From an uncultured Verrucomicrobiae bacterium (GTDB taxonomy: Bacteria > Verrucomicrobiota > Verrucomicrobiia > Chthoniobacterales > Terrimicrobiaceae), in contig CAVPTR010000045.1 in NCBI GenBank assembly GCA_963708595.1, positions 6,875-70,874 on the forward strand: a DNA stretch of 64,000 nucleotides, read 5' to 3'. The position numbers were made by a program, and so were the translations under genes. This document shows, piece after piece, positions 1 through 64,000 of the stretch (the stretch's first letter is position 1; each line of letters begins with the position of its first letter). The notes beneath the pieces are model-generated. The model saw nothing but the letters and a program-made list of their open reading frames with translations, had not been told where the DNA came from and made no database searches.

Positions 1-491
1 TGCTTGGCGCAGGCATAGATCCAGCGATGATTCTTGACCGGGCCCATTATAAGGGGCGTTTCGTCCTCAACGAACGGCGTCGGATACTTCGAAGAATCCT
101 TGCCAAATGCCCGGGCGGAAGTGATGCCATAGACCTCGCATGTCGAAAATTGGACGATGCGCTTCTTGTGCTTCACGCAGAATTCAGCAATTTTAAGGTT
201 TTCCGAGAAGTTCAGCTTGAAGACATCAACAGGGTTGCTCACATACAGGCTCGGGTTCGCCATGGCGACGAGATCAACGACCAGATCATGCTCGGCCGTC
301 AGTCGTTCAAGTTCCCTTTCGTTGCCGCGAATGTCGAAATGGATGTAGTTGATCTCGCCGCTCTTAATGGTTTCATCAAGCTTCTCGCGTTCGATATCAA
401 GAGCCGTGATTTCGTGCTTGCCGTCGCGGACGAGGCCTTCGGCAAGATTCGCGCCAATGAATCCACCGGCACCTAGGAGAAGGATCTTCAT
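1..491 (-). CDS. NAD-dependent epimerase/dehydratase, ArnA C-terminal-domain-like (UDP-glucuronate decarboxylase type); C-terminal part runs off the window
   Basis: Own minus-strand translation from ATG at 489-491: MKILLLGAGGFIGANLAEGL...VQFSTCEVYGI...HRWIYACAK. It shows a Rossmann GxxGxxG motif and collinear resemblance to the E. coli ArnA decarboxylase domain. The gene is absent from the ORF track because it is truncated. The listed 27..476(+) ORF is its antisense shadow. Confidence 0.75.
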   Translation of the reverse strand, partial: MKILLLGAGGFIGANLAEGLVRDGKHEITALDIEREKLDETIKSGEINYIHFDIRGNERELERLTAEHDLVVDLVAMANPSLYVSNPVDVFKLNFSENLKIAEFCVKHKKRIVQFSTCEVYGITSARAFGKDSSKYPTPFVEDETPLIMGPVKNHRWIYACAK

Positions 492-542
492 GAAAAACTT
501 TCCATTTACGATCGAGTGGCCTCCGACGTCAACCGTTTTTCG

Positions 543-1295
543 CTAAAGTGATAAAGAGGAATTCCCTTTCTCTACTACGAGTTTTCGATAGCGACCACCC
601 AGATGTCGAGCCATCATTTTGAGGACATTCATCCCGTAGGGGATGGGGTCGAGACTTGAAACTTCGTCGTCATAGCGGGTCGGAATGGGGATTTGGGCGC
701 ATTCCATGCCAAGAAGGTGCGCAACAACGATCATTTCGGCGTCGAAGTTATAGTTGTTCTGAAGTTGCTCAAAGGGTGCGCGTTCGAGCAGCCTGCGAGA
801 GTAGAGCATATAGCCGCTGTGAAAATCGGCCATTTGCGTTCCGAAGACGATGTTCTCCAGGAACGTAAGAATACGGTTCGGGATGTATCGAACATACGGC
901 ATGCCGCCACGAAGCGCTCCACCACCGAGCATGCGCGAACCTTGGACGATTTGCGCTTTGTCCTCGAAGATCGGCTTCATGAGATCGAGGACGACTTCCG
1001 GAGCGTATTGACCGTCGGAATGCACGATCGCGAATACGCTCGCGCCCAGATCGAGCCCTCGCTTGAGACCGGTCTTTTGGGCTCCACCGTAGCCTCGATT
1101 GATCTCATGATGGACGACATCAAGCCCGGGCCATCGGTTCTTGAGAGTTTCCGCCACCTCACCAGTCTTGTCGGGACTCTTGTCATTGACAATGATGGCG
1201 ATCCCATTGTCCCAAAACGCCTCTGGAATGCGCGGAAGCACGGACGGCAACGTCTTTTCTGCGCGGTAGGAGGGGATCACAATGGCCTTCTTCAT
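543..1295 (-). CDS. Family 2 glycosyltransferase (ArnC / polyprenyl-phosphate sugar transferase-like)
   Basis: ORF 543..1418(-). The conserved part starts at MKKAIVIPSYRAEKTL...IIVNDKSPDKT...VHSDGQY (GT-A fold, DxD-like motifs). I place the start at the ATG at 1293-1295; upstream in-frame ATGs exist at 1349 and 1418. Confidence 0.8.
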   Translation of the reverse strand: MKKAIVIPSYRAEKTLPSVLPRIPEAFWDNGIAIIVNDKSPDKTGEVAETLKNRWPGLDVVHHEINRGYGGAQKTGLKRGLDLGASVFAIVHSDGQYAPEVVLDLMKPIFEDKAQIVQGSRMLGGGALRGGMPYVRYIPNRILTFLENIVFGTQMADFHSGYMLYSRRLLERAPFEQLQNNYNFDAEMIVVAHLLGMECAQIPIPTRYDDEVSSLDPIPYGMNVLKMMARHLGGRYRKLVVEKGNSSLSL

Positions 1296-1460
1296 CGGGG
1301 GTGATTCGCCATCAAACCGATGTTGCGGCTTCCGGGTCAAGGTAAACATCCGTGCTCGCCCGGCCGGAGTCGAAGAGCCAAAAGCGCTCTCCTTCGTTCT
1401 CGCCTCAAAACTTTTCATTGCCAGGATTCGTTGATAGGTTAGTTTTTTGCCCCTTTTCCC

Positions 1461-1682
1461 ATGCCAAAGCCAATCGCACGCAGCAAGACGCGAAAATCGG
1501 TTGCCAAACGCTTTAAGGTCACCGCCACCGGCAAGGTCTTACGGACACGTGCTGGCCGCCGGCATTTGCTCCAATGCAAATCGTCGAAACGCAAGCGCAA
1601 GCTCGCCAAGCCCGTCCTTGTGCACGACTCCGACGTCGCTCGCATCAAGGGCCAATCTGCCCTTTGTCTTAGGGGAAGCTGA
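1461..1682 (+). CDS. rpmI: 50S ribosomal protein L35
   Basis: MPKPIARSKTRKSVAKRFKVTATGKVLRTRAGRRHLL..KRKRKL is a classic L35, and it lies immediately upstream of rplT. The last ~10 residues (GQSALCLRGS) look atypical, so the 3' end is uncertain. Confidence 0.85.
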   Translation: MPKPIARSKTRKSVAKRFKVTATGKVLRTRAGRRHLLQCKSSKRKRKLAKPVLVHDSDVARIKGQSALCLRGS

Positions 1683-1795
1683 TCCGCCGGACTGCCTCGA
1701 GATTTCGAGGCTTACGGAACTGGTGAGTCCGCGGATCGCAAGAAACCAACAGCCAGCTCCACGGAGCCCCGCTCAACAATGGCGGGGGACATGAC

Positions 1796-2164
1796 ATGCC
1801 ACGTGCAACCAATTCGCCCGCGAGCCGCGCTCGCCGCAAACGGGTGATCAAAGCTTCAAAAGGCTACCGCGGCCGCCGTTCCAAGCTCTTCCGCTACGCG
1901 AAGGACGCCCAGATGAAGGCCAAATACTGGGCCTATCGCGATCGCAAGACTCGCAAGCGCACGTTCCGCTCGCTTTGGATTACGCGACTCAATGCAGCGG
2001 TCCGCGCAGAAGGCATCACCTACAGCCGCTTCGTTGAAGGTCTCAAGGCGGCCGGAATCACGCTCGACCGAAAGGTCCTCGCAGACCTTGCCATTCAGGA
2101 TGAAGCCGCTTTTAAGCAGATCGTCGGAAAAGCGAAAGCGGCCATCGGGGCAAAGGCCGCCTGA
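1796..2164 (+). CDS. rplT: 50S ribosomal protein L20
   Basis: [42 protein letters not shown]...[19 protein letters not shown] is a canonical L20, in the rpmI-rplT-pheST order. Confidence 0.95.
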
Positions 2165-2237
2165 AAATTATCTGGCAGGGACGCCCTCTCTTGCGCTGCT
2201 TGCGCAGGAATTGACCGCCCCAGCGCCACTTTTTTCG

Positions 2238-3247
2238 ATGGAGTCCAGGATCGAATCGCTGCGGGCCGAAGCGGTCACTGCCATTGAGGCCGCCAGCGAT
2301 CCCAAATCGCTCGATGCAGCGCGGGTCCGATACCTCGGCAAGAGCGGGGAAATTACGCGCCTCAGCGAAGGCATGCGAGAGGTCGACAAGGAGGATCGGC
2401 CGCGGCTTGGAAAGCTGTTGAATCAGCTGCGACAGGACGTCTCGGATTCGCTGGAAGAAAAGGAAAGGAAGTCTGGAAGCTGCCGCGGATGCCAGCGCGT
2501 TTTCAACGATTGACGTCACGCTGCCGGGAACGCACCGCGAACTTGGCTCCATCCATCCGCTCACGCAGTTGCTCGACAAGGCGGTGAGGATTTTTCGCAG
2601 GCTCGGGTTCGCGCTGGCCGACGGACCGGACATTGAAACCGAATGGCATTGCTTTGATGCGCTCAACACGCCTCCGGATCACCCGGCGCGCAACGAGCTC
2701 GATACCTTTTATCTACCCGACGGGCGTTTGCTGAGAACGCATACGTCCACCGTGCAGGTCCGCGTGATGGAATCGCAAACGCCACCGGTGCGCGTCATTG
2801 CTCCGGGCGCCGCCTATCGGCGCGACGAGGTGGACGCCACCCATCTTGCCCAATTCACACAGATGGAAGGGCTCTTTGTGGATCGCGAAGTTTCGGTGGC
2901 CGACCTCAAAGGGACGCTCGAATTTTTCTTTCGTGAGTTATTCGGGCCCGAAACCAAAGTTCGGTTTCGTCCGCATTTTTTCCCGTTCACCGAACCGAGT
3001 TACGAAATCGACATTCGCACGGAAGCCCTCGGAGGCAACTGGATGGAGCTCGCCGGGTGCGGGATGGTCGATCCGGCCGTCTTTGAGCAGATCTGCAACA
3101 GGCGCGGCGACCGAGCCTTCGATCCGGACCTGGTCACTGGGATTTGCCTTTGGTTTCGGGCTCGACCGGCTTGCGATGAATCTCGCTCGAGTTCCGGACA
3201 TCCGCATGTTGGTGGAAAACGACCTCAGATTCCTGAAGCAATTTTGA
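2238..3247 (+). pseudogene. pheS: Phenylalanine--tRNA ligase alpha subunit; reading frame interrupted twice as assembled (probably sequence errors, since the gene is essential)
   Basis: Three collinear pieces in frames 0, 1 and 2: MESRIESLRAEAV...SLEEKERK / LEAAADASAFSTIDVTLPG...LLDKAVRIFRRLGF...[11 protein letters not shown]...DPDLVTG / [34 protein letters not shown]. The frame changes are near 2472 and 3142. 1010 nt minus 2 gives 336 codons. Confidence 0.9.
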
Positions 3248-3290
3248 CCAACCATGAGGATGAAGGATCACAGCCCGAGACGTCGAACCG

Positions 3291-5646
3291 ATGAACATCT
3301 CCCTCAACTGGCTTCGCGATTTCGTCGATTGGACTGGCTCCGCGTCGGAGTTGGACGAGCTGCTCACGCGCGCTGGAATCAAGGTGGAGAGCGTCACAAG
3401 AAAGGGAGGAGAGTTTCCGAAGGTCGTCGTCGCGCAGATCCTCGAATCCAGCCAGCATCCCAATGCGGACCGCTTGAGCGTGTGCCGGGTTGACGACGGC
3501 TCGGGCCAACCGCGCCAGATTGTTTGCGGCGCGAAGAACTACAAGCCTGGGGACAAGGCGCCGCTGGCACTCCCGGGGGCAGTGCTCCCGGGGGGCTTCA
3601 AGATCAAGGTCGGCAAACTGCGCGGGGTGGAAAGCGAGGGAATGCTGTGCAGCGCAAAAGAACTTGGAATCGCGGACGATGCGGAAGGTCTCCTGATCCT
3701 GCCGAAGGAGACGCCGGTTGGAAGACCACTTTCCGAGTTGTATCCAGCGGATGCAATTCTTGAATTGGAAATCACTCCAAATCGCCCCGATTGGCTCAGT
3801 CATGTCGGCTTGGCACGTGAAGTTGCCGCATTCTCTGGAGGAGGTCTTCGACTCGCTCCCGTCGATATGCCGCACATTGAGAACGCGCAGGAGCGATTGG
3901 TCTCTGTTCAAGCGCCGGCACTGTGTCCATTCTATTCTGTCCGCCGAATCCAAAACGTGAAGGTGGGGCCGAGTCCGCAGTGGCTTCGCGAGCGGCTGGC
4001 GGCGGTCGGCCTTCGATCGATCAACAATGTCGTGGACATTACGAACTACGTGATGTTGGAACTCGGCCAGCCTCTCCATGCTTTCGACGCGAGCACGCTA
4101 CACGGTGGGATCATCGTTCGGCCGGCACATGAGGGAGAGAAATTCCGCGCGCTGGATGGATGTGAATGCCTTCTGTCCACCGGGGATCTTGCAATTGCCG
4201 ACGCCGAAGGCCCTGTTGCCCTTGCCGGTGTCATGGGCGCGAGAAAGATCCGGTGTGACTGACGCGACCACTGAGGTTTTATTGGAGAGCGCCTTTTTCG
4301 AGCCGTCTTCGGTGCGGCGCTCGGCTCGCTTACACAATCTGCAGAGCGAATCGAGTTATCGATTCGAGCGGGGAGTGGACCCCCTGGGCGTGCTCATTGC
4401 GTCGGCCCGCGCCGCGCGCCTGATCGAAGAACTTGCCGGCGGCCAGGGCGACGAAGCGGTGATCGTGGCCGGGGCCCCGCCCTGCGCGCCGGATCCGGTT
4501 GAACTCCGTCTCTCGCGATGTCGTTCGCTTCTCGGTGCGGATGTCTCAGCAAATGAAGTCCGTGATGCGCTCCTGCGGCTGGGCCTCTCACCGGCGGCCG
4601 AGAACGAACACAGTGTGGAATGGAAGATTCCAAGCCATCGGCGCGATCTGTCCCGCGATGTGGATCTGATCGAGGAAGTAGCTCGCGTCATCGGAATTGA
4701 AAGGATTCCCAGCCGAATTGCGGCGGCGCCCGCTAAACCCGGCGAGGCGGATGACGTCTACGATTTTCAAGCGACTGTCCGTCAGCAGCTCTATGCCTTG
4801 GGCTTGAGCGAGGCTCGAACCAGTACGCTTGTCTCAGAGAGGATGCTGTGGCAGGATGGAACACCCCTCCGTTTGCGCAATCCCTTGGGTGAAGACCAGG
4901 CATTCCTGCGCACAAGCCTCCTTCCCGGCTTGATTTCGGCTTTGGAACGCAACATTCGGTATGGCGCGCGATCGGTCGGACTCTACGAAATCGGCCGGGT
5001 ATTTCACGCCGATTCATCCGAAGAGCAGGAAACGCTCGGGTTTTCGCTTTATGGAGAAATTGCCCCAAAAAGCTGGCGTGGGGATGCGGTGAGGGATTTC
5101 GACTGGCATGACGCGAAGGGGATCGTAGAGGCATTGGCACTAGTTCCCTTGGCGTACATCCGTAAGGAAGGAAGGTCTCAGCTAGCCTTGTTCGTCGAAC
5201 TCCTTGCGCAAGGTAAGCGCATCGGAATTCTGGGCCAATTGGCACCTGCCTTCGCTCGCATGCTCGGTGCCATCAAGCCGGTGCTCATCGGAGAAATCGC
5301 TCTCGAGATGCTTCGAACAATCCGGGGTCCTGCCGCGTTCCACGACATTCCTAAGTTCCCCGCGGTGGTGCGCGACATTGCCGTCGTATGTCCAATCGCC
5401 TTGCCCTACGGAAACATCGAAAGCGAGCTTTGGAATGCGAAGGAAGATTTCCTCGTGAGGATCGAACCGTTTGACCTTTATCTGGATCCGTCCGGAGAAA
5501 AATTGCCCGCCGATCGCAAATCGCTCGCGATCTCCTTGACATTCCGCGCGCAGGGGAGGACGCTAAGTAGCGAGGAAGTCAACGCTGCCTGCGGCCGCTT
5601 GAAGCAGCAGTTGAAAGCAAGGCTGGCAGTGGATTTCCGGGAATAG
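3291..5646 (+). pseudogene. pheT: Phenylalanine--tRNA ligase beta subunit; one frame change near 4240 as assembled
   Basis: ORFs 3291..4262 and 4078..5646 are collinear PheT: the tRNA-binding domain MNISLNWLRDFVDW..., B3/4 and B5 domains, and the C-terminal FDX-ACB domain. The join reads ...LAGVMG / ERSGVTDATTEVLLESAFF. Confidence 0.9.
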
Positions 5647-5877
5647 CTCTTTCGAAAATATTTTAGTTCGCCAACAGGCGAAACACCGATTTGCCCTGTG
5701 GTGTTCGCGATTGAACGACGCAAGCTCCCGAACTGATAAGTCAAAACGTCCCGGAGGCTTGGCCGGGAGGCGCAATGACATGCCTTCACTGGAAGTCAGC
5801 GCGCCTTGCGGCGGTCATCCACCCTTACTGAGGGAACGGGATATGCGTCGGAACGGCACTCGCGGGGCAAAGTTTCC

Positions 5878-5911
5878 AATGGCCTGCTTCGTTTGAAGCA
5901 GGCCATTTTTT
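5878..5911 (+). terminator. Rho-independent terminator-like hairpin
   Basis: aatggcctgcttc-gttt-gaagcaggccatt is a 13-bp perfect stem. It runs into a T6 tract at 5906-5911. It lies 232 nt after the pheT stop and 144 nt before the carA start. Confidence 0.75.
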
Positions 5912-6054
5912 CGTCCACCGGGCGCACGGCCATCCCAAGAAAGGATTGGCGAAGCGCTCCGCGTTGCACTGGTTCGGCAAGAACTCTCCAAAGATCCTTC
6001 GAGCGGACGATTTACCGTTGAGCCCGGTCCTGGAAGATCCCTATTGTATACAGG

Positions 6055-7226
6055 ATGGATGCAATACTTGCACTAGAGGATGGAACGATCTTTCGAGGGG
6101 TCGCTTTTGGCGCAGCTCAGACGCAAGCCGGCGAGATTTGTTTCAACACAGCGATGACCGGCTATCAAGAGGTGCTTACCGATCCCTCCTATCGTGGCCA
6201 GATCGTGGCCATGACGTATCCGCTCATCGGTAACTATGGTGTAAACCTCCTGGACGTCGAAAGCGCAGCGCCTCAAGTTCGCGGGTTCGTCATTGAAGAG
6301 CTCAGTCCCCTGGCAAGCAACTGGCGTTCGCAGGGAACCCTGCATGAGTTTCTTTTGAGACATGGAATCCCGGGCATTCAAGGCATCGATACCCGCGCCC
6401 TGACACGCCGGCTGCGAAAATCGGGCGCAATGCGTGCCTGCATCGCGATGGAGGATTTGAGCGATGAGAAAGCCGTTAGCCGTGCGAGGGCCGTTCCTTA
6501 TGAAGGGGTGGATTTCGTGCAAGAGGTGACGACCCGCTCCCCGTACGATTGGGACGTCGAGAACCGCGTGAGCCGAAAATGGATCCTCTCGCGGAGCGAT
6601 CCCGACACGGCCGATGACGAGGCAGGGAACTTTTTTGAAGAATTGCCTCCCGCCTCGCACCGGATCGTCGCGTACGATTTCGGACTCAAGAGGAACATCC
6701 TGCGCTCGCTGCGCCGAAATGGATTTGCCGTGAGAGTTGTCCCGGCGTCCATGCCGGCCGCCCAGGTTCTCGCGATGAATCCGGAGGGCGTCTTTCTTTC
6801 CAACGGGCCCGGGGATCCCGCCGCACTGAATTACGCCCACGAGGCAGTGAGAGAATTGATCGGAAAGCGGCCGCTTTTTGGCATATGTCTGGACACCAAA
6901 TTCTCGCGCTAGCCCTTGGCGGAAAGACGTTCAAATTGAAATTCGGCCACCGCGGCGCGAATCAGCCCGTCAAAGACCTTCGCACCGGAAAGGTGGCCAT
7001 TACTTCCCAGAACCACGGCTATGCCGTGGAACCCGATTCATTGCCGAAAGATCTCGAGGTGACACATATCAACCTCAACGACGGCACCGTCGCAGGGTTG
7101 CGACACCGGGAGCACGCAGCATTCAGCGTCCAATATCACCCTGAAGCCTCCCCAGGCCCCCACGATGCATCGTATTTTTTCGCTGAATTCGCCAAAGAGG
7201 TTGAGGCGGTGGAAAAAAAGTCCTAG
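6055..7226 (+). pseudogene. carA: Carbamoyl-phosphate synthase small (glutaminase) subunit; one deletion-type frame change near 6890
   Basis: ORFs 6055..6912 and 6885..7226. The join should read ...[20 protein letters not shown] (catalytic Cys motif). The window has tgtctggacaccaa where ctgggacac is expected. Confidence 0.9.
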
Positions 7227-7238
7227 AAAATCGCCGCG

Positions 7239-7739
7239 ATGCCCCAGCTCCAGATTTTCCTCGCCAAGGATAACCGAATCAACTTTGACCTTGGCGAAGA
7301 AAGGGTAACCATCGGGCGGCTCGCAAACAATAGTCTCCAAATCGACGAGCTGTCCGTCTCAGGCCATCATGCCGACATCTTTCTCAAGGCAGGCAGATAT
7401 CATCTCTACGATCCAGGCTCCACCAATGGAACGTTTGTCAACGGCGAGCAAGTCAAAGACGCCGTTCTTCGGAGTGGAGACGAAGTGCGCTTCGGAAGCG
7501 TTGAGGGCGTATTCGTGAGCGAGGAAGAGGCGGCGGCTCTCTCTCAACCGCGACCCGATTTTCTTGCAACTCCCCTTGAGGTCGCGACGTCAAGCGCGCG
7601 TCCGGAGAATTTCGTCAGCTCCTCGCCGTCACCAAAAAACATCACAATGCGAGACCCCTTTGCTGCGGCGCTTTACGGCTTGGCCGCTCTTGCTTTCTTG
7701 TCGTTTGGAGCAGCGGTGTTTTTCATAATCACGATGTGA
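7239..7739 (+). CDS. FHA domain protein with C-terminal transmembrane anchor
   Basis: VTIGRLANNSLQIDELSVSGHHADIF...YHLYDPGSTNGTFVNGEQV is the FHA signature. The hydrophobic tail is AAALYGLAALAFLSFGAAVFFII. Confidence 0.8.
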   Translation: MPQLQIFLAKDNRINFDLGEERVTIGRLANNSLQIDELSVSGHHADIFLKAGRYHLYDPGSTNGTFVNGEQVKDAVLRSGDEVRFGSVEGVFVSEEEAAALSQPRPDFLATPLEVATSSARPENFVSSSPSPKNITMRDPFAAALYGLAALAFLSFGAAVFFIITM

Positions 7740-7754
7740 GCGGCGCGGGATAGC

Positions 7755-8387
7755 CTACTGGCCCAACTCGACGTTCCAATAGGCGAGATCAAGAAAATGC
7801 CTCCAGCTATCGTGCTGATGACGCGAAAAGCTGATGTTTACGAATGGACGCCATTTGGGGCGCTTTGGCTTGCGGATAAGCTGAAGACCGGCCTCGTGCG
7901 GAAGCCTGTTGCCCTTCTTCGTATTACAGGGGATGCACGAACAGACGATGTTTTCCCAAGTCGTTTCACCTCCGCGATCTCTTGGAAGGACATGATCAAG
8001 ATTCAAGTCATTCCGCTCAAAGGCATTGCCGCAGTATTGGCAGGTATTCCTGTCGCGCTCGAAGACATTGTGCCTCGTGAACTTGACCTCTTTCTTTGGC
8101 AACCGCTCGAAAAGCAGCAACACGATGATTCGCGGTATGCGGATGCTTACCGAAATCGTGCGAACCATTTCGGGCTCGGGATTCGCCTGTGAAAAATCCT
8201 GCCAGCTCAGGAAATCGTGCGTCAGATAGTTATTTTGTCCATCCGTTGAAACCACCTGTGCGTTCCCCCGATAAAGGAGCGTGAAAGCTCGACGCACGGA
8301 GCATGTATTAACCGCCTGCCACAAGCGGTTAAGCACAAGAACGGGCTGCTCTAAGAGGGCTTCCATGTCGCATCTTTTCGCCTCCAC
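7755..8387 (-). CDS. HNH endonuclease family protein
   Basis: CQYCGNAF...LNLDHVLPRDRGGETTWENIVCSCIPCNTKKGNR is an HNH (Cys/His, H-N-H) motif. An alternative start at the ATG at 8366 (MEALLEQPVLVLN) is possible. Confidence 0.8.
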   Translation of the reverse strand: MEAKRCDMEALLEQPVLVLNRLWQAVNTCSVRRAFTLLYRGNAQVVSTDGQNNYLTHDFLSWQDFSQANPEPEMVRTISVSIRIPRIIVLLLFERLPKKEVKFTRHNVFERDRNTCQYCGNAFERNDLNLDHVLPRDRGGETTWENIVCSCIPCNTKKGNRLPHEAGLQLIRKPKRPKWRPFVNISFSRHQHDSWRHFLDLAYWNVELGQ

Positions 8388-8437
8388 ATAGTGCGGCCGA
8401 CGAAATTTGCGCGCAAACTAGCACCCGATTCTTGCCC

Positions 8438-8465
8438 TTGTCAACACTTGTGAACAATTTGTCAA
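8438..8465. promoter_or_regulatory. Three helically phased TTGT(C/G)AA repeats in a divergent promoter region
   Basis: TTGTCAA at 8438-8444, TTGTGAA at 8448-8454 and TTGTCAA at 8459-8465 (10- and 11-bp spacing). On the minus strand two copies read TTGACAA, which contains the -35 hexamer TTGACA; the middle copy reads TTCACAA. The repeats lie between the divergent HNH and TPR genes. Confidence 0.35.
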
Positions 8466-8571
8466 AAAGATGCAATGCGCTTATTACATGACACTTATGA
8501 TAAAGAGTTTTGCTTCTTTCGGATCTTGCATTCGACGGCAAAGTTCATGATATTAACCCTCCCTTAAATCA

Positions 8572-10740
8572 ATGCACCGGTCGGGATTCTATTTAATTTT
8601 GGTAGGGGCATCGCTGGTGATGCTAAGCTCGGCGTTTTCCGAGGATTCCTCCGACCTCTTTCTCAAGGCCTACAAAGACTTCCAATCCGGCGAGAAGCTC
8701 GAGCGGGAGGCGAAGCCTCGGGAAGCGCTGAAGAAGTATCGCTCCGCCCAGCAAGTCCTCCAGCAAATCAGCAAATCGGCTCCGGACTGGCAACCGCTTG
8801 TTGTCGAGTATCGCCTGCGGAAAACACGGGATAGCGTCACCCGATTGGAAGGAGACTTGGCAAGCATGCCGCAATCGACGGAGCCGCTCGAGGGCAACCT
8901 GCCGCAGCCGGAAAAAGAAAAACCGTTGCCCACTGCCTTTTCCACCGGTCCCGTCGTGACGGTCAAGCCACCGTCGGCCCCCAAACGCAGTGTACGAGAA
9001 CCCGCACGCTCCTCCTCTCTTGACGAGAGTCGCCCCGTTGGCCGTGGTGGCCTCAGCGTTGCGGAACGCGAGCTGCGCGATCTGCGCAGCCAACTCGCCC
9101 AGGCGCAGGCGGACAACGAAAGGTTGAATGAACGACTCTTGAAGAAGTCGGCTGATCTCCAAAGCGCACTCCTCGAAATCGACAAGACAAAAGTGAGTGT
9201 CGTCGAATTGAAGGGCCAGCTTGCACAGACGGCTTCTTCGCTCGAGGACATGAAAAAGGACGGTGTTTCCCTACCCGCTATCCGGGAAGGGCTCGAGAAA
9301 AAATATGCCGGCATTTTCAAGCAGTTCTCCGATCTGCAGACCGACAATGAAGTCCTTCAGGAGGAAAACGAACGCCTGCTTGCAAAGCTGGAGAGAGCTT
9401 CCAAATACATCGCGGACAGCGATCAAGTACGGTCCGGGCTGCTCGCAGAACGCAGGGAACTAGATGACGCCCGCGACAAGGCTTTGGCAAAGGTAAAGAA
9501 AATCAAGGACAATTCGGCGGAGATCGAGCGCGTCACCTCCGAAAACAGGCAGCTGAAAACCAAGCTTACAGAGGTTTCGCAGCGTACCGTGAGCAAAACA
9601 GAGTTTGAGAAGCTTGCCGCTGAGAAAAAGGTTCTTACCGCAAGGCTTTCGGAGAGCGCGTCGCCCGAAGCAGTTGCTGAGAAGAATCGGACTATTGCAT
9701 CGTTGCAAAGCAACTTGCAAACAGCGAACGACAAGCTGCTCGAAGCCCACGCACGCAACAGCAAAGGGGATGCTCAACTAGACCTGCTGCGCAAGCAGCT
9801 CGATGAAACGTCTGGCCAACTCGCGCAACTCGAACTGAACCCGAGCGATGAAAAGAAGTTGGCCATGGAGAACGAGCTCTTGCGGGGAATCATCTTGCGC
9901 CAGATCAAGGAGCAAACGAAGCGCGACGATGCAAAGAAACTCATCGAACAAGAAATCGGAATGTTGAGTGTCAATTCCAATGTTATTAGACAACAACTGA
10001 CCGTTCTTGGGGCACCCGTGCTTCACTTGACGCCCGAGGAACGCTCACTTTTCAAAGATCCCGTGGCTCTCCTTACCGAAGCGAACGCTCAAAGTCTTGA
10101 GGTGACCGTTGCCATTAGCAAGCCAGGCGAGGAGGAGGTGACAACGAAAAAGATTCTCCAAGAGCCTGCAGAGTCCGAGTCGCTGCCCGACGATGTCCGC
10201 GAACTCGTTGGGCAGGCCAAGCAGCTTTTCGGGGTCAAAAACTATATCGGGGCCGAGAAGATCTATCAACAAATCGTCGAGAAAACTCCCAATAGCTACT
10301 TCGCACTGTCCAATCTAGGTGCCGTGCAGATTGAAGGCGGTAAGCTTTCGGCTGCGGAGGTGGCGCTTAAGAAAGCTGTCGAGATCAACGGAAATGATTC
10401 CTATGCCTATACCAATCTGGGAATTGTGTACAGCCGGCAAGGCAAGTTCGGCGATGCGATTGGCGCTCTGCACAAGGCAATTGCCTTCAATGAAGAGGAC
10501 GCAGTAGCCCATAACTATCTTGGCGCCTGTCTAGGTCAAAGGGAACAGTGGAACGAAGCGGAAATTCAACTTAAGAGGGCGATCCAACTCAAACCGGAAT
10601 ATTCGGATGCCCACTTCAATCTGGCAGTCCTTTATGCAACAACGCAACCGCCTTCCCTCCAACTCGCCAAGGAGCATTATGCCAAAGCCACGGCCCTTGG
10701 AGCCGCTCCCGATGCCGTGCTCGAACGTTTGATCCAATAA
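8572..10740 (+). CDS. Secreted or membrane-anchored coiled-coil protein with C-terminal TPR repeats
   Basis: The N-terminal hydrophobic segment FYLILVGASLVMLSSAF is followed by a long heptad-like, Glu/Lys/Leu/Gln-rich middle. The C-terminus carries TPR repeats (YFALSNLGAVQIEGGKLSAAEVALKKAVEINGNDSYAYTNLGIVYSRQGKFGDAI...). Confidence 0.75.
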   Translation: MHRSGFYLILVGASLVMLSSAFSEDSSDLFLKAYKDFQSGEKLEREAKPREALKKYRSAQQVLQQISKSAPDWQPLVVEYRLRKTRDSVTRLEGDLASMPQSTEPLEGNLPQPEKEKPLPTAFSTGPVVTVKPPSAPKRSVREPARSSSLDESRPVGRGGLSVAERELRDLRSQLAQAQADNERLNERLLKKSADLQSALLEIDKTKVSVVELKGQLAQTASSLEDMKKDGVSLPAIREGLEKKYAGIFKQFSDLQTDNEVLQEENERLLAKLERASKYIADSDQVRSGLLAERRELDDARDKALAKVKKIKDNSAEIERVTSENRQLKTKLTEVSQRTVSKTEFEKLAAEKKVLTARLSESASPEAVAEKNRTIASLQSNLQTANDKLLEAHARNSKGDAQLDLLRKQLDETSGQLAQLELNPSDEKKLAMENELLRGIILRQIKEQTKRDDAKKLIEQEIGMLSVNSNVIRQQLTVLGAPVLHLTPEERSLFKDPVALLTEANAQSLEVTVAISKPGEEEVTTKKILQEPAESESLPDDVRELVGQAKQLFGVKNYIGAEKIYQQIVEKTPNSYFALSNLGAVQIEGGKLSAAEVALKKAVEINGNDSYAYTNLGIVYSRQGKFGDAIGALHKAIAFNEEDAVAHNYLGACLGQREQWNEAEIQLKRAIQLKPEYSDAHFNLAVLYATTQPPSLQLAKEHYAKATALGAAPDAVLERLIQ

Positions 10741-10838
10741 CCCGGCACTTTGAAAGATGCGACGGACGTGCGACGCCCGGTAAACGTTGAGCGGCGCATC
10801 CGGATTTAACCCCCTCCGGAATCGTTAGTACCGTTCGC

Positions 10839-11036
10839 CTACCCTCCGGCGGCCACTCGCAGGACTTCGAGCCGGTCGTCGCCGCCAAGTGGCGTGTTTG
10901 CCCATTCTGAGCGCAGAAGAGCAGTGCCATTGTGTTCGATGAGGACAGTTTCGGGGACAAGACCGAGTTCATTCACCAAATCGTTAACGGTTTTCGCCTG
11001 AACTTCCTCTCTTTGACCGTTCAAAAAAAGATTCAT
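10839..11036 (-). CDS. thiS: Sulfur carrier protein ThiS
   Basis: MNLFLNGQREEVQAKTVNDLVNELGL...DDRLEVLRVAAGG* is 65 aa with a C-terminal GG. It starts 5 nt after the thiH stop. Confidence 0.85.
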   Translation of the reverse strand: MNLFLNGQREEVQAKTVNDLVNELGLVPETVLIEHNGTALLRSEWANTPLGGDDRLEVLRVAAGG

Positions 11037-11040
11037 GGTC

Positions 11041-12153
11041 CTATGCGGCGTTAAGGATGGCGGCGTCCCAATCCTTCCAGACGGGCTCGAGTCCAAGTTC
11101 CCGCAAGCGAGCAGCCACTGCGTGGGGCGGGCGCTCGTCGGAGATGACGAATTGCCCTTCGGCGTGCTCGCCAACAGCGGGGATCTGGCGGCCACGAATT
11201 GTCTCATGCAGGTTCTGTTTACCCTGGCCGGTGTAGCCACCTGGCTCCGTATGGCTGCCAGCGCTCATCATGGTAATGCCGAGCGGAGCGATGGCGTCAC
11301 GCAGAGCAGCCGGCTCCCGCGTACTCAGCACGATTCCAATCTGCGGAAAGGTGATGCGGAAAGCGCAAACGAGCTGGACGAATTCGCGGTCGGGCAGGGG
11401 ATGCATCGGATGGAAGTCGCCAGCGGCGGGTCGCAGACGCGGGAGGCTGACGGTGATCTGTGCCTTCCAGCAAGATCGCAGAAGATGCTCGAGATGAGCG
11501 GCCAGAGCCATGGCTTCCTCCCGCCAATGCCACAGACCGTACAGGGCGCCAATGCCGATGCGACGGAAGCCCGCCTCATAGGCGCGTTCTGGGCAATCCA
11601 GTCGCCAATCGTAGTCTTTCTTCGGTCCTGAAAGATGAATCTTGGAATAGGTTTGGCGATTATAGGTCTCCTGGTAAACGACCAAGCCTTCTGCACCCGC
11701 ATGAACAAGCGGTAGATAGTCGGCGACTTCCATAGGAGCGACCTCAATACTGATGCTCGGAACAGCCGCCGAAAGCCGGCGAATGCATCGTTCCAGGTAG
11801 TCGCCGGAAACAAATTTGGGATGCTCGCCGGCCACGAGAAGGATATTGCGAAAGCCTTGGCCTATGATGTGTGCGGCTTCGCGCGCGACTTCGTCGATTT
11901 CCAGCGTCACGCGCAGGATGGCATTTTCACGCGAGAAGCCGCAATAGGCGCATGAGTTGATGCACTCGTTAGAGAGATAGAGCGGGGCGAAGAGGCGCAT
12001 GGTGCGCCCAAAGTAGCGTCGGGTGATCGCGGCGGATTCACGGGCCAGCAACTCCAGATTCAAATCCGAGCGCGGAGCGAGCAGCGCTTCAAATTGCCGC
12101 AGAAGCGGAGATTTATCGCGGAGCAGATTGGTGATTTCGGAAGAGAATGGCAT
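11041..12153 (-). CDS. thiH: 2-iminoacetate synthase ThiH (radical SAM)
   Basis: APLYLSNECINSCAYCGFS carries the CxxxCxxC radical-SAM motif, and the gene is ThiH-length and adjacent to thiS. I prefer the ATG at 12151-12153 (MPFSSEITNLL) over the upstream TTG used by the ORF track (12177). Confidence 0.85.
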   Translation of the reverse strand: MPFSSEITNLLRDKSPLLRQFEALLAPRSDLNLELLARESAAITRRYFGRTMRLFAPLYLSNECINSCAYCGFSRENAILRVTLEIDEVAREAAHIIGQGFRNILLVAGEHPKFVSGDYLERCIRRLSAAVPSISIEVAPMEVADYLPLVHAGAEGLVVYQETYNRQTYSKIHLSGPKKDYDWRLDCPERAYEAGFRRIGIGALYGLWHWREEAMALAAHLEHLLRSCWKAQITVSLPRLRPAAGDFHPMHPLPDREFVQLVCAFRITFPQIGIVLSTREPAALRDAIAPLGITMMSAGSHTEPGGYTGQGKQNLHETIRGRQIPAVGEHAEGQFVISDERPPHAVAARLRELGLEPVWKDWDAAILNAA

Positions 12154-12272
12154 GAATCTTGATTGGACCCAAAACAATTAACCACAGAGCACTCGAGACA
12201 CAAAGAAAACGAGTCAAGGATTCCGAGAATTGACTCTGTGCTCTCTGCATCCTCTATGGTTAGATTTCTTCG

Positions 12273-13532
12273 GTGTTTGAGAAATCCCTTTTTGGCGAGC
12301 GGCTAGCCAGCGGCAGTGGGATCGAGGAATTGATGGACGATCTCGGGCGCGCAATGGCCGGTGCACATGGGCCGGTGCGGATGCTCGGTGGCGGCAACCC
12401 GGCGCACATCCCGGAGATGCAGGCAATTTGGCGCAATCGTATGGCAGCCATTCTGGCCGATCCGCCCGCGTTTGATCGGATGGTGACGAATTACGATCCT
12501 CCTATCGGTAACGCGCGATTCATCGCTGCGCTGGCAAATTTGCTTCGGCAGGAATTTGGATGGAACCTCGGTCCGGAGAACATTGCCATCACCGCGGGCG
12601 GACAAACGGCGTTCTTTTTTCTCTTCAACCTTTTGGCCGGGGAATTCCGCGACGGAAGGCGAAAGACAATCCTCCTTCCGCTCGTGCCCGAGTATATCGG
12701 TTATATGAACCAGGGGTTGGCTCCCGGACTCTTGCGCGCAGTGGAGCCGGGCATCGAGTTTCTGCCCCGACATCGCTTCAAGTATCATGTAGATTTCGAT
12801 CAACTCTCCGTTTCGGAGGACGTGGCAGCGCTTTGCGTGTCGCGTCCCACGAATCCCTCGGGCAATGTGCTCACCAACAACGAGATTCATCGGTTGGCTG
12901 CCATAGCTCGGGCGGCGGGCGTGCCGCTGATTATCGACAACGCCTACGGGGTGCCGTTTCCCGGCATCTTGTTCCGCGACGCCGATCCGATCTGGGACGA
13001 AAACATCATTGTTACGCTGAGCCTGTCCAAGCTCGGGCTCCCTAACACGCGCACCGGCATCGTCGTGGCGCGTCCGGAGATTATCCGCGCTGTGGCCTCG
13101 ATGACGGCGATCGTCGGTCTCGCCAATTGCTCCATCGGGCAAGCTCTTGTGCTTCCGCTTGTGAAATCCGGCGAGATCCTCCGTTTGGCGCGCGAGGTTG
13201 TGCGGCCGTTCTACGAGCGAAAATCTCATCTTGCGCAGGAATGGATCGCGCAGTTCTTCGACGACGGACTCGACTACCATGTGCACGTGAGCGAGGGGGC
13301 GTTATTCTTGTGGCTATGGTTTCGTGGAATGAAGATCTCTGCGGAGACGCTTTACGCTCGACTGAAGGAGCGCGGTGTGCTCGTCGTTCCAGGCCACTAT
13401 TTTGGCGTGGGCGCGGCGCAGGATTGGCGGCACGGGCACGAATGCATCCGGCTTAGTTTCGCGATGGATGAGCTCTCCGTGCGAGACGGAATCGCCATTC
13501 TCGCGGAGGAGGTCGCGAAAGGGTATCTGTAA
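12273..13532 (+). CDS. avtA: Valine--pyruvate (alanine-valine) aminotransferase
   Basis: Collinear with E. coli AvtA as I remember it: SLFGERL..SGIEELMDDLG..MLGGGNPAHIPEM...CVSRPTNPSGNVLT...IIDNAYGVPFPGI...LSLSKLGLPNTR...EGALFLWLWF. GTG start. Confidence 0.8.
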   Translation: MFEKSLFGERLASGSGIEELMDDLGRAMAGAHGPVRMLGGGNPAHIPEMQAIWRNRMAAILADPPAFDRMVTNYDPPIGNARFIAALANLLRQEFGWNLGPENIAITAGGQTAFFFLFNLLAGEFRDGRRKTILLPLVPEYIGYMNQGLAPGLLRAVEPGIEFLPRHRFKYHVDFDQLSVSEDVAALCVSRPTNPSGNVLTNNEIHRLAAIARAAGVPLIIDNAYGVPFPGILFRDADPIWDENIIVTLSLSKLGLPNTRTGIVVARPEIIRAVASMTAIVGLANCSIGQALVLPLVKSGEILRLAREVVRPFYERKSHLAQEWIAQFFDDGLDYHVHVSEGALFLWLWFRGMKISAETLYARLKERGVLVVPGHYFGVGAAQDWRHGHECIRLSFAMDELSVRDGIAILAEEVAKGYL

Positions 13533-13535
13533 TCG

Positions 13536-14099
13536 CTACGCCGCTGCGGCCTTGCGGAATTCGAGCACGTTGATCGGAGGGAAGTTTAGCGGGCAATATT
13601 CCTTGCCGGAGAGCTCGAAGAGATGATCCTGATCACAGAGTTGTGTCGTGACTTGGTAGGTAATGAAGCGGCTATCGTTGTCCATTGCCTTGGCGATGCT
13701 CCGCAGAAGCTTGTCCTTGGTCTTTGGCTCGATGACAAAAAACGGCAGACCGGAGACGATATAGTCACAGTGTGGATGGCCCATCTCCCGCAGCGTCTCC
13801 GGCAGATGCAAGGCATCCGTGTTAAGCACGGTCACGCGGGGGTCCCGTACGAACTGCTTGCGCAAATGGGAAACAAATTCCTCGTCGAGCTCAAAGAGGA
13901 TGAGCCGTGAGTCGGCATTCATGCGTTTGACGATCTGGCGCGTGTGGCAACCTTCACCAGGACCGAGTTCGACGACAACACGGGGCTGGGAAAAATCAAT
14001 GCGCCGCACGGTTTGCCGGGTTAGGAACGGCGAACTGGGAACCACGTAGCCAACACGCAGCGGATTAGCGAGGACTCGTTTGAAGAACAGAAGGCTCAT
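13536..14099 (-). CDS. Class I SAM-dependent methyltransferase (phospholipid N-methyltransferase / KsgA-fold like)
   Basis: VVELGPGEGCHTRQI is SAM-binding motif I. The protein is 187 aa. Substrate unknown. Confidence 0.65.
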   Translation of the reverse strand: MSLLFFKRVLANPLRVGYVVPSSPFLTRQTVRRIDFSQPRVVVELGPGEGCHTRQIVKRMNADSRLILFELDEEFVSHLRKQFVRDPRVTVLNTDALHLPETLREMGHPHCDYIVSGLPFFVIEPKTKDKLLRSIAKAMDNDSRFITYQVTTQLCDQDHLFELSGKEYCPLNFPPINVLEFRKAAAA

Positions 14100-14265
14100 T
14101 CGGAAGTGTGAAGGTAAGCAAAACCGTCAAGATGTCCAGCCCATCGGATTTGTCCTGCCAGGCTTAATCTCCCTCAAACTGGACCAGTTTGCGAATAAAA
14201 TGGACCCCTCTTGACGCGTAGCGCTTGGTAGGGATCGCCATTGAATTCCTTGCTCCGATCAAGGT

Positions 14266-15718
14266 TCAAACGGGTGCGTTTTCCTTGCTCCAGCCGGACG
14301 CGCGTTCGTAGGCGTCGGCGATACCGAGCATGCGGGTTTCAGCGAGCGATTTCCCGAGGAACTGGAGGCCGACGGGAAGTTTGTTCTCGCCTTCGCCCAC
14401 GAATCCGCACGGCACGCTGATCCCGCAGATTCCCGCAAGATTGGCGGCAATAGTGAAGATGTCTGCGAGGTACATCTTCAGCGGGTCGCTCGTGCGTTCG
14501 CCGATAGGGAAAGCGACATCGGGCGAAGTGGGACAAACGATGACGTCCGCCTTCTCAAAGGCCGTCGCAAAGTCCCGGCGGATGAGAGTGCGGACTTTTT
14601 GCGCGCGAAGATAGTAGGCGTCGTAATATCCGCTGGACAGAACGTAGGTCCCGAGAATGATGCGGCGCTTCACCTCGCTGCCAAATCCCTCCTCCCGAGT
14701 GCGAACATAAAGGTCCGTGAGATCCTTGGGCTGATCCGCACGGCGGCCATAGCGGACGCCGTCGAAACGGGCAAGGTTGGCCGAAGCTTCGGCGGTTGCG
14801 ATAATATAATAGACGGAAACCGCATACTCGGTATGCGGCAAAGAGAGTTCCACGAGCTCAGCACCATTTTCGGCGCATTGTTGGATGGCGGCTTCGATAG
14901 TGGACTTCACGCGGGCGTCCATGCCATCGACAAAATATTCCTTCGGGATGCCCAGGCGGACGCCCTTGAGATCGCGACCGAGCTCGGCGGTAAAATCCTC
15001 TGTCGGGTGATCCAGTGAGGTCGAGTCCATCGGGTCACGTCCTGCGATAGCGTTGAGCAAAAGCGCGCAGTCACGCGTCGAACGCGCAAACGGACCGATC
15101 TGATCCAGGGAGGACGCAAAGGCAACAAGACCATAACGCGAAACGCGTCCGTAGCTCGGCTTCAGCCCGACACACCCGCAAAGCGCTGCCGGCTGACGGA
15201 TCGAGCCGCCGGTATCCGAACCCAGCGCGGCGGGGACTTCACATGCGGCGACGGCGGCCGCCGACCCGCCGCTCGATCCACCGGGGATGCGCGTGGTGTC
15301 CCACGGGTTGCGTGTGGTCTGGAAGGCAGAGTTTTCGGTTGAAGAACCCATGGCGAATTCGTCCATGTTCAATCTGCCGAACGGGATGGCGCCAGCAGCC
15401 CTAAGCCGCGCGATAACCGTTGCGTCGTAGGGCGCGGTATAGCCCTGCAGGATTTTCGAAGCGCAGGTGCAGGAATCACCCTTCACACTGATCACATCTT
15501 TGATGCCGATGGGGATTCCTCCGAGCGGGAGCGAAACGTCAGCCGCTTCGGCTTTGCGCAGGGCGGCTTCAAAATCACGGGAAAGGAATGCCTGCACGGT
15601 AGGCTCCACGGAGCGGATTCGCGATTCGAGCGCACGCAATAAGTCAACGGGGTGGAAAGGCTTTGGAGCGGAAACCCTCCTGAATTTCGGAAGCGGTGAG
15701 GCGGACAAGATCGATCAT
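14266..15718 (-). pseudogene. gatA: Glu/Asp-tRNA amidotransferase subunit A; N-terminal ~20 codons out of frame as assembled
   Basis: ORF 14266..15708 carries the amidase signature ([12 protein letters not shown]). The true N-terminus [21 protein letters not shown] starts at the ATG at 15716-15718 in another frame. The join is at about 15655-15660 (gcctttccacccc where AFHPV is expected). 1453 nt minus 1 gives 484 codons. Confidence 0.9.
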
Positions 15719-16004
15719 TCGACGACTTTCGGAACGATGACGAGATTGTTGACGGTGCGCGGCGCGAGGCTCGAGGGCCGCTTCGCGCGACATGCTGGCG
15801 CCCGGAGCTATCCTGACGCGTCACGTTGAAGATCGGATAGGTGTGTGCGGTCGGTTCGACGCCCGAGACGTCTAGTTCCTTGAGGTGCTCGATATGTTCG
15901 AGCACACGGCCGAGCTGATCTTGGAAGGTGTCGACTTCCTCCTCGGCCAAGGCTATGCGCGCCAGTCTGGCAACATGGCGGACGTCAAGATCGGGGCTGC
16001 TCAT
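15715..16004 (-). pseudogene. gatC: Glu/Asp-tRNA amidotransferase subunit C; two frame changes within ~50 nt as assembled
   Basis: MSSPDLDVRHVARLARIALAEEEVDTFQDQLGRVLEHIEHLKELDVSGVEPTAHTYPIFNVTRQD, then APGASMSREAALEPRA, then PRTVNNLVIVPKVVE*, in three frames. The stop overlaps the gatA ATG (ATGA). 290 nt minus 2 gives 96 codons. Confidence 0.85.
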
Positions 16005-16068
16005 AAGGATCGGATATCATTGCGGGGATCTTTGGTCCCTACAAGGCGGCGCGTCATCTTGGTCGAAA

Positions 16069-17189
16069 TCATACGATTCGGTGTGTCGTCACCGGGTCGA
16101 AGAGATGCGCGACTGTTGCGTCGATCTGGAATTTGAACCGGTGGCCTGCATCGGCTTGTTGTGCGCCAGAGGACTACGGCTGATAATGGGATGCGCGCCG
16201 GTCTGTAAGGTGAAAATAGGTTTCTGCACCCATGGGCTCGACGATATCCACCACCGCCTGGAAGCTGTTGTTCGATGAGCATTGTCCTGATGAAACGAGG
16301 TCGCAATTCTCGGGCCGGACGCCAAGGACGACTTCCTTGCCGACGTAACCAGCGGCAGCTTTGCGGTCGCCGAGCTCAACTTCGATCGCGCCGCCCTGCA
16401 CTTCCGTGAAAACGAGGGCGCCGTTGCGCTCGTGCAAGTCGCCCTTGACGAGATTCATCGGGGGACTGCCCAAGAAGCCGGCGACGAAAAGGTTCTTTGG
16501 CTCGTTATAGATTTTCAGCGGGCTATCCACTTGCTGGATCACGCCATCCTTCATCACGACGATGCGCGTGCCCATGAGTCATGGCTTCAATTTGATCGTG
16601 GGTCACGTAGATCATCGTAGCTTGGAGGCGCTGATGGAGCTTCGTGATTTCCGTGCGCATTTGAACGCGCATCTTGGCATCGAGATTCGAGAGCGGTTCG
16701 TCGAAGAGAAAAACTTCCGGCTGGCGCACGATGGCGCGACCGACCGCGACGCGTTGGCGTTGGCCACCGGAAAGGGCCTTTGGCCTGCGATCGAGGAGTT
16801 GCTCGATGCCCAGGAGGTCCGCAGCTTCCGATGACGCGCTTCTTGATCTCCGCCTTGGGATACTTCCGCAGTTCCAGGCTAAATGCCATATTGTCATACA
16901 CGCTCATGTGCGGATAGAGCGCGTAGTTTTGAAAAACCATCGCGATGTCACGGTCCTTCGGAGGAAGATCATTGACGCGTTTGTCGGCGATCAAAACATC
17001 ACCTTTCGAGATCTCCTCGAGACCGGCGATCATTCGCAAGGTCGTGGACTTTCCACAGCCGGACGGGCCGACGAAAACCACGAACTCCCGGTCAAAAATG
17101 TCGAGACTGAAATTCTCCACAGCCGTGACGTCCTTGCCTCTATCTCCAGGGTAGATCTTATAGACGTTTCTGAGGGTTACTTTGGCCAT
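16069..17189 (-). pseudogene. Sugar ABC transporter ATP-binding protein (MalK/UgpC/MsmX-like); four frame changes
   Basis: Collinear fragments: the Walker A piece [13 protein letters not shown]...[18 protein letters not shown], the signature and Walker B piece [28 protein letters not shown], then [41 protein letters not shown], and a tail ...QTGAHPII... / RFKFQIDATVAHLFDPVTTHRIV* from my own translation. Confidence 0.85.
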
Positions 17190-17292
17190 TCGCTTTTCTC
17201 TGTGCGCCTGCTTGCGGTTGTTTCGGTAAAGTCGGCCAAGCTAAGTTGAGAGAGCATTTAGGTCAATCGGCAAAGATTGCAGAAGAAACGGT

Positions 17293-18361
17293 ATGAAAGT
17301 TGCTCCAATGCTCAGGCATGACTTTGGAACGGGCGGAGGGGGTGAACCGGGCCGGTCAGCTGTCGACGGTCTTTTCCTCGCTGAAGACTCTAGGTCTTAC
17401 CGACCGCGGCTTACTCAATGAGATCATGCGAGGAGTCCTGGTGGCAAACCCCTGTTTGCTTGGTGTCTGGACTGTGTGGGAGCCGGACGCTCTGGACGGT
17501 CGGGACGCGATGTTTGCCGGCGCACCGGGCCACGATCACAGCGGGCGGTTCGTGCCGCTTCTGGCATCGTTACGGGGGCCGGATCCAGCTCGAGGCTAAC
17601 ATCGACTACGACAAACCTGACGCCGACTGGTATTTCACGCCAAGCGCGCCGAAAAGCGGAAGTCTTGATTGATCCTTACGAATATCGAGTTGCCGGAAAG
17701 GATCTTTTAATCACCAGCACGGCGGCGCCGATTCTTCACGCGGGGAGATGCGTCGGCGTCGTGGGTTTTGACGTACATTTGGACTGGCTGCTCGAGGCCA
17801 TTGACGAGCCGGGACCCTTCGAGTCCATCGAAGCGGCCCTCGGCCGCGGACATGTCGTTCTTGGCGAGGACGGTCAAGTGCGCTATTGCAGCCGTGCTAC
17901 ACGTCGTTTGATTTGCCGGTATATCGGGGGGAAGGCCGGTTCCGAACGCCGGCTCCCGGAGGCTCTTCACGATCTGGTCGTCCAGAGGCTGCGGCGGCGT
18001 TTCCTTTCAGACAGTCTCAAGCTCAAACGTGGATGGACGTTTAGCGACGGGTCTCGCAAGCTGGTTGTGCGATTCACGCGCCATCCGCACGCGGGGTGCT
18101 TTCTCTTGCTCGTGGACGAACAAGTCGAGAACGGCCGACCCGCCTGGCCCGCGGTCGAACTTAGTCCACGTGAGCAGGAGGTAGCGGAATGGGTGGGTCA
18201 GGGCAAATCCAACGAGGAAATCGCGATCATCCTTGGGGATCAGCGCTCACACGGTAAAGAACCATCTCGACAAGATTTTCCGAAAACTCGGAGTCGAAAA
18301 CCGTTACGCTGCGGCGGCTGCACTGCAGCGCAATCATCCTCAGGAATGGATCCATAGATAG
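17293..18361 (+). pseudogene. LuxR-family transcriptional regulator with N-terminal Cache/PDC-like sensor domain; three or more frame changes
   Basis: Fragments 17300..17599, 17418..17672 and 17476..18357. The C-terminal HTH reads LSPREQEVAEWVGQGKSNEEIAIILG, then (shifted) ISAHTVKNHLDKIFRKLGVENRYAAAAALQ...*. The start is uncertain (ATG 17293 or TTG 17300). Confidence 0.7.
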
Positions 18362-18551
18362 GAAGACCTTCCTATTGCGGGAATTACTCCGACCCGACAC
18401 ACTTCGTGGCCATGAAGCCCATGGAAATTCTCCGGCAGCGACTAAGAAAGGCTGGACCGAATTTCCCATTCCGGCCGGCGCGTCGTGCTGGTCGCAGTTC
18501 AATGACGAAGCGCTTGTCCGGGCTGGGACGAGACCCTTATGGCAGGGCCCT

Positions 18552-19255
18552 ATGAGGAACAGGACGGTCTTGTTCATCCAGCACAGCGACGTCGATAGGC
18601 CTGGTCTCCTTGGCGAAACTCTCGGCGGGGTGGACCTCCCACTGGAAGTCATTCGACCCGATCTCGGTCAAGCTGTGCCCGGCTCCCTTGAGGGTTTTGC
18701 TGGACTGGCGTTGGGTGGCGGTCCCCAAGGGGTCTACGAACAGGAAAAGTATCCCTACCTTTCTAGCGAATGCGCACTGGTGCGCCATGCGGCATCTCAA
18801 GGCAAGCCGGTCCTCGGATTGTGCCTGGGCGCTCAGCTGATGGCTTCAGCCCTTGGTGCCAGGGTTCAGCCAGGCCAGCGTGAAGTCGGCTTCTTCGAGG
18901 TGACCCTTGATCCCATTTCACAGTATGACCCTCTTTGGCGTGGAGTTCCCGCAAAATTTGTCGTCACTCACTGGCATGGAGATGTTTTCGACATCCCGCT
19001 TGGAGGTATGCGACTGGCCTCGTCGGCCCTTACCCGCAACCAGCTCTTCCGCTACGGTCACGCTCTTTACGGTCTGCAATTCCACCTGGAAATGACTCCC
19101 GGGTTGCTCGAGGAAGCTGTCGCAAGAGCGCTGGCTTGCTCATCGAGTCCGGTCTCGATGCAGACTTGATTTGGCAACAAGGGCAGGAGTGCCTGCCGGT
19201 CCTGCGAGAAACTGCATCCACGGTCTTTGCTCGCTGGGCGGAAATGCTGTGCTAG
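18552..19255 (+). pseudogene. Class I glutamine amidotransferase-like protein; C-terminal frame change near 19125
   Basis: MRNRTVLFIQHSDVD...GKPVLGLCLGAQLMA...THWHGDVF...YGLQFHLE carries the GATase1 Cys/His motifs. The tail continues in ORF 18935..19255 (LIESGLDADLIWQQGQE...). Confidence 0.7.
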
Positions 19256-19794
19256 CAGCAGGATCGCGAAAGAAATTTCCGATGGCGAGGCGAAATGGCC
19301 TGTTGGCAAGGAAGAGGCAAAGGCCAATGTCCGTGGACCTGGGCCTGTTGCCGATGACGCCGCATACCCAGTTCGAGCCGAGCACTTCGAAAGAATTGCT
19401 TGGGAAAGGGCTAAGCGCGTCGAGGGGTCTCTGCTGTGTTGCGTCGGCAGGCCAAGCCCTAGGGGATTGGCACCTCCGCGCCGCCATGACTCCTCGGCGC
19501 TGCCACCATTCGATTCGGATTTGCTCTCGGCCGTGGTCGGGGAAGTCTCCGTCAATTTTCGTGGGAACCGAGCCTCTCGCCGCAGGCCCCCGCCCGACGT
19601 CCTGCCATGCGACGCACTAGTGCCGGAAAACACTGGATGCATTTCCGGAGCCGTTCGTTTTCAGTGCCCATTTTGTGCCGGGAGGTGGCTTCCGGTCCCC
19701 TCGACTGGCGTTCCTTCGGTCAATCAGCGTGGCATGGCACTTGCTTGTCTGCCGTATTACGAAGCCAGGTGATCGTAATACTCCCCATCCCCTT

Positions 19795-20830
19795 ATGAAA
19801 TCACTAAAGAAAACCTACCTGAAATTTGCAGGCGAGTGTCTTTGCAGTATTTTTGGCTGTCTCCGTCCATGCCGCGCCGCTAAAGATCGGCTACAGTGAC
19901 TGGCCAGGATTCACCATTTTTGAGGTCGCCAAGCAAAAAGGGTTGGTTCAAGGACGCTGGTCTCGATGTCGATCTCGTCTGGTTCGACTATCTGCCTTCA
20001 TTGGACGCTTTCGCTGCAGGCAAGGTGGATGCCGTAACGGCTGTCGCAACCGACGCACTTGTTAATGGAGCCAACGGCGCCAAGAGCAAGATTATTGCCC
20101 TTCTCGATTACAGCGATGGGAGTGACATGATCATCGGAAAGCCGGGAATCGACTCCATCAAAGATCTCAAGGGCCAGAAGGTCGGCATCGAGGTGACGTT
20201 AGTCGAGCACCTCTTGTTGCTCGAAGCGCTCAAACAGAAAGGAATGATGCAGTCCGACGTCGAGATCGTTAACACGGCGACCAATGAAACTCCGCAGACG
20301 CTTGCCTCAGGAAAGGTTGCGGCCGTCGGCGCGTGGTATCCGGTTTCCAGTCAGGCGCTCAAGCAGGTTCCGGGGTCCAAGAAGTTGTTCACCAGCGCTG
20401 ACGCGAAGGGTCTGATTTATGACGTGCTTGCGGTCAACCCCGTAAGCTTCGCCCAGCACAAGGACGAACTGGGCAAAAATCGTCCAGATCTTTTACAAGT
20501 GTGTTGACTATATCAACGATCCGGCCACGCGAGACGATGCGATCAAGATCATGGCGGCAAGGGTTGGGGCGGATCCGGAAGAATATGCAAGAGAATGTTC
20601 CCGGCACTCACTTTCTTTCGCTTGCCGAGGCAAAGGCGGCTTTCAAGAAGGGCGATGGTCTCGATTCAATCTATGGCTCGATGACGATCGGCAACCAGTT
20701 CAACCTGGATAACAAGGTGTATAAGGAATCGCAGAAGCCGGCAAGCTATCTGGCGCCAAGCATCGTCGACGGGTCTGTAGGACGTGAAGGGCACGAGGTC
20801 TATGGCTCACCGCGATTGGCTCGGACTTAA
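19795..20830 (+). pseudogene. ABC transporter substrate-binding protein (NitT/TauT family, urea-carboxylase-region type); about four frame changes
   Basis: MKSLKKTYLKFAG / VFAVFLAVSVHAAPLKIGYSDWPGFTIFEVAKQKG / WFKDAGLDVDLVWFDYLPSLDAFAAGKVDAV...HKDELGK / IVQIFYKCVDYINDPATRDDAIKIMAARVGADPEEYA / ...THFLSLAEAKAAFKKGDGLDSIYG... The 3' end is uncertain (20780-20830). Confidence 0.75.
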
Positions 20831-21935
20831 AGAGGAATTGCCGGAAAGGCTCCGGCTCGTTCTTACAATTTTCTCCTTCGTTCTCCCGCTTGTCGTCTGG
20901 TGCGCAGTCAGCTACCTGCCTTTCCTTTGGCATCCGCTGACGCGCATTACGGATCCTGGTAGTGTGGAGTATTTCGTGGAGGGGATGGAGGTCCCGAACG
21001 CGGAATTTGCCAAGCAGCTTGAGCAAGCGACTGCGGAGGGAGGAGATCCCCCGCAGGGATATCGGGTGAATCCCGTCTATTTGCCTCCCCCGCACGAGGT
21101 GCTTGAGGCGTTCTATACCGCGTTTACTACTCCGCCACGCCTTCCGAATGAACCCTGGCTCCATGAAAGTCTGGGTCACAGCATTCGAACGATTTTCTTT
21201 GGATTTCTTATCTCTTCAATCATTGGCGTTCCCTTGGGAATCCTCTGCGGAACCTATCGCTTTTTTTCCCGCCTTCAGGAGCCATTCATCGAGTTCTTCC
21301 GCTACTTGCCCGCCCCGGCATTCGGCGCATTGTGCGTCGCCATTCTCGGTATCGACGATGGACCGAAGATCGCGATCATCGTGATCGGGACGTTCTTCCA
21401 GCAGGTGCTTGTCATATCGAATACCGTCCGCAAGGTTGATCCGGCGCTCATTGAAGCGGCGCAGACGCTTGGCGCGCGCGGATTGCGCCTGATGGGGCGC
21501 GTCGTCATTCCCGCCTCGATCACGGACATCTACACCGATATGCGCATCCTGCTGGGCTGGGCGTGGACCTACCTCATCGTCGCGGAAGTCGTTGGCACCA
21601 TGTCGGGAATCACCTTCTTCATCAACCAGCAGGCGCGTTATCGGAATTTCGACAACGTCTATGCCGCCATCATGATGATCGGCATCATTGGCTTGACCAC
21701 GGACATGGCGCTCGGGTGGCTCGGAAAGGGACTCTTCCCCTGGAAGCGCAAAGGCTCGGGCAAGAAAATCGGCGGCCATCCCTGTCTCGATGGTGGCGAA
21801 ACAGAACCGCGGGGAATCCCAACCGGTCGAAGACGAGCCGGTCGCGTCCCCGATTCTGGTGAGCTTTGGCAAGCTCGAGCCACCTGTCGCACGCGATGCC
21901 GGCGCAAGCCCTCTGCAATCCTGATTCCATGCTGA
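20802..21935 (+). CDS. ABC transporter permease (NitT/TauT family)
   Basis: A multi-TM protein with the EAA-like loop (IEAAQTLGARGLRLMGRVVIPAS). The last ~60 residues are Arg/Cys-rich and may be out of frame; an alternative frame ends at about 21925. Confidence 0.75.
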   Translation: MAHRDWLGLKEELPERLRLVLTIFSFVLPLVVWCAVSYLPFLWHPLTRITDPGSVEYFVEGMEVPNAEFAKQLEQATAEGGDPPQGYRVNPVYLPPPHEVLEAFYTAFTTPPRLPNEPWLHESLGHSIRTIFFGFLISSIIGVPLGILCGTYRFFSRLQEPFIEFFRYLPAPAFGALCVAILGIDDGPKIAIIVIGTFFQQVLVISNTVRKVDPALIEAAQTLGARGLRLMGRVVIPASITDIYTDMRILLGWAWTYLIVAEVVGTMSGITFFINQQARYRNFDNVYAAIMMIGIIGLTTDMALGWLGKGLFPWKRKGSGKKIGGHPCLDGGETEPRGIPTGRRRAGRVPDSGELWQARATCRTRCRRKPSAILIPC

Positions 21936-22832
21936 CGTCACTCGAACTCCCCGATTACCACAGACAGGATCCGCAGGTCGCAGAGCGTTTCAAGCGCATC
22001 CGGGAACGCCCGATCGTGCTCTCCGTGCAAAATCTTCAAAAGACCTTCGGTCCCCTGGACCATCAACACGTCGTCTTTGACAACGTCTCGCTCGACATCC
22101 ACCGGCGGGAGTTCGTCTCGATCATCGGGCCCTCCGGTTGTGGCAAGTCAACCTTCATCCGCATTGTGGCCGGACTCGATGAAGCCACCGGCGGCGAGAT
22201 GCTCCTCGACGGCAAGCCCGTTACTGGACCCGGGCCGGACCGCGGAATGGTTTTTCAAGGTTACACGCTTTTTCCGTGGAGAACGGTGAAGCAAAATGTC
22301 ATGTTCGGCCTCGAAATGCAGGACAGAGGCTCAGCCGATGCCGAGGGCACTGCTCGGGAGTGGCTCGAGATGGTCGGCTTAAGTCGCTTCGAGGAGTCGT
22401 ATCCGCACGAACTCTCCGGGAGGCATGAAGCAGCGCGTCGCCATCGCTCGCGCGCTCGCAAATGCACCGCGCATCCTCATCATGGATGAGCCCTTCGGCG
22501 CGCTCGACGCGCTGACGCGCGCGAAGATGCAGGCTTATCTTCTGCAGATTTGGAAGAAGGTGGACATCACGATCCTCTTCATCACCCACGATCTCGATGA
22601 AGCGGTGTATCTTTCGGACCGCATACTCGTTCTGGGAGTGAACCCCGGAGGAATTCGCGAATGTATCGAGAATCCTGTTCCGCGCCCACGAACGCCGGAG
22701 CAGTTTCTGACGCCGGAGTTCCTGGCTCTCAAACATCGTCTCGACGAATTGATCCACACCCCGGCGCAAGACTCCGAAGAGGACCGCCTGCCCGTTGTTA
22801 AAATGACCGCTGCCGGAGACGAAGTGGAATGA
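21929..22832 (+). pseudogene. ABC transporter ATP-binding protein (NitT/TauT family); one frame change at about 22419
   Basis: Walker [11 protein letters not shown] is present. The signature is broken: ELSG|RHEAA where [15 protein letters not shown] is expected (tccgggaggcatgaag). Walker [13 protein letters not shown] lies in the next frame. Confidence 0.85.
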
Positions 22833-23041
22833 ACAGGCTGATTGGCGGCTTGACGGTAGTATTACTGATCGTTCTTTTGGTATTACTGAGTGATACCTGA
22901 TGAAAACTGCGGCCGCTCGGAACAGGCGCCGCGAGAGCGTGCGGGCATTAGCATTTCACCCCGGTAATGTGCCGGGAGCTCGACCAGATGGTCGCCGTGG
23001 GATAGAATCTCGACCGAGCCCAAGTTGAAGTCCTGAGTGCT

Positions 23042-23765
23042 ATGAGCCAGTTCCTTTCCGCGGCCTTGTTTTCGGAGATCCTTCCAAGTGGCGCCATGTG
23101 GTCGATGCGCATTCCGCGCCGTCGCCTCGTCCGCCTGACCGCTCTCGATTCCGACGCCAACCTCTCGGCCCTGTTCTACAACGCCGACCGAGCCGCTGGA
23201 TCGTCTCAACATTCCGGACACGCTCAAGGCGCTACACACGGCAAAGCTGACCCGCGGCCATATCCTGATGACTGATATGGGAAACGCTCTCGTGTCCATT
23301 GTTGCGGACAGCCTTGGCTGGCATGATCCGCTCGGCGGACATATTACCGCAGCGATGGTCGCTGCAAAGTTTGGGGAGCACAAATATCAGCAATACCGCA
23401 ACGACTTTTATCGGAACGCCCACGACAATTTTCTCATCGAACTGACCAAGCATGGGTTGGGTCTCGCGGATATCGTCGCTAACGTAAATTTTTTCAGCAA
23501 GGTCGTGGTGGATGACGAGGGCCGCATGCAATTTGTTCCCGATCACTGTCCAGCCGGTGCGCGCATCGGACTCCGAACCGAAATGGACGTCCTCTTTGTC
23601 CTCGCAAATTGCCCTCACCCCCTTGCGCCCGCCGGCGATTACCCGCGCGCCCGCGTGGAGATCGAGATCTTTCCGTGCAACCGCCCGGACAAAGACGATT
23701 TTTGCCGCAACTTCCGGCCCGAATGCGGGCGCACGCTGGCGCTAACGGAGCGACTCTTCCTATGA
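23042..23765 (+). pseudogene. DUF1989 'urea carboxylase-associated' protein (carboxyguanidine deiminase subunit-like); one frame change near 23195
   Basis: ...GAMWSMRIPRRRLVRLTALDSDANLSALFYNADR / PLDRLNIPDTLKALHTAKLTRGHILMTDMGNALVSIVADS... The stop overlaps the next DUF1989 start (ATGA at 23762-23765). The N-terminus is uncertain. Confidence 0.7.
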
Positions 23766-24409
23766 GCACACTCGTCTATAGCGAAAGCGCTCTTCAGCCG
23801 GAGACTGCGGCGCTTAGTTCAACGATCCCGGCGGGAGACGGCTGGTTTCACCCGATCAACAAAGGCCAGATTCTGCGCATCGTCGATCTGGAGGGAAATC
23901 AGGCCGCGGATACATTCTTTTTCAGCGCCGCCGACGTCACCGAGCGCTATAGCGCGCAGGACACCATTCGTGAACAGGGCTCCATCTATCTCACGACCGG
24001 AACGAAACTGATGTCGAATCTCTGCCGCGAGATGCTAACAATAACAGCGGACACCTGCGGCCGGCATGATACGCTGGGGGGCGCCTGCGCCGCGGAGAGC
24101 AATATGGTGAGGTATTCGCTGGACAAGCGCTTCATGCACGCTTGCCGCGACACGTTTCTGCTTCAAATGGCGCTGTCCGGCTATCAGGTCAGCAAGCGTG
24201 ACTTAGCTCACAACATCAATTTCTTCATGAATGTGCCGGTCACCCCGGACGGTGAGCTCAGGTTCGCGGACGGCGTCTCCGAGCCCGGCAAATACGTGGA
24301 GATGCGCGCTGAAATGGACGTGCTTTGTCTCATCTCGAACTGCCCGCAGCTTAACAACCCCTGCAACGCCTACAATCCCACTCCGATCAGGGTGCTAATA
24401 TGGAACTAG
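23762..24409 (+). CDS. DUF1989 'urea carboxylase-associated' protein (second carboxyguanidine deiminase subunit-like)
   Basis: MSTLVYSES...[42 protein letters not shown]...[18 protein letters not shown]. This is a paralogue of the preceding gene, the characteristic pair found next to urea/guanidine carboxylases. Confidence 0.75.
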
Positions 24410-24484
24410 GTGCGGAGCGCAGAATAGCGCGGAGAAGATTTTCGATTCGACCTCCATTTCCTCTGTGTTCTCTGCGATTAAGAG

Positions 24485-27400
24485 ATGCTTTCCAAGGTTC
24501 TCATAGCCAATCGCGGCGAGATAGCCTGCCGGATCATCCGCACGCTTGACCGCATGAGAATCGCTTCGGTCGCTGTCTATTCCGAAGCAGACGCCCACGC
24601 TGCGCACGTCCGGCTGGCGGGCGAGGCAGTCTGCGTGGGACCGCCACAGGCGGCACAGAGCTATCTGCAGGTCGAGAGGATCCTTTCGGCTGCAAGGCAG
24701 ACGGGCGCTGAGGGAATTCATCCGGGATATGGATTTCTCAGTGAGAACGCCGATTTTGCCGGGGGCTGCGAGGCGGCGGGAATCGCCTTCATCGGACCGA
24801 CACCGCAGAACATGCGCGACTTCGGTCTGAAGCACACGGCCCGTGAGCTCGCGATTGCAAGTGACGTGCCGGTTTCACCCGGATCGAGCCTTCTCGATTC
24901 CCTGGATGAGGCGCGAACAGAAGCCGAGCGAATTGGCTTTCCAGTGATGATCAAGAGCACTTCAGGAGGGGGAGGGATCGGAATGCAATTGGCGCGAACC
25001 GCGGATGAACTCGAGGAGAAATTCGAGAGTGTCCAGCGCACTGGCCAAGAGCAACTTCAAGGCGTCTGGTTTGTTCCTTGAGAAGTTCATCGCTTCGGCA
25101 CGCCACGTGGAGGTGCAGATCTTTGGAGATGGGAGGGGGACCGTGGCGGTGCTGGGCGAACGCGACTGCTCGGCGCAGCGCCGAAATCAAAAGGTTCTCG
25201 AGGAAACTCCGGCGCCCTGCTTGGCGGAGCCGGTTCGTCAGCGGCTCCACGAAGCAGCGCGAAGATTGGGCCAGGCGGCCAAATATCGCTCCGCGGGCAC
25301 CTGTGAGTTCATGTATGATGCGGAATCCGAGGAATTCTATTTTCTTGAGGTCAACACACGCCTGCAAGTCGAGCATTGCGTGACCGAGGAAGTTTCTGGC
25401 TTGGATCTCGTCGAATGGATGATCCGACTCGCATCCGGCGAAGCGCTTCCGCTCGCCGAATACCGTTATCTTCCCAACGGTCATGCCATCGAAGCCCGCG
25501 TGTACGCGGAAGACCCGAACAAGAATTTCCAGCCGAGCTGCGGTTTGCTCACCGAGGTGTGGTTTCCCGGCAGGTGTGCGGGTGGACGGATGGGTCGAGC
25601 GCGGCAGCGAAGTGACGCCCTTTTACGATCCGATGATCGCAAAGGTAATCGCCCATGCGCCGACTCGCGACGAAGCGATTGCAAAACTTCACTCGGCCCT
25701 CGCCTCCGCGCGTCTTGATGGCATCGAGACCAATCTCGATTACGTAATGGCCATCCTCGCCGAGAGAAAGCTTCAAGAAGGGTGGTGTCACCACCAGATA
25801 CCTCTCCGACTCTTGTCTTTCGTCCCCGTACGGTTGACGTGCTTGAGCCGGGAACCCACACGACGGTCCAGGATTATCCCGGCAGGATCGGCTACTGGGA
25901 GATCGGCGTTCCGCCTTCCGGGCCGATGGATCATTTGGCATTGCGGCTGGCGAATCGTCTCGTCGGCAATGATGAAGGCGTCTCCACCCTGGAATGCACG
26001 GTTTCCGGTCCGAAACTAAAGTTCCATCGTCGAGCCGTCGTCTGCGTGGCGGGAGCGGACATGCAACCCGAGATTGATGGGCGTCCGGCTACCAATGTGG
26101 GAAGCCTTCGAGGTTCAGGCCGGCGAAACGCTCAAACTTCAAGCGATTAAGCGAGCAGGTTGCCGCGCCTATCTTGCGGTGGGCGGCGGATTTGACATTC
26201 CGCACTATCTGGGAAGTCAAGCGACGTTCACGCTTGGGAAGTTCGGCGGCCATGGAGGGAGGATTCTTCGCGCCGGCGACGTCTTGAAGCTGGCGGAGCC
26301 GGGGTTTGCGGATCAGTTTTGGAAAGCTCGAGAACCCTCTATTTTACGAGGATCGCTGGGAAATCGGCGTCCTCTACGGCCCGCATGGCGCTCCGGACTT
26401 CTTTACGGACGAGGACATCGAGATGTTCTTCACGACGGATTGGAAAGTTCATTACAACTCCTCGCGCACGGGCATTCGCTTGATCGGACCGAAGCCAAAA
26501 TGGGCCCGCAAGGACGGTGGGGAGGCTGGATTGCATCCCTCGAACATTCATGACAACGCCTACGCCATCGGTGCGGTGGATTTTACGGGAGACATGCCAG
26601 TGATCCTGGCCGTGGATGGACCGAGTCTTGGTGGTTTCGTTTGTCCTGTGACGATCGTCCAATCGGAGCTTTGGAAGATCGGACAGCTTCGTCCAGGCGA
26701 TCTGCTGCGCTTTGTTAACTGGACTTCAGAGCAGGCGGCCACGGCCGAGCGCAAGCAGGATGAGTTTCTGGGGACCGCGCGCTTCCAGCGTGCACAGTCC
26801 GGGCCATCCTGCCCGGCGAGGGGAATGTGTCCGGCGAGACGCCGAGCACTGCACCCTGGAAGGGCCGCAGTGAGTCGCGTTCCGCGCCAACGCGGTCACG
26901 CGATGCGCTCCCAATCCTTCACAGCCTTCCTGCCACCGGCGACAATCCGCAGATCGTTTATCGACAGGCCGGCGATAAATACCTTCTGGTCGAATACGGA
27001 CCGCCGGTCCTCGATCTGAACCTGAGGTTTTGCGCGCATGCATTGATGGATTGGCTGACTAAGAATCCGCAACAGGGAATCATTGATCTGACTCCGGGCA
27101 TCCGCTCGCTTCAGATTCACTACGACAGCCGTGTGCTGCCGCGTGAACGCTTGCTGGAGACGCTCGTCGCGGCGGAGTCCACACTACCTGCCTTGGATGA
27201 CCTCGAAGTCCCAACGCGTATCCTCCAGCTACCGCTTTCGTGGGACGATCCCTCCACGCGATTCGCCATCGAGAAATACATGCAGTCCGTGCGAAAGGAT
27301 GCCCCGTGGTGTCCTAGCAATATCGAATTCATTCGGAGGATCAATGGCCTCGACTCCATCGAGCAGGTCAAGGAGATCGTCTTTTCGGCACGCTATCTCG

Positions 27401-28167
27401 TGATGGGATTGGGCGACGTGTATCTCGGCGCGCCGGTCGCTACGCCGCTCGATCCGCGACACCGTCTGGTCACGACCAAGTACAATCCTGCGCGCACATG
27501 GACGCCAGAAAATGCTGTCGGCATTGGCGGCGCTTACCTTTGCGTCTACGGCATGGAAGGTCCCGGGCGGCTATCAATTTGTTGGCCGCACGATCCAAAT
27601 GTGGAATCGATGGCGGAGGACCGCCGATTTTTCCGAGCCCTGGCTGCTGCGGCATTTCGACCAGATTCAATTTTATCCTGTTGACGCCGATGAGCTCCTC
27701 CGGCTTGCGGGAGGAATTTCCGGTCGGAAAGTTCAAATTGAGCATCAAGGAGGAGACTTTCAGTCTTCGAGAGTATCGAAAATTTCTAGCTGACATCTCC
27801 GACGAGGCAGCCTCCTTCAAGGTCCGACAGCAAAAAGCCTTCGACGAGGAACGCGAACGCTGGGCGTTGACGGGATCGGCCGACGGCGAAGCCACGGATT
27901 CTCCCGAGGAGGATGCCCCGGAGCCCGAGTTGAATATGCCCGAAGGTGGCCACGCGGTGGATGCGCATGTCGCTGCGAATGTTTGGAAGGTTTTCGCTAA
28001 TGCCGGCCAGGAAGTCGTCGAGGGCGAGACGACTCGTGATTCTCGAAGCGATGAAGATGGAAATGGCGATCGTCGCGCCGGTCACCGGCACGGTTCACTC
28101 TATTCGTTGCTCCGAAGGACAGATGGTCATGCCGGGACAGACAATCGCAATCATCGTCGGCAAATGA
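24485..28167 (+). pseudogene. Urea carboxylase family biotin carboxylase (probably guanidine carboxylase); at least 10 frame changes as assembled
   Basis: Collinear fragments run through the biotin carboxylase domain ([18 protein letters not shown]...[10 protein letters not shown]), the KipA-like part (VQDYPGRIGYWEIGVPPSGPMD...), the KipI-like part ([16 protein letters not shown]...[12 protein letters not shown]) and the BCCP end (LVILEAMKMEMAIVAPVTGTV...*). ORFs used: 24485, 25005, 25483, 25782, 26074, 26306, 26827, 27512, 27498, 27946. Confidence 0.85.
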
Positions 28168-29471
28168 GCGGACTTCGCTGCCAAGATCGCTGACACGTTT
28201 CGCAGGATTCGCGAACGCGGCAGTGACGGCGTTTGGATTTCGTTGGAACCGGAGGAGCAGGCCTTAAAGCGTGCCAAGGAACTCGAGTCCGACCCCCGGG
28301 AGCTTCCCTTAAAAGGTCAAACATTTGCCATTAAAGACAACATCGACCTTGCGGGATTGCCGACGACGGCAGCATGTCCGGACTTCGCCTACACGCCGGC
28401 GAAAAGCGCATTCGTCGTTCAGCGCCTGATCGATGCAGGTGCCATCCCGATTGGCAAGACGAACCTCGATCAGTTCGCAACGGGTCTGAATGGCACTCGT
28501 TCGCCCTATGGCTTTCCGTGCAATTTCTACAATCCGGCTTACATAAGCGGCGGATCGAGTTCCGGCTCGGCGATTGCCGTGGCGGCAGGGCTGGTGGATT
28601 TTGCTTTGGGAACGGACACTGCCGGTTCCGGCCGCGTGCCCGCGGCTTTCAACAATCTCGTTGGGTTTAAGCCCACCCGAGGCAGTTGGTCTACAGACGG
28701 CCTCGTGCCCGCGTGCAGGACCCTCGATTGCATAACCGTATTGACTAAGGGCCTCGGCGAAGCGGAGAGGATCGACGCAGTCGCCAGGGGTTTTGATCCT
28801 GAGGATCCTTACTCACGCAGGCCCAGTTCGTTGACTCCGCTCCGTCGGCGCTTCGACGAATTGGTGTGCTGCCGGACAACGAGCGGGAGTTCTTCGGCGA
28901 CGGCGAATATGCCCGTCTCTACACCGAGGCAGTGGCACGGGCTGCGGAACTAGGATGGAACATAAGCGAGTTCGACTATCGCCCGTTTCGTGAGACAGCG
29001 AATCTTCTCTACAGCGGACCATGGGTTGCTGAACGCTATGCGGCCATCAAATCGATCATCGAAACAAACCCGAATGCCGTGCATCCCGTGGTCCGCGCCG
29101 TCATCCTGAGCGCCGGGAAGTTTTCCGCCGTCGATGCCTTCGAGTCGCAGTATCGTCTCGCCGCTCTGGCGCGAGAGACCGAAAGAACCTGGGAATCTGT
29201 TCGACGCGATTCTGCTGCCTTCAGCCGGGACGATCTATACGAGTTAAGCAAATGTTGGCAGACCCGATTCAGCTCAACACAAATCTCGGTCGATACACCA
29301 ACTTCATGAACCTCTTGGACCTCTGCGGGCTTGCAGTTCCGGCCGGTTTCCGTTCTGACAACGTGCCATTTGGGGTGACTTTCTTTGCACCTGCTTGGCG
29401 GAGAGCCTTTGCTTTTCAAGTTGGCGCACGAGTTTGAAAGCGAGGGAAGTTCTACTCGGAGAAGTTCATAG
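28164..29471 (+). pseudogene. Allophanate hydrolase, amidase-signature domain only; about five frame changes
   Basis: The ATG overlaps the carboxylase stop (ATGA). The pieces are MSGLR / [23 protein letters not shown]...[18 protein letters not shown]...[37 protein letters not shown]... / [15 protein letters not shown]... / [32 protein letters not shown]...[10 protein letters not shown] / [13 protein letters not shown]...*. Confidence 0.8.
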
Positions 29472-29545
29472 CAAGGAAGGAGAAATCATCGGTGAGCGTT
29501 GGCCTCGCGGAGCGTCCGAAGGATAAAAATGGGTTTGCGCAGGAC

Positions 29546-29590
29546 AAGAAGAATTCGTTATGAAATGAGGAATCTTCTTTTAGTTTTTTT
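29546..29590 (+). terminator. Rho-independent terminator-like hairpin between the hydrolase amidase gene and the STAS gene
   Basis: aagaagaattc (29546-29556) pairs with gaatcttcttt (29570-29580) with one bulged A. This is followed by tag and a T7 run (29584-29590). Confidence 0.55.
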
Positions 29591-29592
29591 CC

Positions 29593-29951
29593 ATGGCCGC
29601 GTTTCAGACAAGCAGTGATGGCAATGTCAGGATTCTTGCCATTTCAGGCCGCTCGACCTGCACAGCGGAAAGGATTTGAAAGATACGATCCAATCGTTGA
29701 CCGAGGGCGAGGATTCCGGCGACTTGCTCGTCGATCTGGAAAACCTCGATTACATGGCGAGCACGGGCTTTCGTGAGTTGTTTCTCGCCGGGCGGCAGAT
29801 GAGCCGCCAGGGCGGCCGGCTTGCTGTTTGTTCGCTGCGAGGCGAGGTCAAGCGCGTTTTCGAACTGGCGTGCTTCGACACAGCCTATCCGATCTTTGAG
29901 ACCCGGGGTGAGGCTCTTGCTTTTTTCAAAGCACCAAAGCCTGCAATTTGA
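29593..29951 (+). pseudogene. STAS-domain anti-sigma-factor antagonist (SpoIIAA/RsbV-like); one deletion-type frame change near 29652
   Basis: MAAFQTSSDGNVRILAISGR / LDLHSGKDLKDTIQSLTEGEDSGDLLVDLENLDYMASTGFRELFLAGRQMSRQGGRLAVCSLRGEVKRVFELACFDTAYPIFETRGEALAFF. Confidence 0.75.
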
Positions 29952-29994
29952 CGAACATCATAATCCGGCGCTGACTAAGAATCAAGCGGGACAA

Positions 29995-30378
29995 ATGAAA
30001 ATTCAGCTTGCCGTAGTGGGAGCGCATCTGCGCGGCCAGCCTTTGAATCACCAACTCATCGAACTCGACGCAGCATTTATCACGCAGACGCTCACAGCGC
30101 CAACCTATCGTTTGTTCGCACTTGCGAATACGTCGCCACCCAAGCCTGGAATGATTCGCTCTGAAAACGGGGCATCCCTCGAAATCGAAATTTGGGAGCT
30201 GGCGGCGGCGGAGTTCGGAATGTTCGTGGCCGCCGTTCCGTCGCCCCTCGTGATCGGGAACGTCAAATTGGCCTCGGGCGAGTGGGTGAAGGGATTTCTG
30301 TGTGAGGAAATTGCGCTCAGCGGCGCACGCGAAATTACGAATTTTGGCGGCTGGCGTGCTTACCTCGCGTCGCTTTAG
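29995..30378 (+). CDS. Stand-alone allophanate hydrolase C-terminal domain protein
   Basis: MKIQLAVVGAHLRGQPLNHQLIELDAAFITQTLTAPTYRLFAL...PKPGMIR...IEIWELAAAEFGMFVAAVPSPLVIGNVKLASGEWVKGFLCE...NFGGWRAYL matches the C-terminal domain of full-length allophanate hydrolases as I remember them. Confidence 0.75.
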   Translation: MKIQLAVVGAHLRGQPLNHQLIELDAAFITQTLTAPTYRLFALANTSPPKPGMIRSENGASLEIEIWELAAAEFGMFVAAVPSPLVIGNVKLASGEWVKGFLCEEIALSGAREITNFGGWRAYLASL

Positions 30379-30885
30379 TCACGAAGGCGAGGATTTTCTG
30401 ATCGTCGCCCTTCGCTGCCCAAACTGCCCTGAGGAAGTCAGCCGGGTGGAGACGATGTTCCTTCAAAAAGTGGCGGTCTCCGCCGCAGCAGTACATGATG
30501 TCATGGCAGAGTGCGCCCTTCCAGAAAGGAGCGGGCTTTTTGGATGATTCGCGGCAGCCAGGGGATGCCATCGAGCATGGCGCGCTTCGGCGGCAATTGG
30601 TCGGCGCGAATTTCCGCCGGGTTGGTCGAGGCCTTTCTGTTCGAAGAGAAAGTAATCGCGGCGAGCTGCGGCGATGAGCAGGAAGGTCTCCCAATCGGGT
30701 TCACCGAAAGTGACGAAGTCCTCCGCATAGTCATAAACGTTGATGGGTCTGAGACCGACGGAAGCGAGGACGCTTTTCTCATCGCCGGTAAAATAGGTCG
30801 CGTCATTTCGTTTGCCGTCGCGATAAAGGGAAACTGCCTTGTCGTAGACGGCGCGAAGGCTTTTTGTCCAAGCATTCAGTTCCAT
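30335..30885 (-). pseudogene. DUF5069-like protein; two frame changes
   Basis: MELNAWTKSLRAVYDKAVSLYRDGKRNDATYFTGDEKSVLASVGLRPINVYDYAEDFVTFGEPDWETFLLIAAARRDYFLFEQKG / ...PKRAMLDGIPWLPRIIQKARSFLEG / ALCHDIMYCCGGDRHFLKEHRLHPADFLRAVWAAKGDDQKIL... The family assignment is from memory, and the 3' end is uncertain. Confidence 0.5.
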
Positions 30886-30899
30886 GAGCTCTAACTCAC

Positions 30900-32389
30900 T
30901 TACCAAGAATAGTGCACCAGGTAGGTCAGTTTTTTCTCCTCGTCCGGCTCCAGTTTGACGCGGAATTCGATCTTTTGCGCGTCGAGCTTTGCGAAGGCGT
31001 CTGAGTTTTCGCGGATTTCCCAGTTGACCCAGCGAAACAAATGCTCGACGACGCGCACTTCAACGGCCTCTTTTTTTCGATTGCGCAGGATGATTTCGAA
31101 CGACTCGTCGGCCCAAGAGTTCGAGTTGTCCACCTTGAAGGCGGTCCGCTTGCGTTCACCGACGATGTCGAAGGCGTTGCCCACGTAGATGCGAACTGTC
31201 TCGTCTTTCGGTGTATGGTCGATATTGTTCTCGCCAACGAATTCGAGTTGGCCATCGTCGTCGCGCTGGTAAAATCTCAACCGTCCCTTGGGCAGCGCGA
31301 TGCCAAGACCGTTGTCGTTCGAGTTCTTGAATTCGCGCATGACCCATACCTTTGGATTGGACTCGGTGCCGAGGCTGTCGTTCTGCCTGAGGGACGGCCG
31401 GATCGTGACCGCGCCATCGGCTCCAATCGATCGACGCGCCGTCATAGACATACAGCCGTTCGGAATTGACCCCGGATGCACGCACAAACTCGACCTGCTT
31501 GGTTTCGCGATCCCGAAGCGTCATGGGACGCTGGAGCGTGTAAAGGTGGTACTCGTCGAAGGACTTCTCGGTCACGGGCGGGCCGGCGGCGTCCGCTGCG
31601 GGGGACATTGCTCGAGTTCTTATTTGTTCGTCTCGCTGGATCTTGCTGACATCGCCAGCCATGAGCTTGACGCGAGCCTTCTCGAAGTTCTTGCCGCTCT
31701 GATTGTCGATTGTCACCCAGCCGATGAGATCGAGCTCTTGGCCATTTTCCGGGGCTACGAGGTTGTAGTCGGCCTCCCAGCTCATGCCTCCGGAAACGTA
31801 ACAGAGCTCGGCGTCGAGTTTGCCGGCATTGCTGGACTGCAACTGCCAGCTCAATTCGGGCTTGAGAATGGTTTGATCCGCGAGCGCCGGGAAGACTGGC
31901 ATTCCCGGCAGTTGGAACTGGAGTTGTCCATCCACCTCAATGATCGGCTCTGCGGTATCTGCCGCCATGGTCGTCTGCGATTGATAGTAGGCTTCGCCAT
32001 AGCGTCTCATCGCCGCGAGGTTGTGCGGGGTATATCCGCTACGGATGACCCGGCCCTTGACAACGCGGTCCGGTTTTTGCGGCTCCTTCACGAGAAAGTC
32101 GATCTCCTTGCCCTCGAAAAGTGACAGCATCATCCTGTTGATTGACCGGATCGTTGCGAAAATTCTGCTCGAGGATCTGAAGCTCCGTCTTCCCTGAGGG
32201 ATCTCGAAGAATGACGGACTCCGGCTCGAGATGGACAGTGATTTCGGCAAACTTCACTTCATTGACTCCCGCCTTCAATTCCAGCGGAATTCTTTCGCGC
32301 ACTACGGCGAAGTTTTGGTTGTAGATTGTGAGGGCCGGGTCGGCGGCGAATGCAGCGAGTGGCAGGAACAGGAGTAGAAGTGTCTTCAT
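30900..32389 (-). pseudogene. DUF4139-domain protein (MuiA-like) with signal peptide; two frame changes
   Basis: MKTLLLLFLPLAAFAADPALTIYNQNFAVVRE... / ...MMLSLFEGKEIDFLV...ELCYVSGGMSWEADYNLV...GWVTIDNQSGKNFEKARVKLMAGDV... / ...LPKGRLRFYQRDDDGQLEFVGENNIDHTPKDETVRIYVGNAFD...KKLTYLVHYSW*. Confidence 0.7.
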
Positions 32390-32521
32390 GGATGTCGTTT
32401 CAGAGTTAACGCAGCAACAGACCGAAATGTTAGACAAGCTTGTCTTCAATCGTGAAAACCGTAACAAATGAGGCAAGTTTTCCCCCCGAATCCGCAGATT
32501 CACGGTTGCGTTTGAAAATCT

Positions 32522-33503
32522 TCAGGAGTTTCCAAGCACTTCGGCGGCGGTCTTGAAGTGCATTTTGGCCAGGACGGCGAGTGCGTCGCGTCCGCCCGTC
32601 TTCCGCGATCTTCCTGGCGGCCTCCTTGACAGAGGCCGAGACGCCACGAGGAAGGGGAACCCCAATGCGCTTTCCGGCGGCGTCGAGCCAGTCAATGAAT
32701 TTCTCACGGGCGAGAATGGAAGCAGCGGCAACGGCGTAGTCCGATTCGGCCTTGGTTCGCTGGTCGAGGACGATATTGCGACCATTTTCCATCAGGGCTC
32801 GCTGAAGCACGCGAACGTCAGCAAACTTGTCGGAAAGAGCGCGCGGGCATTCCGGCCGGAGAGCGCAGAGATTTTCGATGACGCGCGCGTGCCCCCATGC
32901 GAGCAGGCGGTTGAGATTGCCGATTTTCTGGAAAAGCGCATTATAGCGGTCGGGTCCGATGGTGACGACGCTCTGCGCAGCGCCAGACTTGCGGATGGCA
33001 GTCGCAAGGTCACGAATGCGCTTGTCGGATGAAATGCGTTTGCTGTCGGTGATCCCGATCTCTTGGAATCTCCGCGTAAAATCGCGGTCCACGTAAACCC
33101 CTGCGATGACGAGCGGGCCGAAAAAGTCGCCCTTGCCGCTTTCGTCGACGCCGAAGTGCGGCTCAAACATTTCAGGATTGAGCACCTCCTCGTAGCCGAG
33201 CTTGGCTTCGCCAAGGATGTCCGGCTCGAGGCGGAAGCGAACAAAGTCTTCGGTGCCCCGGCCCTGGATCACCGCTTTCGGCCCTTTTTCATAGACAGCG
33301 ACAGTCAGCTTGTCCTTCTGCGCAAAGTAGAGGGTGTAGGGGCGCGTTTCGAATTTGTATCCCTCCTCTCTCAGCAAGTGCTTCAATTTCGCGGCTTGCG
33401 CAGGCGTCAGCGGAGTATTGTAAAGGGTGATGGCTTTGTCGGGCACGGGACGAACCAGTAAAGCGCAGGCACGCCGGGACGCAGAGGAAAAAATCCGGCG
33501 CAA
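32522..33503 (-). pseudogene. rnhC: Ribonuclease HIII; last ~25 codons out of frame (change at about 32596)
   Basis: ...YKFETRPYTLYFAQKDKLTVAVYEKGPKAVIQG...HFGVDESGKGDFFGPLVIAGVYV...ITDSKRIS...LSDKFA. The true tail, GRDALAVLAKMHFKTAAEVLGNS*, is in ORF 32522..32785. The start is uncertain (ATG 33503 or GTG 33446). Confidence 0.8.
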
Positions 33504-34452
33504 GCTCCAATGTTGGTTTGAGCGGCACGGACGTGACCTGCCGTGGCGCCAGACGCGCGACCCCTACGCTGTGATGGTGTCGGAATTCATGCTGCAGCAG
33601 ACGACGGTGACGGCCGTGATTCCGTATTTTGAGCGTTGGATGGCAAGATTCCCGACGCTTGAGATTCTCGCCAGCGCTGCGGAAGAGGATGTGCTCGCGC
33701 TCTGGCAGGGGCTGGGATATTACAGCCGCGCACGAAATCTTCACCGAGCTGCCATTGCGGTGATAGAAGAAGGAGGGGGAGGAAAGATTCCGTGTTCTGT
33801 GGAGGCCCTGCGCCGCCTGCCAGGGGTGGGTGAATACACAGCGGCGGCCATCGCGTCTTTTGCGTTCAATGCGGCAGAACTGGTGATCGACGCGAATATC
33901 GCGCGGGTCCTCGCCCGGTTGTGGAATTGGCGAAACCCGGTGGACGACGCGGACGGGCGTGCATTTTTGAGAGAGGCGGCGCGGAAACTTCTGCCAGAAA
34001 AGGGTGGCCGCCTGCACAATTCGGCGCTGATGGAACTCGGGGCTCTGATTTGCGTCGCACGAAACCCGCGATGTCCCGAATGTCCGGTCCGCGGCGATTG
34101 CTCGGCACAGCAACCGGAGTCGCTGCCCGTGAAGCGGTCGCGCAGTCGCGTTGAAGGGATTTCCGAGGCGCGAGCCTTCGTTTTCGCGCAGGGAAAACTA
34201 TGGTTGGAACAGTCTCTGGGTCCGCGCTGGCGCGGACTCTGGTTGCTTCCGCAGGCCGATTCGACGAACTCCCGGGCCGATCACGTGGAGGTGTATTCAA
34301 TCACGCGTTTTCGCGTGACGATGGGAGTGTTCATCGAATCTCGGAAGAGCCGTTCGTTATCGGGTTACGTTCCCGGCGGGCTTCCGCCAATGCCCTCGCC
34401 ACATCGGAGAGCAGTTGCAGCAATGTTGGCCAGAGTTCATAATGGAAAGTGA
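33427..34452 (+). CDS. mutY: A/G-specific adenine DNA glycosylase
   Basis: [38 protein letters not shown]...[14 protein letters not shown]...and the 4Fe-4S cluster loop [17 protein letters not shown]. Confidence 0.9.
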
Positions 34453-35669
34453 TGCCTTCCGAAATTTCCGCTCTCGTTCCTGATGCGCATGGCCACTTTG
34501 GACCATACGGGGGAAGGTTTGTTCCTGAAACGCTGGTGAGCGCGCTTGATGACTTGGAACGGGAATACCAGAAGGCCCGTACCGATCCGGAGTTCCGCAG
34601 AGAGTTTTCGTCTCTTCTGGCTGACTATTGCGGGCGTCCCACACCGCTCTATTTGGCGGAGCGCCTCACCCGCCAACTTGGCGGCGCGAAAATCTATTTA
34701 AAGCGCGAGGACCTCCTGCATACTGGCGCGCACAAAATCAATAACGCAGTCGGGCAGGCGATTCTGTGCAAACGGATGGGAAAGAAGCGTGTGATTGCCG
34801 AGACCGGTGCGGGACAGCATGGGGTGGCGACGGCCACAGTGGCGGCCCGCTTCGGCTTCGAATGTGTTGTTTACATGGGCGCCGTGGACATGAAGCGCCA
34901 GGCGCTCAACGTCTCGCGCATGGAATTCTTGGGCGCGAAAGTCGTTGCCGTGACGGCCGGCCAGGCGACGCTCAAGGAGGCAATCAACGAGGCCATGCGG
35001 GATTGGGTAACCAATGTGCGCTCGACCCATTATGTGTTAGGCACGGCTTACGGCTCGCATCCTTATCCCATGATGGTGCGCGATTTTCATCGCATCATTG
35101 GCGATGAGGCCCGGCGCCAGATGCTGCATCGCGAAGAACGGCTTCCAGATCTGCTCATTGCATGCGTCGGCGGCGGAAGCAATGCCATAGGACTCTTCTA
35201 TCCTTTCCTCCGTGATGAAGGCGTGAGAATGACGGGCGTTGAAGCCGGCGGCGAAGGAATCGTCCGCGGACGGCACGCGGCGCGTTTCCAGGGAGGAAAG
35301 CTTGGCGTGTTGCAAGGCGCAAAAACATGGCTGCTGGCGAATGATGACGGGCAAATCGAATTGACGCATTCGGTTTCGGCAGGCCTGGATTACGCCGCGG
35401 TCGGGCCGGAGCATTGTTATCTGCGCGACATCGGCCGGGCGGAATACGATTACGCGACCGACAACGAAGCGCTGGCGGCATTCCGCACGCTTGCCGAAAC
35501 CGAAGGGATCATCCCCGCACTGGAGTCCGCGCACGCTGTGGCGCATGCAATCAAGGTTGCGCCAAATATGAAGCCGGATCAGATCATTCTCGTGAACCTC
35601 TCCGGACGAGGCGACAAGGACGTCGCGCAGGCTGCGGAGTTTCTCTCAAAGGGAAATGCAGTCCATTAG
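34452..35669 (+). CDS. trpB: Tryptophan synthase beta chain
   Basis: [15 protein letters not shown]...[21 protein letters not shown]...[12 protein letters not shown]...GGGSNAIG is a canonical TrpB. The ATG at 34452 overlaps the mutY stop (TGATG). The ORF track starts one codon earlier, at a GTG. Confidence 0.92.
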
Positions 35670-36064
35670 CGTTGTCTCCGAGGCTGACATCCTCCAACGT
35701 CGAAAACCTTCGAGTTCACGTGGGGTTCAAACACCTTAACGCACTCAAATATAGATTGCCCAAACCAAAAGAGCATCAATTGCTAATCGTAAATATTGCC
35801 ACTAACAGTTTTAAAATACGTCACTTACGTGTAGGCTATTATTTCCGAGAAATAACCAGATCCATGCCTCTAAACTCACTTGGTCGCTGTGGAATCGGGA
35901 CCCCTGCCTATTCTGGCAAACCGGCCTTGCGCAGCGCGTCGAGGTAGCGCCATGACGGCGGGGTCCTTCCAGGGAACGGCGGCGCGAATCTTCGCGATAG
36001 TTGTGCCCGGCGGAATGCTCAAAAGCGCGCGAAACGCGTGTTACTTGGGTTTTCCAAGAGTGTC

Positions 36065-37897
36065 TTACGCCGCAACGGCTTCCTCGTGATGAAATTGAAG
36101 CTGGTAAAGTTTGCGGTAGAGGCGCGACTTTTCGAGCAGAGTGGCATGGGGGCCGATATCCACGATGCGGCCATGAGCCATCACGACGATGCTATCCGAC
36201 TTGAGAATGGTCGAGAGGCGATGCGCAATGGCGATGACGGTGCGCCCATGAGCGAGGCGCTCGAGTGCCGCTTGGATCATGCGTTCCGATTCGGAATCGA
36301 GCGCCGATGTCGCCTCATCCAGTAACAGCACGGGTGCGTTCTTTAGCAAAGCGCGCGCAATGGCAAGCCGCTGCTGCTGGCCGCCCGAGAGAAGGCAGCC
36401 CTTATCGCCAACGATGGTGTCGTAACCCTCCGGCTGAGCCAGGATGAAATCGTGGGCGTAGGCGAGCTTTGCGGCGGCGTGGATCTCCGCCTCGGTGGCA
36501 TCCAAACGTCCGTAACGGATGTTCTCGTAGATCGTGTCGTGAAACAGAAACGTATCCTGAGTGACGATTCCTATATGCTCGCGAAGCGACTGCTGCGTGA
36601 TAGTGCGAAGATCGCGTCCGTCGAGCTCGATAGCACCGGCCTGCGGGTCGTAGAAGCGCAAGATGAGCGAGAGCATAGTCGTTTTGCCCGCGCCGCTTGC
36701 ACCGACCAATGCGTATTGCTTGCCGGGTGCGACTTCCAGATTGACGTTTTGGAGTGCCTTCGTGTCCTGCCCGTATGAAAAATTGACGTCGCGAAACGTA
36801 ATCCCGCCGCGGCATTGGGTGAGCACCGTGGCGTTCGGCGCATCCTCGATGGCGGGTTTGAGCTGCATGAGGTCAAAGACATTTGTCGTGGAGGCGAGGC
36901 ACTTCTGCATGAGCATTGGAATCCTGCTCAAAGATTTGAGGGGATTGTAGAGCAGAAAGATTCCCGAGACCAGCGCGATGAACTTCATGAAGCTGATGTT
37001 GAAGTAGTAAACGTAGAACAGAGCGAGGACGACGCCGCAGGCCGAAACGGACTCAATCAGCGGCTGCACGATATCGGTGCTCCTGCGCACTTTCATGCTA
37101 TTGTGGCACTGAATGGCGCTTGATTTCTCGAATTGCTCGATCTGGTAGTCTTCTCGGGCAAAGGACTTGATCACGCGAACGCCCGCGAAGCTTTCCTGAA
37201 GAATGACCGCCATCGTGCCTGCCTCGTTTTCCTCGGCCGTGCCGGCTTTGCGCACCTTCTTTCCAAAGATCATGACCGGAACGATGCAGATCGGAAAGAG
37301 CACGAGCGTGGTCAGGCTGAATCTCCAATCCATAACCACCAGAACGCACACGCCGACAATAACCGCGATCGGATCCTTCACGATATTCCCTGCAATGGAT
37401 GTCAGGGCATTCTGGGCCATTCGCGTGTCGTTGAGCACACGGGAAATGAGTTTGCCGGATTTGGCCTTGTTAAAGAATTCGAGCGATTGTGAAATCAGAT
37501 GGCGGAAGAGCTGGGTGCGAAGATCCTGCAGCACGCGAAAGCTCACCCACGCCATGCAGTAGCCGTTCAAGAAGGAGAAAACGCCTCGCGCGACCATTGC
37601 CACAGGAATGAGGAGACTAATCCAGAGAATCCCTTCGATGCCGGGCCCGGAGTCCTGGCCGCCGCTCGACATGAGCATCTTGTAGGCGTTCGGATTTTGT
37701 CCGGTCGGGAAAATTTTGTCGCCAACGACCTTAACCACGAGGGGAAAAACCCCGTTGAGCATTCCCGCCGCCACTCCGCACAGAAGCCCGAATACAAATC
37801 GGCCCCGGTAAGGCTTCATGTACTGCGCAAGCTTCAAATATGGCCTCCAGCCCTGCCGCAGCAGCTCAAAGAAGGACAGTTTCTCTTTCTCGGCCAT
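36065..37897 (-). CDS. ABC transporter permease/ATP-binding protein, MsbA-like lipid exporter
   Basis: A six-TM N-terminal half, then Walker A GASGAGKTT, the signature LSGGQQQRLAIARAL and Walker B LLLDEATSALD. 610 aa, intact. Confidence 0.85.
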   Translation of the reverse strand: MAEKEKLSFFELLRQGWRPYLKLAQYMKPYRGRFVFGLLCGVAAGMLNGVFPLVVKVVGDKIFPTGQNPNAYKMLMSSGGQDSGPGIEGILWISLLIPVAMVARGVFSFLNGYCMAWVSFRVLQDLRTQLFRHLISQSLEFFNKAKSGKLISRVLNDTRMAQNALTSIAGNIVKDPIAVIVGVCVLVVMDWRFSLTTLVLFPICIVPVMIFGKKVRKAGTAEENEAGTMAVILQESFAGVRVIKSFAREDYQIEQFEKSSAIQCHNSMKVRRSTDIVQPLIESVSACGVVLALFYVYYFNISFMKFIALVSGIFLLYNPLKSLSRIPMLMQKCLASTTNVFDLMQLKPAIEDAPNATVLTQCRGGITFRDVNFSYGQDTKALQNVNLEVAPGKQYALVGASGAGKTTMLSLILRFYDPQAGAIELDGRDLRTITQQSLREHIGIVTQDTFLFHDTIYENIRYGRLDATEAEIHAAAKLAYAHDFILAQPEGYDTIVGDKGCLLSGGQQQRLAIARALLKNAPVLLLDEATSALDSESERMIQAALERLAHGRTVIAIAHRLSTILKSDSIVVMAHGRIVDIGPHATLLEKSRLYRKLYQLQFHHEEAVAA

Positions 37898-37936
37898 CAG
37901 GGATTACCTTTATACCATTTTCACCAACCCTCGAAT

Positions 37937-39022
37937 TTAAAATGCGGTTGCCTCGGTAAAGATTTCAAAATACCAATTCCAGATTTCTTCACCTCCAAAC
38001 ACCCAAATGATGGCGCCCAGAGTGAGAAAGGGACCAAAAGGAACCCGGGAGCCCGTCCTATCGCGGGCGAGAAAGATGCCCGCGAGGGCAGCGACGCAGC
38101 CGATGATCGAGCCCGCGCACAGCGTGAAGAGGACTGCTTTCCATCCGAGGAACGCGCCAATTGCGGCAATAAGCTTCACGTCGCCGAATCCCATGGCTTC
38201 GCGCGGGATGACGATGGCCCTCAATGTTCCAGTGATCGCTTCCAGTTCCCCCAAGGGTGTCTCCTCGTCCGCAACGATCATCCGGTCGTGGCGAAAGCGA
38301 AGGACAGGAGCCGCTCCGGCGATGCTGGCAGTCGCGCATTCGAGCACAAGCTCATCGGATTCCCTGGCGAAGATTTCTTCCCAAGACAGCGTTTCATCTC
38401 CGATCTGCAGCGTGACGTCGTCTCCGTTTGGCCGCAAAGTGAATGGCTCTTCCCTCTCAAAACGGTGCCGCTTGTTGCCGAACGCAAGTTTACCGAGTTC
38501 GACGATAAGCCAGAGCAGGCCATAACCAAAGGCGGCCGCGGCAAGCGAGAAGCCAAAGGCCTCAAGCCGCGAGGGCGTTTGCATCATCCGCGGAAAGAGA
38601 ATGCTCAAGAGAAGTCCTGCCGTCGTTCCGCCCCAGGTAATTTCATCCGGGATGATGAAGTGCTCGATGTCAATGAAGGTGGCAGCGATCAGCAATGCGA
38701 GAAGAATCCAATAAACCGGTGCGAGCGGAAAACCGTAGCGAGTCCACGCAAGAACAAAGAGCACCGCGGTGAGAAACTCAACCAGCGGATACCGAAAGGA
38801 AATCCTCGCCCCGCAGGATGAACATTTCCCGCGCAATAAGACCCAGCTTAAGAGAGGGACATTCTCGCGCCAGGGAATCGCGCAGTTGCAGGCCGGGCAG
38901 AACGAGCGCCGTGGGTTGTTGAGCGCAATGCCGCGCGGCATCCGGTAGATGCAGGCGTTGAGGAACGATCCCACGATTCCGCCAATCACCGCCGCGAAGA
39001 CGGGAAAAATTGCCTCTCTCAT
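37937..39022 (-). CDS. Prepilin peptidase (A24 family) with a ~94-aa insertion before the second catalytic Asp
   Basis: The N-terminal Cys box is FCPACNCAIPW...CSSCGARI. The catalytic Asp motifs are TFIDIEHFIIPD and AMGFGDVKL. The extra soluble segment covers residues ~182-275. Confidence 0.85.
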   Translation of the reverse strand: MREAIFPVFAAVIGGIVGSFLNACIYRMPRGIALNNPRRSFCPACNCAIPWRENVPLLSWVLLRGKCSSCGARISFRYPLVEFLTAVLFVLAWTRYGFPLAPVYWILLALLIAATFIDIEHFIIPDEITWGGTTAGLLLSILFPRMMQTPSRLEAFGFSLAAAAFGYGLLWLIVELGKLAFGNKRHRFEREEPFTLRPNGDDVTLQIGDETLSWEEIFARESDELVLECATASIAGAAPVLRFRHDRMIVADEETPLGELEAITGTLRAIVIPREAMGFGDVKLIAAIGAFLGWKAVLFTLCAGSIIGCVAALAGIFLARDRTGSRVPFGPFLTLGAIIWVFGGEEIWNWYFEIFTEATAF

Positions 39023-39654
39023 TCTCCTGCGAGTGCCGACTCGGCCATCTCGCAGAGGACGTGAAGAAGAAACTTCTGCGCCTCCTGAATTCGCGCTGTT
39101 GAGCCCGAGCGGACAATCAAGTCAATGTCGGCGGCGCCCGCCGTAAAGCCGCCGCCTTTTCCCAGCAAGGCTATGGTCTTCATCTCTCGCCGGCGCGCCT
39201 CTTCAAGCGCCGACAAGACATTGCGCGACTTGCCGCTGGTCGAGAGGGCGATCAGCACATCCCCGGGTTTCGCGAACGCACGAACCTGGCGCGAAAAAAC
39301 GTCCTGAAAGCCGTAGTCGTTCCCGATGGCTGTGAGGAGTCCGCCATCGGCGCTCAAGGCAAGCGCCGGATACGGGCGACGGTCTCTCTCGAAGCGACAG
39401 GTGAATTCCGTCGCTATATGCGCGCTGTCAGCCGCACTTCCGCCGTTTCCGCAAATGAGTAGCTTGCCGCCGTTCGTCAGGCAGTCACAAACAGTTTCCA
39501 CCGCCCGGGCAAAATCGCCCTCGAGGGCGCGCAAAGTCTCGAAGGTATCGAGAGCCTCGTTGAGCGAGGATTGAAATGGCGTCAGGCGGCCAGCCGTTGC
39601 GGTGCGAGGCACAGTCGGGAATCTTCGCTGATAATTTCGTTCAGGGCCGGCCAA
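39019..39654 (-). CDS. gmhA: SIS-domain phosphoheptose isomerase (GmhA-like)
   Basis: LLICGNGGSAADSAHIATEF...GDVLIALSTSGKSRNVL...ARIQEAQ. The stop overlaps the peptidase start (ATGA). The annotated start overlaps the upstream gene by 72 nt, so the start is uncertain. Confidence 0.75.
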   Translation of the reverse strand: MAGPERNYQRRFPTVPRTATAGRLTPFQSSLNEALDTFETLRALEGDFARAVETVCDCLTNGGKLLICGNGGSAADSAHIATEFTCRFERDRRPYPALALSADGGLLTAIGNDYGFQDVFSRQVRAFAKPGDVLIALSTSGKSRNVLSALEEARRREMKTIALLGKGGGFTAGAADIDLIVRSGSTARIQEAQKFLLHVLCEMAESALAGE

Positions 39655-40097
39655 TCTGCAATGTCCATTTCGCAGAACAGGTGAAGGTAGGCGATTGCCG
39701 CGGAGCGGCAGTGATTTTCGAGGAGACGTTCGATGGCCTCCAACAGGCGCTCTTTCTGAGGCTGGGGAGGGAGAGTGTCAAGTAATCCGCGGCCGTCATG
39801 CTTGATGCCGAGGCTGTCGAGAAAACTGCAGATCAAGTGCTGGTGGTCCCCAAGCAGCCATGTTTGAAGCACCTCGGTAGCCGCGTCATCGTTGGCTTTT
39901 CGAGCCAGCTCAGCGTGCATCCACGCATGGCGTTCGGCGCGGGTTTTTCGCTCCAAAATGACAGGACGAAGTTTGCGGCGCGAAGCGAGCACCTGCACGC
40001 AAGCGCGGTAGGCGGGCTTGTCGTGCTGGTAGAGATACTGAAAGATCTCGCCTGCAGCCTCATCAGGGAGTCGCTGCAGGATTTCGTGGGCTTTCAT
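39582..40097 (-). CDS. Hypothetical protein (171 aa)
   Basis: An intact ORF with protein-like composition (MKAHEILQRLPDEAAGEIFQYLYQHDKPAYRACVQVL...). I recognise no family. Confidence 0.5.
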   Translation of the reverse strand: MKAHEILQRLPDEAAGEIFQYLYQHDKPAYRACVQVLASRRKLRPVILERKTRAERHAWMHAELARKANDDAATEVLQTWLLGDHQHLICSFLDSLGIKHDGRGLLDTLPPQPQKERLLEAIERLLENHCRSAAIAYLHLFCEMDIADWPALNEIISEDSRLCLAPQRLAA

Positions 40098-40202
40098 TGT
40101 CGCTGGCTGGGTCGCTAGGGGAAATCCGACGCGGAAAACAGACGGGAGTCAAGCACGGCGAGAATTTGACACGCGGCGCCAAAGCCGCTTGTATCCCGCG
40201 CA

Positions 40203-40715
40203 ATGAGGACATCCCTCGCATTCGCTTTGTTATCGCTCGCCTTCTCTTCGTGCTCGACCCCGCCAGGGCCGGCCACCAAGCTGGAAAAGGCTGCTGTCCT
40301 GCCGCTGGAAATCAACGACAATTTCCAGTTCCGCAAGATCAAACAATCCTTCTTCAATAGGGATCCCGTCCCGGTCACTCAAAGTGAGCCGGTACTATTT
40401 GAACGCCAGCGGATGGCGTGGGGGGCGGTGGATACGTACCAATTGGAACGGCGCTACGGAAACTACTACACATTCTTCTGGCGCACTTCGGAACGCGCTG
40501 ACGTGACCGTCCGCGTGGAATTCCGCCAGTCAGCCCTCGGCAATTATGTCATGGCCATGGAACGCTACTATCCCCAGGCGAAGGGCTCGTTCATATCGGA
40601 CTTCAACACGGCGGGCGACGAATATCTCGAGTCCGGCCGTGTCACTTCCTGGCGCGTTCTCCTGATTGTCGACGGTCGCATCGTTGCATTCAGGCAATCG
40701 TTTATGTGGCGCTAA
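40203..40715 (+). CDS. Lipoprotein, unknown function
   Basis: MRTSLAFALLSLAFSSC has a lipobox-like LAFSSC with Cys. 170 aa. Confidence 0.6.
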   Translation: MRTSLAFALLSLAFSSCSTPPGPATKLEKAAVLPLEINDNFQFRKIKQSFFNRDPVPVTQSEPVLFERQRMAWGAVDTYQLERRYGNYYTFFWRTSERADVTVRVEFRQSALGNYVMAMERYYPQAKGSFISDFNTAGDEYLESGRVTSWRVLLIVDGRIVAFRQSFMWR

Positions 40716-40770
40716 TGAGGGGGAGGGATTTGACAGCCGTCGCTGGACTGCGGTAGTTTCTCCAACTAGT

Positions 40771-41304
40771 GTGAACACGACATCGTCTGTCCTCGTCGGC
40801 TGCGTTGACCGCGCCGTATGGGTAAAGGTGGAAGGCCGAGGAACCTTCCAGAATAGCGCGGGCCTCAAGGAGTTTGTAAAACAAATGATCCAACGCGGGC
40901 ATAGGGATTTTGTGGTCGATCTGCGCGATTGCGAGCAGATGGATTCGACCTTCATGGGTACTCTGGCAGGGGTCGCCCTTCGTCTGCGCGAACTCGGCCA
41001 GGGAGGCTTGCGCACGATAAACGTAAATGACCGCAATGCCGGCCTGCTCAGCAGCCTCGGACTGGATCAACTTTTCCACGTGGAGGGTGCGGAGTCTGCG
41101 GTCGAGGGTCAGCCACAGGAGTTGGAACTTCGCGAGGCCAAGCAAGAGAAAGCGGGCCGCGACGAGCAGAAGCGATTCGTGCTCGAAGCGCACGAGGCTC
41201 TCGTGAAAGCGGACGCTGCCAACGAGGTGAAGTTCAAGGATGTGCTTGATTACATGCGGCATGAGCTGAACGTGTCTGATTCGGAAAGGACGCCGGATCA
41301 TTAG
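40771..41304 (+). CDS. STAS-domain protein (anti-sigma antagonist-like) with charged C-terminal extension
   Basis: VWVKVEGRGTFQNSAGLKEFVKQMIQRGHRDFVVDLRDCEQMDSTFMGTLAGVAL...INVNDRNAGLLSSLGLDQLF. A GTG start at 40771 avoids overlap with the lipoprotein gene. The ORF track's start is 40666. Confidence 0.7.
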   Translation: MNTTSSVLVGCVDRAVWVKVEGRGTFQNSAGLKEFVKQMIQRGHRDFVVDLRDCEQMDSTFMGTLAGVALRLRELGQGGLRTINVNDRNAGLLSSLGLDQLFHVEGAESAVEGQPQELELREAKQEKAGRDEQKRFVLEAHEALVKADAANEVKFKDVLDYMRHELNVSDSERTPDH

Positions 41305-41324
41305 GTTCTGCCTCATGCTCCGCC

Positions 41325-42752
41325 ATGTGGACATATATCTTTCTTGCGCTGTTTTTCGGCACCTTCATGGCCCTTCTCGTGGTGCTGAATACCTTCACGC
41401 GGCGCATAAGTGAGCTGGAGCGACAGCGTGCGGATCTTCAGGTCGAAGAGGATCGGGTTTTCGATTTCCTTCACGGTTTGGGAGAGGCCTTTTCCGAGGG
41501 GGTTAGCTCCACCGAGCTTCACCGTCTGATCGTCGAGAGCGCGATTCGGATTCTGAACGCGCATGGGGGGGCCCTCTACCTTATGGACAAGACGGAACCT
41601 GTTCTTGTTCCGGCATTCATTTCGAAGGGGTGCCCCGCGCTTGTCAAAGTGCCGGTTCATATCCTCGACCAAGCCACCGGTAATCGCCTTGCGCTTGATA
41701 GCTATTTGCGGCTGAGTTCTGCGCGACACGGCGAGGGTATCATCGGAGCCGCGCTGGAGAGTGGTCAATCGCGGCTGTATTCCGAGGAAGATCTTGCCTA
41801 TGCCCTCTCACCTGGCGACCTCATCGCGCATTCGGCGATTGTAGGGCCCCTTGCCTATCGCCGTAAGATCCTGGGCGTCCTCGGTTTGGCCAACGGCCCC
41901 ATGAGCACGCCATTTTCCGAGAAGGATCTCACCGTCTTCAAGACAATTGCCGAGCAATCGGCTTTCGCTCTTTACAACGAAGTAATTTATCTCGAAGCGG
42001 GAGAGAAAAAGCGTCTGGACCACGACCTTGAAATCGCTCGGGAAATCCAGGCGATCCTGCTGCCCTCGTCCCCACCGGTCGTAACGGGCTACGAACTCAG
42101 CGGCATCAACGTGCCGGCACGTCAGGTGAGCGGAGATTATTATGACTATATCCAAGTGGACCAACGGCGTGTAGGCGTCGCTATTGCCGATGTCTCGGGC
42201 AAGGGCGTGCCTGCCTCTTTGATAATGGCAATGTGCCGCAGTGTGATTCGTAGCGAGGCAGTCGGGAAGATTTCGGCCGCGGAGGTACTGCGCCGTGTGA
42301 ACCAACAACTCTATCCCGACATCAAGGAGGATATGTTTATCAGCATGGCCTACCTCATCCTCGACAAGGAGAGCAGCCACGTCACTCTCGCGCGAGCGGG
42401 GCACGATGCTCCACTCTGGTACCGGGCAGCGAACCAAAGCGTCGAAAAGCTCACCCCGAAAGGCATGGCCCTCGGCATTGACAGCGGAGAAGTCTTCAAT
42501 AGAGTCACCGCCGACTTCTCCTTTGAGATGGCGACCGATGATTGCCTGTTACTCTACACTGACGGAGCGACGGAAGCCCTTGATGAAGAGGGCATGGAGT
42601 TTGGACTCCCCCGATTGGTGCGGGCTCTGCAATCCAGCGCCACGCAGGGGGCAACAGGCGTCATGAAGCGGCTTACGGAGGAGGTGAAAAATTTCGCGGG
42701 GAATTTTCCCCAGCATGACGACATTACATTGATTGCCATCCGTAAACGATGA
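41325..42752 (+). CDS. PP2C-family serine phosphatase (RsbU/SpoIIE-like) with N-terminal TM segment and GAF domain
   Basis: MWTYIFLALFFGTFMALLVVL is the TM segment, followed by a GAF-like middle. The PP2C motifs are RQVSGDYYDYI, VAIADVSGKGVPASL, LYTDGATEA and DDITLIAI. Confidence 0.85.
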   Translation: MWTYIFLALFFGTFMALLVVLNTFTRRISELERQRADLQVEEDRVFDFLHGLGEAFSEGVSSTELHRLIVESAIRILNAHGGALYLMDKTEPVLVPAFISKGCPALVKVPVHILDQATGNRLALDSYLRLSSARHGEGIIGAALESGQSRLYSEEDLAYALSPGDLIAHSAIVGPLAYRRKILGVLGLANGPMSTPFSEKDLTVFKTIAEQSAFALYNEVIYLEAGEKKRLDHDLEIAREIQAILLPSSPPVVTGYELSGINVPARQVSGDYYDYIQVDQRRVGVAIADVSGKGVPASLIMAMCRSVIRSEAVGKISAAEVLRRVNQQLYPDIKEDMFISMAYLILDKESSHVTLARAGHDAPLWYRAANQSVEKLTPKGMALGIDSGEVFNRVTADFSFEMATDDCLLLYTDGATEALDEEGMEFGLPRLVRALQSSATQGATGVMKRLTEEVKNFAGNFPQHDDITLIAIRKR

Positions 42753-43272
42753 ATAGCCAACCGGAAATCGAACCCGAGAGCCAGACTGTGCCGGCCGAGG
42801 AGCCGCAGCTTGATGCCGCGGCGAATATCGCCGCGGAACTTGAAAAGTATAAGGATGCCGCTCTTCGCGCGCGTGCGGACCTTGATAACTATCGAAAGCG
42901 TGTCGCTCGCGAGAAAGAGGATGCCATCCGCTATGCAAACAACTCGCTCCTCGAGAGTCTGCTGCCCATTCTCGATAATTTTGAACTCGGCCTCGACGCG
43001 GCCAAAAATGCAGCGGACGCTGCGGGCATCATTCAAGGACTGGAAATGGTACGCAAGCAGCTTGAGGATTTCCTTCGCGACCACGGTGTCGAGATTGTGA
43101 ATGCGGTAGGGAATCCCTTCGATCCGAACCTTCACGAAGCTGTGGCCCATGAACCAAGTCCCGATGTGGCCGAGGGCGCAGTCGTGTACGACAGCTTCGC
43201 AAAGGTTTCAAATTGAAGGATCGCTTGATTCGACCTGCCAGCGTGGTCGTTTCGAAGGGAACGCCCGACTGA
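42749..43272 (+). pseudogene. grpE: Nucleotide exchange factor GrpE; one deletion-type frame change near 43203
   Basis: ...ELEKYKDAALRARADLDNYRKRVAREKEDAIRYANNSLLESLLPILDNFELGL...[11 protein letters not shown]... then the shifted tail [23 protein letters not shown]. The ATG overlaps the phosphatase stop (ATGA), and the stop overlaps the dnaJ ATG (TGATG). Confidence 0.85.
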
Positions 43273-44411
43273 TGACCCGTAAACGCGATTATTACGAAGT
43301 GCTCGGCGTCGAGAGGGAAGCCGGCGAGGAGGATATCAAGCGGGCCTATCGAAAGCTCGCGGTGAAGTTTCATCCTGACAAGAATCCGGGTGATCACGCG
43401 GCCGAGGATCGATTCAAGGAACTCGGCGAGGCCTACGAGGCCCTGAGCGATCCGCAGAAACGCGCCGCTTATGACCGCTACGGCCATGCGGCGTTCCAAC
43501 AGGGCGGCTTCGGCGGCGCAGGTGGCGGCTTTCACGATCCCTTCGACCTTTTTCGGGAGGTTTTTGGGACGGCCGGCGGGGGAGCCGGTATTTTCGAGCA
43601 TTTCTTTGGCGGCGGGCAGGCTGACGGTTCGGGACGCCAGCGCGGTTCGGATTTGCGCTACGACATGCAGATTACGCTGGAAGAGGCTTCCAGGGGCTGT
43701 GAAAAGGAAATCGAGATTCGGAAGCTGGACGCTTGTGAGGAGTGCGAAGGCTCCGGAGCGCAAAAGGGCTCCCATGCAGTCACCTGCTCGGTCTGCCGCG
43801 GACGCGGTCAGGTCGTCGCCTCGCGCGGATTCTTCCAGGTCGCGCAGACCTGCCCGAACTGCCAGGGCACGGGTCGTGTCATTGAGAAACCGTGCCGCAC
43901 GTGCCATGGCGATGGCCGTGTGGAGCGCACTTCTCGGGTGAAGTTGAAGATTCCCGCGGGTATCGACGAAGGCGCCCGCCTGCGCAGCGCCGGTGGGGGA
44001 GAGGCCGGATTGCGCAACGGAACCTCCGGCGATCTTTACGTGGTCATTCATATCAAGGAACATTCCATCTTTCAGCGTGACGGGATGGACCTGCACTGCG
44101 AGATGCCGATTCCCTTCTCCATCGCGGCGCTGGGCGGTGAAGTTCGCGTCCCCACTCTCACCGGCGCGGTGAATTTGAAGATTCCCTCTGGCACGCAGAG
44201 CGACAGCGTCTTCCGAGTTCGCGCCCAGGGAATGCCCTCTCTTCAAGGTTCCAGTCGCGGCGACATCCTAGCACGCGTTCAAGTCGAGGTGCCCACGCGA
44301 CTCAACGCGGAACAGCGCAAGGCGCTCGAGCATTTCGCGCAACTTTGCGGTGAGGATAACACTCCTTTGCATAAGAGCTTCACGGATCGACTAAGAGACC
44401 TCTTCAGTTAG
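43272..44411 (+). CDS. dnaJ: Molecular chaperone DnaJ
   Basis: [40 protein letters not shown] is the J domain. It is followed by a G/F region and four CxxCxGxG zinc motifs ([32 protein letters not shown]). Confidence 0.95.
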
Positions 44412-44428
44412 CACCTGTCGGACTTGCA

Positions 44429-45898
44429 ATGGTCGTCACTTGCGAAGAAATGAGGCACGCCGAAGAGGCGGCATTCGCACGGGGTGTGCGGGCGGAAGAT
44501 TTGATGGAAGAGGCCGGCCGCGGGATTGCCGAGATCGTGCGGCAATTTCACCGGATGCCGGGGCTCTGCACCGTGTTCTGCGGGAAAGGCCACAATGCCG
44601 GAGATGGGCTGGTTGCCGCGCGGTATCTGGCTGCCTGGGGATGGAGGATCGACGTGCATTTAGCCTACCCGGAGTCCACGTTGGCTCCGCTTACGGCCAA
44701 GAAGCTGAAAGAGCTTCCGAAACCCCATGGTGCCGGCCAGGATTCGAACTCGAAGATCGTTCTGGACGGTCTCGTCGGGATCGGAGCGCGCGGAGAACCG
44801 CGTGGAGAAATTGCGGAGTCGATCCGGTCGTTGAACCGCCTCCGACGCGATGAGGGCGCGTGGGTCCTTGCCATCGACATTCCGAGCGGCCTCGACGGGG
44901 ATACTGGGCTGCCGGCTTTAACCTGCGTGGTGGCCGATCTCACCGCGACAATAGCTTGCGTGAAGACTGGCTTGGTGGCCGATGCGGCGACCAATGCCGT
45001 TGGACGACTCGCTGTTGTTGAGCTCAAGGATCTCTCGAAATCGGACTCTGGCTTGTGGCGCATGGCGACGGCGGATGCGCTAAGGACCTGGCTTCCTGCG
45101 CGTGCGTTCGACCTGCATAAAGGTGATTGCGGCCGAGTAGGAATTATCGCCGGATCTCCGGGGTTTACCGGTGCGGCGCGTCTGTGCAGCGAGGCAGCTG
45201 TGCGGGCGGGAGCGGGGCTCGTCACGGTCCTTGCGAAGCCTGATACGGCCAAGTTACTGGCGATCTCATGCATCCCTGAAGTCATGGTCAAGACTGTCGA
45301 GAATTATCGTGAAGTGCATGATCTGCGCTTTGATTCGCTGGCTATCGGGCCAGGCTTGGGTCTGCAACACGCTGAAGAAATTCTCTCTGTGATCCGAGAC
45401 GCCACGCAACCCATGGTCGTGGACGCCGATGCGCTGAACGCGCTTTCTCGGGAGGTCCGTTTACTCGACAGTTGCGCCGGTCCACGCCTGCTCACGCCGC
45501 ATCCCGGGGAAATGGAACGTCTCTATCCTCAACAGGGCCGAACGCGCCAGCAATGGATGGAAGATTTTCTGGCGAAGTGTCCGGTTACGCTACTTCTCAA
45601 AGGTGCGCGAACGCTTGTCGGTGACGCGCAAGGTGGACGATTCATCAACACCACGGGAAATCCAGGTATGGCCAGCGGTGGAATGGGCGATGTGCTGACG
45701 GGAGTTTGCGCAGCTCTGACACCGCAATTGTCTGAAAAGAGTGCACTTAAGAGCGCAATCCTTGGCGCTTGGCTTTGCGGCCGCTCCGCCGAAATCGCGG
45801 TTTTCAAACCGCTCGGTTCAGCGGAATTTCTTTGCGCCAGTTCGGTTGTCAATCATCTTGGCGGGGCCTTCGAGAGCCTGCGTGCCGGAGATTACTAG
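44429..45898 (+). CDS. nnr: Bifunctional NAD(P)H-hydrate repair enzyme (epimerase / ADP-dependent dehydratase)
   Basis: The YjeF N-terminal domain (CGKGHNAGDGLVAARYL) is joined to a C-terminal carbohydrate-kinase-like domain (HKGDCGRVGIIAGS...TGNPGMASGGMGDVLTG). Confidence 0.85.
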   Translation: MVVTCEEMRHAEEAAFARGVRAEDLMEEAGRGIAEIVRQFHRMPGLCTVFCGKGHNAGDGLVAARYLAAWGWRIDVHLAYPESTLAPLTAKKLKELPKPHGAGQDSNSKIVLDGLVGIGARGEPRGEIAESIRSLNRLRRDEGAWVLAIDIPSGLDGDTGLPALTCVVADLTATIACVKTGLVADAATNAVGRLAVVELKDLSKSDSGLWRMATADALRTWLPARAFDLHKGDCGRVGIIAGSPGFTGAARLCSEAAVRAGAGLVTVLAKPDTAKLLAISCIPEVMVKTVENYREVHDLRFDSLAIGPGLGLQHAEEILSVIRDATQPMVVDADALNALSREVRLLDSCAGPRLLTPHPGEMERLYPQQGRTRQQWMEDFLAKCPVTLLLKGARTLVGDAQGGRFINTTGNPGMASGGMGDVLTGVCAALTPQLSEKSALKSAILGAWLCGRSAEIAVFKPLGSAEFLCASSVVNHLGGAFESLRAGDY

Positions 45899-45937
45899 CC
45901 TTAGCCTATCGCCATCCGCAGCGGCTATCACCTTGAG

Positions 45938-46216
45938 ATGAACAGAGAGCCATTCGAGCGTGCAGAAAGGAAGCTCATGAGCGATACTGTGGATATGGAA
46001 ACGCCACAACATTCGCGCAGTGGAGAAGAGCCGGGTTCACAAGACCAGCCGCTCAAGGAAGCGGAAGGTCCCTTGAAAGACAAACCAGCTCCCCCGGAGC
46101 AGCCCGCCGGAGAGAAAGCGGCGGAGGACGATCAAGCGGACGAGTTGACCCCTAAGGACGAAGAGCCGGGAACTTTCGACAGGGTGTACGAACACGGCAG
46201 GCAGATGGGGTTCTAA
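45938..46216 (+). CDS. Small acidic hypothetical protein
   Basis: A 92-aa ORF that is Glu/Asp/Pro-rich and looks low-complexity. I recognise no family. It may start at the internal ATG (MSDTVDMETPQ). Confidence 0.35.
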   Translation: MNREPFERAERKLMSDTVDMETPQHSRSGEEPGSQDQPLKEAEGPLKDKPAPPEQPAGEKAAEDDQADELTPKDEEPGTFDRVYEHGRQMGF

Positions 46217-46222
46217 ATCCAC

Positions 46223-47305
46223 TCAATCGCCGGCGTCCTTCTTGTTTCGTGTCAAGACAGGGAGACGCCGCCGCTTAAAAGCATCCCATCCCGGCAGGAG
46301 CTTGTGAAAAAGCTTCTTCGAATCGTTTATAGGGATGTCTTCAATGAAATACGCGATCGCGGCGCGGCCGACGGCGTAAGTTCCGGCTCCTGCAACCATT
46401 CCCGAGACGGCGTTGCCCCACACTGGTACGATTTTGATGATCGCGCGGGCGCCTTCGCGAAAGAGGATTCCCGCGCCAATATTGAGTCCGAGAGCGCCGA
46501 GAAATTCCCCAAAGGTCAGCGCGGTGACGGGCTTTCCAGTGGTGTAGATAATGAGACCGACCATAAGCGTTTGCAGCGTGGTCAGGACAGGCATGTCGGC
46601 GAGGGGGATGGGTTGGAGGCCGATGACACCGCATACGGCGGTGAAGGATGTCAGCAGCGAGCCGGCAATTTGGGCCTGCGCCTCCTTTGCGCCGGTAAGG
46701 CGAGCGAATTCGAGGCGAGCGACGTTTGGAAGAACTGCACAAACCGCCTCCGCTACGGAATCGCCCGCTTCCGGCGCGCAGACCGTCACCCGCCTCATAG
46801 AAAATTCGCGCTTTCCGCTTAAAAGCGCCGCCAGGCGCGCCCGTGAGCTATCTCCGCCAAAGGAAATGCCAACAAGCGGAGTTTCCTTTGGACAGGCGGC
46901 AATTCGCGCAGCGGCCAGTTCGAAAGCGGCTTCGTCGTCCGGCGATTGCCTGAGGAGAAATCCGGCATCGGGCACAAATCGGGAAAGGGCGGAGTCGAAG
47001 ACAGCCTGAGGTGTGTCAAGTCTCGCGTCAAGAATGAGGATCTCTCCGCGGTCCGGCACACGGTAAACGCGCCAACCGTTGTCGCTCTCGCCGGTCTCCA
47101 CTGTGATACCCGCCACGGAATGCAAAAACTCCGGGATGCTTTTTCCGGAGCCGCCAAGGAGTAAGATTCTTGCCGGACGCTGTTCGAGGAAGAGCTCGCG
47201 GATCGGTACGAGTTCGCGAAGAACCGGCTTCTGCAAGCCCCCCGGGAGCTTTTCCACGAGCTTGGTCAGCCGATCGTACAGACTCAGAAGGTTGTCACGG
47301 TTCAA
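46223..47305 (-). CDS. DUF697-like membrane-associated protein with degenerate GTPase-like N-terminal domain
   Basis: The C-terminus QPIPLADMPVLTTLQTLMVGLIIYTTGK...GAGILFREGARAIIKIVPVWGNAVSGMVAGAGTYAVGRAAIAYF resembles DUF697. LLLGGSGKS is an incomplete P-loop. The start is uncertain: the track's ATG at 47491 would overlap bcp, so I use the TTG at 47305. Confidence 0.5.
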   Translation of the reverse strand: MNRDNLLSLYDRLTKLVEKLPGGLQKPVLRELVPIRELFLEQRPARILLLGGSGKSIPEFLHSVAGITVETGESDNGWRVYRVPDRGEILILDARLDTPQAVFDSALSRFVPDAGFLLRQSPDDEAAFELAAARIAACPKETPLVGISFGGDSSRARLAALLSGKREFSMRRVTVCAPEAGDSVAEAVCAVLPNVARLEFARLTGAKEAQAQIAGSLLTSFTAVCGVIGLQPIPLADMPVLTTLQTLMVGLIIYTTGKPVTALTFGEFLGALGLNIGAGILFREGARAIIKIVPVWGNAVSGMVAGAGTYAVGRAAIAYFIEDIPINDSKKLFHKLLPGWDAFKRRRLPVLTRNKKDAGD

Positions 47306-47786
47306 AGTTACGGAGACTCTCGATGACTGTTTCGGCGTGTTCTTCGGGTTTAACGCTACGGAAGATCGACTTGATGCGGCCGTCCGGCCGAATGACAAAA
47401 GTGCTGCGCTCCGTTCCCATATAGGTCTTGCCTTCTTTGGTCTTCTCGATCCATACGCCATAGGCTTGGACGATCTCCTGCCGCTCGTCACTAATCAGTG
47501 GGAACGGGAGGCTGTGTTTGGCAATGAATTTGGCGTGGCTCTCCGGCGGATCGATGCTCACGCCGAAAACAATGGCGCCTGTTTGGATCAATGGTTCGTA
47601 CCTATCGCGCAGGGCACAGGCCTGCGCGGTGCACCCAGGCGTGTCGTCCTTTGGATAAAAGTAGATCACGACTGTCTTCCCCCTGAAATCCGACAGCCTG
47701 ACGGTTTGACCGTCCCCATAAGCCCCTCCGACGGCGATGGCAGAAAAGTCCGGGGCATAGTTTCCGGGAGCAAGAGGCGGCGGCAT
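47295..47786 (-). CDS. bcp: Thioredoxin-dependent peroxiredoxin Bcp
   Basis: VVIYFYPKDDTPGCTAQACALRD carries the peroxidatic Cys motif. ...SDERQEIVQAYGVW. Confidence 0.88.
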   Translation of the reverse strand: MPPPLAPGNYAPDFSAIAVGGAYGDGQTVRLSDFRGKTVVIYFYPKDDTPGCTAQACALRDRYEPLIQTGAIVFGVSIDPPESHAKFIAKHSLPFPLISDERQEIVQAYGVWIEKTKEGKTYMGTERSTFVIRPDGRIKSIFRSVKPEEHAETVIESLRNFEP

Positions 47787-48143
47787 GGTGCAGACAATTT
47801 ACCGCGGTTCTTCCATTTGCAAGCCCTCAACGAAATGTCGGCAAACCCAACGTTGAACAGGCGACGATTCCTGCTTTGCTTTGCCGCTAGCAGCCTGTCG
47901 GACTTGAAATCGAACTCTCATTTTATGGATACATCGCCGTTAGGAAACGAAGTCTCCCTGCATGACAGGCTGCTAAAATTCCGCCTCCGGCGCAAAATCA
48001 GGGACAAATCCTGCTTCTATTCGGCATGTTTTGCCGTCTTAGTGCGGCAACTGCCGGATCGAACGTGCTTGCGCCGCGAGACGGGATTTCCGACGAAAAT
48101 TCGACACGGACTTTCACGTTCGACAGCCTGCTAGATAGATCGT

Positions 48144-49358
48144 TTGAAGACTCTTCGCTCACGGATCGTCTTGCCGCTGGCTGCCCCGCCAATCGAGGAC
48201 GGCGTGGTCCATGTGGATGCGGGGAGGATTGTCGCCGTGGGACGGGCGCGAGAACTGTCCGGCGGTGACGTCGAAGACCTTGGCGACTCCGTCCTCATGC
48301 CCGGGCTCATCAATGCACATTGCCATCTCGACTTCACGGTCATGCGCGGCGCCATTCTCCAGCAGGAGAATTTTCCCAACTGGGTGCGCCGGATCAATGA
48401 TCTGAAGCGCACGCTTTCGGACGACGACTATTTGCATTCGATCTCTGATGGGTTTACCGAATTGCGCCGTTGGGGAACTACTAGCGTATTCAATATCGAG
48501 TCCTTTCCCGAACTCATGGTGCGAATGCCGCCTCCGCCGATTCGCGCATGGTGGTTCTATGAGCTCATCGACGTCCGCAACCGCATCCACACCGAGGATG
48601 TTGTGGCTGGTGCTCTCACGTTTTTTGACAAGCATCCGAACTGGCTTGGCGGTTTCGGGCTCTCGCCTCACGCCCCATACACGACGTCAGCGAGACTTTA
48701 CGAACTGGCAAGGTTCTGCTGCGACAAATATTCGATGCCCTGGACGACGCATCTGGCCGAAACAGAGGAAGAATTCGAGATGTTTGTGAGGGCCTCTGGT
48801 CCGCTGCATGATTTTCTTAGGGAATTGGGCCGTGGCATGCACGATGCTGGCGGCATTACCCCTGTGGCGCGGCTCTTCGGCGATCATGCGGTGCCGAGAG
48901 GCGGCATTCTGACGCACATGAATTGCCTGGCGGACTCCGATTACAAACTCCTGGCGTCCCACGCGAGGGATATCGCTGTGGTCCATTGTCCGAAATGCCA
49001 CGAGTATTTCGGACGTCCGCCTTTCGAGCTGGACCGATTTCGTTCCGTCGGAATTTCCGTTTGTTTGGGCACGGATAGCCTGGCTAGCAACACGTCGCTC
49101 AATCTCTTCGAGGAAATGCGACATTTTCGCGGGAATTTTCCTCATATTTCCTCTCAGGAGATCCTCGACATGGTCACACGACGCCCAGCACGGGCCATTG
49201 GCCTTTCGGGTGAGTTGGGAGAAATCACCGCCGGCGCTCACGCCGACCTGATCGCAGTGGGCTATTCAGGCGCAGTAGGCGACGTGTTTGATGCTTTGCT
49301 GGATAATTCCCAGCCTATCGCATGGATGATGGTGGGTGGGCGGTCTCAAAGAACGTAG
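48144..49358 (+). CDS. Metal-dependent amidohydrolase (nucleoside/aminofutalosine deaminase-like)
   Basis: PIEDGVVHVDAGRIVAVG...LMPGLINAHCHLDF (HxH motif)...THLAET...GTDSLASN. TTG start in the ORF track. Substrate unknown. Confidence 0.7.
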   Translation: MKTLRSRIVLPLAAPPIEDGVVHVDAGRIVAVGRARELSGGDVEDLGDSVLMPGLINAHCHLDFTVMRGAILQQENFPNWVRRINDLKRTLSDDDYLHSISDGFTELRRWGTTSVFNIESFPELMVRMPPPPIRAWWFYELIDVRNRIHTEDVVAGALTFFDKHPNWLGGFGLSPHAPYTTSARLYELARFCCDKYSMPWTTHLAETEEEFEMFVRASGPLHDFLRELGRGMHDAGGITPVARLFGDHAVPRGGILTHMNCLADSDYKLLASHARDIAVVHCPKCHEYFGRPPFELDRFRSVGISVCLGTDSLASNTSLNLFEEMRHFRGNFPHISSQEILDMVTRRPARAIGLSGELGEITAGAHADLIAVGYSGAVGDVFDALLDNSQPIAWMMVGGRSQRT

Positions 49359-51599
49359 TCGCCCAAATAGAGACGCAGGCGCAAAGTCGCAGCTTGCTTG
49401 GAAGCGGTCAGAAGTTCCTTACCAGCCATCTCGAAACGGTCGGCCAATCCAAGGAGACGGATTGAATCCTCGACAGGCAGCTTGTTCGCAAGAATCCATG
49501 AACGCAGACTTTCGACCCATTGATGCATTTGCGCGAGGGCGTCCTCAAGCGTGGTCTTGGATGGAACCGAAACCTCGCGCAGCTGGAAAAGATCGGTTTG
49601 TGAGGACAATTCGGAATTCATGATCTCCCGAAGCGAGTGCAATGCCTTACGCCCCTGCTCGGCCTGCTGACCTGTGAGCAGAGGAATCAGTTGGCCGGTG
49701 GACATCAGGAGGTGCCCTGCCGCGCGTCGCAGGGTCTGGAGGTATTCTCGAAGACGCCGTGGTTCGTCAGGTGGACAATCCGGCTTGTCCATCACAGCAA
49801 TCCAGTTCAGTGCTTCCCCCGGGAGGAGGGCCAGGCGTTGATGAAGCCAGAGGGGGCGCTGGTCGGGAGGAAACTGCAGGATCACCCTGCAGAGGCGAAG
49901 AAGTTCAAGAACGCGATCGCGAATTTCCCACTGGGGAAGCACGGGCCACAGCAACCTCTGAACGAGAGCGGACAAGGTCAACCCAAGGACGATGCCAAAA
50001 TAAACACCCATGATGGATTGGAAAGTCACGGGCTGCTGGGCATTCAATCCCATGGCGCCGACCGTCGCAAGCAGCGTAAATTGCATGCCATACGTGACCC
50101 CGGGAATCGCCTGCGTAAGGTATCCGAACAGAAACAAAACTACGAAGAGCAGCATGTTGAAGATGAGATAGTCGGAAAGGGCCGGCGTCAGGAACAACAT
50201 GGCAACGACGTAGAGGATCCCACCGGAGGCTGTATAAACGACGCAATGAAACGCGCGACGATCGCCTTGGCCTCCCGGATACAATCGGGAGAGAACCGTG
50301 AAAACCCAGGTGGCCAGGACAATCATCGACCCGCCGGGCGGTTTCAGCCAATTTTGAACGAACAATCCCAGCGTGACCGCGATACACGCTTTCACACCGT
50401 TGCGAATCCAGAATGGATCGAGCGGCGGGGAGGGTGGAGAAACCGCCTCGCGGGACGGTTCCAGGGGATTCGAAGGAAGCGAGCCAAGCAGCCCATTGAG
50501 CTTGCCAAGCTGCTCGGCAACCTCGTCAATGGATAGGGCGTGTCCGGCAAACTGAAGCACTTGCTCGACTGGAATGGAAGCCGAAACATTAGTCTGGCGA
50601 AGAGTTTGGAGCTTTTCCCGACACTGTGCGCAACGCGCGTTCGTCTCCGACAGCGCGCAGGCGCGGCGAGAGAAGTCCGCATCGGGATCGGCGAATACAC
50701 CCAAACACTCGGCTGCTGCGTCATGTGCCGCTTCGAGGTCTGCGCGAAGGTACCGGCGGAAGGCGGCTTCCTGCGGCAGAGTCTGAACAAGCGTCTCGAT
50801 CGCGGCGGAGATTCGGTTGAGGCAGGAGATGATTTCCGTGAACGTGGGAAGTCTCGCCCGAAAATATTTGCTCTCCATCGCTCCGAGGTGCAGCAGGTTT
50901 TGCAGTCCCGCAATGACAGTGGCGAAGCTCCTATCGTTCAATGCTTTCAGTTGATTCCCTAAAGAGCAAAGCCGAGCGAGCCGCCAGGCCTTTTCGCAGT
51001 TCGCCCAAGGCCACGCGCATCTTTTCCAAGAATTCCTTGCGTGCATACCGGGGCCAAATAAGGCTCGTTACAATCACCGCTGAGATCACACCGACGCTGA
51101 CTTCTTCGATTCGCGCGAGGGCCGGCTTCCAGGAGAAACTGGGATCGCTCATGCCGTTGCTTGCGACAACCATCGTGGTCAGCGCGCAGAGCAGGAACGC
51201 GTAGGGATACTTGGTATATCCGAACATGGCTGTTCCGAAACCGACGACACCGCCTATGAGCAACAGATAAAGAATTGGCTGCTGCTCGAAGCGGGCCGTA
51301 AGCAAATATCCGATTACGCCTCCGATCGCCGTTCCAACCAACCGCAGCATAGATTTCTCTCCTACCGCCCCAACGAATTGTGCGAGCATGATCACAAATG
51401 CCGTCATCAAAGCCCACGTTGGCTCGGGCAACCGGAGAAAAAGAGCGATAAATACGGACAGGACGCCCGCGAGACCGAACTTGATGCCGTGGCGAACCGC
51501 GAGGCTGCCGAAGATCTGACCGACGCGCTCTCGCCATGCCCCCAACCCAGCGCGGGGACCGGAAGCTCTTTCACTCATCGTCGCTGGGTCTGCCATCAC
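49346..51599 (-). pseudogene. FUSC-family (AaeB-like) aromatic-acid efflux protein; one frame change near 50955
   Basis: ORF 50931..51599 (HGIKFGLAGVLSVFIALFLRLPEPTWALMTAFVIM...) continues in ORF 49346..51046 (...QLKALNDRSFATVIAGL... plus a second TM bundle). 2254 nt minus 1 gives 751 codons. Confidence 0.75.
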
Positions 51600-51730
51600 G
51601 ATCCGAGTCTGGCCTCGAAAATGGCCATCTTACAAGAAACCTTGCGAAGAATTGCCGATCAGGACAAAGGTATTCAGTTTGCATGGCGGCTTGCCTCGAC
51701 GCCAAAGACATGAAAAGACCCTTCTGTCGG

Positions 51731-51952
51731 ATGGACCTCTTCACGCTGCTGAAAACTCCCGAATTGCGGTTCGGTGATTTCCTTATGCCGTGGGGCATGG
51801 TCATCGGCGCGTTGGGATTTCTTGGAGCGTGGATCGCGGTTGGAGCGATGGAGCGGCTCGGATGGACGCGGGGAATTTGGCATCTCCCGCTGTTCTTTGT
51901 CGCGTTGGCCATTTTTCTCGGATGCGTCGTCGGTTTGATTTTCGCGCCGTGA
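51731..51952 (+). CDS. DUF1656 small membrane protein (AaeX-like)
   Basis: MDLFTLLKTPELRFGDFLMPWGMVIGALGFLGAWIAV...LFFVALAIFLGCVVGLIF has two TM segments. It lies directly upstream of the HlyD-family gene, with an overlapping GTGA. Confidence 0.65.
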   Translation: MDLFTLLKTPELRFGDFLMPWGMVIGALGFLGAWIAVGAMERLGWTRGIWHLPLFFVALAIFLGCVVGLIFAP

Positions 51953-52806
51953 AGATCTCGCGCCCCCATCTCGTTACCTTCGCAATGGTAAGCCTTGCGG
52001 TGGTTGCCACCTTCATCCTCTACTGGCGATACTCCACAAAGCCATGGACGCGCGACGGTCAGGTGAGAGCAAATGTTGTCGGGATTGCTCCGCGTGTGGC
52101 CGGGCCAATTATTCAGATTCCGATCAAGGACAACCAGGCGGTCCGGAAGGGAGATCTTCTCTTCGAAATCGATCCAGCGACCTTTCAAGCCGAAGTCAAT
52201 AACGCGGCTGCAAGGCTAAGGCAGGCGCAGGCGGCGGAGATCCAGACGCAGCAGGAACTCGCTCGCCAGACGTCGCTCTACGAAACGAAGACCAATGACC
52301 TTCGTGACGTACAGAATGCGCAAGACAGCTACGCAGCGGCTGTTGCCGATACCGCGGCCGCGCAAGCGAACTTGGAAACGGCCAGCCTTAATCTTGGCTA
52401 CACCAAAGTCTTTGCTCCCGTGGACGGTTACCTCACGAACGTCAACACCAGCCCGGGAACCTATGTCAACGAAGGCGAGCAGCTCCTTGCTTTGGTCGAT
52501 TCGAGTTCTTTTTGGATTGCCGCCTATTTCAAGGAAACGCAGCTTAAGCACATTCGCGACGGAGCCAGCGCGAAGATCACGTTGATGGGTCATGACTTTG
52601 ATCCATTTGACGGCGAGGTCATCAGCGTAGGGTGGGGCATCTTCTTGCAGGACGGTTCGACTGTTGATTTGTTGCCCGTCGTCAGCCAAACGATCGACTG
52701 GGTGCGGCTTCCCAACCGGTTTCCAGTCCGCATTCGTGTGACCGGCACTCCTCCCGTGCCATTGCGCATCGGGCAAACCGTCTCGGTCGCCGTTCAGGAA
52801 GGATAA
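51949..52806 (+). CDS. HlyD-family efflux adaptor (AaeA-like)
   Basis: A TM anchor, then ...RDGQVRANVVGIAPRVAGPIIQIPIKDNQAVRKGDLLFEIDP...LGYTKVFAPVDGYLTNV... GTG start overlapping the preceding stop. Confidence 0.8.
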   Translation: MKISRPHLVTFAMVSLAVVATFILYWRYSTKPWTRDGQVRANVVGIAPRVAGPIIQIPIKDNQAVRKGDLLFEIDPATFQAEVNNAAARLRQAQAAEIQTQQELARQTSLYETKTNDLRDVQNAQDSYAAAVADTAAAQANLETASLNLGYTKVFAPVDGYLTNVNTSPGTYVNEGEQLLALVDSSSFWIAAYFKETQLKHIRDGASAKITLMGHDFDPFDGEVISVGWGIFLQDGSTVDLLPVVSQTIDWVRLPNRFPVRIRVTGTPPVPLRIGQTVSVAVQEG

Positions 52807-53169
52807 ATGCAGCGCACCTTAGAATTTTCCGAATCCGGCGGGCTGGTCATCGTAGTTCGATGCCGCAAATTCCCATTTGAATCCGTCAGCGGATAGTCTA
52901 CACTCCGCGCCCGGTGACCTACGAGGAAGAAAAACAAGTCGCGATGAGGCCTCCTCTGTTCTTGCTTTTTGCTTTGCTTGGCTTAGCCGGCGCGCTGGCG
53001 TCCGACCTAGACTTTGCTCTGTCGCAGGCGTCGACCGAGTCACGCTGCAGAGAATGACGGTAGGATCGACGCCGTAGTCGAGCAACTACCCATTCTCCAG
53101 AAACGACGCTTCAAGCTGTTCGTCCTTTGTCGCTTGCTAATTGACAGGATGTAAGCCAGCGTCGCGCGC

Positions 53170-54669
53170 ATGGCCTCGCCCCATATGCCTTCCCCTGGCG
53201 CCCGCGGGGCTTCGTCGCAAACTTTTCGACGCCCTCAACCCATCGTCTATTTCATCGGGCTCACCGCGGCTCTCGCAGGTTTGCTCTTCGGATTGGATGT
53301 CGGCGTGATATCAGGTGCGGAGGGATTCATTCAAAAGGATTTCCAGGCTTCCGACGACGCAATCCAGTTTATTGTTAGCGCGCTTCTTTGGGGAGCGGCT
53401 TTTGGCGCTTTGTTCAGCGGCGTCCTGTCCAGCCGTTTTGGCCGCCGCAAGACGATTCTAATCAGCGCGATCAACTTTATCATAGGCGCTTTGCTATGCG
53501 CTTTCGCCCCCAATGAGCATCTGCTTATTGGCGCGCGCTTTATGCTTGGCATTGCTGTGGGCGTCGCATCCTTCACGGCACCGCTTTATCTGTCGGAAGT
53601 CGCACCGCAGTCGGTCCGCGGTTCGCTCATCTCGATGTATCAATTGATGATCACGATCGGTATTGTTATTGCCTTTCTAAGCAATACCTTTCTGGCGACG
53701 TATGCCACTATTGGTGGCGTAACCGGCGGCCATTGGCGGGTCATGCTTGGCGTCATCGCCATCCCGGCGGCCATAATGTTCATCGGTGTTTGTTTTTTGC
53801 CGGAGAGCCCTCGCTGGCTGTTCCTCAAAGGTTTCCGCGAGCGGGCAATCGAAGTCTTTAGGCTTATGAAGCTCGATGAGACGGAAATCGCAAGCGAGGT
53901 TCAGGAGATCGAAGAGAGCGTGAAGATAAAGCAGAACGGTTTCGAGCTCTTCAAAACGAACCGCAACTTTCGCCGTGCAATCGCCCTCGGAGTCGGGTTG
54001 CAGATTATACAACAGCTCACCGGAATTAACGTCATCATGTATTATGCACCGCGCATTTTCGGGATGGCGGGGTTTGAGAACACCAATGAACAATTGTGGG
54101 GCACGGTAATCGTCGGTGTGACGAACGTGCTGGCCACTTTCATCGCAATTGGCTTTGTAGATAGGTTGGGCCGTAAACCGATCATGTATGCAGGTTTCGT
54201 GACCATGGGAGCGGCCCTGCTCACGGTGGGCGCTCTCTTCCTGATCGGAGGAGAAACTCAGATGATGCCTAACGTAAGGGGTGTCATGGAGGCAGTCACA
54301 ATCCTCAGGAGCTCTGATTTTGCCTATCCGGCCGTTTTCGCTTTGCTTGTCTTTATCATCGGCTTTGCAATGAGCGCAGGCCCCATCATTTGGGTGCTTT
54401 GCTCAGAGATTTATCCGCTTTCCGGTCGCGACCTTGGGGTAACCTGCAGCACGGGTACGAACTGGATTGTCAATGCCATCGTCGGCATGACCTTTCTCAC
54501 TTTGATCAATACCTTTGGACCGGGTAACACCTTTCTGCTGTACGGCGGCATGAACGTGTTGTTCATTATCTTCTTCGTGCTCTTCGTTCCCGAGACAAAG
54601 GGCGTTTCGCTCGAGAAGATCGAGCGAAATCTGATGTCCGGTTTCCCCTTGAGGAAGATCGGCCGTTAG
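53170..54669 (+). CDS. Sugar-porter family MFS transporter (sugar:H+ symporter-like)
   Basis: GLLFGLDVGVISGA, GRRKTILISA, PESPRWL and PETKG are the classic sugar-porter signatures. Twelve TM segments, 499 aa. Confidence 0.88.
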   Translation: MASPHMPSPGARGASSQTFRRPQPIVYFIGLTAALAGLLFGLDVGVISGAEGFIQKDFQASDDAIQFIVSALLWGAAFGALFSGVLSSRFGRRKTILISAINFIIGALLCAFAPNEHLLIGARFMLGIAVGVASFTAPLYLSEVAPQSVRGSLISMYQLMITIGIVIAFLSNTFLATYATIGGVTGGHWRVMLGVIAIPAAIMFIGVCFLPESPRWLFLKGFRERAIEVFRLMKLDETEIASEVQEIEESVKIKQNGFELFKTNRNFRRAIALGVGLQIIQQLTGINVIMYYAPRIFGMAGFENTNEQLWGTVIVGVTNVLATFIAIGFVDRLGRKPIMYAGFVTMGAALLTVGALFLIGGETQMMPNVRGVMEAVTILRSSDFAYPAVFALLVFIIGFAMSAGPIIWVLCSEIYPLSGRDLGVTCSTGTNWIVNAIVGMTFLTLINTFGPGNTFLLYGGMNVLFIIFFVLFVPETKGVSLEKIERNLMSGFPLRKIGR

Positions 54670-54691
54670 CAGCACCGTGACACCCGTGCTG

Positions 54692-54717
54692 AACTTTGTC
54701 ACATATGAGACAAAGTT
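54692..54717. terminator. Hairpin between the convergent MFS and pyrE genes (possible bidirectional terminator)
   Basis: aactttgtc (54692-54700) and gacaaagtt (54709-54717) form a 9-bp perfect stem with an 8-nt loop. The flanking U-tracts are weak. Confidence 0.4.
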
Positions 54718-54826
54718 TGGAGTAGTGAATTAGCGGCGGTGAGAGTTATCCAGCCGCACGCAGCTGACAGGGAGCGCCAGTCGTTGATCGGCTGATCAGC
54801 GGTTCGGAGGCTAAGGTTGAAAGCGA

Positions 54827-55393
54827 CTATTTGCTTCCAGGCTTTATGGCCGGAATATTTGCGAGGTCCGGGGGAAGCTTGTCTGGCTGGAACGTCTCTA
54901 CGTCCATCTGCAGGAGCGAGACGAACGGACACCCAAAATCGGGCAGCGAGCCGCCGCTGCGATCAACGATCGCGCCCGCTGCTTCGACGATCCCTCCATG
55001 GTCGCGGACTATCTGAATTGTTTCCCGCACGCGGCCGCCCCGCGTCACAACGTCTTCCGCAACGAGAAATTTTTCGCCTGGCGCTATGGTAAAGCCACGC
55101 CGGAGCACAAGGCGCCCTGAGCCATCCTTTTCTGCGAAGATATGCCTCTTTTGGAGATGGCGAGCGACTTCCTGACCGACAATGATCCCTCCGACGGCGG
55201 GCGAAATTACCGTCGCGGCGGGGTAGTGTCCGAGCTTTTCCGCAAGCAGGCCGCAGACCCGCGCGGCGACGGTGGCATCCTGCAACAGGAGCGCACATTG
55301 GAAAAACTGGCGACTATGCAGGCCGGAGCGGAGGATGAAATGACCATGCAGAAGGGCTCCGGTTTTGCGGAAAAGATCAACGATCTCGATCAT
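54827..55393 (-). CDS. pyrE: Orotate phosphoribosyltransferase
   Basis: MIEIVDLFRKTGALLHGHFILRSGLHS...FLVAEDVVTRGGRV carries the PRPP-binding motif. The ATG overlaps the rfbB stop (ATGA). Confidence 0.85.
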   Translation of the reverse strand: MIEIVDLFRKTGALLHGHFILRSGLHSRQFFQCALLLQDATVAARVCGLLAEKLGHYPAATVISPAVGGIIVGQEVARHLQKRHIFAEKDGSGRLVLRRGFTIAPGEKFLVAEDVVTRGGRVRETIQIVRDHGGIVEAAGAIVDRSGGSLPDFGCPFVSLLQMDVETFQPDKLPPDLANIPAIKPGSK

Positions 55394-56391
55394 TGGGCTC
55401 CCACAGGCTGCGACAGGAGGCGCTCCCACCAATCACGATGCTCAAGATACCACTGGACGGTCTCGCGGATACCCTCGCGCGGAGTGTGCAGAGGCTCCCA
55501 GCCAAGCTCGGATCGGATTTTCGCCGATTCGATCGCGTAGCGCCGGTCGTGTCCAAGCCGGTCTATGACGTAGCTGATCAGGTCGTGCGGCTTGCCAAGC
55601 GTCTCAAGGATCAATTCGACGACGGCAATATTCTCCATCTCGGCATCTGCGCCGATGTTATAGACCTCGCCTGCCCGCCCTTCGAGAAGGACGGCCATGA
55701 CAGCGCGGCAATGATCCTCCACATGAATCCAGTCCCGCACGTTCAACCCGTCCCCATAAACGGGCAACTTCTTGTCCGCCAGCGCGTTCGTGATCATCAG
55801 CGGTATCAGCTTCTCCGGGAACTGAAACGGTCCGTAGTTATTCGAGCATCTGGTAATGACGACCTCTTGACCGAACGTCCTGTGGGCCGCGAGCGCTAGC
55901 AGATCCGCGGACGCTTTGCTCGCCGAATACGGCGAACTCGGGTCGAGTGGAGAGGTTTCCGTGAAGCGTCCGATTGGCCCCAGCGAGCCATAAACCTCGT
56001 CCGTCGAGACCTGCAAAAATCGCTTCACGCCGTGCTTGCGCGCGGTCTCGAGAAGCACCTCCGTGCCGCCGACGTTCGTGTGGATGAAATTGCCCGGCTC
56101 GGAAATGCTGCGATCCACATGCGACTCCGCCGCGAAGTTCACAACCGCGTAAAATTTGTGCTTGGCCAGGATAGTATCCACGGCGTCGCGGTCGGCGATG
56201 TCGGATTGGAAGAACTCATAGCGTTCGCCGTAACGTTCCGGAAGGCCGGCCAGGTTTTCCGGATTTCCGGCGTAGGTGAGCACATCGACATTCGTGACGA
56301 ATTCCTGTTGGTAATGCTCCAGCACGAAGCGCACAAAATTGCTGCCGATGAACCCGCAGCCTCCAGTGATGAGAAGACGCATCCGCAGCAT
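55390..56391 (-). CDS. rfbB: dTDP-glucose 4,6-dehydratase
   Basis: LLITGGCGFIGSNFV...VNFAAESHVDRS...STDEVYG...PYSASKA...RCSNNYGPFQFPEKLIP is a canonical RmlB. Confidence 0.92.
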   Translation of the reverse strand: MLRMRLLITGGCGFIGSNFVRFVLEHYQQEFVTNVDVLTYAGNPENLAGLPERYGERYEFFQSDIADRDAVDTILAKHKFYAVVNFAAESHVDRSISEPGNFIHTNVGGTEVLLETARKHGVKRFLQVSTDEVYGSLGPIGRFTETSPLDPSSPYSASKASADLLALAAHRTFGQEVVITRCSNNYGPFQFPEKLIPLMITNALADKKLPVYGDGLNVRDWIHVEDHCRAVMAVLLEGRAGEVYNIGADAEMENIAVVELILETLGKPHDLISYVIDRLGHDRRYAIESAKIRSELGWEPLHTPREGIRETVQWYLEHRDWWERLLSQPVGAQ

Positions 56392-56486
56392 GTAACATAC
56401 CCGAAATCACCCCCGCAATGCGGAAAACCCCAATGCTAGCGCTGCCCGTTCTTCTGACGGAATGCATAGTTTATGCAGCTTGCCGA

Positions 56487-57314
56487 TCAATTCCCGTCTG
56501 TTTGAACCGCAGCTTCGCTAGTTCCGGCGTTGATAAAGGAAAGTCCTTTCCTCTGCCGATCCAGGAACTCAATGGCCAGCGCGCGATAGGCTGCCGCGCC
56601 GGAACCGGAGGGGTCATGCTCAAGGATGGTCCGGCCGTGACTGGGGGCTTCACCGAAGCGGATCGTTCGCGGAATCACCGTCTCGAAGACAACTTCCTGG
56701 AAGTGATTTCGCACCTCCCTGACCACTGCAGGATTGAGGTTGGTGCGGCTATCGAACATCGTCATGAGCAGACCGCAAATTGAGAGCCCCGGATTCGCTC
56801 CGCAAGCGCGGATCTGATCGGTCACCTGCATCAGTAACCCGAGACCCTCCAGCGCATAGTATTCGCACTGTATCGGGATGAGAACTTCATCGGCCGCCGC
56901 CAAGGCGTTGGACATCAGAATTCCTAACGAGGGAGGGCAATCGAGAAACATGAACTCGAATTCGCTTTGCACTCTGAGAGGGTCGAGAACGCGGCGAAGC
57001 TGAAGCATGTGTTCGTCCATTCGGGCCACCTCCACCTCCGCGCCGGCCATATCGAGATTGGCAGGAATTGCGAAAAGATTTGGAAAGCGCGTGGAAACGA
57101 CAAGTTCCTGCACGGGACGCGCTCCGACCATGGCCTGATAGAGGCTCTGTGCACCAAACTCGCTCAAGGCAAGTGCGCTGGTGGCGTTGCCCTGCGGATC
57201 GAGATCGGCCAGGAGAACACGTGTGCCACATTCGGACAGCGCGGCGGAGAGGTTCAGGGAGGTCGTGGTTTTACCCACACCGCCCTTCTGGTTGGCGACG
57301 GCAATGATTTTCAC
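56487..57314 (-). CDS. ParA/Soj-family ATPase (no adjacent parB)
   Basis: MKIIAVANQKGGVGKTTTSLNLSAAL...LLADLDPQGNATS is the deviant Walker A. The start overlaps the upstream amidase stop. Confidence 0.85.
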   Translation of the reverse strand: MKIIAVANQKGGVGKTTTSLNLSAALSECGTRVLLADLDPQGNATSALALSEFGAQSLYQAMVGARPVQELVVSTRFPNLFAIPANLDMAGAEVEVARMDEHMLQLRRVLDPLRVQSEFEFMFLDCPPSLGILMSNALAAADEVLIPIQCEYYALEGLGLLMQVTDQIRACGANPGLSICGLLMTMFDSRTNLNPAVVREVRNHFQEVVFETVIPRTIRFGEAPSHGRTILEHDPSGSGAAAYRALAIEFLDRQRKGLSFINAGTSEAAVQTDGN

Positions 57315-58525
57315 AGGGCACGCCTTGAATAATACGCTACGACGCCGTCTGCAACCGCATCGGCATACTCGCGATAGATGCTCTTGCGCAAGACTCCGCC
57401 GAAGTTGCGCCGTCCCTCGTAATCCCCCGCCTGAATGCGGGCGAATACAAGACGGCTGTTCATTACATAAGGCTCAATATAGATGACGGGGCAAACAAAA
57501 AGCCGGTTGGCGAGGAGATTGCGTGCCCAGACAAAGGGGTTGCCGTTAACCCGGATTGCTGTGCCGCTACGATAAAAATACGGTGGCAGGCCGGTGGCTG
57601 CGGCCATCTTCCGGGAGATGAGATTTGTCAGGGCGAGTTCTTCGAGCAACGATCGGTTGAGAAGCTTGACGAGCATGTCATAGCGCTGATCCTCGTAGGC
57701 AAGTTCCTGTTCGCTTAGGGCGCCAGCGATCAGGAAATGAAGATGATTTTGATCGACGAGCTGCGGGTTTGTCGCCTCGCCCCATGGCTCGGCATTGAAA
57801 TGAAGGCAAATTACGAGATCGGGTCGAATGATTTCATTGATTCGCTTTGCGCGCCGGCGGATTTCTGCCACTCGATAAAAAAGCCGCTCGCTTTCCTTCC
57901 GAAGACTCTCTTCGTCAGCGGAAGTACCCTTGTCGAAAAGCGACGCGATCGCGGCATTCCCTAGTTGACCTGGAGTAAGGGAAGTGGACGGGACCGGTTT
58001 TCCGCGGGTCAAGAAAACCTGCGCGCCAAGGCCTTCCAGCCGCGGAGCCAAAATCTCTGCCACAGCAAGGGTCATGTCCCCTTCGGTAACAGGTGGGGAG
58101 TCGTCGATTTGAAACCAGCGCTCTTCCATTCTCGCCCAATAGCCGCCGATATGGCCCGGATCGAGCGCGATCCTCAGACCGGTGAGCGGCTTGCCAGGCT
58201 CTTCGGCGGGAAGCTGGACTCGCCTGCGCCAGTACCTCGGGATCGATTTCGCCGCGTCGCGGGATGGCGCGAAACGCAAGAGAAACGGAGACTCATCGGG
58301 CCGTGTCGCGATGACAGCCATATCATCCTGCACAACAATTGTTTCTTTCCATACGCCGGCGGGAGCATAAACTTTGTCGAGCAGTGACACAAAGTCCTGG
58401 CGCGTAATGGTCTCCTGAAAGGCGTCCAGCTTCGACCAATCCGGCTGTGGAGCCAGAGGAGTGAGGGCTGCGTTTAGTGACGCTGCGAAGAGCAGAAACG
58501 CGACGGTGGCTTGGGCGGCTTTCAA
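57311..58525 (-). CDS. N-acetylmuramoyl-L-alanine amidase (Amidase_3-like) with signal peptide
   Basis: MKAAQATVAFLLFAASLNA is the signal peptide. ...RIALDPGHIGG...LVICLHFNAE... is amidase_3-like. Confidence 0.7.
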   Translation of the reverse strand: MKAAQATVAFLLFAASLNAALTPLAPQPDWSKLDAFQETITRQDFVSLLDKVYAPAGVWKETIVVQDDMAVIATRPDESPFLLRFAPSRDAAKSIPRYWRRRVQLPAEEPGKPLTGLRIALDPGHIGGYWARMEERWFQIDDSPPVTEGDMTLAVAEILAPRLEGLGAQVFLTRGKPVPSTSLTPGQLGNAAIASLFDKGTSADEESLRKESERLFYRVAEIRRRAKRINEIIRPDLVICLHFNAEPWGEATNPQLVDQNHLHFLIAGALSEQELAYEDQRYDMLVKLLNRSLLEELALTNLISRKMAAATGLPPYFYRSGTAIRVNGNPFVWARNLLANRLFVCPVIYIEPYVMNSRLVFARIQAGDYEGRRNFGGVLRKSIYREYADAVADGVVAYYSRRAL

Positions 58526-58579
58526 GGTTCGGGAATTTTTACACTGTGCACCGTGGAAATTTCGATAAAAACGAACAAA

Positions 58580-59371
58580 ATGATTCGCATTCTATTCCTG
58601 GGCGACATCGTCGGCGAGCCCGGACGCAACGCCGTCTTGAAATCCGTTCCCGTGTTTCTCAAAGAGCGCGGCGTGGATTTCGTCATCGTGAACGGCGAAA
58701 ATGCCGCGGGCGGTCGTGGAATCACCGGGAAGATCGCCATTGACCTTCTTCGAAGCGGTGTGGCGGTCATTACAACAGGCGATCACGTTTGGGATCAAAG
58801 GGAAACCGCCTCATACATTTCCACAGAGCCGCGTTTACTGCGTCCGATCAATTATCCCGACGGCGCGCCAGGGCAGGGGAGCCTCGTTCTGGAAACAGCC
58901 AAGGGGAAAGTGGCCGTCCTCAATGTCCAGGGCCGCACCTTTATGCAACCCCTTCTCGACAATCCCTTCCCTGCCGCTATGGCCGAAGTCGAACGTCTGC
59001 GAGAGGAAACACCGGTTATCATCGTGGACATGCATGCCGAAACGACCAGCGAAAAAATTGCAATGGGCCGATTCCTCGATGGCAAGGTCTCCGCAGTCTT
59101 CGGTACCCATACCCATGTGCAAACAGCCGATGAGCGCATTTTCCCGGGCGGAACGGCATTTATTTGCGATGTCGGAATGTGCGGGCCGGAAGACTCCTGC
59201 CTCGGCCGCGACCATCAGCCGATAATCAAGCGCTTCATAGACGGCCTCCCAGGACACTTCCCAGTTGCCGCGGGCCCGGTGCGCCTCTGTGGCGCGATCG
59301 TAGAAGTCGAGGAGGCCAGCGGAAAAGCACTTCGCCTGTGGAGGCTCAGCGAGACATTCGTCGAAAGTTAG
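58580..59371 (+). CDS. YmdB-like metallophosphoesterase (TIGR00282 family)
   Basis: MIRILFLGDIVGEPGR...FVIVNGENAAGGRGIT...DMHAETTSEK...GTHTHVQTADERI. Confidence 0.85.
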   Translation: MIRILFLGDIVGEPGRNAVLKSVPVFLKERGVDFVIVNGENAAGGRGITGKIAIDLLRSGVAVITTGDHVWDQRETASYISTEPRLLRPINYPDGAPGQGSLVLETAKGKVAVLNVQGRTFMQPLLDNPFPAAMAEVERLREETPVIIVDMHAETTSEKIAMGRFLDGKVSAVFGTHTHVQTADERIFPGGTAFICDVGMCGPEDSCLGRDHQPIIKRFIDGLPGHFPVAAGPVRLCGAIVEVEEASGKALRLWRLSETFVES

Positions 59372-59386
59372 CGAGAAAAACCAAAA

Positions 59387-59406
59387 CCCCGGCGTTGCGG
59401 CCGGGG
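59387..59406 (+). terminator. GC-rich hairpin 16 nt after the ymdB-like stop
   Basis: ccccggc-gttgcg-gccgggg (7-bp stem). It is followed only by cttata, so the U-tract is weak. Confidence 0.4.
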
Positions 59407-60043
59407 CTTATAGACATTCGAGAAGTGGGCACCGTGCCCACGCAAAAGTTTGTTGGATTAGCTAGTTCGGATCAAGCTTTCTGAAATGTTGTTCAGACAT
59501 CTCTTTTCATGGCCTCTGCCGGAATACGGAAGCACATGCGTCCTCGCGTGCGGTGTTCGACGCCTCGCCGAACACACCTGCCGCCTCAACTTGGCACTCC
59601 AGTCGGCACATCCGGACATGACGCTGACGCCCAGCGGCTGCGGAAGTGATAACTGGCACACGCGGGACGCATGTTTCCCCCAGAAAAAAAGCGAGTTGTT
59701 TTGAGGCTTGCGTCCGGTTCTTCCGGCTCGCGCACCTTCAAACTTGAGGGCTTCTATAGATTCAGTAGGGGTCGAAGAACTCAAATGTGATGAAGCTTTC
59801 GAATTCTTTGAGGAACGCGTTCCAAAAGGTTGTGAGTGGACCTCCGGAAGGGACCTCCAAGCGTCGAGGCGCGGAAGGATCTCTCGAATAACTGAGGCAC
59901 AATGACGCGGCGCGTGGGTGTTCACCGAACCCAGCTGCAACCTTGTACCCGGCATCGCTGATGCGGGTTCGTTGAGAGGCAAACAACGGCAATATCTGTA
60001 AACCCTCCCGACATTTCACAAATATGTGCTTTTCTATCTGCTT

Positions 60044-61051
60044 CTACGCATTCACTCGGTCCAAAGCATGGCTGGCAGCGCCAAGAAGCGCGGCCTGATC
60101 GTTTAAAACGATCTTCACTGGCATCGTTTTCATAAGCCCGGAGAGGCGGCCCTTGTCATTGAACGATTTAATGAAAGCGGCACTCCGGGCTGCGTTGAAC
60201 ATCTTGCCGGGAATGCCACCCCCAAGGTAGACGCCGCCCGTGGCCATCGTTTTAAGTGCCATATTGCCTGCCTCAGCGCCGAAGGAGGACACAAAGATTT
60301 CTATTGTCTGAACGCACATTTGGCATTCGCCGGAATCCGCATACTTGGAAATGACCAAGCCGGGCTTGTGCGTCTCCATTTCCGACGCGACCTGAGGAAG
60401 CTCCCGTCCGCGGCCGGTATCACGAAGAAACTTGTAGATATTTTCCAGGCCCATTCCGGATACCACGCGCTCATAGCTGACATGTCCGTATTGTTTAATG
60501 AGGTATTCAAGGAGCGCGATCTCAACTTCGTTGCGGGGACCGAAATCGGTATGGCCGCCCTCGCAAGCCCACACGCGGTATTTCTTTCTCTTGCCGTCCC
60601 AAAACAGCCCGCCTTCCCCCAGACCTGTGCCCGGAGAAACGACGCAGCGGTTGCCTCCCGGCTCGGCTGGGCCTTCCTGAATGACTTCGAAATCGCTTGG
60701 GCTTAGTTCACTGATTCCATGGGCGTTGGCTTCGAGGTCGTTCAGGATGCTTACCTGAGGAATCGAAAATTCGTTTTCGATCTCGGCAGCATCGATACCC
60801 CAATTGAGATTTGTTGGCTTGGCGCGACCGTATCTCACGGGCCCCGGCACCCCAAAGCACGCAGCAGGGATGTGACCCTTCTCATCCTGTAGAAACTCCT
60901 GGATGATAGCGTTAAGACTGGGATAGTCGGAACTTGGAAATCGATGGTTGCGTTTGATGCTGAGCATATCGCCATTGGCGGACAGTATGGCGAGGTTGCT
61001 CTTGGTTCCGCCGATGTCACCGGCGAGGATCAATTGGGGTTGGTCGGTCAT
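60044..61051 (-). CDS. glk: Glucokinase
   Basis: LILAGDIGGTKSNLAIL... is the ATP-binding motif. ...CFGVPGPV..., with Glk-family length and layout, next to zwf. Confidence 0.85.
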   Translation of the reverse strand: MTDQPQLILAGDIGGTKSNLAILSANGDMLSIKRNHRFPSSDYPSLNAIIQEFLQDEKGHIPAACFGVPGPVRYGRAKPTNLNWGIDAAEIENEFSIPQVSILNDLEANAHGISELSPSDFEVIQEGPAEPGGNRCVVSPGTGLGEGGLFWDGKRKKYRVWACEGGHTDFGPRNEVEIALLEYLIKQYGHVSYERVVSGMGLENIYKFLRDTGRGRELPQVASEMETHKPGLVISKYADSGECQMCVQTIEIFVSSFGAEAGNMALKTMATGGVYLGGGIPGKMFNAARSAAFIKSFNDKGRLSGLMKTMPVKIVLNDQAALLGAASHALDRVNA

Positions 61052-61136
61052 GGGGATGCGGTCTTACTTCGAGGATGCGGGACAGGGTCAGCCTTATCGA
61101 GCCGGTCTCTGGCAGGCGCAGAGAACTCTCCCTCGG

Positions 61137-62666
<1,530 letters not shown>

Positions 62667-62766
62667 TGCGGCTGCAATTAAGCCTTAGGCTATGTCCGGC
62701 TGCAAGGCCGAAGAGTTGCACAGCCCTCGCTTCGCCGGTGCGAGACCAATTCAAGGGCGCGAAATT

Positions 62767-64000
62767 CTACAACTGAATCACACGCGCCGAAAAGATATTG
62801 CCGCTCTCGAGAAGATTGGAGAGCAGCTCGTTGCCGGGCGCGCTGTCTAGGTTGAGCAAAGTGAGAGCCCTGCCTCCCACTTCATTTCGAGACAGGCTCA
62901 TGCTGGCAATGTTCACGTTGTGCATTCCCAGGATGGTGCCGATCTTCCCGACAATTCCAGGGACGTCGTGATTCTCGAGCAGCAGGATCACCCCGCTCGG
63001 CGTCGCCTCGACGGGATTGTTGTTGACACGAACAATTCGGGGTTCGTTCCTTGCGCCGAAAAAGGTGCCGCCAATGGAGACGTTCGTGCCCCCACTCCAG
63101 ACGGCGACGTGCAACCATTCATTAAAATCGGTTTGTTCGGTGGATTTGGTCTCCTCGACAGCGATGCCGCGAGCGACGGCCAGGGAGCGAACGTTGACGC
63201 TATTCACCTCCTCGCCGCCAGTGTGCTTAAGAAAACCGGTAAGAATGGAGCGGGTGACGGCATCATCGGAGGGCAGCTCGACGGCCTTTCCCCCATAGGT
63301 GATGACGATACGATCATTGCGGTTTGGCGCGAGCTGAGCGGCAAAGCGGCCGAGCTTGTCACCAAGGGTGATGTATGGTTTGACGATGGCTGCGGTCTTG
63401 GCGTCCATGCTTGGCATATTGACCGCGTTGCGAATTTCCCCGTCGAGCAGGGCGGCGCGGATAGCTTGCGCAATTTCAATGCCCACATTTTCCTGCGCCT
63501 CGGCCGTACTGGCTCCGAGGTGAGGAGTGAAAACGATGTTCTCCAAATCTCGCAGGGCAAAGTCCGCCGGTGGAGGCTCGACTTCGAAAACGTCGAGCGC
63601 GGCGGCGGCGACATGCCTTGTGCGCAAAGCGTTTCGGAGCGCGGCTTCGTCAATGAGGCCGCCACGGGCGCAGTTGACGATCCGGACACCCTTCTTGCAC
63701 AGAGCAAGCCGGCGCTCATCGAGCATATGACGCGTTTCATCCGTGAGCGGCATATGCATCGAAAGAAAATCGCAGAGCGGCAGAAGCTCATCGATCTGCT
63801 CGACGAGTTCGACCTGAAGGCTGCGCGCTTTGCTGGCGGAAAGGTAGGGGTCGTAAGCGAGGACACGCATTCCGAAGGCGATGGCGCGCCGGGCGATCTC
63901 CGTTCCAACGCGACCCATTCCAAGGATGCCGAGCGTCTTGTTGTAGAGCTCGACGCCTTCGTACCTCTTGCGGTCCCATTTGCCGGCTTTCACACTCGCA
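62767..64000 (-). CDS. serA: D-3-phosphoglycerate dehydrogenase (N-terminus beyond window end)
   Basis: GILGMGRVGTEIARRA is the NAD-binding motif. ...CARGGLIDE...TPHLGAST..., followed by ASB and C-terminal ACT domains (ILLLENHDVPGIVGKIGTILG). The reading frame stays open to the window edge. Confidence 0.88.
   Translation of the reverse strand, partial: ASVKAGKWDRKRYEGVELYNKTLGILGMGRVGTEIARRAIAFGMRVLAYDPYLSASKARSLQVELVEQIDELLPLCDFLSMHMPLTDETRHMLDERRLALCKKGVRIVNCARGGLIDEAALRNALRTRHVAAAALDVFEVEPPPADFALRDLENIVFTPHLGASTAEAQENVGIEIAQAIRAALLDGEIRNAVNMPSMDAKTAAIVKPYITLGDKLGRFAAQLAPNRNDRIVITYGGKAVELPSDDAVTRSILTGFLKHTGGEEVNSVNVRSLAVARGIAVEETKSTEQTDFNEWLHVAVWSGGTNVSIGGTFFGARNEPRIVRVNNNPVEATPSGVILLLENHDVPGIVGKIGTILGMHNVNIASMSLSRNEVGGRALTLLNLDSAPGNELLSNLLESGNIFSARVIQL

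Follow-up and report, generated by a model that had tools for sequence, protein, structure and literature searches.

Why is nearly every gene in one contiguous stretch of about 17 kb of a verrucomicrobial contig broken by single-base changes of frame? The stretch lies within 64,000 nt of DNA from an uncultured Verrucomicrobiae bacterium (GTDB Verrucomicrobiota; Verrucomicrobiia; Chthoniobacterales; Terrimicrobiaceae), namely positions 6,875–70,874 on the forward strand of contig CAVPTR010000045.1 in assembly GCA_963708595.1, referred to here as the window. As judged from sequence comparisons, the block is very probably an artefact of consensus building or polishing with mixed-strain reads, so that the breaks would exist in the consensus alone and the organisms themselves would carry intact genes. 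Its significance would then lie in annotation, not biology.

Density and Edges of the Frame Changes

Frame changes were located with a protein-versus-DNA aligner allowing +1 and −1 shifts; called genes from five sets of intact, syntenic relatives served as references, and the scan covers essentially the whole window. Approximately 41 frame-changing events were found at 15,657–32,598, that is, in 16.9 kb (2.4 per kb), versus 7 in the remaining 47.1 kb (0.15 per kb)—a 16-fold difference in density (binomial p = 2e-17). The original prediction of a ~17-kb block with at least ~38 frame changes was thus borne out, and the whole-window scan, chosen beforehand as the test on which the block would stand or fall, revealed no similar density elsewhere. 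The per-gene list of that prediction was matched almost gene for gene, an event in a permease gene at 21750 having been missed. The edges are as sharp and intragenic as had been claimed: the first event (15654–15659) falls at codon ~20 of gatA, and the last (32598) falls ~25 codons ahead of the rnhC stop. Under the event rate of the block, the clean flank at 10.8–15.66 kb has a probability of 9e-6, and the flank at 32.6–47.8 kb, with its single event, a probability of 4e-15.

Within the block, distances between successive events are consistent with an exponential distribution (mean 424 bp), as would be expected from hits on a constant proportion of scattered SNPs. A DNA-level multiple alignment agrees with the protein-level picture, and the indels private to the window include 1-nt insertions in intergenic DNA. 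GC content and skew are flat across 14–34 kb, with no composition shift at the block edges.

Genes in the Block

The genes were aligned with intact orthologues from relatives L081, L082, and L087, and are as follows, with the events found in each.

14269–15718, minus strand: gatA; one +1 at 15654–15659, the rest intact
15718–16004, minus strand: gatC; +1 at 15772 and 15807
16072–17189, minus strand: MalK-like ABC ATPase; +1 at 16208, 16577, and 16830, −1 at 16169
17300–18337, plus strand: LuxR/GerE regulator with a PDC-like sensor domain; +1 at 17558, 17646, and 18231
18513–19252, plus strand: class-I glutamine amidotransferase (GATase); −1 at 19131
19795–22829, plus strand: NitT/TauT-type ABC transporter, consisting of the next three genes
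Substrate-binding protein (SBP), plus strand: +1 at 19822, 19936, 20468, 20589, and 20770, one of the five at its stop codon
Permease, plus strand: +1 at 21750
ATPase, plus strand: +1 at 22421
23042–24409, plus strand: two DUF1989 genes; the first with +1 at 23189, the second (23762–24409) intact
24485–28164, plus strand: urea-carboxylase-type biotin carboxylase; eleven +1 events, at 25040, 25572, 25763, 25808, 26085, 26311, 26798, 26805, 27562, 27705, and 28032
28165–30378, plus strand: three-gene stretch of allophanate-hydrolase amidase, STAS, and AH_C
Allophanate-hydrolase amidase, plus strand: +1 at 28176, 29199, 29242, and 29399, 5-nt insertion at 28824
29593–29948, plus strand: STAS gene; −1 at 29650
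29995–30378, plus strand: separate AH_C gene; intact
30338–30885, minus strand: DUF5069; +1 at 30515 and 30626
30900–32389, minus strand: DUF4140/DUF4139 protein; +1 at 32137, a second +1 near 31460
32525–33446, minus strand: rnhC (RNase HIII-type); one +1 at 32598

The second DUF1989 gene and the stand-alone AH_C gene are the only ones in the block without a break. The assignment of the DUF4140/DUF4139 gene, which is missing from relative L082, is based on ORF structure, frame arithmetic, the L087 alignment, and weak Pfam matches; the DUF4139 reference among the loci compared comprises the first 90 residues of the L087 protein only, and the second shift is placed only to ~31.45 kb.

The genes underlying the block form an ordinary set, with gatCA, an ABC transporter, an operon for urea/guanidine carboxylase and allophanate hydrolase, and rnhC. 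In Pfam domains and gene order, the carboxylase cluster matches those of L081 and L082, with SBP, permease, ATPase, two DUF1989 genes, biotin carboxylase (CT_A_B/CT_C_D), amidase, and AH_C following one another in all three. Unlike in the known urea/guanidine carboxylase cluster, the amidase and AH_C are separate genes with the STAS gene between them, an arrangement also present in L081 and L082. No guanidine riboswitch, other Rfam family, or tRNA was detected when the window was scanned for them.

Spectrum of Events and Selection

Single-base insertions account for 37 of the events in the block, single-base deletions for 3, and a 5-nt insertion for one, and the +1 share (37/41) departs strongly from an even split (p = 1e-7 vs. 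50:50). Frameshift-aware alignments showed no in-frame stop codon in the affected genes, and no gene-scale deletion was found in the block. The dN/dS ratio in the block is 0.11 between the window and L081, compared with 0.17 for the same genes between the intact L081 and L082, and dS between the window and L081 is equal in block and flank. In the alignment of the orthologous region that had been called for earlier, all of the relatives examined (L001, L081, L082, L086, and L087) have orthologues in frame at every affected site examined. Together with the damage to gatCA, the +1 bias, the lack of nonsense codons, the purifying selection, and the in-frame relatives support the earlier preference for a local consensus artefact over a segment-wide inactivation.

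Most of the insertions lie outside homopolymers, many of them between unlike bases, and some interrupt a run, as in GGGGG to GGGAGG at 22421 and TTT to TGTT at 29199. Extension of a run is possible for only ~8 of ~30 insertions, which is no more than chance by our own rough estimate. Short runs are lengthened from AAAA to AAAAA at 19936 and from CC to CCC at 27562; these two insertions could be ordinary homopolymer errors.

Strain Divergence Around the Block

L086 and L087, both from a single JGI metagenome, are contigs of the same species as the window and near-identical to it, and each spans one block edge. Their coverage reaches the block ends only, at 15.65–17.05 kb (L086) and 31.86–32.6 kb (L087). 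Exact-protein look-ups found no same-species contig for the block middle; a metagenome scan with the second DUF1989 protein gave no match above 89% amino-acid identity, and a genome scan gave none above 93%. Comparison with L086 and L087 delimited one further feature.

14908–32881: tract of raised strain divergence versus L086/L087, enclosing the frameshift block, with 17.05–31.86 kb presumably part of it

Mismatches with L086 number 1–2 per kb at 11.0–15.0 kb, 17 per kb at 15.0–15.65 kb, and 44–60 per kb at 15.65–17.05 kb, and those with L087 number 14 in the first ~1 kb (31.86–32.88 kb) and 2 over the 2.8 kb that follow. In other words, the flanks are ~99.8–99.9% identical to these contigs, whereas the block ends differ at 14–60 sites per kb. 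The differences at the block ends are mostly synonymous or at third codon positions, and in gatA, 14 of 15 differences are synonymous. The switch points, at ~14.9–15.0 kb and ~32.9 kb, fall just outside the first and last indels, and at both block ends the errors are confined to strain-divergent DNA bordered by near-identical flanks. This ~18-kb tract of raised between-strain divergence is probably a recombination tract around the nitrogen-scavenging operon, and such a tract would be ordinary population structure.

Tandem Alleles at the Insertion Sites

Eight insertions are covered by L086 or L087, and at six of them the inserted base is the alternative allele of the adjacent polymorphic site, that is, the allele of a second strain. 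Two SNP alleles stand side by side at four of the eight sites (15807, 16577, 16830, and 32598), and at two more (15657 and 16208) the window reads as a union of two haplotypes offset by one base. At the 15657 site in gatA, for instance, the window sequence GTGGAAAGGC is the union of GTGGAAAGC in L086 and GTGAAAGGC in L081. At 15807 in gatC, the window has GC, versus G in L086 and C in L081 and L082; in the gene for the MalK-like ATPase (gene orientation), ACC (L086) and ACT (L081) give ACTC, ATG and ACG give ATCG, and TTA and CTT give CTTA; at 32598 in rnhC, the window has CCCGT, versus CCC-T in L087 and CCG-C in L082. The insertion at 15772 matches no known second allele, and the eighth covered insertion, at 32137, is likewise not among the six. 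The chance of a random insertion copying a neighboring allele is ~3% by our own estimate. In the part covered by L086, 6 insertions occur against ~72 mismatches.

For the block middle, the case is carried by statistics on codon position and synonymy that are moderate in strength (p = 0.06 in the strictest subset). Across the whole block, 23 of 30 inserted bases are synonymous alternatives of a neighboring base, compared with 46% in simulated random insertions (p = 6e-4), and 9 of 14 unambiguous insertions immediately follow a third codon position (p = 0.017). The occurrence of two alleles in tandem, most often right behind a third codon position, may be a fingerprint of a strain-merged consensus, and could serve to flag such regions without reads. 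This signature, as deduced from the alignments, was not found described in the literature consulted on strain-collapsed assemblies.

A Probable Mixed-Strain Consensus

From the observed indel pattern, selection, coincidence with the divergent tract, and tandem alleles at the testable sites, we infer that the block arose when mixed-strain reads passed through consensus building or polishing. During metagenome-type assembly of a Terrimicrobiaceae-like verrucomicrobium, reads of two conspecific strains would have been collapsed into one contig. The strains would be ~99.8% identical in most of the window, yielding a clean consensus there, while in the ~18-kb tract (~14.9–32.9 kb) they would differ by ~1.4–5%. 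There, at a minority of strain SNPs, the consensus or polishing step may have taken the second allele as an insertion beside the first and kept both, each double allele adding one base and shifting the frame; at a few sites, a base may have been lost instead.

Collapsed strain consensus contigs have been described in connection with Strainberry (PMC8302730), and metaFlye contigs have been reported to fall below Q25 for strains at ~95% identity (myloasm preprint, PMC12424758). The block resembles strain-collapsed long-read metagenome assemblies in having small, ORF-breaking indels only where strains differ, with identical flanks clean. Gene calls at 15.6–32.6 kb should be made on frame-corrected sequence, as should those for rpmI, pheS, pheT, carA, grpE, and the FUSC gene outside the block, and none of the affected genes, inside or outside, should be reported as pseudogenes.

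Alternative Explanations

The original prediction attributed the block to a low-quality patch. The consensus artefact in that claim stands; a low-coverage, unpolished, or gap-filled patch as such does not, with the data pointing instead to a tract of two co-assembled strains ~1.4–5% apart. A generic long-read patch of this kind, with random errors unconnected to strain variation, is unlikely. It would account for the sharp edges inside genes, the dominance of indels as in long-read data, and the few events that lengthen short homopolymers, and split genes in the public relatives L083 and L084 indicate that such errors are common in assemblies of this clade. Random errors, however, would neither reproduce the alternative allele at strain-polymorphic sites (6 of 8) nor prefer the slot after codon position 3, and low coverage alone leaves the real, mostly synonymous substitutions versus L086 and L087 unexplained. 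Nor are homopolymers the main context. Homopolymer errors of nanopore, 454, and Ion Torrent data likewise split genes by single-base indels, but they are spread genome-wide, whereas the events in the block are confined to the strain-divergent tract, mostly insert a base unlike its neighbors, and in several cases interrupt a homopolymer. Homopolymer slippage or ordinary homopolymer error was rejected on these insertion contexts, the indels being largely neither in homopolymer runs nor such as to alter them.

A real and very recent inactivation of the contiguous 17-kb segment in one strain, for example, through error-prone DNA synthesis spanning a tract of recombination or repair, is highly improbable. 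The block does coincide with a tract in which strain ancestry differs, as would be expected of a recombination import, and the low dN/dS would fit events too recent for further decay. Nevertheless, gatCA, which is normally essential, is affected, and like events occur at low density elsewhere in the essential pheS, pheT, and carA. Natural bacterial decay is deletion-biased and includes stop codons; here, there are 37 insertions versus 4 other events, with neither nonsense mutations nor larger deletions, and the insertions are not at slippage-prone runs. Pseudogene-rich decaying genomes, such as those of recent host-restricted bacteria, also have many adjacent frameshifted genes, but the window differs in its lack of stops and larger deletions, insertion excess, dN/dS of 0.11 with no rise towards 1, damaged essential genes, and intragenic edges. 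Real pseudogenisation was rejected on the absent stops, the insertion bias, and the dN/dS. Furthermore, we know of no mutational process that sets the allele of another strain next to the resident one. A variant in which the extra bases are real, with a ~17-kb tract imported from a diverged conspecific and heteroduplex mismatches turned into single-base insertions that keep both parental bases, is marginally less probable again; if true, ~15 genes, gatCA among them, would have been inactivated at once.

Decoding of the frame changes by programmed ribosomal frameshifting or transcriptional slippage has the presence of +1 shifts in its favor and nothing further, and merits almost no credence: in every relative, the orthologues keep the frame at each of these sites, with no conserved slippery shift site, the sites share no common motif and are not slippery runs, and ~40 sites in 15 unrelated genes are not the distribution of recoding.

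Events Outside the Block

All six events claimed outside the block (two in pheS and one each in pheT, carA, grpE, and the FUSC gene) were confirmed, and one in rpmI (L35) was added. Five of the seven fall within 5.2 kb (p = 3e-4).

1650–6890, plus strand: sparser cluster of like events; rpmI +1 at 1650, pheS +1 at 2471 and 3139, pheT +1 at 4241, carA −1 at 6890
43184: grpE, 2-nt insertion
~50942: FUSC gene, one event

Apparent frameshifts in an amidohydrolase at 47.8–48.1 kb were discarded as a non-coding upstream stretch mis-called as coding in relative L171, and an apparent trpB shift proved to be an error in the sequence of relative L083, not of the window. The genes that are split in relatives L083 and L084 are nnr, trpB, and that for FBPase.

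Reference Contigs and Census of Frame Changes

The window has a G+C content of ~57%, without a break in composition around the block of frame-broken genes (15657-32598), and protein-guided scans place it in the Terrimicrobiaceae/Chthoniobacterales (Verrucomicrobiota). The nearest locus in the genome collection, L001, is syntenic with the window over 13.8-29.4 kb (DUF1989b, 93% amino-acid identity; 82-83% nucleotide identity), and closer syntenic contigs were obtained from protein searches.

Syntenic contigs of relatives, with the part of the window covered
L081, L082: 10.4-30.9 kb, 88% nucleotide identity
L083-L085: 33-47.9 kb, 89% identity
L168-L170: 1-12.1 kb, 93-94% identity
L171, L172: 45.3-63.7 kb, 82-86% identity
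L086: 11009-17050, 98.4% identity (JGI metagenome sample 3300059965)
L087: 31862-39038, 99.4% identity (JGI metagenome sample 3300059965)

The short contigs L086 and L087 are essentially the same species as the window. In L083 and L084, which come from close relatives and are public in ENA (ERZ250395xx, with "contig_N" names), nnr, FBPase_2, trpB, and a grpE-dnaJ fusion are split (L083 1997-3467, 12254-14255, and 19187-20403; L084 2004-3474), and the window is intact there. Frameshift errors are common in public assemblies from this clade, so these two contigs need care as references.

Called proteins of intact relatives were aligned with a local protein-versus-DNA aligner allowing +1 and −1 frame changes (a single extra or missing base relative to the orthologues), revealing ~41 frame-changing events between codon ~20 of gatA (15657) and rnhC (32598), at positions agreeing between L081 and L082 as two independent references. 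The events are distributed as follows: gatA 1, gatC 2, MalK-like ATPase 4, LuxR-type regulator 3, and GATase 1 at the left end; SBP 4-5, permease 1, ABC ATPase 1, and DUF1989a 1 in and just after the transporter region; urea carboxylase 11, allophanate-hydrolase amidase 5, and STAS 1; and DUF5069 2, DUF4140/4139 2, and rnhC 1 at the right end. These counts match the gene-by-gene list of the original prediction, which was accurate and lacked only the permease event and, outside the block, one in rpmI.

The same frameshift-aware alignment of the remainder of the window gave no event at 10.8-15.66 kb, one (a 2-nt insertion in grpE) at 32.6-47.8 kb, five (L35 1, pheS 2, pheT 1, and carA 1) at 1-10.7 kb, and one, in FUSC, at 47.9-63.7 kb; apparent events upstream of an amidohydrolase gene were discounted as lying in non-coding sequence. 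The predicted concentration of frame changes is borne out, with 2.42 events per kb in the block versus 0.15 per kb elsewhere (p = 2e-17), that is, a density 16-fold lower, not similar, in the rest of the window. Within the block, the spacing of events fits an exponential with a mean of 424 bp.

Character of the Frame Changes

Single extra bases account for 37 of the 41 events, the others being three single missing bases and one insertion of 5 nt. No in-frame stop codon was found in any frame-corrected gene, and the corrected block proteins show 86-96% amino-acid identity to intact orthologues. The dN/dS of the corrected genes against L081 or L082 is 0.11, versus 0.17 between L081 and L082 (both intact) for the same genes, and dS in the block (0.38) is comparable to that in the flank (0.42). 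In most events the inserted base is unlike either neighbor, and several insertions break up runs:
22421: GGGGG to GGGAGG
29199: TTT to TGTT
29399: GGGG to GGCGG

Natural decay, replication slippage, and homopolymer-type read error were considered, and the event spectrum fits none of the three.

Strain Divergence and Tandem Alleles

Relative to L086, the stretch at 11.0-15.0 kb shows 1-2 mismatches per kb; the density is 17 per kb over 15.0-15.65 kb and reaches 44-60 per kb over 15.65-17.05 kb. L087 mismatches the window at 14 sites in its initial ~1 kb (31.86-32.88 kb) and at only two over the following 2.8 kb. Thus, the block sits within a tract of ~14.9-32.9 kb in which the window haplotype differs from a coexisting conspecific population, the flanks being ~99.8-99.9% identical to the same-species contigs. 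In gatA, 14 of the 15 codons differing from L086 carry a synonymous third-position change, and the differences in MalK are distributed 12:7:28 over the codon positions; the differences from L086 are genuine evolutionary divergence rather than noise. Both contigs end inside the tract, which would fit strain variation fragmenting their assembly.

Insertion sites were inspected in a multiple alignment of the window with L086, L081, L082, and L001, in which the window holds two alleles of a polymorphic site in tandem.

Tandem alleles at insertion sites (plus strand)
15657: window GGAAAGG, union of GGAAAG and GAAAGG
15807: window GC; L086 G; L081/L082 C
16208: window TAAGG, union of TAAG (L086) and AAGG; in gene orientation, Leu TTA and CTT give CTTA
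16577: window GA; L086 G; others A; in gene orientation, Thr ACC and ACT give ACTC
16830: window GA; L086 A; L081/L082 G
32598: window CCCGT; L087 CCCT; L082 CCGC

This signature occurs at six of the eight insertions covered by same-species contigs; the alleles seen do not account for the added base at 15772, and 32137 was compared without a third reference. By our own estimate, the probability that an insertion placed at random duplicates the other allele of a neighboring strain SNP is only ~3%, and the match in six of eight cannot be chance. Block-wide, 23 of 30 events add a base that is a synonymous alternative to one of its neighbors, compared with 46% of simulated random insertions (p = 6e-4), and 9 of 14 unambiguous insertions directly follow codon position 3 (p = 0.017). 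Where L086 covers the window, six insertions stand against ~72 mismatches; at this ratio the flank, with its approximately six SNPs, would be expected to yield ~0.5 events, consistent with the zero observed.

Separately, a small hypervariable non-coding patch between trpB and msbA (35660-36013), where L083 has ~7 kb of additional genes, accounts for 16 of the window's 38 mismatches to L087.

Origin of the Block

The frame-change block is correctly observed and highly significant, and is not a biological feature. We infer that it is a strain-merge assembly artefact, the final step being deduced from contigs rather than reads. Reads of two conspecific strains would have been merged into a single contig; at strain differences, the consensus or polishing step would sometimes have rendered a SNP as a paired insertion and deletion, and retention of the inserted allele would have added one base. 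Such a consensus would explain why insertions predominate and lie mostly outside homopolymers, why stops are absent and selection is retained, and why the background elsewhere is low; the block edges would be sharp and intragenic because they mark where the divergent tract begins and ends. Collapsed strain consensus contigs have been described (PMC8302730), and metaFlye is reported to make serious polishing errors under strain heterogeneity at ~95% strain identity (PMC12424758).

The original prediction had preferred a low-consensus-quality segment to real inactivation. An artefact is supported, now in the more specific form of a strain merge; a generic patch of low coverage or lacking polishing leaves both the allele-specific insertions and the real synonymous divergence unexplained. 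Real inactivation across the whole segment is at odds with gatCA being essential and with both the mutation spectrum and the tandem alleles, and recoding conflicts with orthologues that are in frame.

Outside the block, five of the seven events fall in 5.2 kb (p = 3e-4), forming a second, sparser cluster at 1650-6890 (rpmI/L35 +1, pheS +1 twice, pheT +1, and carA −1). Most events in this cluster insert a G on the plus strand adjoining a third codon position. The sparse outside events, mostly such a G beside a third position, look like the same strain-merge process acting at isolated SNPs; 1650-6890 may be a further region where the strains differ at some SNPs.

Genes Beneath the Block

Once corrected, the block contains ordinary genes in the order of L081 and L082: gatCA, MalK-like ATPase, LuxR-type regulator, GATase, and a NitT/TauT ABC transporter, followed by two DUF1989 genes, a urea-carboxylase-type enzyme, allophanate-hydrolase amidase, STAS, a separate AH_C, and DUF5069. 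The last genes are the window-specific DUF4140/4139 and rnhC. Both the window and L087 have the DUF4140/DUF4139 gene (30941-32288) between DUF5069 and rnhC, and it is absent from L082, where only a 47-aa ORF is present; in the intergenic region separating this gene from rnhC (32476-32481), a poly-C run is C6 in the window versus C9 in L087. No Rfam family, guanidine riboswitches included, was found in the whole window.

The allophanate hydrolase (28165-30378) is split into an amidase-domain gene (423 aa) and an AH_C gene (127-131 aa), the two being separated by a gene for a STAS-domain protein, a layout kept in the window, L081 (17531-19769), and L082 (17854-20090). Upstream of the SBP gene, the intergenic stretch (19258-19726) exceeds that of L081/L082 by ~340 nt, and the small NikR_C-like ORF that these contigs carry between ABC ATPase and DUF1989a is missing at 22992, leaving a ~212-nt gap. 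Several in-frame length differences of 39-42 nt relative to L081 and L082 occur in urea carboxylase at 26778-26865, which looks like a linker region, and adjoin two close +1 events (26798 and 26805).
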